Below are positions 1 through 64,000 of a stretch of DNA of 64,000 bases, one piece after another. Within the stretch, counting starts at the first letter, position 1; each line of letters begins with the position of its first letter. The position numbers and the translations under genes were made by a program. The stretch is taken from the NCBI GenBank assembly GCA_963829055.1, contig CAWHHI010000016.1, positions 64,001 through 128,000 on the forward strand, written 5' to 3'. Origin of the DNA: an uncultured Gemmatimonadaceae bacterium. Its GTDB lineage: Bacteria > Gemmatimonadota > Gemmatimonadetes > Gemmatimonadales > Gemmatimonadaceae. The notes beneath the pieces were generated by a model. That model was not told the origin of the DNA and searched no databases. It saw only the letters and a list, made by a program, of their open reading frames with translations.

Positions 1-60
1 AAGTTCCTGTTCAACGGCATCTACGCGGACAAGAAGGTCGATCCGAAGGTAGTGCAGTAA
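1..60 (+). CDS. 3' end of a gene entering the window (KFLFNGIYADKKVDPKVVQ*), possibly an M14-type secreted carboxypeptidase tail
   Basis: Open frame from base 1 to TAA at 58-60 with GC3-rich codons; product is a guess from the KFLFNG tail. Confidence 0.45.
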   Translation, partial: KFLFNGIYADKKVDPKVVQ

Positions 61-83
61 CGCAATTGCGCCGTGGACATACG

Positions 84-117
84 CCGGCGACGGGGCGCAT
101 TTTGGCTCCGTCGCCGG
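84..117 (+). terminator. GC-rich hairpin after upstream gene
   Basis: ccggcgacggggc / gctccgtcgccgg stem; no clear U-tract. Confidence 0.35.
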
Positions 118-120
118 TTC

Positions 121-269
121 TGTCATTCCGAGCGGGTTGTCATTCCGAGCGGATTGTCATTCCGAGCGAGGTCAGCGAGTCGAGGAATCGTCGGCGTCCC
201 GGTAGAGGGCCCTCTACGGCACGGTCACGATTCCTCGACTCCGGCCTGCGGCCTCCGCTCGGAATGACA
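121..269. repeat. Family A palindromic REP/MITE-like element (TGTCATTCCGAGCG...CGCTCGGAATGACA) with 3 tandem left ends
   Basis: Nested inverted repeats gtcgaggaatcg/cgattcctcgac and gtagagggccctctac; near reverse complement of the copy at 47927-48041. Confidence 0.9.
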
Positions 270-270
270 C

Positions 271-456
271 GGCGTCTCAGACGAAACGTGCGAACGGATT
301 CATCTGATCCAACGGATCGACTCCGATCCCGGGAATGGCTACATCGCTCGTGACTCTTTTGTTTTTTGAAGGTGTGCCAGCGAGACGCTCTGTCTCGCTC
401 ACGGAATCAATCCGCTAGATCCGACGCATCCGTTCGTTCCTTTCGTCTGAGATGCC
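271..456. repeat. Family B inverted-repeat element (GGCRTCTCAGACGAAA...TTTCGTCTGAGATGCC)
   Basis: Terminal IRs plus internal cggat/atccg repeats; right arm recurs at 38855-38916 and 57039-57092. Confidence 0.75.
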
Positions 457-498
457 GGACTGACATTGCCGGACTCACCACTCCAACGTGATCACGTT

Positions 499-2110
499 AT
501 GCAGAGATCTCTGTCCATTGCCGTTCTCCTCGCCGCATGCGGCGGATCTGTTCTCGCCGCGCAATCGTACCCCACCGCGAATCCCGTCGTCCGGCAGATC
601 TGGACCGAAGGGATGGACAACTCGCAGGCGTACAAGCTCACGCAGGTGTTGAGCGACTCGATCGGTCCTCGCCTAACGGGGTCGCCCGGCATCAAGCGCG
701 GCAACGACTGGCTCGTCGCGACCTACAAGAGTTGGGGCGTCGACGCCCGCAACGAGCAGTACGGCAAGTGGAAGGGATGGCGACGCGGCACCACGCACGT
801 CGACCTCATGACGCCGCGCGTTCGGACGCTCGAGGGAACGCTGCTCGCGTGGAGTGCGGGCACCGGCGGCAAGGACGTCACGGGCACGACGGTCATCCTT
901 CCCGAAGTACGCGATAGCGCCGCGCTCGTCGCGTGGTTGCCGCAGGCGAAGGGTAAGTTCGTGCTCGTCTCCATGGCGCAGCCGACCTGCCGCCCCGACG
1001 ACAACTGGCGTCAGTTCGGCGACTCGGCTTCGTTCGCCCGGATGCGTGCGGCGCGCGATAGCGCGACACGCGCGTGGACCGCGCGCATCGCCGCGACCGG
1101 CTATGGCGTCGGCCTCGGGACTGGGACGTTAGGCAAGCGGCTGCAGGACGCGGGAGTCGCCGGCGTGATCGCGTCGCGCTGGTCGAACGGCTGGGGCGTG
1201 AACAAGGTGTTCGACTCGCGCACCGACAAGGTGCCGTCGGTCGACCTGAGCTGCGAAGACTACGGGCTCGTCTATCGGCTGACGGAGAACAACCAGGGGC
1301 CGACCCTTCGCGTCCGCGCAGACGCCGAATTCCTCGGCGATGTTCCGGTGTTCAACACGATCGCGACGATCAAGGGATCCCAGAAGCCTGACGAGTACGT
1401 GATGCTTTCCGCTCACTTCGACTCGTGGGACGCGGGCTCCGGCACGACCGACAACGGCACCGGCACCATCACGATGCTCGAGGCGCTTCGCATCCTGAAG
1501 AAGGTCTATCCGAATCCGAAGCGCACGATCGTCGTCGGGTCACTGGAGCGGTGAAGAGCAGGGGCTCAACGGCTCGCGCGCGTTTGCCGCCGATCACCCG
1601 GAGATCGTGAAGGGATTGCAGGCGCTGTTCAATCAGGACAACGGCACCGGCCGCATCGTGAACTTCTCGGGGTCCGGCTTCACGACGGCGAGCGGCAATC
1701 TCGCGCGCTGGATGGCGAACATTCCGGCCGAGATGGCGCGCAACATCAACCTGAGCTTCCCCGGTGCGCCTGCAGGTGGCGGTTCCGACAACGCGTCGTT
1801 CGTCTGCTATGGCGCTCCGGCGTTCGGACTCGGCGCCACGAGCTGGGACTACGGCACGTACACGTGGCACACGAACCGCGACACGTTCGACAAGATCGTC
1901 CTCGACGACCTCAAGAACAACGCGACGCTGACGGCGATGCTGGTGTATCTCGCGAGCGAGGATCCGGAGACGCTGTCGCGCGACAAGCGCGTGTTCGAGC
2001 TCGGACCTAACGCGCGTCCGGCGGCTGGCCCTGGCGGCGCGCCGGCCGGCCCGCAGACATGGCCGGCCTGCACCGAGCCGCTGCGCGACTACTCGCAGTA
2101 TCGTCGTTAG
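499..2110 (+). CDS. Secreted M28 family peptidase (carboxypeptidase Q-like), frameshift at ~1538
   Basis: Signal peptide; GPRLTGS, SAHFDSWD, GTTDNGTG; removing one G restores GHWSGEEQGL; GGSDNASF; WHTNRDTFD. Confidence 0.88.
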
Positions 2111-2133
2111 GCGACCAATAGCAGGAGTCGACG

Positions 2134-3216
2134 ATGAGCGACGGTGTTCCATTTCTCAACCTGGCCGAGATCGAGGCGGCGGCACGCGAGCGCCTGACGA
2201 CGCTCGCGTACGAGTACTACGTCGGCGGCGCGAACGACGAAGTAACGGTGCGCGAGAATCGCTCGGCGTTCGAGCAGCTCGCGCTCCGCTACCGCGTGCT
2301 GGTCGACGTCAGTCGCCGGTCAACGAGCACGACCGTCCTCGGGACGCCCATCGATCTACCGGTGCTCATCGCGCCGACGGCGTTCCAGCGGCTGGCGTGC
2401 GACGAGGGTGAGATCGCCACGGCACGAGCGGCGTCCGCGGCCGGCACGGTGATGATTCTGAGCACCGCGTCCACGTGCACCATCGAGGACGTCGGGGCCG
2501 TCGGCGGTCGCCTCTGGTTTCAGCTGTATGTGTACTCCGATCGCGGCCTGACCAAGGCGCTCGTCGAACGGGCCGAGGCGTGCGGCATGCAGGCGGTCGT
2601 GCTCACGGTGGACGCGCCCGTGTTAGGCCGCCGAGAACGCGATCTCAGGAACCGCTTTCACCTGCCCGACGGGATTCGACTGGCGAACGTGCCGTCGTCA
2701 GGCAGCGTGCCGCTCCCAACCGGACATGGCGAGAGCGGGCTCGCGAACCATTTCGCGACCGGCATCGACGCCGGCATAACGTGGCGCGACGTCGAGTGGC
2801 TGAGGTCGATCACACGCTTGCCCGTGCTGATCAAAGGCATCGTGCGCGGCGACGATGCCGCTCGCGCCGTTGAGCATGGCGCGGCCGGCATCATCGTCTC
2901 GAATCACGGCGGCCGGCAGTTGGACACGGCCATCGCCTCGATTCGCGCGCTGCCTGACGTGGCCGAAGCCGTCAACGGGCGCGCTGAGGTGCTGCTGGAC
3001 GGCGGCGTCAGGCGGGGCACGGATGTGATCAAGGCCATAGCGCTCGGCGCGCGCGCCGTCCTCGTGGGCCGTCCTGTCGTGTGGGGACTCGCCGCCAGTG
3101 GAGAGAACGGCGCGCGGCGGGTGCTCGAGCTTCTGCGCGCCGAAATCGATCTCGCCATGGCGCTTTGCGGGTGCCCGACCGTCGGCGACATTTCACGTGA
3201 CCTGGTGGCGGACTGA
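2134..3216 (+). CDS. FMN-dependent alpha-hydroxy acid oxidase/dehydrogenase
   Basis: WFQLY, LTVDAP, SNHGGRQLD and DGGVRRGTD motifs; AGGAG RBS. Confidence 0.93.
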   Translation: MSDGVPFLNLAEIEAAARERLTTLAYEYYVGGANDEVTVRENRSAFEQLALRYRVLVDVSRRSTSTTVLGTPIDLPVLIAPTAFQRLACDEGEIATARAASAAGTVMILSTASTCTIEDVGAVGGRLWFQLYVYSDRGLTKALVERAEACGMQAVVLTVDAPVLGRRERDLRNRFHLPDGIRLANVPSSGSVPLPTGHGESGLANHFATGIDAGITWRDVEWLRSITRLPVLIKGIVRGDDAARAVEHGAAGIIVSNHGGRQLDTAIASIRALPDVAEAVNGRAEVLLDGGVRRGTDVIKAIALGARAVLVGRPVVWGLAASGENGARRVLELLRAEIDLAMALCGCPTVGDISRDLVAD

Positions 3217-3316
3217 CCCGTCGCCTTGGGCGAGACGCCTTTCACCGCGCTGTACTTGCGCCTCACGCGTCCCGTTGCCTACGTACGCGAGACTCTCTTT
3301 CTACCCGAGACCCGAC

Positions 3317-3808
3317 ATGCGCTTGATGCGTTCATTCTCCGCCGTTGCCGCGATTGTGCTCATGGCCGCCTGCGACCTGAGCACCGATCCCAACGTCCCG
3401 GCTCCCATCGACCCGACGAAGGATACGTATGCGCCGGCGCTCGGCGTCGACATCGCGTCGATGACCAAGACCTCGAGCGGTCTCTATTACAAGAACAAGA
3501 CAGTCGGCGCTGGCGCGGCTGCCCAGAAGGGTGATTCGGTTCGCGTGCACTACACGCTCTGGCTGACGAACGGCACGAAGGTGCAGTCGAGCAAGGAGAG
3601 CAGTACTGGTGCGCCACTCGAGTTTCTGACCGGTGCAACGCCGCCGCGCGTCATCCCCGGCTTCGAGGAAGGCGTCATGGGCATGCAGCCGGGTGGCGTG
3701 CGTCAGCTGGTGATCCCGCCCGGCCTGGCCTGGGGGTCCGACGGATTCCCGCCCGTGCAGCCTAACGCGAACGTCGTCTTCGAGATCGAGTATCTCGGGC
3801 GGCTCTAG
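3317..3808 (+). CDS. FKBP-type peptidyl-prolyl isomerase, lipoprotein
   Basis: Lipobox MAAC; VRVHYT, VIPGFEEGVMGM, LVIPPGLAWG, VVFEIE. Confidence 0.9.
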   Translation: MRLMRSFSAVAAIVLMAACDLSTDPNVPAPIDPTKDTYAPALGVDIASMTKTSSGLYYKNKTVGAGAAAQKGDSVRVHYTLWLTNGTKVQSSKESSTGAPLEFLTGATPPRVIPGFEEGVMGMQPGGVRQLVIPPGLAWGSDGFPPVQPNANVVFEIEYLGRL

Positions 3809-3819
3809 GCCGGTCGCGA

Positions 3820-5877
3820 TTGCTCGATCGCGAACCGCTCTGGTCGCCCGCTCCTGAGCGAGCGGCCGCTACAAACCTCGCACGATTCGTTGCAGCCGCG
3901 CGCGCCGCCGGGTACGAACCACCGGAGCGCAGCGCGGCTGTCGACTATTCATCGCTCTACGACTGGTCCGTCGCGAATCCCGAGCGGTTCTGGCCGGCGG
4001 TCTGGGAATTCTGCGGCGTCGTCGCTGACGTGCTTCCCGTTGGGCGCGCATGGACCGACGTGGTTCACGGACTCGATCGAATGGCCCCGCCGGATGCGGT
4101 CGCGGGCCCGCGATGGTTCCTCGGCGCACGACTCAACTTCGCCGAGAACCTGCTGCGTCACCACGATGATCATCCGGCGCTGATCGGCCGCAACGAGCGC
4201 GGCCGCGGTCGCGTGCTGACGTACGCGCAGCTCGGTGACGAGGTCGCGTCCGTCGCCGCCGCTCTCGCGAATGCGGGCGTTCGTGCGGGCGACCGGGTCG
4301 CGGGGTTCCTGCCTAACATTCCGGAAGCCGTGATCGCGATGCTTGCCACGGCGACGCTCGGCGCCATGTGGTCTTCGTGCTCGCCGGATTTCGGCGTGAA
4401 GGGCGTACTGGACCGCTTCGGGCAGATCGAGCCAAAGGTGCTGTTCTGCGCGGATGGCTACCGCTACGCGGGGAAGGAGATCGACTGCCTGACGCGCGTG
4501 CGCGAGATCGTGGCGCAGATTCCAGCCATCGAGCGCGTTGTCGTAGTTCCGTATCTGCGCGACACTCCGGCACTCGGCGAGTTCGTCGAGCTGGGACGCG
4601 TTCTGCGCAACAGCCGAGCACCCAGCGTCACCCAGCCACCAGCACGACCACCCAGCCACCAGCCGCAGTTCCGCGGTTCGAGCGTTTCGCGTTCGACCAT
4701 CCTTTGTACGTGATGTACTCGTCAGGCACCACCGGCCTGCCGAAGTGCATGGTGCACGGCGCTGGCGGGACGCTGCTGCAGCACCTCAAGGAGCTGGTGC
4801 TGCACACCGACCTCCGGCGCGACGACCGCATCTTCTACTTCACGACCTGTGGATGGATGATGTGGAACTGGCTCGTCAGCTCGCTCGCGGTCGGTGCGAC
4901 CGTGGTGCTCTACGACGGTGCGCCGCTCGCGCCTCACGCGGCCAGTCTGTGGGACATGGCCCAGGAAGAGCGCATCACGGTGTTCGGCACGAGCGCGAAG
5001 TATCTGGCGCTCACGGAGAAGGAAGGCGTGGAGCCGGCGCGCACGCACGACCTCTCGTCGCTGCGCGCGATTCTGTCCACGGGAAGTCCACTCGCGCCAC
5101 CGAGCTTCGACTACGTCTACGAGCGAGTGAAGCGAGACGTCCAGCTGAGCAGCATCAGCGGCGGCACGGACATCATCTCGTGCTTCGCGTTAGGCAACCC
5201 CGCGGGCCCGGTCTGGCGCGGCGAGTTGCAGGCGCGCGGGCTCGGCATGGCCGTCGACGTGTTCGACGAGACAGGCACTCCGGTTCGTGGCGCAGCCGGG
5301 AGAGCTCGTCTGCACCAGACCGTTCCCGAGCATGCCCGTCGCGTTCTGGAACGATCCCGACGGCGCGAAGTATCGCAGCGCGTACTTCGAGCAGTACCCG
5401 GGCGTGTGGCGCCACGGCGACTGGGCGCAGCTCACGGAGCACGGCGGCCTGATCATCACAGGCCGCAGTGACGCGACGCTCAACCCCGGCGGCGTGCGCA
5501 TCGGAACCGCGGAGATCTACCGGCAGGTGGAGCAACTCCCCGAGGTCATCGAGAGTCTGGTAGTCGGCCAGGATATCGTGACCGATGGTGCGATCGACGT
5601 GCGGGTCGTGCTGTTCGTCCGCCTCAGACCTAACGAGTCACTCGACGACGCATTGCGCGACCGCATCCGCCGCCAGATCCGCGAGGGCGCGAGCCCGCAC
5701 CACGTGCCGCGGGTGATCGTTCAGGTTGCGGACATTCCGCGGACGATCAGCGGCAAGATCACGGAGCTCGCGGTGCGCGACGTGATCCACGGCCGCCCGG
5801 TGAAGAACACGGACGCGATGGCGAATCCGCAGGCGCTCGAGCTGTTCAGGGATTTGCCGGAACTCGCTAGGCCATAG
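3820..5877 (+). CDS. Acetoacetate--CoA ligase (frameshifts ~4585, ~4665, ~5290)
   Basis: [65 protein letters not shown] across frames. Confidence 0.9.
4614..4664 (+). repeat. Family C repeat arm inside the acetoacetate-CoA ligase gene
   Basis: gcacccagcgtcacccagccaccagcacgaccacccagccaccagc matches 9167-9212 and the reverse complement of 50911-50955. Confidence 0.85.
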
Positions 5878-6099
5878 GAAGGAGGCCTGGGAAGGAGGCG
5901 GACGGCGAGGCGGAGGGCGGAGAAAAGCGCATGTCATCCCGAGGAGCGTCAGCGACGAGGGACCTTCTATGCATGTCATCGTGGCCGGTCTGGCCACCAG
6001 CGCGTTCGAGAAGGTCCCTCGCTGCGCTCGGGATGACGCCGCCCTTCCTCCGCCCTCCGCCTTCCGCCCTCCTCCTTCCTAGGCCTCCTTCCTACGGCC
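5870..6099. repeat. Composite element: GGAAGGAGGCC/GGCGGAG short-repeat arms around a family A element (5932-6037)
   Basis: Left arm gccataggaaggaggcc...; right arm ...ggcctccttcctacggcc; inner tgtcatcccgag...ctcgggatgac. Confidence 0.85.
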
Positions 6100-7786
6100 T
6101 GCTCGTCGACTCCGCGATCAACGTCGCGATTTGCGTCGTGACGTCGTGCAGCTTCTTGTGCCGATTCGACACCAGGCGGCGGAAGATGAGCCGCGCCGTA
6201 CCGTACGCCGTCGCCCCGATACCGAGCCACGCGGCGAGTCCGAGCAACGGCGCGTGTGTAGAGGCGGCGACCGACCCCATGACCGCGCCGCCGAGGCCAG
6301 CCCCACCGGGGCCCATGCAGAGGGCAAAGGTTCGTCTCGCGTCGTGCCCGAGCTGCTCGTCGACACGGATGGTCGTCTTGCCGCCACGCGGCATCACCGA
6401 GATCTGCAGGTTCCGCTCTCGACCCGAAACCGACCACGAGAAGGTGCGGCCCACGGAACCGATCTGGCCCACTTCGCCGATCTCTCGCCTGATGATGTCG
6501 AGCACGAGATCGTAGTCGCGCTCGGGCATCTCGCCGTCGATGGTCGCCTCGACCACGATGCGCGTGGGCGATCCGAGGAGCGGATTCACGCGCTGCGTCG
6601 GTCCGTCCTTCACGACGATCGCCGAGGTTCCGTGCGCGCGGGGCGCAACCGATGCGTTGTCGGTCCCGCGAGCCGCAGGCGACGGCACGAGCCCGTATTC
6701 CGCCAGCGCCTGTTGCACGAACGTCTCGGGAATACCTGCGTCCACTGCGGATGCGCGAACGTCGGCGAGCTGGTACGCGGACGACTCCGAGACCGGACGC
6801 GCTGAACGCGGCGCAACCTGCGGCAGCGGGAGCGCCGGCTGCGAGCTCGTGTGCGCCTGCAGTTCCGCCGCGCGCTTCCAGACGGACTGTGCCTGTGTCT
6901 CCGAGATGAGCGATCTCGCGTCTTCACTGCGTGCGCGGTCCGCCTCTGCAGCGTCAGTGCGCACGCGCTCGAGGGCTTCCGCTAGCGCGCCGCTGTTCTC
7001 GAACCGGTCGTCGGCGCTCTTGGCGAGACAACGATCGACGATGGCGGCGATCGCCGGCGGCACGTCGGGCGCGACGTCGCGGAGTCGCGGGGCGGGGCGC
7101 GTCACGTGCGCCACGAGAATCGCCGACGGCGTCTCGCTGTCGAACGGAAACTGACCGGACAGCGCGAGAAACGCGGCGACGCCTAACGCGTACACATCGC
7201 TCCGGCCGTCGATGCGCTCGCCAGTGACCTGCTCGGGGCTCATGTAGTGGACCGTCCCGAGCACCTGGCCTGTCGCCGTGAGCTGCTTCGCCTCCGCGAG
7301 CCGCGCGATCCCGAAATCCGTCACCACTGCACGCCCTGTCGCGCGGTCGATCAGAATGTTCTCCGCCTTCACGTCGCGGTGAATGACGCCGCGCGCGTGA
7401 GCGTAGCCCAGCGCGAGCGCAACGTCTCGCAACTGAGCGATGGTCTCGGCGAATGGCGGGCGACCCTGCGCCTGAATGCGCTGCGCCAACGATTCGCCGT
7501 CGACGTAGCCCATGGCGAAGAACACCCGTCCGGCGATCTCGTCCGCGCGATAGATCGGGACGATGCTCGGGTGCGACAGATGCGCGGCTGTGCGCGCCTC
7601 GCGCAGGAACCGCTCGCGCACGTCGGGATTTCCGGCGAGGTGGGGCGGCAGGGTCTTGATCGCGACGGGACGGTCGAGGTGCCGATCTCTCCCGAGAAAG
7701 ACGACGCCCATGCCGCCGCGACCGATCTCGCGCTCGATGTCGTATTGCCCGGCAAGAGCGGCTGCGAGATCGGATAGTTCAGACAC
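6092..7786 (-). CDS. Hanks-type Ser/Thr protein kinase with C-terminal membrane domain
   Basis: IGRGGMGVV, VAIK, HRDVKAEN, DFGIA, GTVHYMSPE, SDVYALG; GTG start inferred. Confidence 0.93.
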   Translation of the reverse strand: MSELSDLAAALAGQYDIEREIGRGGMGVVFLGRDRHLDRPVAIKTLPPHLAGNPDVRERFLREARTAAHLSHPSIVPIYRADEIAGRVFFAMGYVDGESLAQRIQAQGRPPFAETIAQLRDVALALGYAHARGVIHRDVKAENILIDRATGRAVVTDFGIARLAEAKQLTATGQVLGTVHYMSPEQVTGERIDGRSDVYALGVAAFLALSGQFPFDSETPSAILVAHVTRPAPRLRDVAPDVPPAIAAIVDRCLAKSADDRFENSGALAEALERVRTDAAEADRARSEDARSLISETQAQSVWKRAAELQAHTSSQPALPLPQVAPRSARPVSESSAYQLADVRASAVDAGIPETFVQQALAEYGLVPSPAARGTDNASVAPRAHGTSAIVVKDGPTQRVNPLLGSPTRIVVEATIDGEMPERDYDLVLDIIRREIGEVGQIGSVGRTFSWSVSGRERNLQISVMPRGGKTTIRVDEQLGHDARRTFALCMGPGGAGLGGAVMGSVAASTHAPLLGLAAWLGIGATAYGTARLIFRRLVSNRHKKLHDVTTQIATLIAESTSRP

Positions 7787-7961
7787 GATGCGGGGACTGG
7801 GGATTCGGGACTGGGGACTCGGCGCCGGACGCCTGTTTCGCGCCTGACCCATACGTCCCAACAGGCCAAGATGTGTCCGTTGCCCGGCACTCGCGAGGGC
7901 GACGCGACGTTAGATTTCCGCCAACGCACCGCCGAACTCCCGCTTCTTCGAGGACGTTTGC

Positions 7962-9086
7962 ATGGCGACTCAGACCCTGCCTACCGCCGAGACCGCGCAC
8001 GACGCGTTTCCTATCAACGGAACCGACTACGTCGAGTTCTACGTGGGGAACGCGAAGCAAGCGAGTCACTTCTATCGCGCTGCTTTCGGCTTTCAGCTCA
8101 TGGCGTATCGCGGTCCCGAAACGGGCGTGCGCGATCGCGCGAGCTACCTCATGCAACAGGGCAAGATCCGGATCGTGCTGACGACGGCGCTGTCGCCGAA
8201 CTCGCCGGTCGCGGAGCACGTGCACAAGCACGGCGACGGCGTGAAGGATTACGCGCTGTGGGTGGACGACGCGCGTTATGCGTACACGACCGCGGTCGAG
8301 CGTGGCGCGATTCCGAAGCAGGAACCGAAGGTCTTTCGCGACGACCAGGGCGAGGTCGTGATCGCGGCGATCGGCACGTACGGCGACACGATCCATTCGC
8401 TCGTCGAGCGGCGGAACTACAACGGACTGTTTCTGCCGGGCTTCCGCGCGGTCACGCCGCGGTATCAGCCGAAGGACGTGGGCCTCCAGTACGTCGACCA
8501 CTGCGTCGGCAACGTGGAGCTCGGCCAGATGAATCGCTGGGTCCAGTATTACGGCGATGTGATGGGCTTCCGAAACCTGATCACCTTCGACGACGAGGAC
8601 ATCAGCACCGAGTACTCGTCGCTCATGTCGAAGGTGATGGCGAACGGCAACGATCGCATCAAGTTCCCGATCAACGAGCCCGCGTCAGGCAAGAAGAAGT
8701 CGCAGATCGAGGAGTATCTCGATTTCTACGGCGGCCCGGGGGCTCAGCACCTGGCGCTCGCGACGAACGACATCATCGAGACGGTGACCGCGCTCCGCGA
8801 ACGCGGCATCGAGTTCCTGCAGGCGCCGACGTCGTACTACCAGGAGCTGCAGCAGCGCGTCGGGAAGATCGACGAGCCGCTCGAGACGCTCGAGGAGCTC
8901 GGCATTCTCGTGGATCGCGATCCGGATGGCTACCTGCTCCAGATCTTCACGAAGCCGGTGGAGGACCGCCCGACGCTCTTCTACGAGATCATCCAGCGAA
9001 AGGGCGCAAAGAGCTTCGGGAAAGGGAACTTCAAGGCGCTGTTCGAGGCGATCGAGAAGGAGCAGGAACTAAGAGGTAATCTCTAG
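7962..9086 (+). CDS. hppD: 4-hydroxyphenylpyruvate dioxygenase
   Basis: HGDGV, DHCVGN, PINEP, SQIEEYL, QHLAL, LLQIFTKP, FGKGNFKALF. Confidence 0.97.
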   Translation: MATQTLPTAETAHDAFPINGTDYVEFYVGNAKQASHFYRAAFGFQLMAYRGPETGVRDRASYLMQQGKIRIVLTTALSPNSPVAEHVHKHGDGVKDYALWVDDARYAYTTAVERGAIPKQEPKVFRDDQGEVVIAAIGTYGDTIHSLVERRNYNGLFLPGFRAVTPRYQPKDVGLQYVDHCVGNVELGQMNRWVQYYGDVMGFRNLITFDDEDISTEYSSLMSKVMANGNDRIKFPINEPASGKKKSQIEEYLDFYGGPGAQHLALATNDIIETVTALRERGIEFLQAPTSYYQELQQRVGKIDEPLETLEELGILVDRDPDGYLLQIFTKPVEDRPTLFYEIIQRKGAKSFGKGNFKALFEAIEKEQELRGNL

Positions 9087-9107
9087 CACAGCGCCCTTCT
9101 CGACGGC

Positions 9108-9212
9108 GCTGGTTGCTGGGTGGTCGTGCTTGTTGCTGGGTGACGCTGAGTGAGAGCACCCAGCCCGCACCCAGCGTCACCCAGCCACCAGCACACACAC
9201 CCAGCCACCAGC
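9108..9212. repeat. Family C inverted-repeat element (GCTGGTTGCTGGG...CCCAGCCACCAGC)
   Basis: Two ~40-bp inverted arms between hppD and hmgA. Confidence 0.85.
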
Positions 9213-9220
9213 TTGCCGTT

Positions 9221-10415
9221 ATGCCGATCTACCATACGCTCGGAACCAGTCCCGAAGAAGAGGCATACAGTCTTCCGTCGCCCCGACGGCGGCTTGTACG
9301 CCGAAGAGCTGATGGGGCACGAAGGGTTCGTCGGAACCTCGTCGTTGCTCTATCACTCGTATCCGCCGACCACCGTGAAATCCGCTCGGCGCATCCGGGA
9401 CATTCGCTGGGAGGCCGACGAGGACACGTCGCTCAGGCATCGGCACTTCCTGACCGCGCGCTCTGCGAAGGGCGGCAGTCCGACACTCGACCGCATCCCG
9501 CTGCTGTTCAACAGCGACATCGCGATGCTGTACGTCGAGCCCGATGAGATCGACGCGCACTTCTATCGGAACTCGCAGGCCGACGAGTGCGTGTACGTCG
9601 TCGAGGGCTCGGGCGTCCTAGAATCCGTGTACGGTGACATGCCCTATGTGCCGGGAGATTACGTAGTTATCCACCGTAATATCCTGCATCGCTGGAAGCT
9701 CGATCTGGCGAAGGGGCCGACCAAGTTGCTGGTGTTCGAGAGCCGCGGACACGTGCGCTGGCCGAAGCGATATCGCAACGAATTCGGTCAGCTGCTCGAA
9801 GGCGCGCCGTACAGTGAGCGCGATATCCGGCGCCCGAGCGAGCTACGAACGCACGATGAGAAGGGCGACTTCCGGCTCCTCGTGAAGCAGTACGATGCGC
9901 TCAACGAGCTGATCCTCGATCACCATCCGTTCGACGTCGTCGGTTGGGATGGCTACTTCTATCCGTGGATCTTCAACATTCACGACTTCGAGCCGATCGT
10001 CGGTCGCATCCATCAGCCGCCGCCCGTCCATCAGACGTTCCAGGGCGATGGCTTCGTGATCTGCTCGTTCTGCCCGCGCCCGTACGACTTCGATCCTCAG
10101 GCGGTCCCGGCGCCGTACAACCACAGCAACGTGGATTCGGACGAGGTGCTGTTTTACGCGTCGAGCGAGTTCATGAGTCGGAAGGGCATCGAGTACGGGA
10201 GCGTCACGCACCATCCGGACGGCCTACCGCACGGTCCGCATCCGGGCCGAGCGGAGGCGAGCATCGGCGCGAAGTTCACGAACGAGCTCGCGGTGATGAT
10301 GGACTCGTTCAAGCCGCTGAAGGTGGCGAAGCCGGCGCTCTCGTTCGAGGATCCGAAGTACCACCAGAGCTGGGTGGACGCGCAGCACGAGACGTTCAAC
10401 CCGCCGACGAGTTAG
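9221..10415 (+). CDS. hmgA: Homogentisate 1,2-dioxygenase (frameshift ~9247)
   Basis: MPIYHTLG joins VPKKRH; HPFDVVGWDG, IHQPPPVHQTF, PYNHSNVDSDE, HPDGLPHGPHPG; follows hppD. Confidence 0.93.
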
Positions 10416-10443
10416 GCGCGTACGCGCCTAACTCGTCGGCGGG
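10400..10443. terminator. Perfect 44-bp palindrome over the hmgA stop codon
   Basis: cccgccgacgagttaggcgcgtacgcgcctaactcgtcggcggg is its own reverse complement; lies between convergent genes. Confidence 0.6.
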
Positions 10444-10556
10444 AGCTATCAGCTAGCAGCCATCAGCCATCAGCTAACTGCCTCGCGACATCGTCCGTCT
10501 CGACCAGGAAGATCCCGCCGTTTGAGCTGATGGCAGATGGCTGATGGCTGCTAGCT
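10444..10556. repeat. Inverted heptamer-repeat element (AGCCATC)n...(GATGGCT)n
   Basis: agctatcagctagcagccatcagccatcagct versus agctgatggcagatggctgatggctgctagct. Confidence 0.75.
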
Positions 10557-11342
10557 TCTTTTCTCAAACGCCGCGATCGCGTTGCGTGTGAAGTCCGAAA
10601 GGACGAGCGTGCCGCTCATCGCGGCGCGTTCTTCGAGCAGCCGGTCCCAGTTGTCCGTGCCTTCCCAGAGCGCCTGCTTGAGCTGCGTGATCGCGTCCGG
10701 GTTGTACGTCGCGAGCTTGTGCGAGACCGTGCCTAACACCTGATCCAGCGCGGGGAGGTTGTCGCAGATCCGCGTGTAGAGCCCGCGCGCGAGGCACCAC
10801 GCGGCGTCTCTCCAGTCCGCGTCGAGCGCGAACGCGGAGAAAGGCCCCGGCCCGATCTTCCGCTCGATGACCGGCCCGACGACGAACGGCCCGATGCCAA
10901 CGGCGAGCTCGCTCAGGCGAGCCGGCGCCTCCGGCACCGCGAGCACGTAGTCAGACGCAGCGACGATGCCGACGCCGCCGCCCACGACCTTGCCCTGCAC
11001 TCGACAGATGATCGGCTTCGGGCATCGGCGCATCGCCAGGATCACGCGCGCGAAGCCCATGAAGAATTCCTTGCCGGCCTCAGGTGAGTCGATGCGCTTG
11101 AGCTCGTCGAATGAGGCGCCGGCGCAGAACGACCCCGCGCCCTCGCTCCGGATCACGACCACGCGCGTCGCCGGGTGCTTGCTCACAGACGTGATGCGGC
11201 CGGCAATGTCATTTAGTAGGACGGCGGGGAGCGAATTACCCTTCGGGTGGTAGAAGGAGACGGTCGCGATCCCATCGGTGATCGAGCACGTGACGACGCC
11301 GGAACCGACGGCCTGCGAGCTCGCGGGAGTAGGTGTGAGCAT
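10551..11342 (-). CDS. Enoyl-CoA hydratase/isomerase family protein
   Basis: FCAGASFDEL, GKVVGGGVGIVAASD, LSELAVGIGP. Confidence 0.9.
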   Translation of the reverse strand: MLTPTPASSQAVGSGVVTCSITDGIATVSFYHPKGNSLPAVLLNDIAGRITSVSKHPATRVVVIRSEGAGSFCAGASFDELKRIDSPEAGKEFFMGFARVILAMRRCPKPIICRVQGKVVGGGVGIVAASDYVLAVPEAPARLSELAVGIGPFVVGPVIERKIGPGPFSAFALDADWRDAAWCLARGLYTRICDNLPALDQVLGTVSHKLATYNPDAITQLKQALWEGTDNWDRLLEERAAMSGTLVLSDFTRNAIAAFEKRS

Positions 11343-11425
11343 TGGCCTGCGTTACGCCTCGCTGCATCGTGGGTGGCATTGCGTTTTCGCGCTCGGATCG
11401 CGACCGGCCGGCACGCCGTTAGCCA

Positions 11426-11457
11426 TTGAAATCCAATGAGATTGGTGTTTAATACAC
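11426..11457 (+). promoter_or_regulatory. Possible sigma70 promoter/operator upstream of paaA
   Basis: AT-rich island TTGAAA-16nt-TTTAAT with short dyads ccaatgagattgg and gtgtttaatacac. Confidence 0.3.
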
Positions 11458-11566
11458 GAAAGCGACCGCCCTCGGAAGGCCACCGGTTCGAAGGTCCGGA
11501 ACGGAGCGCCGAGAGGGCTCATCTTCGCCGGAGTCGACCGTGATCGATCAGAGTCAGGAAGCCCAC

Positions 11567-12523
11567 ATGCGCGCGAATCCGACCACGGACGACGCCGCGC
11601 GGGTGGCCGAGTTCGAGGCGCGTATCGCGCAGGGCGAGTCGATCGAGCCCAAGGACTGGATGCCCGAGCGCTATCGCAAGCAGCTCGTGCGCATGATGTC
11701 CCAGCACGCGCATTCCGAGATCGTCGGCATGCTGCCCGAGGGCAACTGGATCACGCGTGCCCCGAGCCTGCGCCGGAAGATGGTGCTGCTCGCGAAGGTG
11801 CAGGATGAGGCCGGGCACGGTCTGTACATCTACTGCGGTACCGAGACGCTGGGCGTAGGCCGCGAAGAGCTCGTCGATCAGCTGCTGACGGGCAAAGCGA
11901 AGTACTCGAGCATCTTCAACTACCCGACGCTCACGTGGGCTGACATTGGTGTGATCGGCTGGTTCGTCGACGGCGCGGCGATCGTCAATCAGACGATGCT
12001 CGCGAAGGCGTCGTTCGGGCCGTACGCGAGAGCGATGGTGCGGATCTGCAAGGAAGAGAACTTCCACAAGAAGCAGGGCTACGAGAGCGTCGCGACGCTC
12101 GCGGCGGGTACACCCGAGCAGCACGCGATGGTGCAGGACGCCGTGAACCGCTGGTGGTGGCCGTCGCTCATGATGTTCGGACCGAGCGACACGAATTCGC
12201 CGAACTCGGCGGAGCTCATCCGGTGGCGGGTCAAGCGCGACACGAACGACACGCTGCGCCAGCGCTTCGTGGACCTCACGGTTCCGCAGGCCCGCGCGGT
12301 CGGGCTGACGCTTCCCGATCCGGATCTCCGCTACAACGAGGAGACGGAGCATTGGGAGTTCGGCGAGATCGACTGGAAGGAATTCCAGGAGGTCATCTCG
12401 GGCAATGGGCCGTGCAACCGCGAGCGTCTCGCGGCTCGCCGGAAAGCGCATGACGAGGGCGCGTGGGTGCGCGAGGCGGCCGAGGCCTATGCCGTCAAGC
12501 GTTCGGCGGCGGACGCCGCCTAG
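11567..12523 (+). CDS. paaA: Phenylacetyl-CoA epoxidase subunit A
   Basis: [57 protein letters not shown]. Confidence 0.97.
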
Positions 12524-12612
12524 CGGCGGGAACGGGAAGAGGGAACTGGGAACGGGGGCTGCCAGCTGCTTCGCTGCGCATAGCCCCCAGCCAGCATCCA
12601 CCTAACGACAGA

Positions 12613-12942
12613 ATGACAAACGATACCACGAGCTCACCGGGGTCTGTCGGCGCCTCACCCGAGACGCAGTGGGACCTCTGGGAAGTGTTCACGCAGGAAG
12701 GCCAGGGCGCGCCGCACGAGCACGCTGGAAGCGTGCACGCGACGACAGCGGAGCACGCGATGCAGAACGCGCGGGACGTGTACGCGCGGCGCGGGAAGGT
12801 CGTGAGCCTCTGGGTCGTGCCGACCGCGTCGATCGTGGCCTCTGCGCCGAGCGACGCGGGGCCGCTGTTCGACCCGGGAAACGACAAGGCGTATCGGCAC
12901 CCGCAGTTCTACAAAACGCCTCGTGGGGTGAGAGGACTGTGA
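12613..12942 (+). CDS. paaB: Phenylacetyl-CoA epoxidase subunit B
   Basis: WEVF, HAGSVHA, ARDVYARR, LWVV, DKAYRHPQFY. Confidence 0.95.
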   Translation: MTNDTTSSPGSVGASPETQWDLWEVFTQEGQGAPHEHAGSVHATTAEHAMQNARDVYARRGKVVSLWVVPTASIVASAPSDAGPLFDPGNDKAYRHPQFYKTPRGVRGL

Positions 12943-12984
12943 GCGCGAGACGGGCCGGGAACGCGGGAACATGGGAATCGGGAA

Positions 12985-13807
12985 TTGGTAACCGAACTGC
13001 CGGCTGACAGCTGGGTCGCGGGCGCGCGGCCGACGACCGCCACGTCCGGCGTTACCGAGAACCCGCTCTTCGAGTACCTCCTGCGCCTCGCGGACGATCG
13101 ACTGGTCCTCGGCCACCGACTCTCGGAGTGGTGTGGCCACGGCCCGATTCTCGAGGAGGACATCGCGCTCGCGAACATTGCGCTCGACTTCATTGGCCAG
13201 GCGTCGATGCTGCTCAAGCTCGCTGGCGAGGTCGAAGGGAAGGGGCGAACCGACGACATGCTCGCGTACTTCCGCGACGCCATCGAGTTCCGCAACGTGC
13301 AGCTGGTCGAGCTGCCTAACGGCGATTTCGCCACGACGATCGTCCGTCAGTTCCTGTTCGACGCCTGGGACGTGCTGGTGCTCGAGCGGTCTGACGAGCG
13401 CGACGAACGAACAGCTCGCTGGGATCGCGGCCAAGGCGCTCAAGGAGGCGAAGTACCATCTTCGCCACAGCGCGGAGTGGGTGCGAATGCTTGGCGACGG
13501 AACGGTTGAGAGTCACCGTCGCGCACAGCAGGCGCTCGACGCGCTGTGGCCGTACACCACCGAGCTCTTTCTCACGGACGACATCGACCGTCAGGCCGTG
13601 GCGGCAGGTGTCGGCGTAGACGTCGAGTCGCTTCGTCCGCGGTGGCGGCAGATGGTCGAGCAGGTGTTCGGCGAGGCGACGCTGACGATCCCGAAGGACG
13701 GATTCGCGCCGCGCGGCGGACGGATGGGACGCCACACGGAGCACCTCGGCCGGATGCTGGCTGACATGCAGAGCCTCGCCCGCGCGCACCCGGGGGCAAC
13801 GTGGTGA
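12985..13807 (+). CDS. paaC: Phenylacetyl-CoA epoxidase subunit C (frameshift ~13388; start uncertain)
   Basis: [49 protein letters not shown]. Confidence 0.93.
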
Positions 13808-14301
13808 GCGTCGCCGAGTCGCGGCGCGACGAGATTCTTCGCTGGCTCGACGAGGTGAAGGATCCGGAGGTGCCGGTGCTGAGCATCCGCGAGCTGGGTG
13901 TGCTGCGCGATGTGGAGGTGTCCGACGACGGCGTGGTGGTCGTGATGACACCGACGTACTCCGGCTGCCCCGCCATGCACGCGATGGAGACCGAGGTCGT
14001 GCAGACGCTCGCGAGCCACGGCGTGCCTAACGCGCGCGTCAGGACGGTGTACTCGCCGGCCTGGACGACCGACTGGATGTCGGACGAGGCGAAGGCGAAG
14101 CTCGAAGCGTACGGTATCGCCGCGCCCGATCGATTGGAGTCGGACGATCTCGTGCCGCTGCGTCGACGCGTGGCGGTGCGGTGCCCGTACTGCCAGTCGG
14201 TGAACACGATCATGCGCAGCGAATTCGGATCGACGGCGTGTAAGGCGATCCTGTTCTGCAACAGCTGCCACCAACCCTTCGAGCAATTCAAGGCCATCTG
14301 A
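13804..14301 (+). CDS. paaD: Phenylacetyl-CoA epoxidase subunit D
   Basis: DPEVPVLSI, TPTYSGCPA, PAWTTDW, CPYC...FGSTACKA, CHQPFEQFK. Confidence 0.95.
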   Translation: MSVAESRRDEILRWLDEVKDPEVPVLSIRELGVLRDVEVSDDGVVVVMTPTYSGCPAMHAMETEVVQTLASHGVPNARVRTVYSPAWTTDWMSDEAKAKLEAYGIAAPDRLESDDLVPLRRRVAVRCPYCQSVNTIMRSEFGSTACKAILFCNSCHQPFEQFKAI

Positions 14302-14325
14302 ATGGGCACGCGGAGGCGTCCGATC

Positions 14326-14893
14326 ATGCGCCCACCAACGAGAGTGCCTAACGGGCTCAGGGTAGTGGCGGCCCTCTCGATCGCCACTGGCGTTGCGGCG
14401 TGTTCCGGTGGCGAGCGCTCTCGTGCGTCCGACTCGGCGACGAAATCGGTGGAGGCCGTACCGCCGTCACCGACCTCCGGGGCGGCGTCCAGGCCCGCGG
14501 GTGACAGCGTCGGCATCATCAACCGCACCGGTGCCGTGCTGCTGTCCGTCGCGCGCGACTCCGTGTCGATGGGATTCTCGCCGGCAACGATCGCCAAGGT
14601 CCGACGTGAGACGGATACGACGGGAAGCGGCTCGGGATTCGGTGCGATGATCGAACGCACCGTCAAGTCCGGCGTGCAGACGATGCTCTCGACGCGCATC
14701 ATGGTCCCGCTCGCGGACATCGAGAACGTGCGGTACGAGGACGGCACCATCAAGTTCGACTATCGCACGCGCGCCGCGAGGCATGAAGCTCGAGGATATC
14801 AAGATCGACAACGAACCGGCGCTGCAGTCGTTCCGCGAGGAAGACGCGAGGACGTTCGTCAGCGCGGTTCAGGCACGGCTGCCAGCGAGGTAG
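14326..14893 (+). CDS. Hypothetical lipoprotein (frameshift ~14775)
   Basis: GGAGG RBS; lipobox VAAC; second frame continues MKLEDIKIDNEPALQSF...*. Confidence 0.65.
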
Positions 14894-14923
14894 CGCCTCC
14901 GCGGTCCTCGCTCCGGCCTCGCC

Positions 14924-15625
14924 TCACAAGGTTCGCGCACGCTCGATCTCCGCGAGGTTCGGCAGCAGCTTCGCCTCATCGAGCAGCGAGACGATCCGCT
15001 TTCTGATCGAGCGGAGCAGCGGCAGCCGCGCAATCTTGAACGTTGCCACGATCAGGCCAATCGCCCCGGTTGAAAGCGCCACCGTGCGCCGGCCGTTAGG
15101 CGACCGGTCGTGAAGGAAGAATAGCAACAGGCCCATGTGAAGCGCCCACAGCGCGACTGGAGCGAGTCGTGCGACGTCTTCGGGGAGATGCTCGTCGCCG
15201 AGCGCAATGGAGAACGCCGCCATGCTTTCGAGCCGGTGCTGGCGCAGCGGTGCGCCAAAGAATGAAAGCGGGTGCGTCGGATCGCCAGCGTAGCGGAGCA
15301 GGGCCCCCATGAGCGGCCGGTCGTCGCGGAGGATCTCGATCTTGCTGTGCAGCGCGATGGCGAGCCTGGCGGCGAGCGGTTTGTCGTTGGTCGCCTCGTT
15401 CGCGACCCGCCGGGTGTGCTCCTTCGAGACGCGATCGTAGTACGCGAGCACGATGGCGTCCTTGCTGGGGAAGTAGTGATACGCGGCGCCGAGCGACATC
15501 TCCGCGGCGGCGGCAATATCGCGCATCGTGGTCGCGTCGAACCCCCGGCTCCGAAAAAGCGTTAGGGCGGCGTTGTAGATGCGGTCTCGGGTGTCTTCGC
15601 CCTTCGCGGTGACTGTTTTGAACAT
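14924..15625 (-). CDS. TetR/AcrR family transcriptional regulator
   Basis: TRDRIYNAALTLF..GFDATTMRDIA...SLGAAYHYFPSKD helix-turn-helix. Confidence 0.92.
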   Translation of the reverse strand: MFKTVTAKGEDTRDRIYNAALTLFRSRGFDATTMRDIAAAAEMSLGAAYHYFPSKDAIVLAYYDRVSKEHTRRVANEATNDKPLAARLAIALHSKIEILRDDRPLMGALLRYAGDPTHPLSFFGAPLRQHRLESMAAFSIALGDEHLPEDVARLAPVALWALHMGLLLFFLHDRSPNGRRTVALSTGAIGLIVATFKIARLPLLRSIRKRIVSLLDEAKLLPNLAEIERARTL

Positions 15626-15725
15626 GTTCAATATCGGAACGGCCGGATCATTCGTCAAGAGCCAATGTTGAACATGTTCAAGACATGAATTGAACGTGTT
15701 CAACTCAGTCTTTGAACACGTTCAA
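15618..15725. promoter_or_regulatory. Four 14-bp palindromic operators TTGAACRYGTTCAA
   Basis: Copies at 15618, 15668, 15690 and 15712; the first overlaps the TetR start codon. Confidence 0.85.
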
Positions 15726-15792
15726 TAACATGAGGCACGCGTCGCGTTGCATCACGGGAATGATTGGCGCCACGCTGCGGCGTTTAGATGGT

Positions 15793-16316
15793 GGCGCCGG
15801 GGTCGGTGAGAACTACGATGGCGCGGATGACGCAGAAACGGCCGGATCGACCAACCTGGCTACCCAGCGCACATTGGCTGGCGTCGACGAGAACTCACCG
15901 CGAAGGTGATTGGCGCGTTCTACGACGGTGTACAACACGCTCGGCTATGGATTTCGCGAAGTCCGTGTACACGCGCGCACTGGCGCTGGAACTGCGGCGG
16001 CGAGGCTTGCGCGTAGAGCGCGAGGTGTGGATCGCCGTGTACTACAAAGGCGAAGTCAGGTCGGCTCGCTATCGCATCGACATGCTGGTCGAAGGCTGCG
16101 TTGTGCTGGAGATCAAGGCGACAGTCGCACTGGCGCCAAGCGATCGGGACCAACTCCTGAATTACCTTCGCGGTAGCCGTCTCGAGGTCGGACTGCTCCT
16201 GCATTTCGGACCGCGCCCAACCTTCCAGCGCGTCGTCGCCGAGAACGCCCGATCGTGCAGATCCGGCCGTTTCCGCGTCTTCCGCGCCATCGCAGTTCCC
16301 ACCGGCCCCGGAGCGA
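15793..16316. mobile_element. Putative element: GxxExxY gene bounded by ~55-bp inverted repeats (family D)
   Basis: Left gcgccggggtcggtgagaactacgatggcgcggatgacgcagaaacggccggatc; the right arm at 16259-16316 is its near reverse complement. Confidence 0.65.
15874..16257 (+). pseudogene. GxxExxY (PD-(D/E)XK-like) protein with several frameshifts; ends approximate
   Basis: Joined frames give ELTAKVIGAFYD-VYNTLGYGFRE-SVYTRAL...RIDMLVEG..VLEIKA...QLLNYLRGSRLEVGLLLHFG. Confidence 0.82.
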
Positions 16317-16326
16317 TGAGCTGGCC

Positions 16327-18459
16327 TCAGGTGGAGAGCAGCGCCGCAATCCGATCCGCGATTCGGTCCGCGTCCGGGAGCACGGCCTCGAGCAGCGACG
16401 GGTGATAGGGCATCGGCACATCCGCGACCGCCAGACGGTCCACCGGAGCATCCAAAGCCCAGAAAGCCTCACGCCCCACCACCGCCGCGATCTCGGCACC
16501 GAAGCCCGCCGTGATCGTGTCCTCGTGCACGATCAGGCAGCGCGACGTTTTCCGCACCGAATCGAGCACCGCCTCGCGGTCCCACGGCGCAACGGTCCGC
16601 AGATCGAAGAGCTCCACCACGCCGTCGCCGAAGCGCGCGGCCGCTTCGGCGCAGCGGTGCACCATCGCGCCCCAGCTCACCACCGTGATGTCCTTGCCCT
16701 CGCGCAGGCGCGCGGCCCTGCCGAACGGCAACACGTAGTCGTCGCCGGGATAGCGCGCGCTGCCGTCGCTCGTCATGAGCAGCGATCGGTGCTCGAAGAA
16801 GATCGTCGGATTGCGACTGCGCATCGCCGCTCGCAGGAGCCCGACGGCGTCCGCCGCGTTCGACGGGATCGCCACCTGCCAGCCTAACGCGTGCGCCCAC
16901 GTCACCTCGGCGCTCAACGAGTGCCACGGGTCGCCGACGTCCTTGCCGTACCCGCCCGGCATCCGCACGACGATCGGCGCGCAGAAGCGGTTCGCCGTGC
17001 GCCAGCGCATCGTGCCGCAGTTGTTGAGCTGCTCGTGTGCGGGGTCCGCGTACTTGCGGAACTGGATCTCGGCAACGGGGACGAGGCCGGCGATGGCCAT
17101 GCCGACGGCACGGCCAATGATGCCTTCCTCGGACAGGCTCGTGTCGAACACGCGAGCGGCGCCGAACTGCTTCTGCAGGCCCTCGGTCACGAGGTGCACG
17201 CCGCCCTTCACGCCCACGTCCTCGCCGAACACCGCGACTTTCGGATTTCGCTCGAGCTCGGAGCGCAGCGTGCGCTTGATCGCCTCCGCGAATCGCACGA
17301 CCTCGCCGCTGTCGCTCGGGACGTCGGTTCCACCGAGCGCGTCACGCTCCTCGTCGGAGAGACCGCCTAACGGCACAGTGTCGCCCGGCTGGACGGGCTC
17401 CTCGTATACGAAGCGATGAATCGTCGCGGGGTCAGGCGCCGGACGCGCACGCGCGCCGTCCAGTCCCCGCTTCACGTCGCGCGCGACTTCTGCCTCCAGA
17501 TCAGCCCAGTCCGCCTGGTTCATGAACTCCGGCACCAGGTGCTCCCGGAGACGCGGAAGCGGATCGCGCGCGCTGTCGGCGGCGATCTCGGCTTCGGTGC
17601 GGTAGCCCTTCTGGTTGTCTGGCCCCGAGTGGGAGGAGAGCCGGGGGACCGTGAGGTGAATCAGGGCGGGGCCGACGCCGGAGCGGACGTGATCCACCGC
17701 ATCGCCTAACAACCGCGCCGACTCGTCAGGATCGCACCCGTCGCCATCGCGGATGAGCAGGTTGGCAAAAGACGCCAGGTTCCGCGCGATGTTGCCGCCC
17801 GGAGTCTGCATCTCACCCTTGACCGAGATGCCGAGTCCGTTGTCCTCGATGTAAAACAGCATCGGGAGCTTCAGCGTCGTCGCCATCGTGAGCGCGGACC
17901 AGAAGCCGTTCGTCGCCACCGACGCTTCGCCACCAAGAGCAACCGCTATCGCGCCGCGGTATGACGCGTCGCCGAGCACGTCGCGATGATACGTGATGGC
18001 CTGGGCCCAGCCGGCGGCGGGCGTGTACTGCGATCCTACGTCGCCGGACATCGGCAGGACGACGGTGCCGTTGCGGTTAGGCAGGTTGCAGACGACACCG
18101 ATATCGCGGCCATCGCTGAATCCGCCGGAGCGACCGAGCGGGCTGGCGAGCGCGTCCTCGATCGAGAGGCCGATGGAGAGCAACAGCGGGCGCGATCGGT
18201 AGTACGCTCCGACGCCATCGTGCGCGTGGTCGAGCATCGATCCCAGAATCGTCTGCGCCACGTCGTGGCCGCGCGCCGAGAACTGGTAGAGCACGAGGTG
18301 CTCGCGCGGGACGGTCGCCCGGTTGCGATTCGTCGTCTCCTCGGCGTCATCGAGCGCGCGCGAGACGAGCGAGTTGTACGCGATGGCGCGCCAATCGATG
18401 GAACGACTGGTCGCCTTGGGACGAGCGGATTTGGCCTTGGCAGGGGAGCGAACGGGCAT
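16327..18459 (-). CDS. Fused E1 alpha/beta 2-oxoacid dehydrogenase (TPP-dependent)
   Basis: IEDNGLGIS, RLSSHS, FGEDVG..GGV, VFDTSLSEEGIIG, AEIQF, FFEHR, DLRTVAPWD. Confidence 0.9.
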   Translation of the reverse strand: MPVRSPAKAKSARPKATSRSIDWRAIAYNSLVSRALDDAEETTNRNRATVPREHLVLYQFSARGHDVAQTILGSMLDHAHDGVGAYYRSRPLLLSIGLSIEDALASPLGRSGGFSDGRDIGVVCNLPNRNGTVVLPMSGDVGSQYTPAAGWAQAITYHRDVLGDASYRGAIAVALGGEASVATNGFWSALTMATTLKLPMLFYIEDNGLGISVKGEMQTPGGNIARNLASFANLLIRDGDGCDPDESARLLGDAVDHVRSGVGPALIHLTVPRLSSHSGPDNQKGYRTEAEIAADSARDPLPRLREHLVPEFMNQADWADLEAEVARDVKRGLDGARARPAPDPATIHRFVYEEPVQPGDTVPLGGLSDEERDALGGTDVPSDSGEVVRFAEAIKRTLRSELERNPKVAVFGEDVGVKGGVHLVTEGLQKQFGAARVFDTSLSEEGIIGRAVGMAIAGLVPVAEIQFRKYADPAHEQLNNCGTMRWRTANRFCAPIVVRMPGGYGKDVGDPWHSLSAEVTWAHALGWQVAIPSNAADAVGLLRAAMRSRNPTIFFEHRSLLMTSDGSARYPGDDYVLPFGRAARLREGKDITVVSWGAMVHRCAEAAARFGDGVVELFDLRTVAPWDREAVLDSVRKTSRCLIVHEDTITAGFGAEIAAVVGREAFWALDAPVDRLAVADVPMPYHPSLLEAVLPDADRIADRIAALLST

Positions 18460-18489
18460 GCGGGGAAATTAGCTGGGAGACCGATACGG

Positions 18490-18525
18490 CGGGAACAGGG
18501 AACAGGGAACGGGGAACCGGGAACA
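18490..18525 (+). repeat. Tandem heptamer (GGGAACA)n; related tracts at 12527-12560 and 12955-12990
   Basis: gggaacagggaacagggaacggggaaccgggaac. Confidence 0.7.
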
Positions 18526-18694
18526 CCAGCGGCAGCTGGTGGCTGGTCGCTCGTGCTGGTCGCTGGTCGTGGCCGGTCGTTCCGACCTGTAGTGGTGCTT
18601 CGGATAGACGGCGTGCAGCTTTGCTGGCGATTCGCAACCGCGACCGGCCTACCCCTGACGCGCGAGAGGCGCGGCTGCGATGGATCTGAACGAA

Positions 18695-20999
18695 ATGCAA
18701 CCGAATCGTCGACAAATCCTACGTCGCGCGCTACCACTCGCTGCGGTCGTCGCGTGTGCCGCAGCGTACACCGGCACGATTGGCAGAGCGGACGCCGGAC
18801 CAGCTGGCGCGGTCGCGCCGGACTCCGCGCTGCTCCAGCGCATGCTGAACGCCGAGGATTCCCGCGTAAGTGACTCCGCGTCCCTCGCGCCGCTGTTCGA
18901 GGGAATGCGCAGCGCCGACGTCACGACGCGCCGCATCGCCACGCGGGCGATCGGGCGGCTCGAGCGCAGCGACTACATGAGCGTCCTCGAGCCGATGCTC
19001 ACCGACCCGTCGCCTGCCGTTCGCGCCGAGGCGGTGAACGCGTTAGCGCAGATCGCGCGCGCGAGCGTCGTGAATGCGCCGGCCAGCGACGAGTCGCGCA
19101 TGCGCCTCGCCATGAGTGCGCAGGGATTGATTCGCGGTCTGCTCGCTGGCGAGAGCGATCCAGTCGTTCGAGGCAGCATAGCGCGTTCGCTGGGGCGACT
19201 CCCATACCCGAGCGAGGAAGTCGCTCGTGCCGCGGCTGAGTCGATCGCGTCGATCACGGATGGGATGCCAAGCGACGGCGCGCTGGCCCGCGAACCGTGG
19301 TTCGGCGTGGTGCACGGGATCGACGACCTTCTCCGTCGCTTTCCCGGAGTACGCACCGCGCCGGCGGTACAGCGCATCGCGGCGCTGCCTCGCGTTCCCA
19401 CCGTCGCGAACGCCGGTTCTACGGGCTCCACGAGCGACAGCGGATGGTCGCGAGAGACGAACGTCATGCTCGCGGCCGTTCGGGGACGAGTCCTCGGCGC
19501 CGCGGTCGGCACGGCGAAGGCCGTCGATGAGGCGACGGCACGCAGCGTCGGCGCGCGTTTCCTCAGCGATTTCGGCGACGCCGATCCGCAGGTTCGACGT
19601 CAGGTCGTGGCCCTGCTCGCGGTCGCGGGGGCCGTTGATGAGTCGTCCCGTGCACGAGTCGTGACCGCCGCGCTCGGCGATCCATCGTTCAGCGTGCGAT
19701 TCGAGGCCGTTCGTGCGTACGCGCGGCGGCACAGTACCGGGTGTGCGCCGCTCATCACGGCGACCCGCGACGCGAGTGCGCACGTGGCCATCGCCGCGAT
19801 CGATGCACTGGCAACGCCGTGCGACTCGTCCGGCGCGGCTGTTGTTCGGCTCGCGCAGCTCGTGCGAGACCTTCCCCGTACGGCGACAGCGCGTTCAGGA
19901 ACGCGGGGAAGTTGGCACGCCGGCGCCCACGCGCTCGTCGCCCTCGCGCAGCTGGCGCCGGATTCGGCGCGCGCGTCAGCGTCGCGCCTCGCGAGCCATC
20001 CGGTGTGGCAGGTTCGCATGTACGCGGCTCGCGCGGCGGGTGAGCTCGTAGACACCGTCACGCTCGCGAAGCTCGCGAGCGACACGACGGACAACGTGCG
20101 AGACGCCGCGGTCAACGCACTTGCGGCGTTGATTCGGCCGCCGCGCGGCACCAACAACCGTCCACGGATCGAGCGGACTGAGAAGATCGACTCGCTCTTC
20201 ACCGCGCAGTTGGCGCACACGGATCATCAGCTCGTGCTGGATGCCGCGAGGGCGCTCGAGGGCGGTCGATCGTCGGCGAAGCTGGCGGACGCTCTGTTCG
20301 CATCGCTCGCCCGGCTCACGGCGCGGCAGAGTGAAAACTCGCGCGATCCGCGAATGGAGTTGCTCGCGCGCATCGAGACCATGGTGGAGGGCAGCAACCA
20401 CGCGCTCGCGCATCCAGCCGTACCTGAGCGACTACGATCCGGCAATCGCGGAACGGGCCGCGCAGCTCCTTCGGAAGTGGGGCGTGCCGACGGCCGCGGC
20501 CACGCCGCGTCGGTTTCAACCCATGCCGGTCTCGCTCTCGGAGATGGGTCGACTGCGGAACGCGCGCCTGCGCGTCACCATGGCGCCCGAATCTGGCGGT
20601 GGGTCGTTCGAGATGCGGCTGCTCGTCGACGATGCACCCGCGAGCGTGAATCGCCTCGTCACGCTGGCGCGCATGGGCTACTACAACAAGCTCACGTTCC
20701 ATCGGGTGGAGACGAACTTCGTGATCCAGGGCGGCAGCCCCGGCGCGAACGAATACGTCGGCGCGCAACGCTTCATGCGCGACGAGCTCGGGCTCCCTTC
20801 GCACGAGCGTGGCACGGTCGGGATCTCGACTCGCGGGCGCGACACGGGCGACGCGCAGATCTTCGTGAACCTCATCGACAACTGGCGCCTCGATCACGAT
20901 TACACCGTGCTCGCGGACGTGGTGCGCGGGATGGACGTGGTGGACGCAATCCTGGAAGGCGACGTGATCGCGCGCATGGAGATCGTCGGGGGGCGCTGA
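18695..20999 (+). CDS. Secreted HEAT-repeat protein with C-terminal cyclophilin PPIase domain (frameshift ~20410)
   Basis: DPSPAVRAEAVNAL-type repeats; FHRVETNFVIQGG, RGTVGISTRGRDTGDAQIF. Confidence 0.85.
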
Positions 21000-21109
21000 A
21001 CCAGGCTCGGTGGTGTGTGGTGGCGGTCGTGAGCGACTAGCTTTCGCGCGTCCGTGCGAGCGGCGCACGGGGTAGTAACGTCGCCCTCATGATTTCGGTC
21101 CGGACCTCC

Positions 21110-21898
21110 ATGTCATTCGAGTTCATCCTTTACGAAGCGGGCGAGGGCGTGGCGAAGATCACGCTCAATCGGCCCGACGTGCTGAACAGCTTCAACCGCC
21201 CGATGGCGATCGAGGTGCGTCAGGCATTCTCTGCCGCCGCTGCCGACAGCGACGTGCGCGCTGTGTTGCTCACGGGCGCCGGACGCGCGTTCTGCGCGGG
21301 CCAGGATCTCGCCGAGATGACCCCCAAGGAGGGGCCGGCGCCCGATCTCGGCGACATCGTCGCTCGTGGCTACAACCCGATCGTCCGTACGATTCGGCAG
21401 ATCGACAAACCGGTCGTGTGTGCGGTGAATGGCGTCGCTGCAGGTGCCGGCGCGAACCTCGCGTTCGCCTGTGACTTCGTGCTCGCGGCGTCCGAGGCGT
21501 CGTTCATCCAGTCGTTCACCAAGATCGGCCTCGTGCCCGACACGGGCGGCACGTTCTTCCTGCCGCGGACGATCGGAATGGCGCGCGCGACGGCGCTCAT
21601 GATGCTCGGCACCAAGGTGACGGCGGCGGAAGCGGTCGCGATGGGATTGATCCTTCGCGCGGTCGACGGCGGTACGTTGATGGACGAAGCAACGGCGCTG
21701 GCGAAGCAGCTCGCGACACAGCCCACGCGTGGGCTCGGCCTCATCAAGCGCGCGCTCAACGCATCGGCGACGAACGGTCTCGACGAGCAGCTCGCGCTCG
21801 AGGCGCAGCTGCAAGCGGAAGCCGGCTCGACGGCGGACTACCGCGAAGGTGTGAAGGCGTTCATCGAAAAGCGGCCGCCTGTGTTCGTCGGGCGTTAG
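21110..21898 (+). CDS. paaG: 2-(1,2-epoxy-1,2-dihydrophenyl)acetyl-CoA isomerase
   Basis: LNRPDVLNSF, FCAGQDL, GAGANLA, IGLVPDTGG; paa context. Confidence 0.9.
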   Translation: MSFEFILYEAGEGVAKITLNRPDVLNSFNRPMAIEVRQAFSAAAADSDVRAVLLTGAGRAFCAGQDLAEMTPKEGPAPDLGDIVARGYNPIVRTIRQIDKPVVCAVNGVAAGAGANLAFACDFVLAASEASFIQSFTKIGLVPDTGGTFFLPRTIGMARATALMMLGTKVTAAEAVAMGLILRAVDGGTLMDEATALAKQLATQPTRGLGLIKRALNASATNGLDEQLALEAQLQAEAGSTADYREGVKAFIEKRPPVFVGR

Positions 21899-21912
21899 GT
21901 GAACCGGTGACC

Positions 21913-23094
21913 ATGCTCGACAACAATGTCCTCGTCGGCGTGATCGGGGCGGGGGCGATGGGCAGTGGCATCGCGCAGGTCGCGGCTGTTGCGGGCCATC
22001 GTGTCGTAATCGCTGATGCCGATAGCAACGCCGTGGGCCGAGCGCGCGCAGGAATGGCGAAAGCGCTCGCTCGTGATGTCGAGAAGGGGCGACTGCCTGC
22101 GGGCGCGGACGCGAGTATCCTCGAACGCGTGACGTTCGTGGAGGGCGTGAGCGATCTGTCCGCGTTCGCCGACTGCGGCATCGTGATCGAAGCGATCGTC
22201 GAACGGCTGGACGCGAAGCGCGCGCTGTTCGCGTCGCTCGAGGCCGTCGTGAGAGACGATTGCGTGCTCGCGACGAACACGTCATCGCTCGCGATCGCCG
22301 CGATCGCTGGCGGATGCAAGCGACCGGAACGCGTGCTCGGCGTGCACTTCTTCAATCCGGCGCCGGTGATGCCGCTCGTCGAGATCGTGCCGTCGCTCGC
22401 GACGTCTCCCGACATTACGCGAGCCACGCGCGCGCTCGTCGATTCGTGGAAGAAGACAACTGTGCTCGCGAGCGACACGCCGGGCTTCATCGTGAACCGC
22501 GTCGCGCGGCCGTTCTACGGTGAGTCCATCCGGATGTTCGAGGAAGGCGTCGCCGACGTCGCGACGATCGATTGGGCGATGAAGACGATCGGCGGCTTCA
22601 GGATGGGCCCGTTCGAGCTGATGGATTTCATTGGGCACGACGTGAACTTCGTCGTGACGCGCAGTGTATTCGAAGGACTGTCGTTCGATCCGCGGTATCG
22701 TCCGTCAGTCACGCAGCAGCGGCTGGTGGACGCCGGTTGGCTGGGGCGGAAGAGTGGCCGGGGATTTTACGACTACCGCGACGGTGCCACGCCGCCGAGC
22801 CCGAGCGAGGATCGCGCGCTTGGCGAGCGGATCGTCGATCGGACGCTCGCGATGCTGGTCAACGAAGCGGTGGACGCGGTGCTGATGCGCGTCGCATCGC
22901 CAGCGGATATCGATCTCGCGATGACAAAAGGGGTGAACTACCCGAAGGGCCTCATCGCGTGGGGCGAGGAGATCGGCTTCGAAGTGATTCTCGACCGACT
23001 CGACGGTTTGCACTCCGAGTACGGCGAGGATCGCTATCGGCCGAGCGCGCTCCTGCGACGTTGGGTCCGCGATGGCAAGGGTTCGCTCGCATGA
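21913..23094 (+). CDS. paaH: 3-hydroxyadipyl-CoA dehydrogenase
   Basis: GAGAMGSGIA, EAIVE, TNTSSL, HFFNP, PGFIVNR, MGPFEL. Confidence 0.88.
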   Translation: MLDNNVLVGVIGAGAMGSGIAQVAAVAGHRVVIADADSNAVGRARAGMAKALARDVEKGRLPAGADASILERVTFVEGVSDLSAFADCGIVIEAIVERLDAKRALFASLEAVVRDDCVLATNTSSLAIAAIAGGCKRPERVLGVHFFNPAPVMPLVEIVPSLATSPDITRATRALVDSWKKTTVLASDTPGFIVNRVARPFYGESIRMFEEGVADVATIDWAMKTIGGFRMGPFELMDFIGHDVNFVVTRSVFEGLSFDPRYRPSVTQQRLVDAGWLGRKSGRGFYDYRDGATPPSPSEDRALGERIVDRTLAMLVNEAVDAVLMRVASPADIDLAMTKGVNYPKGLIAWGEEIGFEVILDRLDGLHSEYGEDRYRPSALLRRWVRDGKGSLA

Positions 23095-23588
23095 CGCTCG
23101 GATCGGCTCCGAACGCCGGCGATTCCGCCGACGCAGGGCAGCGGGTGGCCGAGCGTGTGGTGGCGGAGATGTTGGAGCACGATGAATTCAGTCGCTGGCT
23201 CGGTGTCGAGGTGACGCACATCTCACCTAACGCGGCGACTCTGCGCATGACGGTGCGTCCCGAGATGGTGAACGGGTTCGGCGTGTGTCACGGCGGGATC
23301 GCGTTCTCGTTGGCGGATAGCGCACTGGCGTTCGCGTCGAACGCACACGGGCGACTCACGGTGAGCGTCGAGAACAGCATCCGGTACCCGGCGCCGATCA
23401 TGCCGGGCGACGTGTTGACGGCTTCGGCTGTCGAGGAACGGGCAGGCGGGCGTCTCGCGTTCCTGACGGTGACGGTCAGGAAGCAGAACGACGACGTCGT
23501 CGGCCTGTTCACGGGAACGGTGTATCGCACGAGTCGCGAGCACTTCCCGACGACGAGACCGACGGCGGTACAGAGGGACAACGTTAGG
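23091..23588 (+). CDS. paaI: Hotdog-fold acyl-CoA thioesterase (stop out of frame by a probable 1-bp deletion at ~23547)
   Basis: MVNGFGVCHGGIAFSLADSALAFASN; one extra C gives HFPDDETDGGTEGQR*. Confidence 0.85.
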
Positions 23589-23600
23589 CGAAACGAAATC

Positions 23601-24820
23601 ATGACTGACGCATACATCGTAGACGGGCTTCGAACGGCGATTGGCAGCTTCGGCGGCTCACTGTCGGAGTCGCGACCGGATGACCTCGCGGCGCTGACGA
23701 TCCGCAGACTCCTCGAGCGTCACACGGCGCTCGATCCGGCACGGATCGCCGACGTCGTGCTCGGCTGCGCGAATCAGGCGGGCGAGGACAATCGCAACGT
23801 CGCGCGCATGGCGCTGCTGCTGGCGGGGCTGCCGGTGACCGTGCCGGGCGAGACCGTGAATCGGCTGTGCGCGTCGGGGATGACGGCGGTCGCGTCCGCG
23901 GCGCGTGCTGTTCGCAACGGCGACGGCGACTTCTACATCGCGGGTGGCGTCGAGAGCATGACGCGCGCGCCGTACGCGATGTCCAAGAGCGCGAAGCCGT
24001 TCGGGCGCGACGTGGAGATCTTCGATACGAGCATCGGGTGGCGGTTCGTGAATTCGAAGATGCGCGACATGTATGGCATCGACTCGATGGGACAGACGGC
24101 GGAGAACGTCGCCGAGCAGTTCCACGTGTCGCGCGGCGATCAGGATCTGTTCGCGTGTCGCTCGCAGCAGAAGGCGGCGACGGCGCGCGCGTCGGGGCGA
24201 TTCGGAGTCGAGATCACGCCAGTGGAGCTCGCGCCGGCGAAGAAGGGCGGTGCGCCGCGGCAGTTCGCGGAGGACGAGTTCGTGAGGCCCGATACGACGC
24301 TGGAGGTGCTGGCGAAGCTGCGCCCGGCGTTTCGGACGGACGGAAATGGCTCCGTGACGGCTGGGAACTCGTCGGGGATAAACGACGGTGCGTGTGCGCT
24401 CCTGATCGCGTCGGATGCCGGGGTGCAATCGCTCGGCGTAAAACCGCTCGCGCGCGTGGTGACGTCGGTGGCCGTCGGCGTCGAGCCTCGTATCATGGGT
24501 ATGGGCCCGGTGCCGGCAACGCGGGCCGCGCTCGCGCGTGCCGGCCTGACGCTCGACGACATGTCGCTGCTGGAGCTGAACGAGGCGTTCGCTGCGCAGA
24601 CGCTGGCCTGCCTGCGGGAGCTCGGCGTGGCCGATGATGATCCCAGGGTCAATCCGAATGGCGGCGCGATCGCGTTAGGCCACCCGCTCGGGATGTCCGG
24701 CGCGCGCCTGCTGCTCACGGCCGCGCACGACCTGCAGCGCACGGGCGGGCGTTATGCGCTGTGCACGATGTGCGTAGGCGTCGGTCAGGGGACGGCGACA
24801 ATCCTGGAACGCGCGTTTGA
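23601..24820 (+). CDS. paaJ: 3-oxoadipyl-CoA thiolase (likely ERV* end at 24820; ORF as assembled runs to 25001)
   Basis: NQAGEDNRNVARM, NRLCASG, NEAFA, NGGAIALGHPLG, CVGVGQG. Confidence 0.9.
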
Positions 24821-24825
24821 GATCA

Positions 24826-25231
24826 TCGCGCCGGGGTCGGTGGGAACTGCGATTGGGCGGATCTGTACTGCGAAACTACCGGATACGGCTTTGCATTCAG
24901 GCATCACGGCGCCGGGGTCGGTGGGAACTGCGATTTTGCGGATGACACGGAAAACGGCCGGATACCGCTTTGCATTGACACTGGCTCTCGCCGGACTCTG
25001 AACTAATAGGAACGGCCGCTCGGGACGCAGGAGTCTCCCGAGCGGCCGTCCCCAAAAATCCGGCCCGCTGCGCGAGGCGCCGTCCCGAGCGCGATCGATC
25101 CTGCTTCTTCCGCGTCATCCGCGCGATCGCAGTTCCATTGGCCGGGCGCGATGATGCGTGGATGCAAAGCAGGATCCGGCTGTTTTGCAGTTCATCCGCA
25201 AAATCGTAGTTCTCACCGGCCCCGGCGCGAC
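24826..25231. repeat. Cluster of four family D repeats (two forward, two reverse) around a hairpin
   Basis: gcgccggggtcggtgggaactgcgat at ~24828 and ~24909; reverse copies at ~25096-25150 and ~25161-25231; hairpin 25009-25052. Confidence 0.85.
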
Positions 25232-25254
25232 GATGCCTGGGATGCGAGCAACGG

Positions 25255-26783
25255 CTACCGCGCAGATCGCGGTTCCCAGAGAGAAATCTCCCCATCCCCG
25301 ACCGTAGCCGGCAGCGTCTCGACCTTCGTCCATCCAGTCTCGACGCGCTTCCACAATTCCGGCGACTCCACCTTGAACGCGCGCTCGAGGGTCGTCGCCA
25401 GCATCACGCGCCGATCCGCGAGCATCGTTGTGAGAGAGTCGAAGCCGGCCACCGTGCGCGTCGAATAGAATCGCCCCTTGCCCGCGAGGCCCAAGACGCC
25501 GCGTATAGAGATCGAAGCCGCGGTCCGCCTGGTACACCGCGACGAGCGCATCGCCCGGGCCTGACCGCGCGTTGAACGACGCGATCGTCGCCCGGAATGA
25601 TTGCTTCGGCACCGCGTAGTATCGCGGCAAGCCGAAGCCTAACGCGATCGCGCACACCAGGACAGCCGCCGCCGAGAGCGCCCCGTGAATCTGCGCGCGT
25701 CGTACGCCATCCGCGACGAGCTTCGACAGGAGCCGCGCTACGAGGTCGAGGCTCTCCACTGCGACGAGGAACGCCAGCGGCACGACCAGAATGAAGAAGC
25801 GCGGCGACGTGAGCCAACCCGCCACGACGACGAGCACGGCCATCATGCCTAACGGCAGCACGAACGATAGCACGATGAGCCAGCCGCGCCGCATGAGGCT
25901 CAGTGTCCCGATGGCCACGAGGACGAGGAATGGAACCGCCCCCACGAGCGCGAGCGACCCGAATCCCGCGGCGAGTCCGCGCAGCGTCTCCTTCAGGAAG
26001 TCCAGCGAAACGGGATTGAATCCCGTGCCCTGTCGCGTGTACGCCGTTCCCACGACGCGCAGCAGCTCGATCGCGGTGGGCCCGTAGATCACGAGCGACG
26101 CGACCGCCGTGGCGCCGAACGCCAGCGCCAGACGCCGAACGAGCGGCGCGACCGGCTCGGCACGTCGGCGCCGTACGATCACGAGCGCCGTCGCGAGCAA
26201 CACGTGCGTGATGATCACGAACGCGGTAATGATGAGCGACGTCAGCCCAAGCACCGCGAACACGGCGTACAGCGCGACCCACCTGCGCTGTGGCGTCGCG
26301 ATCAGTCGCCACAGGGCTCCGGTCGCGAGCACACAAAACAGCAGATAGGCCGAGTACCCGCGCGCGTTCTGCGAGAACCAGATGTGGTGATAGCTGACGG
26401 CCGTGAGGAACGCGACCGCCAGCGCCTGCCAACCCTTCATGATCGGCCGCGCGAGCCAGTACAGCGCTGGCACGGTGGCGATCCCGAACAGGACCGCCGG
26501 CAAGCGAATCGACCAGTCATGCTCGCCGAGCGCCGCCACGCTGACGCGCATGAGCAGCGAGTTCATGAGGTGCTGGTTCGGACTCGAGAACGTCCGCAGC
26601 AGCTCGCCGACCGTCACCGAGGTCGCGTACTGAAACGACCCGATCTCGTCGATCCACAGGTCGGAGTCGAGCCGGTAGATGCGCAGTGCCGCGGCGAGCA
26701 GCGTGATCAGGGCCAGAACGACGTACTCTCGAGTAACAGCCTCGCGCGCGCGACTGCGTCTCCGGCGAAAGCTCAGTCGCTAT
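25255..26783 (-). CDS. Membrane glycosyltransferase, GT39/ArnT(PMT)-like (frameshifts near 26750 and 25500)
   Basis: LRIYRLDSDLWIDE, IRLPAVLFG, HHIWFSQNARGYS; many TM segments; start uncertain. Confidence 0.8.
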
Positions 26784-26880
26784 GCGCCACCTCGGCGTGG
26801 CGCTCGAGGCGCGGTAATATCCTGCGCGATACCATGCGCACGCCAACGAGGCGCGGCGAAGAAACCGAGGAGCGACATCC

Positions 26881-27480
26881 GTGGCAATCTACGAGTTCGA
26901 TGGATACCGGCCAGTCGTACATGAGTCCGCGTTCGTGCACCCGCTCGCCGCCGTGACCGGAAACGTCGTCATCGGCCGTGATGTGTACGTCGGTCCCGGC
27001 GCGGCCATTCGCGCGGACTGGGGCGAGATCCTCATCGCGGATGGCTGCAACGTGCAGGAGTGCTGCGTGATTCACGTGTTCCCGGGCGCGACGGTCACGC
27101 TCGACGAGAGCGCGCACATTGGCCACGGCGCGGTCATCCACGGCGCGAACATCGGCCGGAACACGCTCGTGGGAATGAGCTCCGTCGTGATGGACCGGGC
27201 GCGCATCGGGGCCGAGTGCGTCATCGGTGCGATGTCGTTCGTACGCGCTGACATGGTGGTGGCCGACCGGAAGGTCGTGGTTGGAAATCCGGCCCGCGTG
27301 GTGAAGGACGTGACGGACGAAATGCTCGCGTGGAAGACCGAGGGGACGCGCCTGTACCAACGTCTGCCGTCGGACATGCGCGCGACGTGGCGTGAATGCG
27401 AGCCCTTGCGCGAGGCGCCAGCCGATCGCCCGCGACAGAGCGTGACGTACCGGACATGGCAGGAAACGCGGGGCAGCTGA
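26881..27480 (+). CDS. paaY: PaaY-like gamma-carbonic anhydrase/hexapeptide-repeat protein
   Basis: FVHPLAAVTGNV, AAIRADWG, IGHGAVIHG, WKTEGTRLYQ; adjacent to paaZ. Confidence 0.85.
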   Translation: MAIYEFDGYRPVVHESAFVHPLAAVTGNVVIGRDVYVGPGAAIRADWGEILIADGCNVQECCVIHVFPGATVTLDESAHIGHGAVIHGANIGRNTLVGMSSVVMDRARIGAECVIGAMSFVRADMVVADRKVVVGNPARVVKDVTDEMLAWKTEGTRLYQRLPSDMRATWRECEPLREAPADRPRQSVTYRTWQETRGS

Positions 27481-27532
27481 GCGCCGCTCGACAACTTGCC
27501 GGCCTCGATGACGACCGGCGATCCTTCATGGT

Positions 27533-29698
27533 ATGACACAGGACATCAAGCGACTCCAGAATTTCGCGCGCGGCGAATGGGTGCTCGGCACCGGCGCCGC
27601 GACGCCGCTCGTGCACGCCGTTACCGGTGAGACTGTGGCCGAGGCGACGTCGGAAGGGCTCGACTTCGCGGGAATGGCCGAGTATGCGCGCACCGTCGGC
27701 GGGCCGGCGCTCAGGAAGATGACGTTCCATCAGCGCGCGCTCATGCTCAAGGAGATGGCGAAGTACCTGAGCGAGCGTAAAGACGGCTTGTATCAGCTGT
27801 CAGCGGCGACTGGCGCGACGAAAGCGGATTCGTGGATCGACATCGACGGCGGCATTGGCACGTTCTTCGTCTACGCCAGCAAGGGCCGCCGCGAGTTTCC
27901 TAACGAGACGTTCTACGTCGACGGCGCGATGGAGTCGCTGTCGAAGGGCGGGACGTTCGTCGGCCGGCACATCTGCGTGCCGCTCGAGGGCGTCGCCGTC
28001 CACATCAACGCGTTCAACTTCCCCGTGTGGGGGATGCTCGAGAAGCTCGCGGCGACGCTGCTCGCCGGCGTGCCCGCGATCGTGAAGCCGGCGACGGTCA
28101 CGTCGTATCTCACCGAGGCGTGTTTCCGCTTGATGATCGAGTCGGGAATCTTCCCGAAGGGTGCGATCCAGCTCATCTGCGGCAGCGCCGGCGATCTTCT
28201 CGATCACCTCGGGCTTCAGGACGCAGTTGCGTTCACGGGCTCGGCCGCGACGGGACGGAAGCTCAAGGACACGCGGTCGATCGTCGAGAACACGGTGCGC
28301 TTCAATCAGGAAGCGGACTCGCTCAACTGCTCGATCCTCGGGCCAGACGCCGTTCCGGGCACCGACGAATTCGATCTGTTCGTGAAGGAAGTCGTGCGCG
28401 AGATGACGTCGAAGGCCGGCCAGAAGTGTACGGCCATCCGGCGGACGATCGTGCCTAACGGGATGATGGACGACGTCATCGCCGCACTGCGAAAGCGACT
28501 GAGCGCGGTGCAGGTCGGTGACCCGTCGGTCGATGGCGTCAAGATGGGGCCACTCGCGAGCCGCACGCAGGTGCGCGATGTCGGCAGCGCGACGGACACG
28601 ATCCGGCACGGCGCCGAGCTGGTGTTCGGCGGGCGCGACACGATGAACGTCGTCGGCGCGGACCCTGAGCGCGGCGCGTTCTTCCCGATCACGCTGCTGG
28701 CGACGGACAAGCCGTTCACGAATCGCGAGCCGCACGACGTCGAGGCGTTCGGCCCGGTGAATACGGTGATGCCGTACTCGTCGGTCGATGAGGCGGTCGA
28801 GTTGGCGAAGCTCGGCAAGGGAAGTCTCGTCGGCTCGTTGTTCACCGCCGACGCGTCAGTCGCGCGGAAAGTCGTGCTTGGCGTCGCGCCGTATCACGGC
28901 CGAGTGATGGTCGTGGACCGCACGAGCGCGAAGGAGTCGACGGGGCATGGATCACCGATGCCGCACTTGGTTCACGGCGGTCCGGGACGCGCGGGTGGCG
29001 GCGAGGAGATGGGCGGTGTGCGCGGCGTGCTGCACTACATGCAGCGGACGGCCGTGCAGGGTTCGCCGTCGATGCTGACGCAGGTGATGCACGAGTGGAT
29101 GCCGGGCGCCGCGCGTCCGACGGATCGCATTCACCCGTTCCGCAAGCACTTCGAGGAGCTCGAGATCGGCGACACGCTGGTGACGCATCGGCGCACGGTG
29201 ACCGAGGCGGACATCGTGAACTTCGCGGGGATCAGCGGCGACTACTTCTACGCGCACATGGATGACATCGCGGCGCGTGAGTCGTTCTTCGAGCGTCGCG
29301 TGGCGCACGGGTACTTCGTGCTCTCGGCGGCGGCGGGTCTGTTCGTCGACCCGGCGCCGGGTCCGGTGCTCGCGAACTACGGGCTCGAGTCGCTGCGGTT
29401 CACGAAGCCGGTGTACATCGGCGACACGATCCAGGCGAAGCTGACGTGTAAGCAGAAGACGGCGAAGGAGACGCCGCCGGGTGGTGTGCCGCAGGGTGTG
29501 GTCGCGTGGGACGTGGAGGTGACGAACCAGGCGAACGAGACGGTCGCGGTCTACACGATCCTGACGCTCGTTAGGCGACTGGCTCCGGCGCCGTCGTCCG
29601 AGAACGGGAAGGGCAATGGCGCCGTCGCGGCGCCGACCGACGCCACGCTCGCCGAGGAGTCGAAGGACCCAGGCCCGCGTGCGGCGAAGGTCGGCTGA
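27533..29698 (+). CDS. paaZ: Bifunctional aldehyde dehydrogenase/oxepin-CoA hydrolase
   Basis: [40 protein letters not shown]-terminal MaoC domain (AHGYFVLS). Confidence 0.97.
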
Positions 29699-29713
29699 CG
29701 TACGCGGCGGGAC

Positions 29714-30386
29714 CTAACGCTCGCGGATAACTCCAAAGGTCTGGACCACGAGATCGGCACCGTTACGCCGGCCGACGATCCAGACCTTGCTCCCCGTTTG
29801 CGCGGTCAGATCGGCGGACACGCTCGTGAGCCTCACCGTGTCGCGCTCCGTGGCGAGCCACTGAGCGCCGGCTCGGTCGAGCAGCGTGCCGACGAGCGGT
29901 TTCGCGCCGTCGATCGAGATGATCTCGTAGCGGGTCACGGTGAACGCCCCCGGTGGCGAAGACGCCGGCGCGCCGGCCACCGACACCGTCGCACTGCTGA
30001 GCCGACGCAACTCGGGCTCGAGTGGCCCGATCAGAATCGCTGGCTTCGCACCGTCGATCGCGAGCGATGTCATCGGATCCGACGCGAGTCCACCGGCCGT
30101 CACCTTTCCCATCAGCACGGTCTCGGAGGGTGTTGCGGTGGGCGACTGAAGCCGGGGCTGGCGTTGCGGCAGCTGGACTCCTGGTCGGCTGATTGGAACC
30201 AGGGGCTTCCTTCGTCGATGCGACCGGCTCCGCTGCCGGCGGCGTCACGTTTGCCGGTCCCTTTACGTCGGCGGAGTCCAGCGCGACAACGGTGGTCGAG
30301 TCGCCGGCCCTGGCGGAAGACCGCGCGCATCCGTTGCCTAACGGCGCGAGCACGAGCGGTACCACCAGGGCCCACAGCAAAGTCAT
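29714..30386 (-). CDS. Hypothetical exported protein (frameshift ~30130)
   Basis: Signal-like N-terminus, Pro/Ala linker, then GKVTAGG...VQTFGVIRER*; overlaps the upstream stop. Confidence 0.6.
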
Positions 30387-32929
30387 TGCGTCCTCACGAC
30401 CCAGAGGCGCATCACGCTGGGGAGCGTGCCGTCACTCAAGTCGCGCATGCGGATACCCGTCGCCGGTCGACCAGCACCGGACACGAGGAAGTACGCCGTC
30501 GAACCACCGCGCACCGCGATCTGGTCGCTGAACGCCCCGAACGGGCGGTCGCGCGGCAGCAGATGTGTTACCGGGATAAGCCCAGCCTCGATGTTGGTCA
30601 GATTCCAGCTCGTGAACGTGAGCTTTGGGTCGATGCCCGGGACGCGGTCGTCCACGTACAGAGCCGCCGCCCAGCGGGCGAGCAGCACGTCGATTGGTGT
30701 TCCCGTGACGTCCGACAGCGTGGCATACCCGGTGAACGCGTTGTCGATGAGCTTCCGGTGAAGGCCTTTCTCGCCGCCCGGGAAGGTCGGTCCGTACTGA
30801 TCCGAGATCCAGCGCAGGAGCGTGTACGGCACACCATACACGTCGCGGCCGCCGACGCACGGGCCGGAGTTGCCCGAGGAGGACGGCTGCGCCAGCCAGC
30901 TGCACTGTTCCGGCGCGTTACGCACGCGCGTCGTCAATGTCTGGACGCCATAGTAGTACAGGAGGTCGATCCAGCCGTCCTTGAACCAGTCGATGGGCGT
31001 CAGCTTCGGGTCGTTCCACATCACGGCGAATCCCAGGTTCTGTCCCGGAGAGCGCCCGGTCGCCTGAAACCCGTTCACCTCCTCGGCAAACGTCGCCTGG
31101 CCCTCGATCTCCCACTGCGACTGGAAGTCCGTGGCCGCCTCGTACGTGCCTCGGCGTCCGATCTGGATCACGTGTGTGAACTCGTGCGCGATGATGATCG
31201 GCGCGTCGAGCAGCGCGTTCGCGACGGTGTAAGCGCTCCCCACACTGGCATTGGGGTCAGGCGCGCGGCCGTAGAAGTACTCGCCCTCGTTGCTCGCCGG
31301 GCACTCATCCCGCGACGCGAGGTCGGCGAAGATGACCTGGCCGAGGATCGTTGGCGTGACCTTGTTGACCTCTCTCGTGATCACGATGACGACGCGCGTA
31401 TTCTCGTCGAAGTCGGTGGGATCGCCGAAGTAGCCCACGTCAACGGCGTAGATCTCGTTGTCGAAGCGGGCACTGAGCGTCTGATAATCCGCGGCGCTGA
31501 AGCCGCCGGCGGGATTTGCGTTGTCCTCGACGAAAATGCCGTGTTGACCGACCGCCTTCACGGTCACGGTGATCGGCGTCGAGAGCACGCACGTGTTGGG
31601 ACGCGTCGGCACCTTCATGTTGATCACGTCGCCGACCTTCGCAGTCGCGGGCACCGTCGGCGCTTGCGAGGCGGACGCGCGTGAGGCTGCCGCCCGTGCG
31701 CTCCGCGTAGCCAGCTTGGCACGCCCGCTCGCGAATCGTGCCACGAGGTCGGCCCGATCCTGTGCGAGGAACGCCGCATGCGCTGCGCGATGCTGTGCCA
31801 TTCGATCGTTTCGCGCCGCGAGCGGATCGATGAGGGGTGCGCTGAACACTGGCGCCGTCGCGATGCTCACTTGCGATACGATCGCACCCGTCGGCGCCTC
31901 GCCCGTCACGACGGCCGGGGTCAGGCTGGCCGCACTCTGGGACACCGACTGGAGACCAATCAGGTAGGTCTCCGCCGTGCTGGTCGCGGGGAACTGCAGG
32001 CAGAAGTCCGACGGACTCGCGATGAGTCGCTGCTGCCCCTGCGCGAGTGTGAACGGCGTTGCACTCGGCGTGAATGGCTGCGACTTGGGGAGGCTGCCGT
32101 TGCCGCCGACCGTGACGTCCACGTTGATGTTCTGCGCCGGCTTGCAGTTCTGGTTAGGCACGACGATCTGGAGCGACGTCGGTGTGGCCGCTGTGACTGA
32201 CGCGGTCACGCCGCCAATGCGGACGACATTCGCGTCGGCGGTCGCGCCGAACTTCGTGCCCGTGATCGTCGCGGGCTGTCCTTCGACCAGAGTGCTTGGC
32301 GTTATGGTAGCGATCTGAGGAGCGTCGGCCGGATTTCCCGCGATGACCGTGACCTGGACCGTCCCGGTCTTGGCTTCAGACGTCGCTGTGATCGTGGCGG
32401 TTCCCCCAGCAACGGCGGTAACGACTCCGGCGCCCGACACGGTTGCGATGGCCTGATCGCTCGTGCTCCACGTGACGGTGCGGCCAGTGACCACCGTGTT
32501 GCTGGCATCGCGTGTCACCGCGGTCGCCTGTGTGGTCTGGCCGGCCTGCAAGGTCGTCGCGGTAGCGGTCACCGTTACGGTCGCCACCGGAGGCGCCACG
32601 ATGGTGACCGTCGCGGTGCCGGTTTTTCCTTCGATAGTCGCGGTGATCGTCGCGCCGCCCGGCGACACGCCGGTCACTACGCCCGCGTTGCTCACGGTGG
32701 CGATAGCCTGGCTCGACGTGGTCCAAGCGACTTTGCGATTCGTGAGCGTGTTGCCCTTCGCGTCCTTCGCGGTCGCCGTGAGCTGCGCGGTTTGCCCAAC
32801 GATGACATTTCCAGCGGGCGCCGGGACGTTCACCGTGGCGACCGCGGGAGGTCCGGACGAATCACCGCTGCAGGCGACGAACGCGACCGTAAGCAGCGAG
32901 ACGAGCGCGAGCCGGGTGCGAGTAGTCAT
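30383..32929 (-). CDS. Lipoprotein with Ig-like (Big_2, IPT) domains and HEXXH metallopeptidase domain
   Basis: Lipobox FVAC; WTTSSQAIATVS repeats; AHEFTH and downstream EGQATFAE. Confidence 0.82.
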   Translation of the reverse strand: MTTRTRLALVSLLTVAFVACSGDSSGPPAVATVNVPAPAGNVIVGQTAQLTATAKDAKGNTLTNRKVAWTTSSQAIATVSNAGVVTGVSPGGATITATIEGKTGTATVTIVAPPVATVTVTATATTLQAGQTTQATAVTRDASNTVVTGRTVTWSTSDQAIATVSGAGVVTAVAGGTATITATSEAKTGTVQVTVIAGNPADAPQIATITPSTLVEGQPATITGTKFGATADANVVRIGGVTASVTAATPTSLQIVVPNQNCKPAQNINVDVTVGGNGSLPKSQPFTPSATPFTLAQGQQRLIASPSDFCLQFPATSTAETYLIGLQSVSQSAASLTPAVVTGEAPTGAIVSQVSIATAPVFSAPLIDPLAARNDRMAQHRAAHAAFLAQDRADLVARFASGRAKLATRSARAAASRASASQAPTVPATAKVGDVINMKVPTRPNTCVLSTPITVTVKAVGQHGIFVEDNANPAGGFSAADYQTLSARFDNEIYAVDVGYFGDPTDFDENTRVVIVITREVNKVTPTILGQVIFADLASRDECPASNEGEYFYGRAPDPNASVGSAYTVANALLDAPIIIAHEFTHVIQIGRRGTYEAATDFQSQWEIEGQATFAEEVNGFQATGRSPGQNLGFAVMWNDPKLTPIDWFKDGWIDLLYYYGVQTLTTRVRNAPEQCSWLAQPSSSGNSGPCVGGRDVYGVPYTLLRWISDQYGPTFPGGEKGLHRKLIDNAFTGYATLSDVTGTPIDVLLARWAAALYVDDRVPGIDPKLTFTSWNLTNIEAGLIPVTHLLPRDRPFGAFSDQIAVRGGSTAYFLVSGAGRPATGIRMRDLSDGTLPSVMRLWVVRTQ

Positions 32930-33136
32930 GATTTTCCTGCGAAGGCGGTGCGAACCGCGCCACCCCTGCGGCAGCGCTCGTCGAACATATGGATCGACGC
33001 GCAGTCGGCAAAGGGTACGAACGGTGAACTACCTTGGTCGTGCGGTGTGAGGCGCGTTCGCGACCGCCGAGTGCGCCGCCGACCGCCGCCGATGCGTATA
33101 ATTCCAGACCCACTCCACCCGACCCGGAGGACGCAC

Positions 33137-34339
33137 GTGCCCCAGCTGACCGACCGCTTCAAGGCGTTTCCCGTCTACCCGCTCGCCCATGTTCCCGCGA
33201 AGAAGCGCGAGCTCCTGCAGCGCGGCGTGGACGTGATCGACCTTGGCGCGGGTGATGCGGATCTCGCGCCTCCGCCGGCGGCCGTCGAGGCACTCGTGAA
33301 GGCTGCGCACACGCCGTCGATGAGCCGGTACGGGTTCGGACTGGGGCACGTCCCGTTTCGTGAGGCCATTTCCGAGTGGATGGCGATGCGGTTCGGACAG
33401 CGCTTCGACCCCATCAGCGAGGTCGTGCCGCTCATTGGATCGAAGGAAGGCATCGCGCACGTGGCGTTCGCGTATCTCGGGCGCGGCGACGTCGCGATCA
33501 TTCCCGAGCCGGCGTATCAAGCCTACCTCGGCGGTACGTTGCTGAGCGACGCCACGCCGTACGTGTATCCGCTCAGGCCGCGCACGCGCTTCCTCGTCGA
33601 GCTCGATGAGATTCCGCGCGATGTGTTGTCGCGGACGCGCGTGCTCTATCTCAACTACCCGAACAACCCGACCGCCGCCGTCGCCCCGCGCGACTACCTC
33701 GAGCGCGTCGTGCGCACGTGTCGTGAGCGCGACATCCTGCTCGTGTACGACAACGCGTACTCCGAGCTGGCGTTCGACGACTACGTGCCGCCGAGCATCT
33801 TCGAGATCGATGGCGCGCGCGACGTGGCGATCGAATTTCATTCGCTCTCGAAGACGTACAACATGACCGGCTGGCGCTGCGGCTGGTCTGTCGCGAAGCC
33901 AGAGATCTCGGCCGCGCTCGCGAAGGTGAAGACGTTCATCGACACCGGCACGTTCATGGGCATCCAGGCGGCCGGCGTCGCGGCGATCCAGAGCTGGAAG
34001 GAGTTCGTGCCGCCGAACGTCGCGATCTTCAAGGAACGTCGTGACGCCGCGGTCGCCGCGTTCCGCTCGGCCGGCTTCTCGTGCGAGACGCCGGAAGCGA
34101 CGATGTATCTGTGGATCGCACTCCCCGAGGGCATGCCGAGTCGTCCGTTCGCCGATCGGCTGATGGAGGAGGAAGGGGTGATCGTTCTCCCAGGCGCCGG
34201 TTTCGGCGCGGGCGGCGAAGGCTTCTTCCGCGTGTCGTTCATCGTACCGCCGGCGCGCATGGCTGTGGCAGCCGAGCGGGCGGGTCGCATTCTGGCGTCA
34301 ATGCAGGCGGAAGCCGGGGCGGAGGTCGCGGCTCTGTAG
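33137..34339 (+). CDS. PLP-dependent aminotransferase class I/II (LL-DAP aminotransferase-like)
   Basis: GGAGG RBS; LIGSKEG, LNYPNNPT, DNAYSE, SLSKTYNMTGWR. Confidence 0.9.
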   Translation: MPQLTDRFKAFPVYPLAHVPAKKRELLQRGVDVIDLGAGDADLAPPPAAVEALVKAAHTPSMSRYGFGLGHVPFREAISEWMAMRFGQRFDPISEVVPLIGSKEGIAHVAFAYLGRGDVAIIPEPAYQAYLGGTLLSDATPYVYPLRPRTRFLVELDEIPRDVLSRTRVLYLNYPNNPTAAVAPRDYLERVVRTCRERDILLVYDNAYSELAFDDYVPPSIFEIDGARDVAIEFHSLSKTYNMTGWRCGWSVAKPEISAALAKVKTFIDTGTFMGIQAAGVAAIQSWKEFVPPNVAIFKERRDAAVAAFRSAGFSCETPEATMYLWIALPEGMPSRPFADRLMEEEGVIVLPGAGFGAGGEGFFRVSFIVPPARMAVAAERAGRILASMQAEAGAEVAAL

Positions 34340-34411
34340 CGGAGGGCCGTAGGAAGGAGGCCATAGGAAGGAGGCCTTCGGATGGCGGAAGACGGAGGGC
34401 GGACGGCGGGG
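34339..34411 (+). repeat. GGAAGGAGGCC/GGCGGA short-repeat tract, same family as 5870-5922
   Basis: ggccgtaggaaggaggccataggaaggaggcc...ggagggcggacggcgg. Confidence 0.75.
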
Positions 34412-34530
34412 CTTGCGTTCCAATTGCATGGCTCCATTCTCAGGCTGGTCACCAAGCCACCAACGAGTCGGGTCGAGCACGATACTCGTCGACGGCCGCG
34501 ATTGGCTCATCCACGACTAAGGATCCCGAG

Positions 34531-37459
34531 ATGTCTCAGCACGTGACGCGAACTGCACGCACGCTGGCGACCATGCTCCTCGTCGGCGCCGGGGCGGCGT
34601 CGCTCGGAGCGCAGACCGCGACCGTCAGCGATGCGAATCGTCCCGCGGTGACGGCGACGTCGCCCGCAGCACTCAAGCAACTCGATCCGGCCGACCTCGC
34701 GTTCTGGAAGAACGTGCGGTTCACGGCGCTGTCGAACGACGGAAAGTGGTTCGCGTACCAGCTGACGCCTAACGAAGGTGACGCCGAGGTCGTGGTGCGG
34801 CCGACCGCTGAAGGCGAAGAGCGTCGCTTCAAGATCGGGGAGCCGCCTCCGCCGGCTGGCGGGTTCGGCGGCGGCGGGAACACATCCGTCGTGATCTCCG
34901 ACGATGGCAAGTGGCTCGGCTTCTTCAAGTACCCGACCGCAGCCGACGCGAAGAAGCTGCGCAAGGATAAGAAACCGGTGCAGAGTGGCGTCGTCGTGGT
35001 GAATCTCGCGACGGGCGAGACGCGCGAGTTCGACAAGATGCGCCGCTTCTCGTTCGCGCCGAAGCAGTCGAACTGGCTCGCGATCCAGCGTTATGCGGCC
35101 GAAGGTGCGCCGGCGGGTGCGGGCGCGGATCTCCTGCTCGTTGACGTACGTACCGGAACCGTGACGAGTATCGGCAACGTCGGCGAGTTCGCGTTCGACG
35201 ACGCCGGAACGCGCCTCGCCTGGACCATCGAGGGGCGTGATCTGGTCGGCAACGGCGTGCAGGTGCGCGATCTCAAAACCGATGTCGTCCGCGTGCTGGA
35301 CAGCGACAAGGCGCTCTACCGTCGCCTCACGTGGGCCGACAGCGGCCTCGCGCTCGCCGTTCTTCGCGGTCGCCCCGACAGCGCCGCCGCCGACACCGCG
35401 TACTCGGTGCTCGGCTACGCTGGTTTCACGCCGGCGATGAAGGCAGTCGTCTTCACGCCGACCGACACCGGCGGCTTTCCGAGCGGCCTTCGCATTGCCC
35501 CGGATCGTGCGCCGCGCTGGGCGGGGGATCGGTCGGCCATCTACTTCGGCATTGCCCCGCGTCGTACGGCGCCCGAGAGCAAGACACCTCGTCCGGACGT
35601 TAAGCCGGTGGCGGGGATTCCAGGTGCCATGCAGGCGACGGGACGTGGCGTCGGAGAGGAAGACGAGCTCCCGTCGCTCGTCATCTGGCACGGGAAGGAT
35701 CCGCGCCTCCAGTCGCAGCAGCAGGTGGAGGAGACGCGGGACAAGCAGTTCAGCTTCCTCGCGGAGTATCGCGTCGCCGATCGCAAATTCGTGCGCCTCG
35801 GCACCGACGAGATGCGTGACGTCACGCTCGCACCTAACGAGCGCTGGGCGATCGCGTCCGACGTGCGTGGTTACGAGCGCGCCGGAAACATCGACGGCAT
35901 GCGCTACCACGACGTCTACGCCATCGATACGCGCACGGGTGAGCGCAAGCTGGCCGTGAAGAAAACGCCCAACCGTGAATTCCCGTCGCCGGACGGATCG
36001 CGCTTCCTCTATTTCGATGACGGGCAGTACCGCGTCTACGATATGGCCGCGGGAACATCGCGAGTCATCACAGCGGGCGTCGCCCGTGTCGTTCGTCGAC
36101 ACAGAGGACGATCATAACGTCGATCGCCCACCCGTCGCGCCGATGGGCTGGTCCAGGGACGGGAGCGCGGTGCTGCTCTCCGATAACTGGGACGTGTGGC
36201 GCGTTCCGGTGAACGGGTCGGGCAAGGCCGTGAACCTGACGGGGAACGGCCGCGCGACCGGCGTTCGCTACCAGCGTCGCGTCGTCATCGATCCGCAGGA
36301 ACGCGGCGTCGATCTCTCGAAGCCGTTCTACATCTCGACGTACGGCGAGCGCACGAAGAAGGAAGGTCTCGCGCTCGTGAATCCCGCGAAGCCAGGCGCG
36401 ACGTCGCTCGTGTGGGACGACGCGAAGTACGCGTTCGCGCGTGCCCGTGACGCGGACACGTGGGTGTTCACGCGCCAGACCGTGAAGGACTACCCGGACT
36501 ACTGGGTCACGAACGCGACGTTCGGTTCACCGCGTCGCCTGACGACGGCGAACCCGCAGCAGAGCCAGTACGCGTGGTCGAGCGGCGCGCGGCTCGTGGA
36601 CTACGTGACGGACAAGGGCGACTCGCTGCAGGGCGCGCTGTACCTGCCGGCGAACTACGAGCCGGGCAAGAAGTACCCGACCGTCGTCTACATCTACGAG
36701 AAGCGCTCCCAGTTCCTGCACAGCTACAGTCAGCCTAACGAGACGCAGGCGTTCAACGCCAGCGTGTACACGAGCCGAGGGTATGCGGTGTTCCAGCCGG
36801 ACATCGTGTACAAGGTGAACGACCCGGGCATGTCGGCCGTGTGGGCCGTCGTACCGGCGGTGAAGGCCGCGATCAAGACGGGTATCGTGGACTCGGCGAA
36901 CGTGGCGCTGCACGGCCACTCGTGGGGCGGCTACCAGACGGCGTTCCTCGTCACGCAGACGAACATCTTCAAGAGCGCCATTGCCGGCGCCGCGCTCACC
37001 GACATGGTGAGCATGTACAGCTCCGTGTACTGGAACACGGGGAGCGGCAACGCGCCGATCTTCGAGAGCAGCCAGGGACGATTCAAGGGCAACTTCCTCG
37101 AGAACTACGACGCCTACATCCGGAACTCGCCCGCGTTCCACGCCGACAAGATCAAGACGCCGCTGCTCCTGCTGCATAACGAGCACGACGGCGCCGTCGA
37201 CTTCAACCAGGGCATCACGTTCTTCAACACGCTGCGCGAGCTCGGCAAGGATGTCGTGCTGCTGCAGTACGTCGGCGAGAACCACGGCCTCGCGCAGCCG
37301 AAGAACATGAAGGACTACACGATTCGCATGCGTGAGTACTTCGACTACTATCTCAAGGGCGAGCCCGCGCCCGAGTGGCTCAAGGACGGTATTCCACGTC
37401 TCAAGATGGAGGAGCATCTCAAGTCGCGGCAGAAGAAAGTGGAGAAGATAGCGTCTTGA
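34531..37459 (+). CDS. Secreted S9 prolyl oligopeptidase family protein (frameshift ~36080)
   Basis: Signal peptide, beta-propeller repeats, GHSWGGY, HNEHDGAV, GENHGL. Confidence 0.9.
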
Positions 37460-38645
37460 GATCGCGCACTTACGGTTCAGGTATTTGCGTTGGCGTGGCG
37501 CTAATGGCCGTCGTGATGGCTGGTACGGATGCGGGCGCGCAGGCGCCTAACGGCCGGGCGCGGGCGCGCGACCTGGGTGTCGCGCCCGGCATCTTCAAGC
37601 CGGGCGCGAACAACGCGATCACCGACGTGTCCGGTGTGCTCGTCGGCCAGACGACGGTGACCGACGGCGACTCCGTCCACACGGGCATCACCGCGATCCG
37701 CGCGCACGGGGGCAATCAGTATCTCGATCGCGTGCCGGCGGCCGTGCACGTCGGCAACGCGTTCGGGAAGCTCGTTGGCAGCACCCAGGTGAAGGAGCTC
37801 GGCGAGCTCGAGACGCCGATCCTGCTCACGTGTACGCTGTGCGTGTGGAAGGCGGCCGACGCGATGGTCGAATGGATGATCGCGCAGCCGGGCATGGAGC
37901 GTGTCGGCTCGCTCAATCCCGTGGTCGGCGAGACGAATGACGGCGGACTGAACGCGATTCGCTCGCGGCCGATTCGCCCGAGCACGTGCGCGCGGCGCTC
38001 GATGGCGCGAAGAGCGGCCCAGTCGCCGAGGGTAGCGTTGGTGCTGGGGCAGGGACGCAGGCGTTCGGCTGGAAGGGCGGCATCGGCACGTCGTCACGCG
38101 TCGTGCCGAAGTCGCTCGGCGGCTACACGGTCGGCGTGCTCGTGCAGTCGAACTTCGGTGGGATTCTGCAAGTGCTCGGCGCCCCGGTCGGAAAGGAGCT
38201 CGGGCGGTACGCGTTCAAGAACGAGATGGACCGCGAGCGCGGCGACGGCTCGATCATGATGGTGGTCGCCACGGATGCGCCGATCTCCGACCGGAATCTC
38301 GAACGACTCGCGGCGCGAGCGATGATGGGACTGGGTCGCACGGGGTCCTCGGCGTCGAACGGGTCGGGCGACTTCGTGATCGCATTCTCGACGGCGGCGT
38401 CGGTGCGTCGTCGCCTAACGCCAGCCGCCCCGGGCACGCCTGAGCCGTTGACGCGGCAGACCGAGGACCTCACGAACGACGCGATGTCGGGCTTGTTCGA
38501 GGCCGTCGTCGAGGCGACGGAGGAGTCGATCTACAACTCGCTGTTCATGGCGACGCCGGTGACCGCCCGCGGCCGCACGGTGGACGCGATTCCGCTGGAT
38601 CGCGTGCGAGACGTGCTGAAGAAATACAACGTCGGCAGTCGCTGA
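37456..38645 (+). CDS. DmpA-like P1/S58 aminopeptidase (frameshift ~37980)
   Basis: NAITDVSGV, GKLVGSTQVKELG, VVGETND, KGGIGTSS, DGSIMMVVATDAP, SNGSGD. Confidence 0.9.
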
Positions 38646-38700
38646 GTCGTGCCGCTCGGTCTGCGCACGCGGTTGCTCAACGGCGAACAGCGCCGGGCGA

Positions 38701-38916
38701 CCATCTGAACACTGATGGGGCGAGCGGAGCAGCCGAATCGAAGCGGATTGATTCCTGATGCGGTGGCATGTGAGCTACAGCCAGCGGAATTTCGAGGGGC
38801 ATTGCTGCGCGGCATAAGTGTCGTCCCTCGTCGCTAGCGCTCCTCGGGATGACAACGGAGTCAATCCGCTTGAATCCGAGCGAATCCGTTCGCCCGCGTT
38901 CGTCTGAGGATGCCGG
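38701..38916. repeat. Family B element with an embedded family A half (38824-38854)
   Basis: agcggattgattcc / ggagtcaatccgct arms; ctcgggatgaca. Confidence 0.65.
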
Positions 38917-38941
38917 TACGGTTGTCGCATAGCCAGATAGC

Positions 38942-39586
38942 ATGAAGAAACATCAGATGCTGCCAATGGCACTCATTGGCGCGGGGCTCGGTGCCGCCGC
39001 GGGATTCGCGCTGCTCTCGCGCTCCGTGAAGAAGCACAACACCCGTCAGATCGACGGACGCGCGCGCAAGAAGGCCCTCGAGCGGCGCCGCCGCTCCACG
39101 AAGATGCTCGCGAAAGGCATCGGGCCACTCGGCAAGTGGTGGGGGCAGACGCCGATCGCCGCGCTGGTCACGGCCCTCGTGTGGCGCCGGCGCGGACGCT
39201 ATGCCGCGTTGCCGATCGCCGGAGCGTCGGCCAGCGCCGCCGCCCTCGCCTGGGTGCTCGAGCGCGCCATGTTCCAGCGGCGACCGCCTCCGGGGCGTCA
39301 TTCGCCGACCGAGCCCGCGTTCCCGAGTGGACACGCATTGCAAACCTCGGCTGTCGCGTGGACGGCCGCGTACGTGCTGCTGCGCGAGCGCGCCGTTCCG
39401 AGATCCGCGATGCTACCGCTCGCCGTGCTGCTGCCCGCCGCCAGTGGTCTCGCGAAATTGCACCTCGATGGCCACTGGCTCACGGATGTCCTCGGTGGAT
39501 ATTTGGTGGGCGCCGCGATCGCGGCTCCAGCCGCCGCGGGGTACGAGATGGCACGACCGCGCCGGCGTCGTTTCGCCACTCACTGA
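38942..39586 (+). CDS. PAP2 family membrane phosphatase
   Basis: RRPP, AFPSGH, LHLDGHWLTDVLGG. Confidence 0.87.
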   Translation: MKKHQMLPMALIGAGLGAAAGFALLSRSVKKHNTRQIDGRARKKALERRRRSTKMLAKGIGPLGKWWGQTPIAALVTALVWRRRGRYAALPIAGASASAAALAWVLERAMFQRRPPPGRHSPTEPAFPSGHALQTSAVAWTAAYVLLRERAVPRSAMLPLAVLLPAASGLAKLHLDGHWLTDVLGGYLVGAAIAAPAAAGYEMARPRRRRFATH

Positions 39587-39593
39587 GGTCTCC

Positions 39594-40978
39594 ATGCACG
39601 TTCGCTCGTCCATATCGGCGGTCCTCCTGACCGCCGCCGTTCTCGCACGTCCGCTCGCCGCGCAGACCGTCGCCGACCGGTATCGCGCCGACGCCAATCG
39701 CATCATCGACGCAGCCCTCAAGGACAGCACGGCCTGGAACCGGTTGGGCGAGATGACCGAGAAATTCGGCAATCGCCTGAGCGGGACGCCGGCGCTCGAG
39801 CAGACGATCGATTGGGTGATCGCGAAGATGAAGGCCGACGGGCTTCAGAACGTCCGCGGCGAGCGCGTGATGGTGCCGGTCTGGGTTCGTGGCGCCGAGT
39901 CGGCTCAGCTCGTGAGCCCACGCGTGCAGAACATGCCCATGCTGGGACTCGGTGGAAGCATCGCGACCCCGCCCGGTGGCGTCACCGCGGACGTGTTCGT
40001 CGTCAGCAGCTTCAGCGAGCTGACGGCGAAGGCGTCGCAGGCCGCCGGCAAGATCGTGCTCTTCGACGTCCCGTTCACCAGCTACGGAGAGACGGTCCAG
40101 TATCGCGCGCGTGGCGCGGTCGCCGCGGCGCAGGCCGGCGCAGTCGCCGCGCTCGTCCGCTCCGTCACGCCGTTCTCGATGCGTACGCCGCACACCGGCG
40201 GCATGTTCTACGACTCGACCGTTAGGCGCATCCCCACGGCCGCGATCACGGTCGAGGATGCGCGAGATGCTGCATCGCATGCAGGATCGCGGCGAGCGCA
40301 TCCGCGTGAAGCTCCTCATGTCCGCGCACACACTGCCTGACGCGCCGTCACGCAACGTGATGGGCGAGATCGTCGGGTCCGAGAAGCCCGACGAGGTCGT
40401 GGTGTTCGGCGGCCACATCGACTCGTGGGACGTCGGTCGCGGCGCGATGGACGACGGTGGCGGCGTCGTGGTCGCGTGGGAGGCGGTGAAGCTCCTCCAG
40501 CGTCTTGGCCTCAAGCCGCGTCGCACGATCCGCGTCGTCGGATGGACGAACGAGGAGAATGGCGGACGTGGTGGGCAGGGGTACCGGGACGCGCACAAGG
40601 CCGACATCGACAAGCACATGCTGGCCATCGAGTCCGACGGCGGCGTGTTCAAGCCGCAGGGCTTCAGCTTCTCTGGTTCGGATGCGGCGCTCGAGATCGT
40701 GAAGCAGATCGCGACGCTGCTCGATCGTATCGAAGCCGGCGCGATCGTGAAGGGCGGCGCCGGATCGGACGTTGCGCCCGATCAACGCGCTCGGGGTGCC
40801 CGGCCTGGGGCTCAACGTCGACGGCACCAAGTATTTCTGGTATCACCACACCGAAGCCGACACGATCGAGAAGCTCGACGCGCACGAGATGGCGCTCTGC
40901 GTGGCGACAATGGCCGTCATGGCGTACGTCGTGGCGGACATGCCGGAGCCACTGCCGCGCGCAGCCGCGACGCCGTGA
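39594..40978 (+). CDS. M28 carboxypeptidase Q-like peptidase (frameshifts ~40262, ~40778)
   Basis: GNRLSGT, GHIDSWDVG, MDDGGG, NEENG, ESDGG, YFWYHHTEADT. Confidence 0.88.
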
Positions 40979-41161
40979 CGCTCGGGACCGCCGCGCCGCG
41001 AGCCCATCGCTTGCGGCGCGGCTGGCGTCGGTTCAGCTTCTACCCAGGGAACGGTTGCGCCGCCAAGCATTGGCGCACACGCCGCAGTGCAAGGGAACGA
41101 GGCGATTATCACGGACGGCGAGCGGGTGCCTGGATGGCAACACTGCCGCTGCGGAGGACAC

Positions 41162-41380
41162 ATGTCGAAGCAAGGTGCTATCGAGATGGAGGGGAAGGTC
41201 GCGGAAGTGCTGCCGAACGCGACGTTCCGGGTGACGGTGAATGGCGGCCACGACGTGCTCACGACGCTCGGCGGTAAGATGCGGCAGAACCGCATTCGTG
41301 TCCTCGCCGGCGATCACGTGACCATCGAGGTCTCGCCGTACGATCTCTCGCGCGGTCGCATCACGTACCGCCACAAGTAG
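41162..41380 (+). CDS. infA: Translation initiation factor IF-1
   Basis: [56 protein letters not shown]. Confidence 0.96.
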
Positions 41381-41427
41381 ACGTCGCCTAACGCCGGTCC
41401 GGATGCGTCAGTGCGCGTCGGCACGTC

Positions 41428-41580
41428 TCAGCGGCGTTGCACGCGCCCGGCGACGAGGATGAGCGTCGCCACGAGCGACACCAGTGCGATGACGCTCGTG
41501 AGCACGAGCGCCGTGATGCGCACCGCGAGCTGCCCGCGACCGCTGCGCGCGATCACCACGCGGACGCGGCTGAACATCAC
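41428..41580 (-). CDS. Small single-TM protein (50 aa), absent from the ORF track
   Basis: MMFSRVRVVIARSGRGQLAVRITALVLTSVIALVSLVATLILVAGRVQRR*; AGGA upstream; GC3-rich. Confidence 0.5.
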   Translation of the reverse strand: MMFSRVRVVIARSGRGQLAVRITALVLTSVIALVSLVATLILVAGRVQRR

Positions 41581-41603
41581 GGCAGCCGATTCCTGCCCGG
41601 GCG

Positions 41604-42608
41604 TCAATTTCGAGGAGCGGCCGGCGCGGCCAATGGCACCGTGACGCTCGCGAAGCTCCGCTGGCCCGGACCTGCATAACGCGCATCGTCCAGACGCACC
41701 GTCGTCGAATCACCAACGGTGAGATCCGCGAACGGAAAGCGCGACCACGACAGGAACCGACGACCATCAGGCGTCGCTCGCGCGGCCGCTGTGATCTCGG
41801 GGGTGATCTTCGGAATTCGCTCCGGCAATGCTTCGTATCGCGGACCTGGCCACCACGTAAGCCGGCCCCGTTCGTAGGAACCGCCCACATCGCGGACGAC
41901 GCTGCGAGTGAACGGCGTCACCGCATCCGGCGCGACCATCACGCGGTCGGCGGCCGAACCACCAGCGGCGACTGCCTGTCGCTCGACGAGCACTCGCCCG
42001 ATCCAGCTCGACCCCGCCATGATCGCGATGTACGTGGCGACCGCGAACACCGCAATGCGCGCGGGGCGGTGCACTCTCGCCATTACCGTCGGCGATGCGG
42101 CGCCTACAGGAACCGCGCGCGCGCGTTGGAGCGAAACGAACGAGCCGACGCCGAGTACGACCCAGACCGACGGGTCGACGATGAAGAGCGTGTCGCCGTA
42201 GAACCAGCGCGACGAGAACGGCATGAGGAGTCGCACGCCGTACGTATTGAGGAGATCGAACAGCGGGTGCGTCCAGATGGAGATGGCCGCCAGCACCAGG
42301 AGTTGTGATGGAATGACCGGCGTACCGACTGGTCGACGCCTTCGCGCGCGACGCGCGTCGCGCGCCTGACCGACCCAGATCATCATGACCGTCAGCAGCA
42401 CCGGCAGGACCACCATCGCGACGACGCCGTGCGTCCACCCGCGGCGGAACTCGAGCGCCGCTGCTCCGCCGCGCACGACGTAGACGATCGCGTCGACATC
42501 GGGCAGATTCGCGCCGATGATCATCGTCGCGGTCGCGAGCCCGGTGCGACGGCGGAATCCCGCGCCCGACAGTGCGGCACCAACGAGCGAGTGGCAGAGG
42601 TTGTCCAC
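41604..42608 (-). CDS. Membrane-bound metal-dependent hydrolase (YdjM-like)
   Basis: MDNLCHSLVG, ANLPDVD, RRGWTHG, HPLFDLLNTYGV. Confidence 0.85.
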   Translation of the reverse strand: MDNLCHSLVGAALSGAGFRRRTGLATATMIIGANLPDVDAIVYVVRGGAAALEFRRGWTHGVVAMVVLPVLLTVMMIWVGQARDARRARRRRPVGTPVIPSQLLVLAAISIWTHPLFDLLNTYGVRLLMPFSSRWFYGDTLFIVDPSVWVVLGVGSFVSLQRARAVPVGAASPTVMARVHRPARIAVFAVATYIAIMAGSSWIGRVLVERQAVAAGGSAADRVMVAPDAVTPFTRSVVRDVGGSYERGRLTWWPGPRYEALPERIPKITPEITAAARATPDGRRFLSWSRFPFADLTVGDSTTVRLDDARYAGPGQRSFASVTVPLAAPAAPRN

Positions 42609-42782
42609 GAAGTCGGGTTGAAGTGAGCGAACAACCTATGCACCTCGGCGAGCGGCGGCAAACGTCGTCGTCGCGCGGCTGTCGACCGCGGTGGCCCGCG
42701 GTCCTAACGTTCGCCTGTGATGGGTCGGCGGACTCCTCCGGCGCGCACGTTAGGCCTTCATGTCAGGCAAGCGACGTGATGA

Positions 42783-44108
<1,326 letters not shown>

Positions 44109-44191
44109 GCGGGGCGGAGTAGATGTGAGGGTCAGCAGACGATCCTTCCGAGCCCCATTCTATCGACAGAGCGCCCGTGGCGCACGCCAGT

Positions 44192-44373
44192 TGTCATTCC
44201 GAGCGGGGGTGTCATTCCGAGCGAGGCCGCAGGCCGCAGGTGCCCTCTGGGCGCATGAGGAATCGCGATCGTCCCGATAGTGGGCCGTCTTCACGGACGA
44301 CAGTCGCGATTCCTCGACTCCGCCGCTCCGCGGCTCCGCTCGGAATGACAGTGACACCCCGCTCGGAATGACA
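44192..44373. repeat. Family A element with duplicated ends
   Basis: tgtcattccgagcg x2 ... gaggaatcgcga/tcgcgattcctc ... gctcggaatgaca x2. Confidence 0.88.
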
Positions 44374-44376
44374 GCC

Positions 44377-45267
44377 TTACCCTGGTCTGATCACCCGGTA
44401 GCGCGCCTGCACGACCTCGTAGGCGCCGTACGCGATCAGTCCAACCGCCACAGCCGCGAGCAGCCACTTCCCAAACGGCTGCTGACCGATCGCGCTCAAC
44501 GCCTCGCCCGTGTCCGCCGCCTTGTTCGCGTTGTGCGCCATGCCCGCGCGCACGAGGTACGCGCCGATTACCGCGAACACGACACCACGTGCGCCGATGC
44601 CGACGCGACAGATCTTGATGGCCCACGATCCCGCCTCGCGCGACAGACGCGATAGATCGAGCTGCTTACTGAGCTTGGCGGCCCACGCGCGGTACACCTG
44701 ATACAACCCGTAACCCGCAACCACGAGCCCGCCGCCCATCACGAGCCAGGGTCCGAACGGCGCGTCGAGCACTCGGCCAGTCCACTCCTCGACCGCTTGT
44801 CCACTGCCACCGCCGCGCGCACTGCCCATCGCGAGTCGAACCGCCTGCACGCCAAGCACCGCGTGCACGATCCCGCGCACCACGTTGCTCGCGCGAAGCG
44901 CGATACCCTTCGCGGAATTGCCGCGTCGCTCAGGGTCGAGGATCCCGTCGATGATGCGCCACGCCGCATAGCCGAACAGTCCGGCCGCGATCACCACGAG
45001 AATGATCGCGCCGTAGCGATGCCTGACGAGTGTCGCCAATGCGCCGCGTGAGCCCGTGGTGCGTCCGCCGTCTCCGAGCGCCGCCTGGAGCGCGAGCACG
45101 CCGACGATCGAGTACAGGATCGCCTTGCCGGCATAGCCGACGCGCGCGAGTCGCTCGATCCATGGCGCCGCCGGCGCGATTGCCTCACGCGCGGCCGCCG
45201 ATGTCGCCGCGGCGGCGCTCGGTTGGAACTTCGGGACGGACGCTGCGGGACGGCTCATGGTCGCCAC
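44377..45267 (-). CDS. DUF1206 membrane protein
   Basis: LARVGYAGK, GLFGYAAWR, PFGPWLV, VGIGARGVVF, PFGKWLL. Confidence 0.85.
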   Translation of the reverse strand: MATMSRPAASVPKFQPSAAAATSAAAREAIAPAAPWIERLARVGYAGKAILYSIVGVLALQAALGDGGRTTGSRGALATLVRHRYGAIILVVIAAGLFGYAAWRIIDGILDPERRGNSAKGIALRASNVVRGIVHAVLGVQAVRLAMGSARGGGSGQAVEEWTGRVLDAPFGPWLVMGGGLVVAGYGLYQVYRAWAAKLSKQLDLSRLSREAGSWAIKICRVGIGARGVVFAVIGAYLVRAGMAHNANKAADTGEALSAIGQQPFGKWLLAAVAVGLIAYGAYEVVQARYRVIRPG

Positions 45268-45334
45268 ATGTGGCAGGCGGCGTGCCGCGAGCGCGGCTGA
45301 CGCGAGCCGACACGCCGCGGCCGGCGCTATCGCG

Positions 45335-45922
45335 TTATGTGCGCGGCGTTATGGATGGCGCGCGCGCTGCGGGAACGCCGGTCACGCCGCCCGAGACGAT
45401 GAACGCCATGACGTCCGCGCTCGCGGCATTGAGCGGTTCGAGCGCCGTCGACGGAAATACGACGAGGTTTCCCGCGAAGTTGTACGACTGCGGGAAGTAC
45501 ACCGATGAGTATCCCGGCAGACCAAGTCGGTCGAGCGATTCCTGCGTCACGAAGCCGACCATGCGCGCGTCGGTGTGTGCGCTCATGCGTACGAGCACCG
45601 GCTTGTCGAAGCGCCGCTTCTCGCCGACGAACGCGTTGAGCAGATCCTTCGTCGACGTGTAGAGCAGGCGCACGAACGGGAGTCGCCCCAGCACCTGGTC
45701 CACGACGGCGACCAGGCCGCGCGTGATGAGGTTGGAGCCGAGTCCCCCGACGAGCGTGATGATCACGATCGTGAGGAGGAACCCCAGCCCAGGCACCGGA
45801 AGGCCGAGCCATCCGTCGATGCGCTCGAAGATCACCCAGCAGACGTAGAGGGTGATCGCGAGCGGCGCGACGAGCACGAGCCCGCGCAGAAAGTAGTTGA
45901 GCAGCCTGACGCATGGTCCCAA
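45335..45922 (-). CDS. DUF502 membrane protein (true ATG probably ~45914)
   Basis: YFLRGL...PLAIT, LPFVRLLYTSTKDL, YFPQSYNFAG, FIVSGG. Confidence 0.85.
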   Translation of the reverse strand: MGPCVRLLNYFLRGLVLVAPLAITLYVCWVIFERIDGWLGLPVPGLGFLLTIVIITLVGGLGSNLITRGLVAVVDQVLGRLPFVRLLYTSTKDLLNAFVGEKRRFDKPVLVRMSAHTDARMVGFVTQESLDRLGLPGYSSVYFPQSYNFAGNLVVFPSTALEPLNAASADVMAFIVSGGVTGVPAARAPSITPRT

Positions 45923-46015
45923 TGATAATCGAGCGAGTCATCACGCGACCGGCGTGTGGCGTTCGTCACCGGAGGCCGCCTTCCTCAGGCCTCGACTCGC
46001 CATACATTTGCCGCC

Positions 46016-47041
46016 ATGACTTCGGCAATCCAGACGCGCGCGCTGAGAAAGGAGTATCCTGCGCCCACCGCGCGACGCGGGCGCGGGTCTTCAGTTGGCC
46101 CGCCACCCGCGCCCACGCCGGGAGTGCGCCCCGGAGGTGCGCGCGGCGGGCCCATCGTCGCGCTCGATGCTCTCGACCTCGATGTCGAGCAGGGCGAGTT
46201 CTTCGGACTGCTCGGACCGAACGGCGCGGGAAAGACCACGACCATCGGAATCCTAACGACGCGAGTACGCGCCACGTCCGGCATGGCGAGCGTCGCCGGC
46301 GCGGACGTCATCCGGGACGACGTCCGCGTTCGTCAGCGCATCGGCGTCGTTCCCCAGCGACCGAATCCCGATCGCAGTCTCAACGCCATCGAGAATCTCG
46401 AATTCCACGCCGCGTACTTCGGCATTCCGCTCGGCACCGCGTCGCGTCGTGCGCACGAGCTGCTCGAGAAGTTAGGCATCGGCGAGAAGCAGAACGCGAA
46501 GGTGGACGAGCTCTCCGGGGGACAACAGCAGCGGCTGATGATCGCGCGTGCGCTCATCCACGAGCCGCGCGTGTTGTTTCTCGACGAGCCGACTGTGGGG
46601 CTCGACCCGCAGGCGCGACTCGCGTTATGGGATATCCTCCGTGACCTGCACGCGCAGGGCCGCACGATCGTGATGACGACGCACTACATGGAGGAAGCGG
46701 ATCAGCTCTGCGATCGTCTCGCGATCATCGATCAGGGCCGGCTGCTCGCGTGCGATACGCCGGATCACCTGCGGGCGCAGGCGCCGGGTGGGACGCTCGT
46801 CGAGCTTACGCTCGATGGCGACGCGGAAGCGGCGGCGCAGGCCGCTCGAAGTATTCCTGGTGTTCAGCGCGCTGAAGGACGGCAGGCGGCGCTCCGCGCG
46901 TACAGCGATCGCGGCGGCGAGCTGATTCCAGCGCTCATCCGTGTCGCGGAAGCACAGGGCCGAACGGTGAAGAACATCAATCTCGCCACACCGAGTCTCG
47001 AGACGCTGTTCATCTCGCTCACGGGGAGGAAACTCGATTGA
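46016..47041 (+). CDS. ABC-2 exporter ATP-binding protein
   Basis: GPNGAGKTT, LSGGQ, FLDEPT, TTHYMEEA. Confidence 0.93.
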   Translation: MTSAIQTRALRKEYPAPTARRGRGSSVGPPPAPTPGVRPGGARGGPIVALDALDLDVEQGEFFGLLGPNGAGKTTTIGILTTRVRATSGMASVAGADVIRDDVRVRQRIGVVPQRPNPDRSLNAIENLEFHAAYFGIPLGTASRRAHELLEKLGIGEKQNAKVDELSGGQQQRLMIARALIHEPRVLFLDEPTVGLDPQARLALWDILRDLHAQGRTIVMTTHYMEEADQLCDRLAIIDQGRLLACDTPDHLRAQAPGGTLVELTLDGDAEAAAQAARSIPGVQRAEGRQAALRAYSDRGGELIPALIRVAEAQGRTVKNINLATPSLETLFISLTGRKLD

Positions 47042-47880
47042 CGGTGACTGCATCGACGGCGCCTCGCGACGCCACTCTCGCACCCGATGACGCGAGCGAT
47101 CGCGCAGTATCATCGGCTGCCGTGTTCGGCGCGCTCTTTCGCCGCGATCTTCGCGTCGCACGGCGCGAGCTCCCGTACTTTCTCGTCCGCACGCTGATGC
47201 AGCCCGTGCTGTTCATCATCGTGTTCGGCTATCTGCTGCCGAAGATGGGCTTCGTGCGCGGCGGCTATACGACGGCGCTGCTCCCCGGCATTCTTGCGGT
47301 AAGCCTCGCGCTGTCGGCGGTGCAGGCGGTCTCGCTGCCGATGGTGCAGGATTTCGGCTGGACGCGCGAGATCGAGGATCGCCTGCTCGCGCCAGTCGCG
47401 ACGCCACTGATCGCGAACGAGAAAGTCGTCGCCGGCGCGGTGCAGGGAATCATCTCGGCCATCGTCGTGTTTCCGATCGCGCGGCTCATCATGGGTCCGA
47501 TCCCCGGCCTGACGCTCGCGCACGTCTTGCCATTCGTCGCGATCACCGCGCTCGGTGCGCTGACGTTCTCGGCGATGGGCCTGCTCATGGGCACCGCGAT
47601 CGCGCCACAGCAGATCGGTCTCATGTTCAGCATCATCATCGCGCCGATGCTGATGTTCGGCTGTGCGTACTACCCGTGGCGCGGTCTCGATCGTGTGCCC
47701 GTGATCAAGTACCTGGTGCTGGTGAACCCACTCGTGTATGTGGCCGAAGGAATGCGGGGCGCGATCACGCCGGAGGTGCCACACATGCCGCTGCTCGCGT
47801 CGTCGGGGGCGCTGGTGCTGCTCGCGGGCGTGTTCTGGTACTGGGGTCGCCGCACGTTCCTGAAGAAAGCGCTCGGCTAG
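47038..47880 (+). CDS. ABC-2 exporter permease
   Basis: Multiple TM helices, EIEDRLLAP, NPLVYVAEGMR; coupled to the ATPase. Confidence 0.9.
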   Translation: MTVTASTAPRDATLAPDDASDRAVSSAAVFGALFRRDLRVARRELPYFLVRTLMQPVLFIIVFGYLLPKMGFVRGGYTTALLPGILAVSLALSAVQAVSLPMVQDFGWTREIEDRLLAPVATPLIANEKVVAGAVQGIISAIVVFPIARLIMGPIPGLTLAHVLPFVAITALGALTFSAMGLLMGTAIAPQQIGLMFSIIIAPMLMFGCAYYPWRGLDRVPVIKYLVLVNPLVYVAEGMRGAITPEVPHMPLLASSGALVLLAGVFWYWGRRTFLKKALG

Positions 47881-47882
47881 GC

Positions 47883-48069
47883 TGTCATTCCGAGCGAAGG
47901 CCCGAAGGGCCGCAGTCGAGGATCCCTGTCATTCCGAGCGGAGGCCGCAGGCCGGAGTCGAGGAATCGTGCGGTTCCCGGTAGAGGGCACTCTACCCGCA
48001 CGATCGCGATTCCTCGACTCGCTTCGCTCGCTCGGAATGACACGGCTCTGCCGCTCCGCTCGGAATGAC
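47883..48069. repeat. Family A element
   Basis: Near reverse complement of 155-269; extra end copies. Confidence 0.9.
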
Positions 48070-48113
48070 GACCGCATTGGTGCAGGGGTGAGCGGGATAT
48101 AGAATTCCGCACT

Positions 48114-50075
48114 ATGGCGACGACACAGATTCCTCCGACGACCAGCGACGACAAGCCCGCTCCTGCCTGGTCGATCGACTCCGCGCGCGAGCTCTACAAC
48201 ATCGAGGGCTGGGGCGCCGGCTACTTCGACATCAACGACGTCGGACACGTCGTCGTGCGGCCCGACCGCGATCGACCAAACCGCGCGCTCGATCTGCACG
48301 ATCTCGCGCGCGATCTGGAAGAGCAGGGCGTCGCGTTGCCCGTGTTGCTCCGCTTCTCGGACATTCTCCAGTCGCGCATCGAGTCGCTGAGCGAGCGATT
48401 CCAGTCGGCGATCAAGGAGTTCGAGTACCAGGGCGAATACACGTCGGTCTACCCGATCAAGGTCAACCAGCAGCGCCACGTCGTCGAGGAGATCGTCGAG
48501 TTCGGCAAGGCGCACGGCGTCGGCCTCGAATGCGGATCCAAGCCCGAGCTGCAGGCGGTGCTCGCCCTGAGCGAGTCGACCGACCACATCATCGTCTGCA
48601 ACGGCTACAAGGACGAGGAGTTCATGCGCCTCGCCATGATGGGCCAGAAGCTCGGCCACAAGGTCTTCATCGTGCTCGAGCAGCTGAGCGAGCTGGATGT
48701 GCTCCTGCAGGCCGCCGACGACCTCGGCGTGACGCCGGTCGCCGGCGTGCGGATCAAGCTCGTCGCCGAAGGCGCGGGCCGGTGGGCGCAGAGCGGCGGC
48801 GAGAAGTCGAAGTTCGGGCTCAACGCGGCGCAGCTCATGAAGCTCATCGAGCGACTTCGCTCGTTAGGCCGCATCGACATCCTGAAGCTCATTCACTTCC
48901 ATATCGGGAGTCAGGTCACCGACATCCGCTACATCAAGAGCGCGCTGCAGGAAGTGTCGCGCTACTACGCGGAGATCCGGAAAGCGGGCGTGGACATCAC
49001 GCACGTGGACGTCGGCGGCGGACTCGGCGTCGACTACGATGGCACGGCGTCGACGTCGCACGCGAGCGTCAACTACTCGCTGCAGGAATACGCGAACGAC
49101 GTCATCTACACCATCGCCGAGATGTGCCGGGATCAGGAGCTTCCGATGCCGCACATCATCAGCGAGTCGGGGCGTGCGCTCACGGCGCATCACGCGCTGC
49201 TGTTGCTCAAGGTGATCGACGTCGAGTCACAGGCCGAGCCGCCGCTTCCGGACATTACGGAAGACGATCACTCGCTGCTGCACGAGATGCTCGCGGACTG
49301 TCAGACGCTCGCGAAGAAGAACGTGCGCTCGCGGAAGATTCTCGAGGTCTATCACGACGCGACGTTCGACAAGGAGCGCGCGCAGCAGCTGTTCAACAGC
49401 GGTGTGCTGTCGCTGCGCGAGCGGGCAATGGCGGAGACGATCTACTTCGCCACGATCAACCGGATCGCGCGTTATGCGGAGAGCGACCGGGACAAGTTCG
49501 AGGAGATCATCAAGGAGCTCGACGCCGCGCTGGTCGATCGGTACTTCTGCAACTTCTCGCTGTTCCAGTCGCTCCCGGACAGCTGGGCAATCGATCAGCT
49601 GTTCCCGATCATGCCGATTCACCGGCTGGACGAGGAGCCGACGCGCCGCGGCACCCTGCAGGACGTGACGTGCGACTCGGATGGCAAGATCGACCGCTTC
49701 GTCGGCGACAAGAACGGTCGTCCGAGCATGGAGCTCCACGACTTCCGCGACGAGGATGACTACATGTTAGGCATCTTCCTCACGGGGGCGTACCAGGAGA
49801 TCCTGGGCGACCTGCACAACCTGTTCGGGGACACGAACGCGGTGCACATCAAGATCACGGACTCGGGCTACGAGATCACGGACCTCGTGCACGGCGACAC
49901 GGTGACGGAGGTCCTGAACTACGTGCAGTTCGGCGCGTCGAACCTGCTCGCGACGTTTCGCCGCAAGGTGAGCGCGGCAAAGAACATCTCCAGGCAAGAG
50001 GCCAACACGTTCATCGCCGAGTACGTCGCAGGACTGGAAGGCTATACGTATCTCGAAGGCGAGGCCGCGCGTTAG
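48114..50075 (+). CDS. speA: Biosynthetic arginine decarboxylase
   Basis: YPIKVNQ, GLECGSKPEL, CNGYKD, HFHIGSQ, DVGGGLGVDYDG, TCDSDG, GAYQEILGDLHNLFGD. Confidence 0.97.
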   Translation: MATTQIPPTTSDDKPAPAWSIDSARELYNIEGWGAGYFDINDVGHVVVRPDRDRPNRALDLHDLARDLEEQGVALPVLLRFSDILQSRIESLSERFQSAIKEFEYQGEYTSVYPIKVNQQRHVVEEIVEFGKAHGVGLECGSKPELQAVLALSESTDHIIVCNGYKDEEFMRLAMMGQKLGHKVFIVLEQLSELDVLLQAADDLGVTPVAGVRIKLVAEGAGRWAQSGGEKSKFGLNAAQLMKLIERLRSLGRIDILKLIHFHIGSQVTDIRYIKSALQEVSRYYAEIRKAGVDITHVDVGGGLGVDYDGTASTSHASVNYSLQEYANDVIYTIAEMCRDQELPMPHIISESGRALTAHHALLLLKVIDVESQAEPPLPDITEDDHSLLHEMLADCQTLAKKNVRSRKILEVYHDATFDKERAQQLFNSGVLSLRERAMAETIYFATINRIARYAESDRDKFEEIIKELDAALVDRYFCNFSLFQSLPDSWAIDQLFPIMPIHRLDEEPTRRGTLQDVTCDSDGKIDRFVGDKNGRPSMELHDFRDEDDYMLGIFLTGAYQEILGDLHNLFGDTNAVHIKITDSGYEITDLVHGDTVTEVLNYVQFGASNLLATFRRKVSAAKNISRQEANTFIAEYVAGLEGYTYLEGEAAR

Positions 50076-50086
50076 CAACTGCAGCA

Positions 50087-50256
50087 GCTGGTTGCTGGGT
50101 GCTCGTGCTTGTTGCTGGGTGACGCTGGTGAAGTGCGAAGGGCGCGAACGGACAGCAACGGGGTCCGAGTCGATTCGACTCGGACCCCGTTCGTCGTTCG
50201 CGCGTTGCACTTCAGCGTCACCCAGCAACAAGCACACGCACCCAGCAACCAGCTGG
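50087..50256. repeat. Family C element forming a ~170-bp imperfect palindrome
   Basis: Outer gctggttgctggg/cccagcaaccagc arms; core aacggggtccgagtcga-t-tcgactcggaccccgtt. Confidence 0.88.
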
Positions 50257-50260
50257 CAGT

Positions 50261-50872
50261 TTACCTGCCGAAGCGTTGTTCGACTTCACGCCAGTTGACG
50301 ACGTTCCACCATGCATTGAGATAGTCTGGCCGACGGTTCTGATACTTGAGGTAGTACGCGTGCTCCCACACGTCGCAGCCGAGGAGCACATCGCCCGCCT
50401 TTTTGCCGTCCATCAGCGGGTTGTCCTGGTTAGGCGAGCTCGTGATGGCGAGGTTGGCGCCGTCGCGCACCAGCCACGCCCAGCCTGAGCCGAAGCGGCC
50501 AACGCCCGCCGCGTTGAACTGCTCCTTGAGCTTCGCGAAGCCGCCGAACGCGCGGTCGATCGCCGCCGCCAGCGCACCGGACGGCTCGCCGCCGGCGTTA
50601 GGCGCCATGATCTGCCAGAAGAACGAGTGGTTCCAGTGTCCGCCACCGTTGTTGCGCACCGCGCCGCGCACCGCTTCCGGCACCGCGTTGAGATTCGACA
50701 GCAGCTCCTCGAGGCTCTTGTTCGCGAGCTCGGGCGCCTTCTCGAGCGCGGCATTCAGGTTGTTGACGTACGCCTGATGATGCTTGCCGTGGTGGATCTG
50801 CATCGTCTGCGCGTCGATGCTGGGCTCGAGCGCGTCGGGGGCGTACGGAAGCGGCGGTAAAGTATGAGCCAT
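50261..50872 (-). CDS. sodA: Superoxide dismutase, Mn-type signature
   Basis: [32 protein letters not shown]. Confidence 0.93.
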
Positions 50873-50910
50873 CGTGCTTGGTCTCCGTGACAAGGACGTG
50901 CCGAAAGCGA

Positions 50911-51012
50911 TAGCTGGTGGCTGGGTGGTCGTGCTGGTGGCTGGGTGACGCTGGATGCCGGCTGGGTGCTCCACTCAGCGTCACCCAGCAACAAGCATCG
51001 CTACAAGCTACC
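50911..51012. repeat. Family C element
   Basis: Reverse-complement relative of 9108-9212; overlaps the dedA stop. Confidence 0.83.
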
Positions 51013-51651
51013 AGCCTCGGGCTGGCTTGGCGCTGCTTTCCGCTCGCTCAACCAGGAGATGATGCCGGGCAGAATCGAGAGGAAGATAACGACGATGATG
51101 ACTTTCTCTATGTGCTTGTCGATCCCCGGCACCATCCGGCCCAGGAAGTAGCCGATGAACAACATGCTCCAGATCCAGACAGTACCGCCGAGCACGCTGT
51201 AGGTCAGGAACGTGCGGTAAGACATTCGTGCGACTCCAGCCACGAGTGGCGCGAACGTCCGGATGATCGGCATGAATCGCGCAAGCACGATCGTCTTGGC
51301 GCCGTGCTTCTCGTAAAACTCATGGGCTCGCTCCACGTGACGGCGCCGGAAGAACAGCGACTCCTCACGCGTGAACACCTTGGGACCCATGAACCTGCCG
51401 ATCCAATAGTTCGTGTTATCGCCGACCACCGCTGCGATGTTGAGCAGCAGACCGAGCAGGTATACGTCGAGGCTGAATCCTTGCGAGGCCAGCAGGCCAG
51501 CCGTCACGAGCAGCGAATCGCCAGGCAGAAAAAAACCGAAAAACAACCCCGTTTCGACAAAGATGATCGCGGTGAGTCCAACGTATCCGGCCCATTGGAT
51601 GAGCGCAGGAAGATCGCCAAGGCGGTGGATCAGGTCTGACAGCGTGTCCAT
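51001..51651 (-). CDS. dedA: DedA/VTT family membrane protein
   Basis: FVETG...LPGDSLL, GDNTNYWIGR, ARFMPIIRTF. Confidence 0.92.
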   Translation of the reverse strand: MDTLSDLIHRLGDLPALIQWAGYVGLTAIIFVETGLFFGFFLPGDSLLVTAGLLASQGFSLDVYLLGLLLNIAAVVGDNTNYWIGRFMGPKVFTREESLFFRRRHVERAHEFYEKHGAKTIVLARFMPIIRTFAPLVAGVARMSYRTFLTYSVLGGTVWIWSMLFIGYFLGRMVPGIDKHIEKVIIVVIFLSILPGIISWLSERKAAPSQPEAGSL

Positions 51652-51765
51652 GTGGGCGCAGGAGAGAGTGAACGAGCCGGTGGAAGTTCAGCGGCTCGGT
51701 GCTGTGGGTCAACGCCAATGCGGGATTGATACCGGCGAGCGCGCAAATCGCGGAGGCGCGGCCAC

Positions 51766-53076
51766 ATGAAGCGTGACGACGGAAGCCTGACGACAGGCAC
51801 GAAACAGCGCGGTGGCGTCTCAGGCGAGCACGACATCGCGCACCTCTGGCAGGCGTTCTCCCACGCCGTCGAGCATGCACTGCAACTGCCCGCACCGGCC
51901 CGCAGCCGCTGGCATCGCGCCGGCGTCGGCACGCGCACCGAGCGTGCGCTCGACGTCCTGTTCGGCGCCGTCCTCCTCACATTCGCCGCCGGGTGGACGT
52001 GGTCGATCGCCGACGCGCGCGCCGCAGGAGGCCCGCTCGATGACACCACGACCGCTGCCACGGCGTCGATCGGAGCGGCGCTGACGGACCCGGACGCGCC
52101 CACGATCGCCTACCTCACGGACGCGACGGTCGATCTCGTCACGCCACTCCGCGGTGAGAGCGGCCGCCTCAAGGCCGTCGTCGGCAAGGCAGGGCAGCCG
52201 ATTGTCGAGGACACGCTCCCCGCGGGCGCCACGATCACGTATTCGACCGCCGGGGACGTTCGCGACTCCACCCGAGCCACCGCGCCATCCTCGGCCCCGT
52301 TAGGCACCACCGCGCCGAGCACGAAGCCGGATTCGATGCTCGCGACCGACTCGACCCGCGTGCCGCTCGCGCCGGCGGAATCGGGCGTCTGGACGACGGC
52401 GCTGCGCGTCGGCAGTGTGCTCAAGCAGGTCACCGACTTCAGCGTGATCACCCTAACGCCGCTCTCCGAGCGCCGGCGCGGACGCATTGGCCTCTATTAC
52501 ATCGGCACGTGGCCAACCGAGCGTGGACGTCGCCGCTCCGGCTACACGACGCCGTCCGGCTTCATCGAGGTCACCGCCGAGAACCAGGACACCCCGCTGT
52601 CCGACCACTTCGCGCTCGGCGATTTCCTCACACACGATCAACAGAACGTGTGGCCGAAGTACCTCGTGCTCGACCTCCGACTCGTCGACAAGCTCGAGCT
52701 GGTGCTGCTCGACCTCGAGCAGCACGGCTACGCGACGAACGGCGTGACCGTCATGAGCGGCTTTCGCACGCCGCAGTACAACGTGAGCGGCGGTGACCCG
52801 AGCGGCCGCGCGACGCTCAGCCGCCATATGTACGGCGACGCGTCCGACATCCTCATCGACAACGACGGCAACGGATGGATGGATGATCTCAATCACGACG
52901 GAAAGCTGAACATCAAGGACGCGGAAGTGGTGCTCGCGGCGGTGGATCGCGTGGAGCGCGAACATCCGGGGCTGATCGGCGGCGCAGGCGTCTACCCGGC
53001 CGAAAGCGGCCACGGACCTTTCATTCACATCGACGTGCGGGGCTATCGCGCCCGCTGGATCGGAACGGGAGAATGA
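51766..53076 (+). CDS. Membrane-anchored peptidase M15A/YcbK-like protein
   Basis: SGFRTP.YN, SRHMYGDASD, FIHIDVRG zinc motifs; N-terminal TM. Confidence 0.82.
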   Translation: MKRDDGSLTTGTKQRGGVSGEHDIAHLWQAFSHAVEHALQLPAPARSRWHRAGVGTRTERALDVLFGAVLLTFAAGWTWSIADARAAGGPLDDTTTAATASIGAALTDPDAPTIAYLTDATVDLVTPLRGESGRLKAVVGKAGQPIVEDTLPAGATITYSTAGDVRDSTRATAPSSAPLGTTAPSTKPDSMLATDSTRVPLAPAESGVWTTALRVGSVLKQVTDFSVITLTPLSERRRGRIGLYYIGTWPTERGRRRSGYTTPSGFIEVTAENQDTPLSDHFALGDFLTHDQQNVWPKYLVLDLRLVDKLELVLLDLEQHGYATNGVTVMSGFRTPQYNVSGGDPSGRATLSRHMYGDASDILIDNDGNGWMDDLNHDGKLNIKDAEVVLAAVDRVEREHPGLIGGAGVYPAESGHGPFIHIDVRGYRARWIGTGE

Positions 53077-53078
53077 CC

Positions 53079-53546
53079 ATGAGCCCAGACACTGCGGAAC
53101 TTGCGCCGGGCGACGGCGTCGACACGGCGCGCGAAGACAATGTCGCGCGCCGTCACCACGACCCGGATGCGCGAACTCACGTCCGAGCGAGCGACATCGA
53201 GCCGTACATCGGCCTGCGCTACCTCTCGAAGCTGTTTCGCTTCATGGCGATCATCCTCGTGCTGCTGTTGCTCGCCGAGGTGGTCACGGGCCTGATGAAG
53301 CAGGGGCGTACGGCGATTCCAACGCTCCTGGGCGAGATGAGTCGCCTCATCGTCCTCGCGGGACTGCTCTGGGGCACAGGTGATCTCGCGATCCTGCTGA
53401 TCGACGTTGGCCACGACGTGCGCGCCGCGCGCATCCTGCTCGGACGGCAGATCGCGCATCAAGGGCTCGATCAGCCACACGCGGAGCCGCCCGATCAGCG
53501 GCCGGATTCGTCGCCTCGACGGAATCCCGAGATTACGAGACGGTAG
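53079..53546 (+). CDS. Hypothetical membrane protein
   Basis: Two hydrophobic segments; coupled to the M15 gene. Confidence 0.7.
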   Translation: MSPDTAELAPGDGVDTAREDNVARRHHDPDARTHVRASDIEPYIGLRYLSKLFRFMAIILVLLLLAEVVTGLMKQGRTAIPTLLGEMSRLIVLAGLLWGTGDLAILLIDVGHDVRAARILLGRQIAHQGLDQPHAEPPDQRPDSSPRRNPEITRR

Positions 53547-53625
53547 GCGACAGAGCGGCCGCGCTCGATTGCGGTACGACAGTTGCTTTGGATGAGCTGT
53601 ACAACACTCCCCACGAGGGCCGACG

Positions 53626-53778
53626 ATGATCTGGACACTTGCGGTAATCCTGTTCGTGCTGTGGTTGCTCGGTGGATTCGTATTCCACGTTGGCGGTGGG
53701 CTCATTCATATCCTGCTCGTCCTCGCGGTGATCGTGATCCTGTATCGCGTCATCACGGGTCGACGACCCATCGCCTAA
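53626..53778 (+). CDS. lmo0937-family small membrane protein (50 aa), absent from the ORF track
   Basis: MIWTLAVILFVLWLLGGFVFHVGGGLIHILLVLAVIVILYRVITGRRPIA*; GAGGG RBS. Confidence 0.88.
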   Translation: MIWTLAVILFVLWLLGGFVFHVGGGLIHILLVLAVIVILYRVITGRRPIA

Positions 53779-53949
53779 CGAAGAAGCTTCGCGGGTGTGG
53801 CCCGGCGCGAACGCGCGCGGGCCACGCCTGTCATCTTCCTCCCCGGCCTGACGCGGCCGGAACGCTGCAGCGCGGCGTGCCGGCGCTTGCCGGTCGCGAT
53901 CGCGCGTGCCCCTTGCCGGGCCCGTCATCCCGTCACAGACTCCTCGCGC

Positions 53950-56658
53950 ATGACGAGAGAGGAGCGCGTCGACGACGCTGACGGCACTGCTGACGGCACC
54001 GAGGTGGTTCACGTCCTCGCGCACACGCACTGGGACCGTGAGTGGTATCTCCCGGCTGGCCGCTTCCGCCAGCGACTCGTAGCACTCGTCGACGAACTGC
54101 TCGACGACGCGACGCCGTCGGCCCCGTTCCTCCTCGACGGCCAGGCGGTCATCCTCGACGACTACGCGGAGCTGCGTCCGGATCGGGTGCCGCGCCTGGC
54201 GGCGGCGCTCCAGAGCGGCGCACTCGAGGCCGGACCGTGGTACGTGCTCGCCGACGAGCTGATTCCGAGCGGCGAGGCGCTGGTCAGAAACCTTCACGCG
54301 GGTCGGCGCACGCTCCATCGCTTCGGAGCCGAGCCGCCGCGCGTGCTCTACTCGCCGGACGCGTTCGGGCACGCCGCGGCGCTGCCGTGCATTGCGGTTG
54401 GATTCGGGATGGACGTTGTCGTCGCCTGGCGCGGATTCGGTGGCCGACGTTGGCCGTCGACCGACACCGTGCGGTGGCAGTCCGCCGACGGATCTGCCGT
54501 CACGCTGTTCCACCTCCCCCCAGACGGCTACGAGTTCGGCTCCAGCCTTCCGACGGAGTCGGCGGCCGCGGCTGCCCGTTGGCGAACGATGCACGATGTT
54601 CTCGCGCGTCGATCGAGAACCGGCGTGCTGCTCGTACAGAACGGCGCGGATCATCACGCGCGGCAGTCTGCACAGGACGATGCTGTGCGCGCGCTCGCCG
54701 TAGCTGCTGCCCCAACACCCGTCGAGCGCGTGTCGCTCGGCAGGTTCGCTGCAGAGTTGCTGCAACGATCGACGCGTGCGTCGTTGCCGACGGTGCGCGG
54801 CGAGTTGCGCGATTCGTACGGCTACACCTGGACGCTCCAGGGGACGTTCGGCACGCGCGCTCGGCAGAAGCGGCGCAATGCGCACGCCGAGCGCCTGCTG
54901 GTGCGTGATGCCGAGCCGTGGGCCGCGCTCGCCGCGCGAGCCGGCGGTGTGTCCCGACGCCATCTGACGGACGCCGCCTGGCGCACGGTGTTGCTCTCGC
55001 ACCCACACGACACGCTGTGCGGCTGCTCCATCGACGACGTCGCGCGCGCCATGGACGCGCGGCTCGATGACGCGATCGCGCAGGGCAACGGCATTCGGGA
55101 CGATGCCGTGCTCGACGTGATCGGCCACGACGCGGTCGGCGCGCGCACGCAGAAACCAAAATGGCGGTCGCTCATGCTCGTGCGGAATCGGGCACCGCGA
55201 GCGCGCGGAGGCATCGCCGACCTGGAGATCGAGACGTTCCTCGCGGACGTGTCGGTCGGCCCTGGCTCCGCACCACCGGAGCGCGTTAGGCACGTGGTGT
55301 CGCCGCGGCTCCTGTACGGCGACGCTCCCGTGCAGTTGCTCGCGACGCGGCGGACGAACCGGCGCATCGAGTCGCCGCAGCACTATCCCGACAACGATCT
55401 CGTCGAGGTACGCCGGGTCGTCGCCTGGATACCGGCGGTGCCCGGCTACTCGGTTACGCCGCTCCACCTCGATGAAGGGAAGAGCACACTGCCGCTCGCT
55501 GACCCGTCGGTGGTCGCGACGTCCGAGTCGCTCGACAATGGAATCCTTCGCGTTCAGCTCGAGACCGACGGCACGATCTCTCTGTCGTCCGCCGACGGCA
55601 CGTGGTCGATCAAGCGAGCCGTCGCCATCGAGGACGTTGGAGATCGCGGAGACCTGTACACCCATTCGCCGTTCGGATCGGTGAGGATCGAGGACCGCTT
55701 TCTCCGCGCGCGCCTGATCCACACGGGGCCGCTCCGCGCCGAGATCGAGACGCGGTGGCGCATCGTCGTGCCGTCCGCTGTCGACCGTCGCCTCGCCGGC
55801 GCTCGGCGCGAAGGCACGAGTGCGGGCTTCATCGACATGCGCATCCGGCTTCGGCTCGATGCCGGCGCACCGTATCTGTCGCTATTCGTCGACGGCATCA
55901 ATGGCGCCGCTGGACACCGACTGCGGCTTCGCATGCGCACGGGGGTCGCGAACCCGCGCGTGTGGGCTGACGCGGCGTTTGGTCCCGTCGAGCGCGTCCC
56001 GGTTGTGGTGAGTGAGCGCGAGCGCGCGATCGAGGCCCCGCCGCCGACTGCGCCGCTGCATCGCTACGTGTCCGTCTTCGATGCGGCGCGGGGTGTCACC
56101 GTGTACAGCGATGGCCTGGCCGAGTACGAGGCGGACGCGGAGGGGGACGTCGCGGTGACGCTCGTGAGGGCAGTGGGCGATCTATCGCGAAACGATCTTC
56201 CGGAGCGACCCGGCCACGCGGGCTGGCCGGTGCCGACCCCGGAGGCGCAGATGTTCGGCCCCTTCGCCGCCGAGCTCGCGGTCTTCCCCCATGGCCCGCG
56301 CGACGCGGACACGATCGATCTGATCGAGCGCACCGCGGACGACGTCCTGCTGCCGCTCGTCGGCACCACGTTGCGGTCGGCGCTCGCGGACTATCCCGCG
56401 ACCGCGGGCCTGGAGCTCGAGGGCCGCGGCCTCGCGTTCTCGACCGCGACGGAAAGCCAGGACGGCGAGTGGCTCGTGCTCCGGTGTGTGAACCTGACGG
56501 ACGAGCCGACCGCGGGCCTCTGGCGTCTCCCGTTCACGCCGCGTGAGGCAAGCCTCGCGCGACTCGATGAGACCCCGTTAGGCGCCGCGCCGGTGAACGA
56601 GTCGTCCGTCGCGTTTACCGCGGGCCCGCATGCGGTGGTGACGCTGCTGGTGCGCTGA
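53950..56658 (+). CDS. Glycoside hydrolase family 38 (alpha-mannosidase-like)
   Basis: HTHWDREWY, LDGQ, GPWYVLADE, PDAFGH, NGADH, HPHDTLCGCSID. Confidence 0.9.
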   Translation: MTREERVDDADGTADGTEVVHVLAHTHWDREWYLPAGRFRQRLVALVDELLDDATPSAPFLLDGQAVILDDYAELRPDRVPRLAAALQSGALEAGPWYVLADELIPSGEALVRNLHAGRRTLHRFGAEPPRVLYSPDAFGHAAALPCIAVGFGMDVVVAWRGFGGRRWPSTDTVRWQSADGSAVTLFHLPPDGYEFGSSLPTESAAAAARWRTMHDVLARRSRTGVLLVQNGADHHARQSAQDDAVRALAVAAAPTPVERVSLGRFAAELLQRSTRASLPTVRGELRDSYGYTWTLQGTFGTRARQKRRNAHAERLLVRDAEPWAALAARAGGVSRRHLTDAAWRTVLLSHPHDTLCGCSIDDVARAMDARLDDAIAQGNGIRDDAVLDVIGHDAVGARTQKPKWRSLMLVRNRAPRARGGIADLEIETFLADVSVGPGSAPPERVRHVVSPRLLYGDAPVQLLATRRTNRRIESPQHYPDNDLVEVRRVVAWIPAVPGYSVTPLHLDEGKSTLPLADPSVVATSESLDNGILRVQLETDGTISLSSADGTWSIKRAVAIEDVGDRGDLYTHSPFGSVRIEDRFLRARLIHTGPLRAEIETRWRIVVPSAVDRRLAGARREGTSAGFIDMRIRLRLDAGAPYLSLFVDGINGAAGHRLRLRMRTGVANPRVWADAAFGPVERVPVVVSERERAIEAPPPTAPLHRYVSVFDAARGVTVYSDGLAEYEADAEGDVAVTLVRAVGDLSRNDLPERPGHAGWPVPTPEAQMFGPFAAELAVFPHGPRDADTIDLIERTADDVLLPLVGTTLRSALADYPATAGLELEGRGLAFSTATESQDGEWLVLRCVNLTDEPTAGLWRLPFTPREASLARLDETPLGAAPVNESSVAFTAGPHAVVTLLVR

Positions 56659-56675
56659 CCGGCGAGCGGACGGCG

Positions 56676-56757
56676 TTGTCGATCCCGAGCGACAGGGTTG
56701 TCATCCCGAGCGACAGGGTTGTCATCCCGAGCGTCAGCGAGCGTCAGCGAGGGATCT
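56676..56757 (+). repeat. Family A left-end tandem (21-bp unit TTGTCATCCCGAGCGACAGGG)
   Basis: About 2.6 tandem units followed by agcgagggatc. Confidence 0.8.
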
Positions 56758-56819
56758 TCTCGACGGTCATCGTGGCCGTTGTGCTGGCCTCGATTCCATT
56801 GACGCTGGCTGCACTACGC

Positions 56820-56922
56820 AACGCAGATGGCTCAGAGCGCGCAGATCACGCAGAAACGGCAATTGCAATGTGTTCATATTTCTTTTCTGCGTCGTTCTGC
56901 GCGTTCAGAGCGCTCTGCGTTC
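56820..56922. repeat. AACGCAG...CTGCGTT inverted short-repeat element
   Basis: aacgcagatggctcagagcgcgcagatcacgcagaa versus ttctgcgtcgttctgcgcgttcagagcgctctgcgtt. Confidence 0.65.
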
Positions 56923-57038
56923 CGCCGTCCCGAGTCGCGCACACTCGGCGCATCGCCGGCAACGATGACATCACCGAAGGTCGGCCCCTCCGTCGTTGCA
57001 CCGCCTCGGGGCAGGCTCTGCCGCTCCTCGGCTGACAT

Positions 57039-57092
57039 GGAGTCAATCCGGCCGATCCGGCGCATCCGTTCGCTCCATTCGTCTGAGATGGT
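57039..57092. repeat. Family B right arm
   Basis: ggagtcaatccg...gcatccgttcgctccattcgtctgagatgg. Confidence 0.7.
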
Positions 57093-57177
57093 TGTCGAAG
57101 CAGGCCTCGGCGTCCTCTGCCGTAAACAGCAGGTGCCGTCGCCGTCGTTAGGTCCATCCGAATGGTGACTGGTCCGA

Positions 57178-58024
57178 CTAGGTTCGCTCCGCGAGGTCCC
57201 GTGGCTTCTCGCCCGCCAGTCGATCTCGCAACGAGTCTCCGAGCAGCGTGCACGCCAGCACCGTGATGATCAGCGCGATCCCCGGCGCGATCGCGACCCA
57301 CGGTGCTGTGACGATCAGGTCGCGACCTCCAGCGATCATGTTCCCCCAACTCGGCGCCGGCGGCTGGATGCCCAGTCCGAGGAACGACAGGCCGCTCTCG
57401 AGGAGGATGGCGTTGCCGACGCCGAGCGTCGTCGCCACGATCGCCGGCCCGAGTGCGTTTGGCACCACATGGCGCCACAGCACTCGGCGCGACGACGCGC
57501 CTAACGCCTGGGCCGCCGACACGTACGGCTGCGCCCGCACGCCGAGCACTTCGCCGCGCACCAGCCGCGCGACGCCCATCCAGCCCGTCGCGCCGAGCAC
57601 GACCAGCACCGTCGCGGCACCCGGCTGCCACAGCGCCGCGCAGAGGAGAAGGAGGATCAATCTCGGTATCGAGAGCAGCGCGTCGGAGATCGCCATGGCG
57701 ACGCGGTCCACCACGCCGCCGCTCCACGCCGCCACGGCGCCGATCGCGGTGCCCACAATGCCCGCGAGCAGCGAGCCCGCAATGCCGACCGCCAGCGAGA
57801 TTCTGCCCGCGACCATCATCCGCACGAACAGGTCTCGGCCGAACCGATCGGTGCCCAGGATGTGGAAGCGGCCGAGCGCGTCGGAGTATCCGGGCGGAAT
57901 CGAGCCGCGTCGCCAGCACGTCGCCGATCGCGAGCGGGTCCGTGACCGCGAGCCACGGCACGAAGACGACCGCCGCGATGAGCGCGACGAGCACGACGGC
58001 TGAGAATCGCGCGAGCCGACTCAC
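57178..58024 (-). CDS. Opp/Dpp-type ABC permease (OppC-like; frameshift ~57895)
   Basis: HILGTDRFGRDL, EAA-loop AAQALGAS, ESGLSFLGLG, PSWGNMI. Confidence 0.88.
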
Positions 58025-58045
58025 GTCTCGCCTACCGCACGCGGG

Positions 58046-59026
58046 CTACGCGTCACGTCGGGGATCGATCAGCGGCAACACGAGATCGGCCGCGAGGTTC
58101 GCAAGAATCACCAGGCCCGCGTAGAGCACCGTCGCTCCCATCACGACCGGATAGTCGCGCGACGAGATCGCCATGACCATGACGCGTCCCATGCCGGGCC
58201 ATGCGAAGACGCTCTCGACGAATACCGACCCGGCAACCACGCCCGGCAACGAGAGCGCGAGCAGTACGACGAGCGGCGGCAGCGCGTTCGCGAGCACGTG
58301 GCGGCCGTACACCGCCCGTGGTGTGAGTCCTTTCGCGCGTGCCGTGCGCACCCAGTCCGCGCCGGCGAGATCTGCCACGGTGCTCCGTGCATAACGCGCG
58401 ATGCCCGCGGCACCGACGGCCGCGAGCACCGTGACCGGCAGCACCGCGTGACGGACGATGTCCGCGATCGCGGCCCATCCGGTCTCGGTTCCGCCGGGAT
58501 CACGTATCCCGAACGCCGGTAGCCGAAGCGCGGCAGGGAAGCCCCACACCGTGGCGCCGTAGGTGAAGACTGCGATGAGCGAGAGCGCCAACCAGAAGCT
58601 TGGTGCCGCGTAGATCGCCGTCGTCAGGAACGTCAGCGCCGGGTCGACTGCGGTGCCACGCCGCGCCGCCTGGAGAGTCCCGATGGCGACGCCGACGACG
58701 AACGTCAGCACCAGCGACGCCAGACCGAGGCCGAGCGATACCGGCAGGGCCTCGCGCAGCACGGAAGCGACAGGACGTCGCTGCGCGAAACTCTCTCCGA
58801 GGTCGCCGCGAAGCAGCGCGCCCATCCACTTTGCATATTGCACCGCGATCGGCGCATCGAGCGCCAACTCGTTCCGCAGTCGAGCAGCGTCTTCGGGCGT
58901 CGCTGTCGGCGGGACGAGAATCGCCGCAGCATCGCCCGGAGCCAGCCTGACGAGAACGAACGTGAGCGTGACGACGAGCCAGACCAGCACGAGTGCCGCC
59001 GCGAGCCGATGCATGAGAGTTCGCAC
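58046..59026 (-). CDS. Opp/Dpp-type ABC permease (OppB-like)
   Basis: LAPGD, GDLGES, TARAKGL, VESVFAWPGMG, RDYPVVMG, DPR. Confidence 0.92.
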   Translation of the reverse strand: MRTLMHRLAAALVLVWLVVTLTFVLVRLAPGDAAAILVPPTATPEDAARLRNELALDAPIAVQYAKWMGALLRGDLGESFAQRRPVASVLREALPVSLGLGLASLVLTFVVGVAIGTLQAARRGTAVDPALTFLTTAIYAAPSFWLALSLIAVFTYGATVWGFPAALRLPAFGIRDPGGTETGWAAIADIVRHAVLPVTVLAAVGAAGIARYARSTVADLAGADWVRTARAKGLTPRAVYGRHVLANALPPLVVLLALSLPGVVAGSVFVESVFAWPGMGRVMVMAISSRDYPVVMGATVLYAGLVILANLAADLVLPLIDPRRDA

Positions 59027-59032
59027 CCGGGG

Positions 59033-60634
59033 ATGATGCGCCCCGACCGACGCGCGTCAACGTGCGCCGCCCTCTTCGTGTTCTTCGCGTTCCTCGGCGC
59101 CATCACGGCGTGCGACGCTCCTGCGCGATCGAGCGATACCGTGGTGTACGCCACAGGCGTCGACCTCGAGTCAGCGAATCCGCTGGTGACCATGCATCCG
59201 CTGTCGCGACAGATGCAGCGGTTCGCGCTGCTCGTCACGCTCGCCCGCTACGACTCCGCGCTCGTGCCGCAGCCGTATCTCGCGACGCGCTGGGAGTGGA
59301 ACGCCTCGGGCGACGAGCTGACCCTGCACCTCTACTCCGGCCTCACCTGGCACGACGGCGCTCCGACAACCGCGCGCGATGTCGCGTTCACGCTGGACGC
59401 CGCGCGCGATCGATCCACCGGCTTCGCGCGCTACGGCGAGCTCGCATCCATCACGCGTACGCAAGCTGTCGACGACTCTACCGTTCGCATCCACTTCTCG
59501 TCGCCACCGCCGGGCTTCCCGCCAATCTTCGCCGAGTTGCCGATCGTCCCCGCGCACCTGCTCGCGAACGTTCCACGGTCCGAGATGCGGCGTGCGCCAT
59601 ACAACCTGAACCCGGTGGGCAACGGCCCATTTCGATTTCTGTCGCGGGAAGCCGGCCGCCGCTGGGTCCTCGAGCGCGTCCCGAACTTTCCGGCAGCGCT
59701 CGGCGGCCCGCCGACGATTCCGCGACTGGTGATCGCAGTCGTGGATGAGCCGACGACGAAGTTCGCGGGCCTTGTCAGTGGCGAGCTCGCCGTTGCGGGC
59801 ATCGCGCCGACGATGGCGTCGCTCGTGGCGCGCGATCCCTCGCTGCGCGTGATCTCGTATCCGGTGCTGCTCGCGAACGCCGTCGTGTTCAACCCGTCGC
59901 GCCCGCCGTTCGACGACGTCCGCGTCCGCCGCGCGATCTCGGCCGCCATCGATCGGCGCCGCATCATCGACGCGGCGCTCGCCGGGTACGCGACACCCGC
60001 GTACGGACCGGCGTCGCCGGACAATCCGCTCGCGCTCACCGTGCCCGCGCCGAACGTTGCGACCGCGGACTCGTTGTTCGATGCCGCCGGTTGGGTACGC
60101 GCCTCGGACGGGCGTCGCATGCGGGCAGGGAAGCCGCTCGCGTTCACGCTGCTTACCGTTGGCAGTGGCGACAACGCGGTCGAGCAGTTGCTGCAAGCGG
60201 ACATGCGCGCGCATGGCGTTACGGTCGAGATCCGTCAGCTCGAGTTCGGAGCGTTTCTCGCCGAAGCGCGCGCGAACCCCAAACGCTTCGACGCGCTGTT
60301 CACGGGAATCCCGGGCGACCTGTCACTCTCGTATCTTGCGGCGATGTTCGACTCGAGGCTCTCCGGCGGTCCGCTCGACTACGCCGGGTTTCACACGCCG
60401 GCGCTCGACAGCGCGTTTGCTCGCGTGTCCGCGGCAAGAAGCCACGCCGATCTGGTGGAAGGCTGGCGCGCTGTCCAGCGTGTGCTCGACGACGCGACGC
60501 CGGTCGCCTGGGTGTATCACTCCCGCGGCGTTCAGGGCGTGACCGCTCGACTCGGTGGCGTGCGCATGGATCTCCGGGGCGAGATGCCGACACTCGCGCG
60601 GTGGACTCTCTCGGACGCGGGCGCCAAACCGTGA
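59033..60634 (+). CDS. Family 5 extracellular solute-binding lipoprotein
   Basis: Lipobox ITAC; WHDGAPTTARDVAFT, PVGNGPF, PFDDVRVRRAI. Confidence 0.9.
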   Translation: MMRPDRRASTCAALFVFFAFLGAITACDAPARSSDTVVYATGVDLESANPLVTMHPLSRQMQRFALLVTLARYDSALVPQPYLATRWEWNASGDELTLHLYSGLTWHDGAPTTARDVAFTLDAARDRSTGFARYGELASITRTQAVDDSTVRIHFSSPPPGFPPIFAELPIVPAHLLANVPRSEMRRAPYNLNPVGNGPFRFLSREAGRRWVLERVPNFPAALGGPPTIPRLVIAVVDEPTTKFAGLVSGELAVAGIAPTMASLVARDPSLRVISYPVLLANAVVFNPSRPPFDDVRVRRAISAAIDRRRIIDAALAGYATPAYGPASPDNPLALTVPAPNVATADSLFDAAGWVRASDGRRMRAGKPLAFTLLTVGSGDNAVEQLLQADMRAHGVTVEIRQLEFGAFLAEARANPKRFDALFTGIPGDLSLSYLAAMFDSRLSGGPLDYAGFHTPALDSAFARVSAARSHADLVEGWRAVQRVLDDATPVAWVYHSRGVQGVTARLGGVRMDLRGEMPTLARWTLSDAGAKP

Positions 60635-63407
60635 CGGTACTGCTTCACACGGCTGGGGTTGATGCGCGTCGCGGGGCGATTCATGGATCGTTGGCCGAGC
60701 TTGCGGACTCACTCGCGAACGACCTCGACCCGGTACTCTCGCGACCGCTGTTCATCCCTTCAGAGAAGGCGCGCATGACGCGCCGCGGCGGCCGCTGCGA
60801 GGCGGACGGCACGCTGCTCGAGTTCGACCCCTTCTCGCCACGCGTGCACCGCTGCCCGAAATGCGGATCGACGTTCGACGACGATACGCACTATCGCTGG
60901 TGGGTCATGGGGTATCAGCTCTGGCTGGCGGAGCGCGCGGTGCACGCGTCGACGCTGTATGCGCTCCGTGGAGACGCACGACATCTCCGATTTTGCGCGC
61001 GCGTGTGCTCGATGGCTACGCCGAGCGCTATCTCCAGTACCCGAACAAGGACAACGTCCTCGGGCCGACGCGGCTCTTCTTCAGCACATACCTCGAATCG
61101 ATCTGGCTGCTGCAGATCATCGTCGCGCTGGACCTGCTGGAGCTCTCGGCGCCCACATCATCGCTCGCCACGTTAGGTGGTCGGGTGCGTGACCGCATCA
61201 TCGATCCGAGCTCCGCGCTCATCGCGAGCTATGACGAGGGACTGTCCAACCGGCAGGTGTGGAACAACGCCGCGCTGCTCGGCGCGAGACGCCTGCTCGG
61301 CAGGGGTATCGACCAGGCTGCGCTGCACGGCGCATTGGGGCTGACGGCGCACCTCACGCACGGCTTGTTAGGCGACGGGACGTGGTACGAGGGCGAGAAC
61401 TACCATTTGTTCGCGCACCGCGGGCTCTGGTATGGCGTGATGATCACGGAAACGGCGGGCGTCGAGCTGGATCCAGCGCTCGTGATGCGGTTCGAGGAGG
61501 CGTTCGCCACGCCGTTCGTCAGCGCGCTGCCGGACTTCACATTTCCGTCGCGCCGGGACTCACAGTACCGCGTGTCGCTGCGTCAGTGGCGCTTCGCCGA
61601 GCTGGCCGAGCTGGGACTCGTCAGGCGGCCAACGGACACGCGCCTCACTGCTGCGCTGGCGACGTTGTACGACAATGCTACGCCGCGCCACGACACCGGC
61701 CGCGCACGCTCGACTGCGGAAGCGGAACGGAACACTCCCAGCACCGCGCTGACCCGTGCGGACCTCGGCTGGCGATCGCTGCTGTTCGCGTTGCCGACGT
61801 TACCGCCTGTCGCGCACGCGTCCCAGCCTTCTGCGCTGCTCGCCGACCAGGGTCTCGCCATCCTGCGGCGTGACGGCGGCAACGTGTACGCGGCGCTGGA
61901 CTATGGGCACTCGGGGGCTGGGCACGGGCATCCCGATCGATTGAACGTGATCCTCGTCCGCGGCAACGATCGTTGGCTCGATGACGTCGGCACCGGCTCG
62001 TACGTCGATCCGTCGCTCCACTGGTATCGGAGCACGCTCGCGCATAACGCGCCGCTCGTGGACGGACGCTCGCAGCGTCGAGTGCACGGCTCGCTCGACG
62101 CGTACGAGGATCGAGGTGCGGCAGGGTGGGTACGCGCGTTCGTGGATGGTGTCGCGCCAGGCGTTAGGCTGGAGCGGACGCTGGTCGCTATGCCCAACTA
62201 CGTCATCGACGAGCTGACGTGGGTGAGCGACCACGACGCCACGGTCGACCTCCCCATGCACGTGGACGGCGATCTCGTCGGCGTCGGCGAATGGACGCGA
62301 GCAACACCCGACGGCGGCACAGAGGCAGAGGATGGATTCGGGTTTCTCACTGCGGCCGAGACCGCGACGTCCGATGGCGACGTTAGGCTTCACGCCAGGC
62401 TTGGCACCTCGACGGCGGACGCGCGCGTGTTCGTCGACGCGCCGCACGCGTGGTGGCGCGCCGTATCCTTCGGCGCACCGGGCGCTGGCCCCACGCGCTT
62501 TCACTTCGTGCGTGCGCGCGGCCGGCGCGGGTCGATCACGACCGTGTGGGATCTCGAAGCGGTCGTCGCCGATGCAGCGCGGGTCGATGCCAGCGTATCG
62601 GTTTCACTGCACGATGGTGCGCGGCATGAACACCGCGCGGATGCCGACGGCTGGCACATTGCCATGACCGTCGGTCGCGCGACGAGTAGCATCGACCTTG
62701 GTGGCGTGGTGCGAGGACGTGACGGTCGACCCGCCGGTGCCACTACGGCGGACGCGCGGCCCACGCCGATCACGATTCCTTCCCGGCAGCGCGCGCACGG
62801 TCCGGCCGCCCTGTCGCAGCCACTCGTGTTCACTCTCGAGGACGCGCAATACCGGCGTTCGGAGGACTCGTGGATCGAAGCCGGCAAGCCGACCGCAACC
62901 GTCTCGATCGCCGTCGAGCGCAGTGATATCGTGCTGACCATCGATGTCGCCAAGCCAGACGTACATTTCGCGCCGGTCTGCGACTCGAATCCGCTGGACA
63001 ACGAAAATCCTGATACCAACAGCGACGGCGTCCAATTGCACCTCGCCACTCCTGCCGACGACGGCGTTGCGCCCGACCGTGAGACCACCTGGCTCCTCGT
63101 GCCCGAGCTCGCGAGCAACCGTGTGCGCATCTCCGCTCGGCCCGAAGCGAGCGCGCAAATCGTGTCTGCCCAGTGGCAGCCGACAGGCCGCGGATATTCC
63201 GTGCGCTGCGTTCTTCCTACAGGAGCGCTCGGGATTGTAGCCCAAGTGCCGTTCCTGCTCGGCGTGGTGGTGAACGAAACCTCCCCCGATCGCGAGCGCA
63301 GGCGAGGCCAACTCGTGCTCGGCGGCCCGCCCGGTGAGTTCGTCTACCTTCGTGGGGACCGTCTCCCCCGAGATCGCCACCTCGCGTTCGTGATCGGCGA
63401 TGCCTGA
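60631..63407 (+). CDS. Heparinase II/III-like polysaccharide lyase family protein (frameshift ~61000)
   Basis: SNRQVWNN, DGTWYEGENYHLF, GHGHPDRL, YRSTLAHN; N-terminal Cys cluster. Confidence 0.8.
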
Positions 63408-64000
63408 GTCCATACTTTCGCAGGTGCACGTCGTTCTGTTCGAGCCCCAGGACCAGGTCAACATCGCTGCTGTAATCAGGGCGATGAAGAACATGGGCGT
63501 TTCCTCGCTGCGGCTCGTGCGCCCGGTCGAGTACGACGCGTATCGACTGGAGGGCATCGCGCACGACACGGCGGACATCATCGAGCGCATCCAGCACTAC
63601 GACGACCTGGACTCCGCCATCGCCGACTGCGTGTACGTTGCGGCGTACACGGCACGGCGGCGCGCCGCGAAACGCGTCGTCACCGATCCGCGCCAGTCCG
63701 CCCTCGATGTGCTCGCGGCGGTGAATCACGGGCCCGCGGCGCTGCTGTTCGGGCGCGAGGATAAAGGGCTGCCGAACGAGGCATTGGATCGGGCGCGCGT
63801 CGTCGTCAACATCCCGACCACGGCGCACGCGTCGCTGAATCTCGCGCAGGCCGTTCTCGTCGCGCTGTACGAGTTGCACGTCGCCGCGGGTGATGCGACG
63901 CGCAAAATCGCGCCGCCCCGCGACGATGCGCCGCTCGCCACGGCAGAGCAGTACGAGCGCCTGTTCGACAACGCCGCGCAGGCGCTCGAGATCATCGCGT
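63400..64000 (+). CDS. TrmJ/TrmH (SPOUT) RNA methyltransferase, partial
   Basis: VVLFEPQDQVNIAAVIRAMKNMG, LFGREDKGLPNE, SLNLAQAV; runs off the window. Confidence 0.9.
   Translation, partial: MPESILSQVHVVLFEPQDQVNIAAVIRAMKNMGVSSLRLVRPVEYDAYRLEGIAHDTADIIERIQHYDDLDSAIADCVYVAAYTARRRAAKRVVTDPRQSALDVLAAVNHGPAALLFGREDKGLPNEALDRARVVVNIPTTAHASLNLAQAVLVALYELHVAAGDATRKIAPPRDDAPLATAEQYERLFDNAAQALEIIA

What the first reader, a model, noticed from the sequence alone, without database searches (positions are those of the whole stretch)
671..62388. Highly iterated non-palindromic hexamer CCTAAC/GTTAGG (usually GCCTAACG) carried by rare codons
Seen: by eye I count 62 copies (33 CCTAAC and 29 GTTAGG on +), about one per kb with no strand skew. 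Examples: 671, 1128, 2106, 2622, 4311, 7181, 13314, 24674, 36733, 50429, 50597, 62382. A rough mononucleotide model at ~68% GC predicts about 20, and TTA/CTA/AGG/CCT codons are otherwise rare here. The motif fits several reading frames without changing conserved residues: GPR-L(cta)-TGS at 671, FL-P(cct)-N-IPE at 4311, A-L(tta)-GHPLG at 24674. It also forms stop codons (2108, 10413, 21896, 29714, 53776). Conserved residues in different frames argue against a single-base basecalling artefact. Inference: a genome-wide signal like cyanobacterial HIP1 or a DNA-uptake sequence, or a motif fixed by a methyltransferase-coupled repair bias or bound by a nucleoid protein. Lack of skew argues against Chi/KOPS. 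I know of no description for this lineage.
Basis: partly seen in the sequence, partly recalled or inferred. Interest (0 to 1): 0.9.

Follow-up and report, generated by a model that had tools for sequence, protein, structure and literature searches.

The report
Hyper-abundant GCCTAACG octamer in Gemmatimonadaceae
A soil bacterium writes one eight-letter DNA word about 5,000 times into its genome, even inside genes with otherwise rare codons, in a pattern that most resembles the DNA-uptake tags of Neisseria and Haemophilus and has not been described for this phylum.

Summary
CCTAAC/GTTAGG occurs 62 times in the window (6.2 expected) and 7,103 times in the 7.78-Mb genome. The full word is GCCTAACG: 5,004 copies, 49 times an order-2 Markov expectation and 14-32 times a synonymous codon shuffle.

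It is not a sequencing artefact. An independent metagenome contig 98% identical to the window keeps 11 of 11 sites, and many separately assembled Gemmatimonadaceae genomes are also rich in it.

The word is strand-symmetric, shows no replication skew, and is about equally dense in coding and non-coding DNA. It holds 69% of all TTA codons and has raised the Pro-Asn dipeptide frequency. Copies repel each other below about 400 bp. It is missing from foreign or chimeric segments. It occurs only in some genera of the order Gemmatimonadales.

No Vsr, co-distributed methyltransferase, ComP homologue or integron integrase tracks it. Competence and type IV pilus genes are present, but in motif-poor relatives too.

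Best reading (about 0.45): a DNA-uptake-sequence-like tag spread by molecular drive. Uptake itself was not tested.

Unexpectedly, the word is identical to the integron attC core (GCCTAAC/GTTAGGC) used by cassette arrays in this order. That link is unexplained.

The parts
672..677 (+). motif copy, octamer GCCTAACG; Leu(CTA)-Thr in ORF 499-1554(+)
1128..1133 (-). motif copy, octamer GCCTAACG; Leu(TTA)-Gly in ORF 499-1554(+)
2006..2011 (+). motif copy, ACCTAACG; Pro(CCT)-Asn in ORF 1607-2110(+)
2106..2111 (-). motif copy, GCCTAACG; supplies TAG stop of ORF 1607-2110(+)
2622..2627 (-). motif copy, GCCTAACA; Leu(TTA)-Gly in ORF 2134-3216(+)
3761..3766 (+). motif copy, GCCTAACG; Pro-Asn in ORF 3356-3808(+)
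4312..4317 (+). motif copy, GCCTAACA; Pro-Asn in ORF 3820-4713(+)
5189..5194 (-). motif copy, GCCTAACG; outside my gene calls (frameshifted acyl-CoA synthetase region)
5629..5634 (+). motif copy, ACCTAACG; Pro-Asn in ORF 5287-5877(+)
7182..7187 (+). motif copy, GCCTAACG; Leu(TTA)-Gly in ORF 6092-7786(-)
10411..10416 (-). motif copy, GCCTAACT; supplies TAG stop of ORF 9294-10415(+)
10427..10432 (+). motif copy, GCCTAACT; intergenic
10732..10737 (+). motif copy, GCCTAACA; Leu(TTA)-Gly in ORF 10551-11342(-)
12601..12606 (+). motif copy, ACCTAACG; intergenic by my calls
13315..13320 (+). motif copy, GCCTAACG; Pro-Asn in ORF 12985-13509(+)
14026..14031 (+). motif copy, GCCTAACG; Pro-Asn in ORF 13801-14301(+)
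14347..14352 (+). motif copy, GCCTAACG; intergenic by my calls
15095..15100 (-). motif copy, GCCTAACG; Pro-Asn in ORF 14924-15658(-)
15561..15566 (-). motif copy, CCCTAACG; Leu(CTA)-Thr in ORF 14924-15658(-)
16883..16888 (+). motif copy, GCCTAACG; Leu(TTA)-Gly in ORF 16327-18459(-)
17366..17371 (+). motif copy, GCCTAACG; Leu(TTA)-Gly in ORF 16327-18459(-)
17705..17710 (+). motif copy, GCCTAACA; Leu(TTA)-Gly in ORF 16327-18459(-)
18076..18081 (-). motif copy, GCCTAACC; Pro-Asn in ORF 16327-18459(-)
21894..21899 (-). motif copy, ACCTAACG; supplies TAG stop of ORF 21089-21898(+)
23226..23231 (+). motif copy, ACCTAACG; Pro-Asn in ORF 23091-25001(+)
23583..23588 (-). motif copy, GCCTAACG; Val(GTT)-Arg(AGG) in ORF 23091-25001(+)
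24674..24679 (-). motif copy, GCCTAACG; Leu(TTA)-Gly inside the conserved thiolase stretch AIALGHPLG
25638..25643 (+). motif copy, GCCTAACG; Leu(TTA)-Gly in ORF 25115-26617(-)
25848..25853 (+). motif copy, GCCTAACG; Leu(TTA)-Gly in ORF 25115-26617(-)
27899..27904 (+). motif copy, TCCTAACG; Pro-Asn in ORF 27533-29698(+)
28454..28459 (+). motif copy, GCCTAACG; Pro-Asn in ORF 27533-29698(+)
29570..29575 (-). motif copy, GCCTAACG; Val-Arg(AGG) in ORF 27533-29698(+)
29713..29718 (+). motif copy, ACCTAACG; supplies TAG stop of ORF 29714-30118(-)
30337..30342 (+). motif copy, GCCTAACG; intergenic by my calls
32153..32158 (-). motif copy, GCCTAACC; Pro-Asn in ORF 30383-32929(-)
34768..34773 (+). motif copy, GCCTAACG; Pro-Asn in ORF 34531-36117(+)
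35833..35838 (+). motif copy, ACCTAACG; Pro-Asn in ORF 34531-36117(+)
36734..36739 (+). motif copy, GCCTAACG; Pro-Asn in ORF 36086-37459(+)
37546..37551 (+). motif copy, GCCTAACG; intergenic by my calls
38414..38419 (+). motif copy, GCCTAACG; Leu(CTA)-Thr in ORF 37986-38645(+)
40221..40226 (-). motif copy, GCCTAACG; Val-Arg(AGG) in ORF 39594-40340(+); kept in contig L145
41387..41392 (+). motif copy, GCCTAACG; intergenic; kept in L145
42703..42708 (+). motif copy, TCCTAACG; intergenic; kept in L145
42749..42754 (-). motif copy, GCCTAACG; intergenic; kept in L145
43401..43406 (-). motif copy, GCCTAACG; Pro-Asn in ORF 42783-44108(-); kept in L145, L001, L002
46252..46257 (+). motif copy, TCCTAACG; Leu(CTA)-Thr in ORF 46124-47041(+); kept in L145
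46471..46476 (-). motif copy, GCCTAACT; Leu(TTA)-Gly in ORF 46124-47041(+); kept in L145
48863..48868 (-). motif copy, GCCTAACG; Leu(TTA)-Gly in arginine decarboxylase ORF 48114-50075(+); kept in L145 and L001, lost in L002
49766..49771 (-). motif copy, GCCTAACA; Leu(TTA)-Gly in ORF 48114-50075(+); kept in L145, Leu(CTG/CTC)-Gly in L001/L002
50429..50434 (-). motif copy, GCCTAACC; Pro-Asn in superoxide dismutase ORF 50261-50872(-); kept in L145
50597..50602 (-). motif copy, GCCTAACG; Pro-Asn in ORF 50261-50872(-); kept in L145, L001, L002
52299..52304 (-). motif copy, GCCTAACG; Leu(TTA)-Gly in ORF 51766-53076(+)
52452..52457 (+). motif copy, CCCTAACG; Leu(CTA)-Thr in ORF 51766-53076(+)
53774..53779 (+). 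motif copy, GCCTAACG; supplies TAA stop of ORF 53626-53778(+)
55285..55290 (-). motif copy, GCCTAACG; Val-Arg(AGG) in ORF 53950-56658(+)
56577..56582 (-). motif copy, GCCTAACG; Leu(TTA)-Gly in ORF 53950-56658(+)
57147..57152 (-). motif copy, ACCTAACG; intergenic by my calls
57500..57505 (+). motif copy, GCCTAACG; Leu(TTA)-Gly in ORF 57178-57825(-)
61172..61177 (-). motif copy, ACCTAACG; Leu(TTA)-Gly in ORF 60993-63407(+)
61367..61372 (-). motif copy, GCCTAACA; Leu(TTA)-Gly in ORF 60993-63407(+)
62163..62168 (-). motif copy, GCCTAACG; Val-Arg(AGG) in ORF 60993-63407(+)
62382..62387 (-). motif copy, GCCTAACG; Val-Arg(AGG) in ORF 60993-63407(+)

Best explanation
GCCTAACG (logo [G/A]CCTAAC[G/A]) is a lineage-specific 'self' tag of some Gemmatimonadales. 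It works like the DNA uptake sequences of Neisseriaceae and Pasteurellaceae.

Inferred mechanism: a step in natural transformation prefers fragments that carry the word. That step could be binding at the type IV pilus or outer membrane, or a later step acting on the incoming strand. Point mutations that create the word are then passed between cells more often than alleles that lack it. This molecular drive fills the genome to about one copy per 0.5-1.5 kb.

Accumulation is checked only by protein function, and by the fact that a second copy within a few hundred bases adds nothing.

Shown here: the abundance, the anatomy, the interference between copies, the imprint on proteins, the absence from foreign DNA, and the restriction to certain lineages.

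Inferred only: the biased uptake or recombination itself, and the receptor.
For: 1. Abundance and density match uptake sequences. There are 5,004 octamers in 7.78 Mb, 49 times the Markov expectation, and 2.0 hexamers per kb in another genus, G014. Passages of PMC7811141 give a USS spacing of about 1,000 bp.

2. Strand symmetry without replication skew. Hexamers split 3,494:3,609. Octamers split 1,083:1,217 on the G-rich versus C-rich strand, while control 8-mers reach 70:30. PMC1939737 passages report no orientation bias for uptake sequences.

3. It acts at the DNA level. It occupies all four open frames, stop codons (317 of 868 TAA, 246 of 1,799 TAG) and intergenic DNA at similar density. Codon-shuffle observed over expected is 14.5-31.7.

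4. Copies interfere. A Pro-Asn site carries the word in 61 of 368 cases (0.17) when another copy lies within 100 bp, against 478 of 946 (0.51) at 400-800 bp. Leu-Gly goes from 0.025 to 0.172 and Leu-Thr from 0.008 to 0.106. Gaps under 200 bp number 548 against 1,190 expected. The spacing CV in G014 is 0.78. PMC7811141 passages: two USS within 100 bp do not raise uptake, and even spacing is expected under drive.

5. The proteome is marked. Pro-Asn observed over expected is 1.39 against 1.03 in motif-poor relatives, and 39% of Pro-Asn pairs are motif-coded. The PMC2817400 abstract reports that USS-coded tripeptides are about doubled.

6. It is missing from foreign or chimeric DNA. Deserts of 48, 37 and 31 kb carry second copies of housekeeping genes only 46-60% identical to the resident copy.

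7. One-mismatch variants are 2.5-4 times denser in rich than in poor genomes, as PMC1939737 describes for uptake sequences.

8. Different genera share the same word and the same flank logo. It lies on all four replicons of the closed genome G304.

9. Sites are kept more often than chance but do turn over: 56 of 125 comparisons against 36.4 expected at about 80% nucleotide identity. Most changes are synonymous.

10. The uptake machinery is present: ComEC, a ComEA-like HHH protein, DprA, pilMNOPQ and four pilin-like genes.
Against: - No uptake or transformation experiment exists. My paper search found no report of competence or uptake sequences in this phylum: none of the 15 listed papers mentions Gemmatimonadetes.
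- Every competence or pilus gene I tested is equally present in motif-poor relatives, so nothing co-varies with the word. These include ComEC, ComEA and DprA in G007 and ComEC and ComEA in G293, PilM in 41 of 41 genomes, and the pilus-cluster 388-aa protein in 36 of 41.
- No ComP_DUS match was found in any rich genome.
- Inverted pairs in terminators, which are typical of DUS and USS, are not enriched. FR, RF, FF and RR pairs are about equal at short range.
- One genome of genus g46 (G293) is poor while three of its congeners are rich.
- The word equals the integron attC core. This points to a tyrosine-recombinase-type DNA binder rather than a pilus receptor.
- Interference and conservation would also follow from selection for a regularly spaced intracellular binding site.
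Confidence: 0.45

Rival explanations
1. The word is a selected binding site for an intracellular protein that organises or maintains the chromosome. Natural selection keeps it at regular spacing. This is the type of function Xu et al. proposed for HIP1 in 2018.
For: - Copies interfere and spacing is regular.
- Sites are kept above chance between species.
- All four replicons of G304 carry the word.
- The PMC5861425 abstract argues for selection and a nucleoid role for HIP1.
Against: - I know of no nucleoid protein that demands an exact 8-mer at thousands of sites and at the cost of rare codons and changed residues (recalled knowledge, not a call).
- Turnover between species is high: 69 of 125 site comparisons differ.
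- The trait is patchy inside one family, and even inside genus g46.
- No candidate protein was identified.
Confidence: 0.2
2. The word is tied to a tyrosine recombinase of the integron or Xer kind. GCCTAAC/GTTAGGC is the R''/R' core of attC sites. Genomic copies could be landing pads (attG-like) or decoys for IntI, or binding sites for a relative of IntI, and that activity spreads or maintains them.
For: - In motif-poor G027, contig C95 holds a cassette array. All 18 copies in the 14 kb I read sit at attC starts. Of the 10 I looked at, 9 have GTTRRRY 86-99 nt downstream and fold as hairpins of -21 to -35 kcal/mol.
- G000 has an IntI gene at C20:208041-208958 with a same-strand run of the word beside it.
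- PMC12901181 passages give the consensus R'' RYYYAAC and R' GTTRRRY, cite an attC whose R'' is GCCTAAC, and cite cassette insertion into genomes at attG sites.
- Only 16 of about 8,192 heptamer classes fit RYYYAAC (my arithmetic), so a chance match is unlikely. The comparison was made post hoc.
Against: - IntI passes its cut-off in 24 of 41 relatives, rich and poor alike. It was not found at that level in rich G002, G004, G006 and G014.
- Only 275 of 5,627 GCCTAAC copies have a GTTRRRY partner in attC geometry, against 232 in the control geometry. More than 95% are therefore solitary.
- Most copies lie inside conserved housekeeping genes, where cassette insertion would be harmful.
- No known recombinase activity creates sites by point substitution.
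Confidence: 0.12
3. The word is the product of a sequence-specific mutation or mismatch-repair bias, such as very-short-patch-like repair coupled to a methyltransferase. This would convert near-matches into the word site by site.
For: - Very different starting sequences converge on the same word by mostly synonymous substitutions.
- HIP1 has cognate methyltransferases (PMC4390886 abstract in the listing; PMC13756078 abstract).
Against: - Vsr was found in 4 of 41 genomes and in none of the 8 rich ones.
- PF01555 was found in 0 of 7 genomes of the genus.
- PF02384 gave no match in G000 and only weak matches in 5 of the 6 congeners.
- PF00145 was found in 0 of 5.
- The D12 methyltransferase is also present in poor genomes and was not found in G014.
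- Independent per-site conversion cannot produce the 3- to 13-fold interference between neighbours.
- Methylation itself could not be read.
Confidence: 0.07
4. The word is a Chi-like signal that tames an AddAB-type helicase-nuclease, so that DNA carrying it survives and recombines.
For: - Two PDDEXK_1 nuclease domains lie 3.6 kb apart on one strand at C15:11673-16010. This arrangement looks like an AddB-AddA pair.
- A recombination hotspot on incoming linear DNA could also drive its own spread (inference).
Against: - There is no replication-oriented skew (47:53), while control words reach 70:30.
- RecC was found in 0 of 5 genomes.
- A 49-fold excess, with rare codons and altered peptides, is far beyond the known Chi enrichments I recall.
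- I did not examine how AddAB is distributed among relatives.
Confidence: 0.06
5. The word is an artefact of long-read basecalling or polishing at a modified motif.
For: The assembly has many single-base frameshifts, for example at about 1537, 4700 and 5290. A public contig lacks one base at 1537.
Against: - Public metagenome contig L145, 98% identical to the window, keeps 11 of 11 sites.
- 12 of 80 named loci from separately assembled MAGs carry at least 0.35 copies per kb.
- The six other genomes of the genus, assembled in 260-1,170 contigs, are also rich.
- The motif respects reading frames and amino acids.
- Foreign segments within the same assembly lack it.
Confidence: 0.01

Closest known systems
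USS of Pasteurellaceae (Haemophilus influenzae uptake signal sequence)
   Same: - Short asymmetric word at about one copy per kb.
- Found on both strands without orientation bias, and mostly inside genes.
- Relatively even spacing, with no gain from a second copy within 100 bp.
- Under-represented in newly acquired DNA.
- One-mismatch forms are also enriched.
- Encoded peptides are inflated.
(PMC7811141 and PMC1939737 passages, PMC2817400 abstract; compare.)
   Different: - Different sequence, phylum (Gemmatimonadota) and habitat (soil).
- An 8-bp core with no AT-rich flanks.
- Close inverted pairs are not enriched, whereas 23% of USS lie within 100 bp of another.
- Built from rare rather than preferred codons.
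- Biased uptake has not been shown.
DUS of Neisseriaceae with its ComP minor-pilin receptor
   Same: A hyper-abundant 'self' word shared across related genera. Type IV pilus and ComEC/ComEA/DprA machinery are present.
   Different: - No ComP_DUS family match in any motif-rich genome.
- Not concentrated in terminators.
- No sequence 'dialects' seen among relatives.
HIP1 (GCGATCGC) of cyanobacteria
   Same: An octamer 15- to 300-fold over-represented, found in and between genes and conserved (PMC5861425 abstract). It is now proposed to act as an uptake or transformation tag (PMC13756078 abstract and discussion).
   Different: - HIP1 is a palindrome with two cognate methyltransferases. This word is asymmetric and no co-distributed methyltransferase was found.
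- In cyanobacteria, type IV pilus genes correlate with HIP1. Here PilM is present in 41 of 41 genomes, so no such correlation can arise.
Integron attC core (R'' RYYYAAC / R' GTTRRRY)
   Same: The heptamer GCCTAAC and its complement GTTAGGC are exact instances of the consensus (PMC12901181 passages). They are the boxes actually used by cassette arrays in this order.
   Different: - More than 95% of genomic copies are solitary, with no partner box or hairpin.
- They lie in housekeeping genes.
- IntI does not track motif density.
Chi / KOPS-type oriented words
   Same: A short over-represented word on the chromosome. An AddAB-like gene pair is present.
   Different: No replication-linked skew, and a far higher excess.

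Membership tests
DNA uptake enhancing sequences (DUS/USS) | Short word hyper-abundant genome-wide, about one per kb | tested here: met
   There are 5,004 octamers in 7.78 Mb, 49 times the Markov expectation. G014 carries 2.0 hexamers per kb.
DNA uptake enhancing sequences (DUS/USS) | Both orientations equally frequent, no replication skew | tested here: met
   Hexamers split 3,494:3,609. Octamers split 1,083:1,217 against GC-skew orientation, while control words reach 70:30.
DNA uptake enhancing sequences (DUS/USS) | Cells preferentially take up or integrate DNA carrying the word | not testable with these tools
   This needs uptake or transformation assays. No paper on competence in this phylum was found.
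DNA uptake enhancing sequences (DUS/USS) | Competence machinery present (type IV pilus, ComEA, ComEC, DprA) | tested here: met
   Shown. The same genes are present in motif-poor relatives.
DNA uptake enhancing sequences (DUS/USS) | Under-represented in recently acquired DNA | tested here: met
   Deserts of 48, 37 and 31 kb hold divergent second copies of housekeeping genes. They may be chimeric joins rather than true acquisitions.
DNA uptake enhancing sequences (DUS/USS) | Frequent inverted pairs forming terminators | tested here: not met
   Short-range FR, RF, FF and RR pairs are about equal. Only about 5 clean hairpin pairs were found genome-wide.
DNA uptake enhancing sequences (DUS/USS) | Imprint on the proteome (encoded peptides inflated) | tested here: met
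   Pro-Asn observed over expected is 1.39 against 1.03 in motif-poor relatives.
Neisserial DUS system | ComP-type minor pilin receptor (Pfam ComP_DUS) | tested here: not met
   No match in the 7 genomes of the genus or in G014. Only 1 of 41 genomes passes the cut-off.
HIP-type highly iterated palindromes | Palindromic word | tested here: not met
   GCCTAACG is not its own reverse complement (sequence).
HIP-type highly iterated palindromes | Cognate orphan methyltransferases recognising the word | tested here: not met
   No methyltransferase family co-varies with the word. Methylation itself was not readable.
Integron attC sites | R''/R' boxes fitting RYYYAAC / GTTRRRY | tested here: met
   GCCTAAC and GTTAGGC fit the consensus (PMC12901181 passages). 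They serve as attC boxes in G027 and beside the IntI gene of G000.
Integron attC sites | Paired boxes 50-140 nt apart folding into a bulged hairpin | tested here: not met
   Of 5,627 copies, 275 have a partner in attC geometry, against 232 in the control geometry.
Integron attC sites | Dependence on an integron integrase | tested here: not met
   IntI passes its cut-off in 24 of 41 genomes irrespective of motif density. It was not found at that level in rich G002 and G004.
Chi / KOPS | Strong co-orientation with replication | tested here: not met
   The split is 47:53.
Very-short-patch repair footprint | Vsr endonuclease with a cognate C5 methyltransferase | tested here: not met
   Vsr was found in 0 of 8 rich genomes. 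PF00145 was found in 0 of 5.

The most novel reading that the evidence does not exclude
Some Gemmatimonadales carry the first uptake-signal-type 'self' tag known outside Proteobacteria (and, if HIP1 qualifies, cyanobacteria). Its recognition word is the integron recombination core GCCTAAC/GTTAGGC. The same word would then mark kin DNA for transformation and mark every gene cassette in the environment for capture. Alternatively, the driver itself is an IntI/Xer-family DNA binder. Either way, natural transformation and integron biology would be mechanistically coupled.
Probability: 0.12. Interest if true: 0.93.

Novelty: new variant of a known kind. Interest (0 to 1): 0.8.

Why it matters
According to a 2025 preprint abstract (10.1101/2025.10.24.684340), uptake sequences are known from only two proteobacterial families. 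HIP1 in cyanobacteria has only recently been proposed as a third case (PMC13756078).

A fourth, unrelated word in an abundant but barely cultured soil phylum would have several consequences:
- It would show that such genome-wide tags evolve repeatedly.
- It would give a sequence handle for detecting recent gene flow and foreign DNA in Gemmatimonadaceae genomes and bins. Motif deserts flag chimeric or acquired segments.
- It would predict that these bacteria are naturally transformable, and suggest adding the word to constructs to make them genetically tractable.
- It offers a clean natural experiment on how far a DNA-level drive can push codon usage (69% of TTA codons) and protein sequence.

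The exact identity with the integron attC core is a new and testable lead that links transformation with cassette capture.

Tried and rejected
- **Basecalling artefact:** rejected.
- **Laid contigs of runs X1, X2, X3 and X8:** pieces with few differences span sites 2622, 17366 and 18076. None of the 40 listed differences falls in a motif hexamer. However, 898 rows were not shown and the library type is not on record, so I rely instead.
- **Vsr:** no link.
- **Methyltransferases:** N6_N4, N6_Mtase and C5 show no link. The conserved D12 orphan methyltransferase is not co-distributed.
- **ComP_DUS:** no link.
- **ComEC, ComEA, DprA, secretin, PilM:** present everywhere, so there is no contrast.
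- **Pilus-cluster candidates:** the 388-aa protein next to pilM seemed missing from the G007 pilus locus but occurs in 36 of 41 genomes.
- **Integron integrase:** not co-distributed.
- **RecC:** none found.
- **'Dialects':** no other hyper-abundant 7-mer turned up in about 20-kb loci of motif-poor relatives.
- **Inverted-pair or terminator role:** no excess.
- **Large repeats and IS elements as a test of exclusion from mobile DNA:** too few repeats to say.
- **Remnants of the word in poor genome G293:** none. Matches with up to one mismatch run at 0.45 of the control.
- **Earlier findings of this scan:** nothing held.
- **Telomere likeness:** the word contains the nematode telomere unit (recalled), but there are no tandem arrays, so I treat this as coincidence.
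- **Literature searches:** searches for the letters returned only primers and unrelated uses.

Full report
**1. Observation**

The hexamer CCTAAC occurs 62 times in the window, 33 on the + strand and 29 on the - strand. Dinucleotide-preserving shuffles gave 6.2 on average and 12 at most, and 0 of 100 reached 62. The octamer GCCTAACG occurs 36 times against 1.1 expected.

By my gene calls, the 62 window copies divide as follows:

| Context | Copies |
|---|---|
| Leu(TTA)-Gly | 18 |
| Pro(CCT)-Asn | 18 |
| Val-Arg(AGG) | 6 |
| Leu(CTA)-Thr | 5 |
| Stop codon | 5 |
| Between called genes | 10 |

**2. Genome-wide picture**

The window is C16:64001-128000 of a 7,784,024-base, 20-contig assembly with about 66.7% GC.

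- The genome holds 7,103 hexamers and 5,004 octamers, counting both strands.
- The octamer is the most over-represented word at every length from 6 to 9, at 49 times an order-2 Markov expectation. Longer words add nothing beyond what the octamer predicts, so the unit is 8 bases.
- The logo is [G 0.79 / A 0.12] CCTAAC [G 0.90]. Edge variants are also enriched: ACCTAACG 17-fold, GCCTAACA 15-fold and GCATAACG 7.7-fold.
- In 20 synonymous codon shuffles that keep every protein and each gene's codon usage, observed counts stay 5.7-12.4 times (hexamer) and 14.5-31.7 times (octamer) above the shuffles. No shuffle came close.
- The motif contains 69% of all TTA codons (1,890 of 2,744), 21% of CTA, 16% of CCT and 9% of AGG.
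- It supplies 317 of 868 TAA stops and 246 of 1,799 TAG stops.
- By my calls, 29% of copies lie in the 27% of the genome called non-coding. Density is therefore about equal inside and outside genes.

Caveat: the gene calls come from my own caller. The assembly is full of single-base frameshifts that split genes, so coding fractions are rough.

**3. Not an artefact**

Those frameshifts made a basecalling artefact a serious possibility. Several results rule it out.

- A public metagenome contig (L145), 98% identical to the window over 12.3 kb, keeps 11 of 11 motif sites letter for letter, while it differs at many single-base indels.
- Of 80 named Gemmatimonadaceae loci found with the window's arginine decarboxylase, 12 carry at least 0.35 copies per kb. 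Several of these come from assemblies whose contig names are typical of short-read assemblers, which is my reading of the names.
- The six other genomes of the genus, in 260-1,170 contigs, hold 2,501-5,112 octamers each.
- Foreign segments within the same assembly lack the word.

**4. Lineage and distribution**

Record titles place the relatives in Gemmatimonadaceae, phylum Gemmatimonadota.

- Among 41 close genomes, 14 have more than twice as many octamers as the reversed-word control. These are all 7 of the genus, G014 of another genus (6,360 in 5.1 Mb), and G010, G019, G020, G036, G038 and G040. Most of the others have far fewer than the control, for example 6 against 107 in G011.
- In an even sample of 401 genomes of the phylum, 16 exceed twice the control: 13 in family f1 and 3 in genus g77 of family f2. 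None of the remaining families does.
- Within genus g46, three genomes hold 3,479-4,141 copies and one (G293) holds 66. G293 shows no excess of one-mismatch remnants.
- On a single-gene tree of 75 loci plus the window, rich rows fall in three clades. Five of the 80 loci were dropped because their match was under 550 residues or contained a stop. The 'poor' label needs only 2 changes on the tree.
- In a 314-kb sample of G014, the flank logo, strand symmetry (312:319) and spacing behaviour match those of G000.
- All four replicons of the closed genome G304 (5.31, 1.11, 1.04 and 0.02 Mb) carry 0.62-1.0 hexamers per kb in the stretches I sampled.
- No other hyper-abundant word turned up in motif-poor loci.

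Genomes G013, G085, G124 and G203 are unpublished. They enter these tallies, and G013 is also listed among the motif-poor genomes that hold the D12 methyltransferase (section 7).

**5. Anatomy that constrains the mechanism**

- *Orientation.* Contigs have a steady GC-skew sign. Some 8-mers are skewed up to 70:30 with it, but the octamer splits 1,083:1,217.
- *Spacing.* Gaps below 200 bp number 548 against 1,190 expected from an exponential, while gaps of 500-1,000 bp are in excess (2,188 against 1,649).
- *Interference, controlling for where the word could sit without changing the protein*:

| Dipeptide site | Occupied, another copy within 100 bp | Occupied, nearest copy at 400-800 bp |
|---|---|---|
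| Pro-Asn | 61 of 368 | 478 of 946 |
| Leu-Gly | 66 of 2,666 | 709 of 4,123 |
| Leu-Thr | 15 of 1,835 | 298 of 2,805 |

  Copies therefore interfere over a few hundred bases. Independent site-by-site mutation or repair cannot do this.
- *Pairs.* Adjacent copies show no preference for inverted orientation.
- *Proteome.* Pro-Asn is 1.39 times its independent expectation, against 1.03 in ORFs of motif-poor relatives. 39% of all Pro-Asn pairs are spelled CCTAAC.
- *Deserts.* The three largest motif-free stretches are C6:6,854-55,038, C11:7,377-44,055 and C6:591,809 to the contig end. They are not prophages. They carry housekeeping genes such as chorismate synthase, FtsK, DAHP synthase, TrpG and FolD. 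These have a second copy elsewhere in the genome at only 46-60% protein identity, so the stretches are foreign or chimeric. Repeats flank two of the three (C6:6,854-55,038 and C11) and a smaller one on C4.
- *Evolution.* Against 17 loci of related species at about 80% nucleotide identity, 56 of 125 site comparisons keep the hexamer, where 36.4 are expected from background hexamer identity. These loci are not independent of each other. The alternatives are ordinary codons such as CTC-GG, CTG-GG, CCG-AAC, CTG-AC and GTT-CGG, so the word arises and decays by mostly synonymous point changes.
- *Near-matches.* One-mismatch relatives of the word are 2.5-4 times denser in rich than in poor genomes.

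**6. Comparison with known systems**

These traits match what the papers say of uptake sequences.

- Passages of PMC7811141 report spacing of about 1 kb, under-representation in newly acquired DNA, no extra uptake from two copies within 100 bp, and even distribution as an expected result of molecular drive.
- Passages of PMC1939737 report no orientation bias, most H. influenzae copies inside ORFs, and graded enrichment of mismatched forms.
- The abstract of PMC2817400 reports encoded tripeptides roughly doubled and genes without homologues lacking the sequence.

The differences here are that there is no terminator pairing, the word uses rare rather than preferred codons, and there are no AT-rich flanks.

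HIP1 of cyanobacteria is the other close case. The PMC5861425 abstract reports 15- to 300-fold excess, conservation and a proposed nucleoid role. The abstract and discussion of PMC13756078 report a correlation with type IV pilus and competence genes, methylation-dependent enhancement of transformation, and a proposed uptake role.

**7. Search for a driver**

No gene I tested tracks the word.

| Gene or family | Result |
|---|---|
| Vsr | 4 of 41 genomes, none of the 8 rich |
| PF01555 methyltransferase | 20 of 41, but 0 of 7 in the genus |
| PF02384 methyltransferase | none in G000, only weak matches in 5 of the 6 congeners |
| PF00145 methyltransferase | 0 of 5 |
| D12-class orphan methyltransferase | conserved in the genus; orthologues also in poor G007, G009, G013, G015, G017, G018 and G023 (weak 30%-identity match in G021); not found in rich G014 |
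| ComP_DUS | no match in rich genomes |
| ComEC, ComEA-like, DprA | present in rich and poor genomes alike |
| Secretin | 5 of 5 genomes tested |
| PilM | 41 of 41 |
| 388-aa protein in the pilin/pilMNOPQ cluster | 36 of 41 |
| RecC | not found |
| AddAB-like pair | present at C15 |

**8. An unexpected identity**

In motif-poor genomes, the few octamers often sit in same-strand arrays about 500-650 bp apart. I read one such array, G027:C95.

- All 18 copies in the 14 kb read lie at the start of an imperfect palindrome of about 100 nt.
- In 9 of the 10 I examined, this palindrome ends in GTTRRRY (8 GTTAGGC, 1 GTTAGAC) 86-99 nt downstream.
- They fold at -21 to -35 kcal/mol.

These are integron attC sites. 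Passages of PMC12901181 give the consensus R'' RYYYAAC and R' GTTRRRY, cite an attC whose R'' is GCCTAAC, and mention cassette insertion into genomes at 'attG' sites. The hyper-abundant word and its complement are therefore exactly the attC core used in this order. G000 itself has an integron integrase at C20:208041-208958, with a same-strand run of the word beside it.

Two results argue against a direct integron origin. Integrase passes its cut-off in 24 of 41 genomes regardless of motif density, and was not found at that level in rich G002 and G004. Only 275 of 5,627 GCCTAAC copies have a partner box in attC geometry, against 232 in a control geometry. The genomic copies are therefore not attC sites, and the identity is unexplained. 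A chance match to the consensus is about 16 in 8,192 heptamer classes, but I made the comparison after the fact.

**9. Verdict**

The best-supported explanation, at about 0.45, is an uptake-sequence-like tag spread by molecular drive through transformation. Only the genomic footprint is shown, not uptake.

Rival explanations and their weights:
- selected intracellular binding site: 0.2
- tyrosine-recombinase link: 0.12
- repair bias: 0.07
- Chi-like signal: 0.06
- artefact: 0.01

I found no description in print. Searches with the letters, with the phylum name plus competence and uptake terms, and with the phylum name plus oligonucleotide terms returned nothing relevant.

Noticed in passing
window 122-280, 44193-44373, 47884-48070; genome-wide: A second abundant element is a MITE/REP-like intergenic palindrome. 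Its terminal inverted repeats begin GTCATTCCGAGCG, and the 11-mer occurs 685 times, often in tandem 17-20 bp apart or in inverted pairs about 105-112 bp apart. Metagenome contig depth is very high over window 1-667.
   Followed up: partly
window about 1537, 4700, 5290, 13500, 37986: Many genes are split by single-base frameshifts: M28 peptidase, acyl-CoA synthetase, PaaC-like and peptidase S58. A public contig lacks one base at 1537. This points to assembly indel errors, which lower the apparent coding density to 73% and probably the completeness estimate to 86%.
   Followed up: partly
G000 C6:6854-55038; C11:7377-44055; C6:591809-623330; C4:804933-820719: These motif-free stretches of 16-48 kb have a different GC content (63-73%). 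They carry second copies of single-copy housekeeping genes only 46-60% identical to the resident ones. A D5_N primase-like gene sits at the left edge of the first stretch. Repeats flank the first C6 stretch and the C11 and C4 stretches. They are either chimeric joins or large acquisitions.
   Followed up: partly
L246 = G027:C95:1-14000 (array runs to about 23.6 kb); also G025:C3, G027:C43/C80, G379:C2: Chromosomal integron cassette arrays with about 100-nt attC hairpins occur in motif-poor Gemmatimonadales. No ORF of 400 aa or more lies in the 14 kb I read. Integron integrase passes its cut-off in 24 of 41 genomes of the order sampled.
   Followed up: partly
G000 C20:197000-209000: G000's own integron consists of an integrase gene at 208041-208958 (-) and a run of about a dozen same-strand motif copies with conserved following bases. 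This is probably a short cassette array.
   Followed up: partly
G000 C8:134573-135653; L109 = G004:C17:45558-49298: An orphan D12-class adenine methyltransferase (DPPY motif) lies between a CoA-transferase gene and an ECF sigma factor gene. It is conserved in the genus and in several motif-poor genera, and is frameshifted in G000. Its target is unknown.
   Followed up: partly
window 11540-14301 and 21089-29698: A phenylacetate catabolic cluster. It comprises PaaA/PaaC/PaaD-like genes, enoyl-CoA hydratase, 3-hydroxyacyl-CoA dehydrogenase, a thioesterase-thiolase fusion and an aldehyde dehydrogenase-MaoC fusion.
   Followed up: no
genome-wide (contigs over 400 kb): The 8-mers GAGCAGGG and GGTGCAGG are about 70:30 skewed toward the G-rich strand. 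They are candidates for KOPS-like oriented words. On C16 the GC-skew sign switches near 540 kb and 1.18 Mb.
   Followed up: no
window 18680-21040: A 786-aa ORF with HEAT repeats scores poorly in my coding model, leaving a 2-kb gap in the gene calls. It may be atypical in composition or frameshifted.
   Followed up: no
G000 C18:97494-97548; C10:178152-178250; C20:183882-184002: A few clean hairpins are bounded by GCCTAACG on one side and CGTTAGGC on the other. One is a perfect 55-nt palindrome right after a gene end. They could be solitary attC-like or terminator-like structures.
   Followed up: partly

Follow-up and report, generated by a model that had tools for sequence, protein, structure and literature searches.

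Background

Insertion sequences (IS) consist of a gene between terminal inverted repeats and are accompanied by shorter, gene-less copies with the same ends (MITEs). Two further types of association between a gene and a dispersed repeat have been described in prokaryotes. The RAYT/REPtron, TIRYT/TIRtron and REPIN systems, as presented in the accounts that we draw on here, each include a mostly inherited, single-copy gene that lies between repeats, with a repeat-specific gene for each family (PMC5581495, PMC3733652). The Ssn nucleases, which belong to the GIY-YIG fold (cd10448), cut single-stranded DNA beside their own flanking repeat, and their mobility is only proposed; 71% of the Ssn homologues are given as having the repeat nearby and 42% as having it on both sides (PMC11893778). 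Outside RAYT, the spread of bacterial extragenic repeats is largely an open problem. The GxxExxY proteins (PF13366) form a common family to which no function has been assigned; the passage on this family (PDDEXK_3) in PMC3424549 lists the function as unknown, reports multiple transfers and does not mention flanking repeats. In the openly accessible main texts covered by our literature search, we did not come across any account of repeats that flank GxxExxY genes.

Here we analyze a GxxExxY gene from an uncultured bacterium of the family Gemmatimonadaceae. The window, that is, the whole stretch of DNA that was analyzed, comprises 64,000 nucleotides (G000:C16:64001-128000) of a 7.8 Mb genome that is 86% complete.

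A GxxExxY gene between inverted repeats in the paa region

A sequence-only reading of the window had placed a GxxExxY gene between two inverted repeats of about 55 bp within the paa region, and both the arrangement and the context proved correct. The features of the locus are as follows:

15794..15848, plus strand: left arm, one family A unit with four phased, inward-pointing motifs of the C-x-G-A-T type at 9-10 bp spacing
15882..16249, plus strand: GxxExxY (PF13366/TIGR04256) gene, predicted PD-(D/E)XK fold, in three frames as assembled
16260..16314, minus strand: right arm, an inverted family A unit that ends 12 bp short of the E1 stop codon at 16327

The two arms, of 55 nt each and 411 nt apart, are 89% complementary and yield a local-alignment score of 80; a score of 34 is reached by 3 of 1000 random genome positions of equal geometry. 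The DNA between them matches PF13366 in a Pfam scan (E 3e-25; 89.3 bits, with a cut-off of 22) and TIGR04256, the GxxExxY model (E 8.6e-26; 90.6 bits, with a cut-off of 35). The neighboring genes are paaD (13801-14301), tetR and E1, the paa names being assigned from the translations. A promoter-like site for the window gene was looked for and not found. Around the start of tetR (window 15618-15725), there are four copies of a 14-bp palindrome, likely TetR operators, of which the relatives G001-G004 have two.

As assembled, the gene runs through three frames (15882-15926, 15931-15957 and 15962-16249). The frame shifts by +1 near 15927-30 and again near 15958-62, and comparison with relatives reveals three in-frame extra bases near 16055-68. 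The C-terminal frame retains intact D..E-I-K, in agreement with the nuclease-like residues that had been noted from the sequence, and Q..NY. The motif that had been read as G-F-R-E-S-V-Y is contiguous in no frame and had been stitched across a frameshift; the GxxExxY motif is contiguous, in an intact frame, in G002, G003 and G004 and is split in the window copy as assembled. In contigs that four runs yielded for close relatives, the extra bases at 15962, 16055-56 and 16068 are absent, as are several others around the gene; these places, unlike the break near 15927, are thereby shown directly. One such contig differs from the window at 31 positions within 15985-16340 and at just 4 further positions in the adjoining 340 bp of E1, so the divergence between close relatives is far greater in the cassette than in its flank. 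About ten places with extra bases fall within the 580 bp of the cassette region, compared with 2 frame-shifting insertions in 5,985 bp of neighboring genes, which rules out poor assembly across the genome as the sole cause of the frameshifts. Given this concentration at the cassette, the cause is local, either a poor consensus of mixed alleles or strain-specific decay, and the copy that is broken as assembled may be intact in nature. The paaC-like gene (window 12985-13807) and the HEAT-repeat gene (18680-21040) each contain one frame-shifting insertion that is absent in three relatives. A single read joint that skips the GxxExxY gene was discarded; one of its sides is just 24 nt long and it probably comes from another copy of the repeat.

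The structural model of the homolog from G004 (pLDDT 90) is most similar to the Cas4 protein SSO0001 (Foldseek E 1e-3) and to RecB-type and restriction nucleases, with modest scores; the best Z is 7.8 (rmsd 2.2, 85 aligned), and the top matches are almost all restriction-like. On the strength of this model, the family of the window gene product is predicted to adopt a restriction-like PD-(D/E)XK fold with a D..ExK signature. Sequence searches of the PDB yielded no relevant solved relative, and single-sequence structure prediction was unusable (pLDDT 39).

The repeat family of the arms

Searching the genome with a profile built from the window arm, we detected 201 units in 70 clusters (hereafter, family A), in accord with the expectation that the arms are members of a genome-wide repeat family. 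In the usual form, one or two inward units are followed by a conserved core of ~133 bp with a strong central hairpin and then by one or two inverted units; tandem units recur with a period of about 79 bp. The window itself contains such an element:

24822..25235, no strand assigned: gene-less family A element with two arms, a 131-bp hairpin core and two inverted arms

Only one family A cluster has an inner gap of 410 bp, and it is this gap that contains the window gene; elsewhere, the gap typically measures 128-145 bp or is occupied by repeat DNA. The window arms are ordinary members of the family, with a mean identity of 77% to the other units (78% for all pairs). Across the 201 units, conservation peaks at the four motifs of the C-x-G-A-T type that are 9-10 bp apart, with 94-100% conservation at the motif positions versus values down to 37-70% at positions of the variable spacers. 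Conserved motifs one helical turn apart, separated by free spacers, form the pattern that a sequence-specific DNA-binding protein would impose, and the phase suggests binding on one face of duplex DNA. A unit is 55-65 nt long and its own hairpin, at the outer end, is just 5 bp; the whole arm-core-arm element folds into a long hairpin. A coarse proxy for open reading frames, which covers 52% of the genome, gave no frame that spans a family A cluster and placed a stop codon within 150 bp of 43 of the 70 clusters.

Across 63 elements, we found no target-site duplication: the longest repeat averages 4.81, compared with 4.76 when the flanks are mismatched. The outer ends of the elements are frayed. 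We therefore reject the IS/MITE identity of the family, a parallel that had been drawn from the layout next to that with RAYT/REP. A DNA search of related genomes with a family A element scored 11 candidates per genome and hence gives presence, not copy number.

Three gene-repeat pairs in one genome

The genome encodes three PF13366 genes, none with a near-identical copy, and each is framed by its own repeat family. Families B (113 units in 54 clusters) and C (55 units in 35 clusters), which frame the two other GxxExxY genes, overlap neither with family A nor with each other. The gene on contig C20 is framed by outward-pointing trimers of a 9-mer and the gene on contig C7 by 54-nt arms (72%). 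A model of the core derived from family A finds 102 places in the genome, of which 63 are in family A, 25 in B, 8 in C and 6 in none of these; the latter six carry related arm types for which no matching gene was found in this 86% complete genome. Given that each gene lies between arms of its own family that are also scattered in gene-less copies, the protein likely recognizes, and would cut at, these repeats. Three pairs of distinct sequence with a shared core in a single genome amount to a ready 3 x 3 test of specificity. The C20 gene (G000:C20:240775) has an apparent frameshift near its start. At 270-457, the window contains another gene-less element, with a different phased arm type (CGGAT), for which a matching gene was likewise not found in the 86% complete genome.

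Several unrelated genes in this genome are framed by repeats as well. The only PF01797 (Y1, RAYT-like) gene (G000:C20:35020-35346) is bordered by short palindromes in tandem, which are of a separate type. Since these repeats differ from those of family A, we discarded RAYT as the partner of that family. Three PF01541 matches were detected, all away from the window gene. A small GIY-YIG gene (G000:C3:952-1167), framed by a perfect 31-nt inverted repeat, is an Ssn-like candidate; its repeat family is very large, with 201 bins, and a related 13-mer occurs 650 times. Four-helix-bundle (PF05635) genes, for example, C8:327916, C3:398372 and C16:412596, have inverted arms made of short-period tandem repeats in 8 of 11 cases, at a score of at least 33 in 330-bp flanks, a length for which the threshold is not calibrated. 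Most of these repeats have dispersed copies, and gene-less copies are found in the window at 9108-9212, 10444-10559 and 50085-50255. We found no description of repeat-framed four-helix-bundle genes in the literature that was searched. Framing by itself, then, does not imply a nuclease.

These observations bear on the possibility that the arms are mere operators or RNA-level elements, with a protein that either binds them to regulate its own gene or ignores them, and that the repeats spread independently and enclose small genes by chance. The framing of several unrelated small gene families, the four-helix-bundle genes among them, is compatible with such passive arms, as are the long hairpin formed by the whole element and the nearby stop codons. 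This explanation does not readily account for a distinct repeat type for each gene family, for conservation of the motif across phyla at about 50% protein identity or for the loss of arms together with catalytic residues (see below), and we consider it quite improbable.

Framing and co-occurrence across homologs

We collected 115 GxxExxY loci, of which 110 were retained after the exclusion of four with short flanks and one duplicate; Gemmatimonadota are overrepresented in this sample, which also contains some Acidobacteriota, Chloroflexota and others as well as one locus (L032) from an unpublished genome (G013). With framing defined as an inverted match scoring at least 34 within 200 bp of both gene ends, 72 of the 110 homologs are framed, versus 0/204 shifted, 8/110 direct-orientation and 44/2000 mismatched-pair controls. 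Cognate arms at other GxxExxY genes, as had been proposed, are thus present at all three genes in the genome and at the majority of the homologs, which are enriched for flanking repeats. The remaining 38 of the 110 score under 34; among the catalytically intact proteins, 30 of 106 score under 30.

The suggestion that repeats and proteins vary together also found support: in the set of 70 armed genes, the more similar two proteins are, the more similar their arms tend to be (rho 0.41, compared with 0.165 for the best of 999 permutations). The last base of the motif follows one deep split in the protein tree, which amounts to a single event. At the level of genomes, at least 10 phased CRGAT trimers, a pattern that detects one motif type only, are present in 11 of the 40 gene-bearing and in 2 of the 80 gene-lacking genomes among 120 genomes of the phylum that are at least 90% complete (Fisher p 9e-5, which is overstated given that related genomes are not independent and that the spacing was chosen after a first trial). 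Accordingly, the repeats are not equally common in genomes with and without the gene. Fewer than 10 trimers are found in 29 of the 40 gene-bearing genomes, and the two exceptional gene-lacking genomes have 22 and 33. The first pattern (N{3,6}), which also matched period-8 tandem repeats, gave 15/33 vs 2/27, G013 included; the N{4,6} spacing was picked afterwards, and the two genome samples overlap.

Arms and catalytic residues appear to be lost jointly. Among 114 proteins, arms are missing in 7 of the 8 with altered E/D/E/K residues versus 30 of the 106 intact ones, a comparison in which the arm-less altered proteins come mostly from one paa-linked clade, six of these rows having been added for their locus, so that kin are not independent. 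The window protein was counted as intact because its flag as altered came only from the X at its break. Six of the arm-less proteins with altered catalytic residues (L153, L164, L166, L174, L178 and L083), five of which adjoin paaD, possibly represent a repurposed, non-cutting branch. Taken together, these observations, namely, one gene for each family, the co-occurrence across genomes and the fact that arms tend to be missing where catalytic residues are altered, suggest that the arms are tied to nuclease activity.

History of the locus

Within the genus, the tetR-E1 site contains the gene with arms of the family A type in G000, G001 and G002, a different, gene-less repeat in G003 and a short remnant in G004, so that gene-free versions of the site, which had been anticipated, do exist. 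Directly after paaD, the gene with the same arm type is found in G003 and G004, a gene-less arm pair in G002 and nothing in G000; no tetR orthologue was recovered in G005 and G006. Block shuffling as the origin of the two sites is rejected since G002 has the gene order of G003/G004. At the DNA level, the window gene is closer to the G003/G004 genes (65% identity) than to the G001 and G002 genes at its own site (57-60%), the opposite of what is seen for host genes. Between G003 and G004, the GxxExxY genes are 68% identical, compared with 87% for host genes, and evolve under purifying selection (pN 0.21 vs pS 0.65).

In other genera, the gene is located within 1.5 kb downstream of paaD at 7 of the 34 paaD loci, and at some loci paaD is joined to E1 within 18, 77 or 155 bp. 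All 12 paa-linked genes belong to one subtree of 17 rows (support 82, core 95) in a quick tree of weak support, in which the first 15 residues of the window row are in the wrong frame. A second protein lineage (L124, L133) also adjoins paaD. Of the seven other-genus paaD-linked genes, the six for which both flanks are available are armless (scores 16-23), and five of these six have altered catalytic residues. The window gene thus belongs to an old paa-linked subtree, yet the distances within the genus are incongruent. This pattern points to an old insertion that was lost many times and was relocated or replaced at least once, and not to frequent hopping.

An autonomous mobile element, in which the gene and its arms would move together and mobilize MITE-like copies, might explain why, under the same gene order, the cassette is at tetR-E1 in G002 and after paaD in G003/G004, why the identities run against those of the host genes, and why a second lineage has come to lie beside paaD. 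The absence of target-site duplications, the frayed ends, the lack of near-identical gene copies and the average identity of only 78% among units all argue to the contrary. The distribution also fits an ancestor in which both sites were occupied, followed by differential loss, given the gene-less arm pair that G002 retains after paaD. We regard such an element as distinctly unlikely, and the term "autonomous partner" that had been applied to the gene is not supported: there is one gene per family, without target duplication, and the paa-linked gene appears to be a long-standing resident that was passed on mainly by descent.

Old residence and purifying selection would be expected also of a domesticated protein with an Ssn-like role, one that cuts at the repeats to modulate recombination or incoming DNA while the repeats spread otherwise or are kept as targets; SsnA modulates transformation (PMC11893778). 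The long association with paaD in other genera and the common subtree of the paa-linked genes agree with this role. However, the genes are patchy (40 of the 120 genomes of the phylum), often broken and faster-diverging than host genes, and the coexistence of three such pairs in this genome is more in line with selfish replicators than with a single host task. We consider domestication unlikely, if somewhat less so than the autonomous element or the passive arms.

A putative nuclease-repeat replicator

The explanation that we favor, and to which we assign about an even chance, is a long-resident nuclease-repeat pair in which the protein binds motifs in its own arms and cuts, and host repair copies the gene-less elements. 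Under this scenario, the GxxExxY protein would likely bind the phased motifs within its arms and nick or cut the DNA there; repair of the cuts by the host would copy gene-less arm-core-arm elements to new intergenic sites; the gene-bearing form would relocate rarely; and the gene might be autoregulated through the left arm. No strand-transfer chemistry is known for a lone PD-(D/E)XK domain, so that copying would require a hypothetical host step. Copying by host repair would fit the absence of target duplications and the frayed, mosaic copies.

More generally, GxxExxY proteins could drive a third and widespread class of intragenomic replicators that depend on a nuclease, next to RAYT/REPIN and Ssn/NTS. 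Each protein would read an array of helically phased motifs of its own and cut at it, leaving host repair to copy hairpin elements around the chromosome, and several non-cross-reacting pairs that share one core would coexist within a genome. This broader proposal is tentative, falling a little short of an even chance. If it is true, a very common family would gain a function, along with a natural panel of sequence-specific nucleases of 120 residues. If each protein does cleave at its own arms, pairing between a nuclease and a repeat would have evolved in no fewer than three unrelated folds, and the site-specific nucleases, being very small, could become available as tools. What this locus adds is the presence, within one genome, of three pairs that have their core in common, the reciprocal sites within the genus, the old residence and the link between the loss of arms and of catalytic residues.

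Comparison with known systems

With IS/MITE pairs, as defined in the text quoted in PMC3733652, the locus has in common a gene between inverted repeats and gene-less copies with the same ends; it differs in the absence of a DDE transposase, target duplication, sharp ends and a multicopy autonomous element, in place of which there are three divergent single genes.

The likeness to RAYT/REP is closer. The window gene is a single-copy gene flanked by a high-copy extragenic repeat, as in REPtrons, and the repeats form extragenic doublets and tandem clusters such as those reported for REPs, target duplication not being found here (PMC5581495, PMC3733652). In contrast to RAYTs, the window gene encodes a PF13366 protein and no HUH/Y1 tyrosine transposase (PF01797), that is, a nuclease without known strand transfer. 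The unit of 55-65 nt is not a tagged REP palindrome of 20-40 bp, and three arm families share the ~133-bp core.

The resemblance to Ssn/NTS/SRM extends to a gene for a small, single-domain nuclease flanked by its own repeat, many gene-less copies and repeats that are specific to each homolog (PMC11893778). For the window gene, copies of its dispersed repeat are indeed present on either side. The fold, however, is PD-(D/E)XK, not GIY-YIG, for which the Pfam scan gave no match to the window gene; the unit consists of successive motifs in a 9-10 bp phase and has just a 5-bp outer hairpin, whereas the Ssn target is a hairpin, and cleavage by the GxxExxY protein is a prediction. The best reading of these comparisons is that GxxExxY proteins and their repeats would form a partnership of the kind seen in RAYT/REP and Ssn/NTS, but built on a third fold, of the restriction type.
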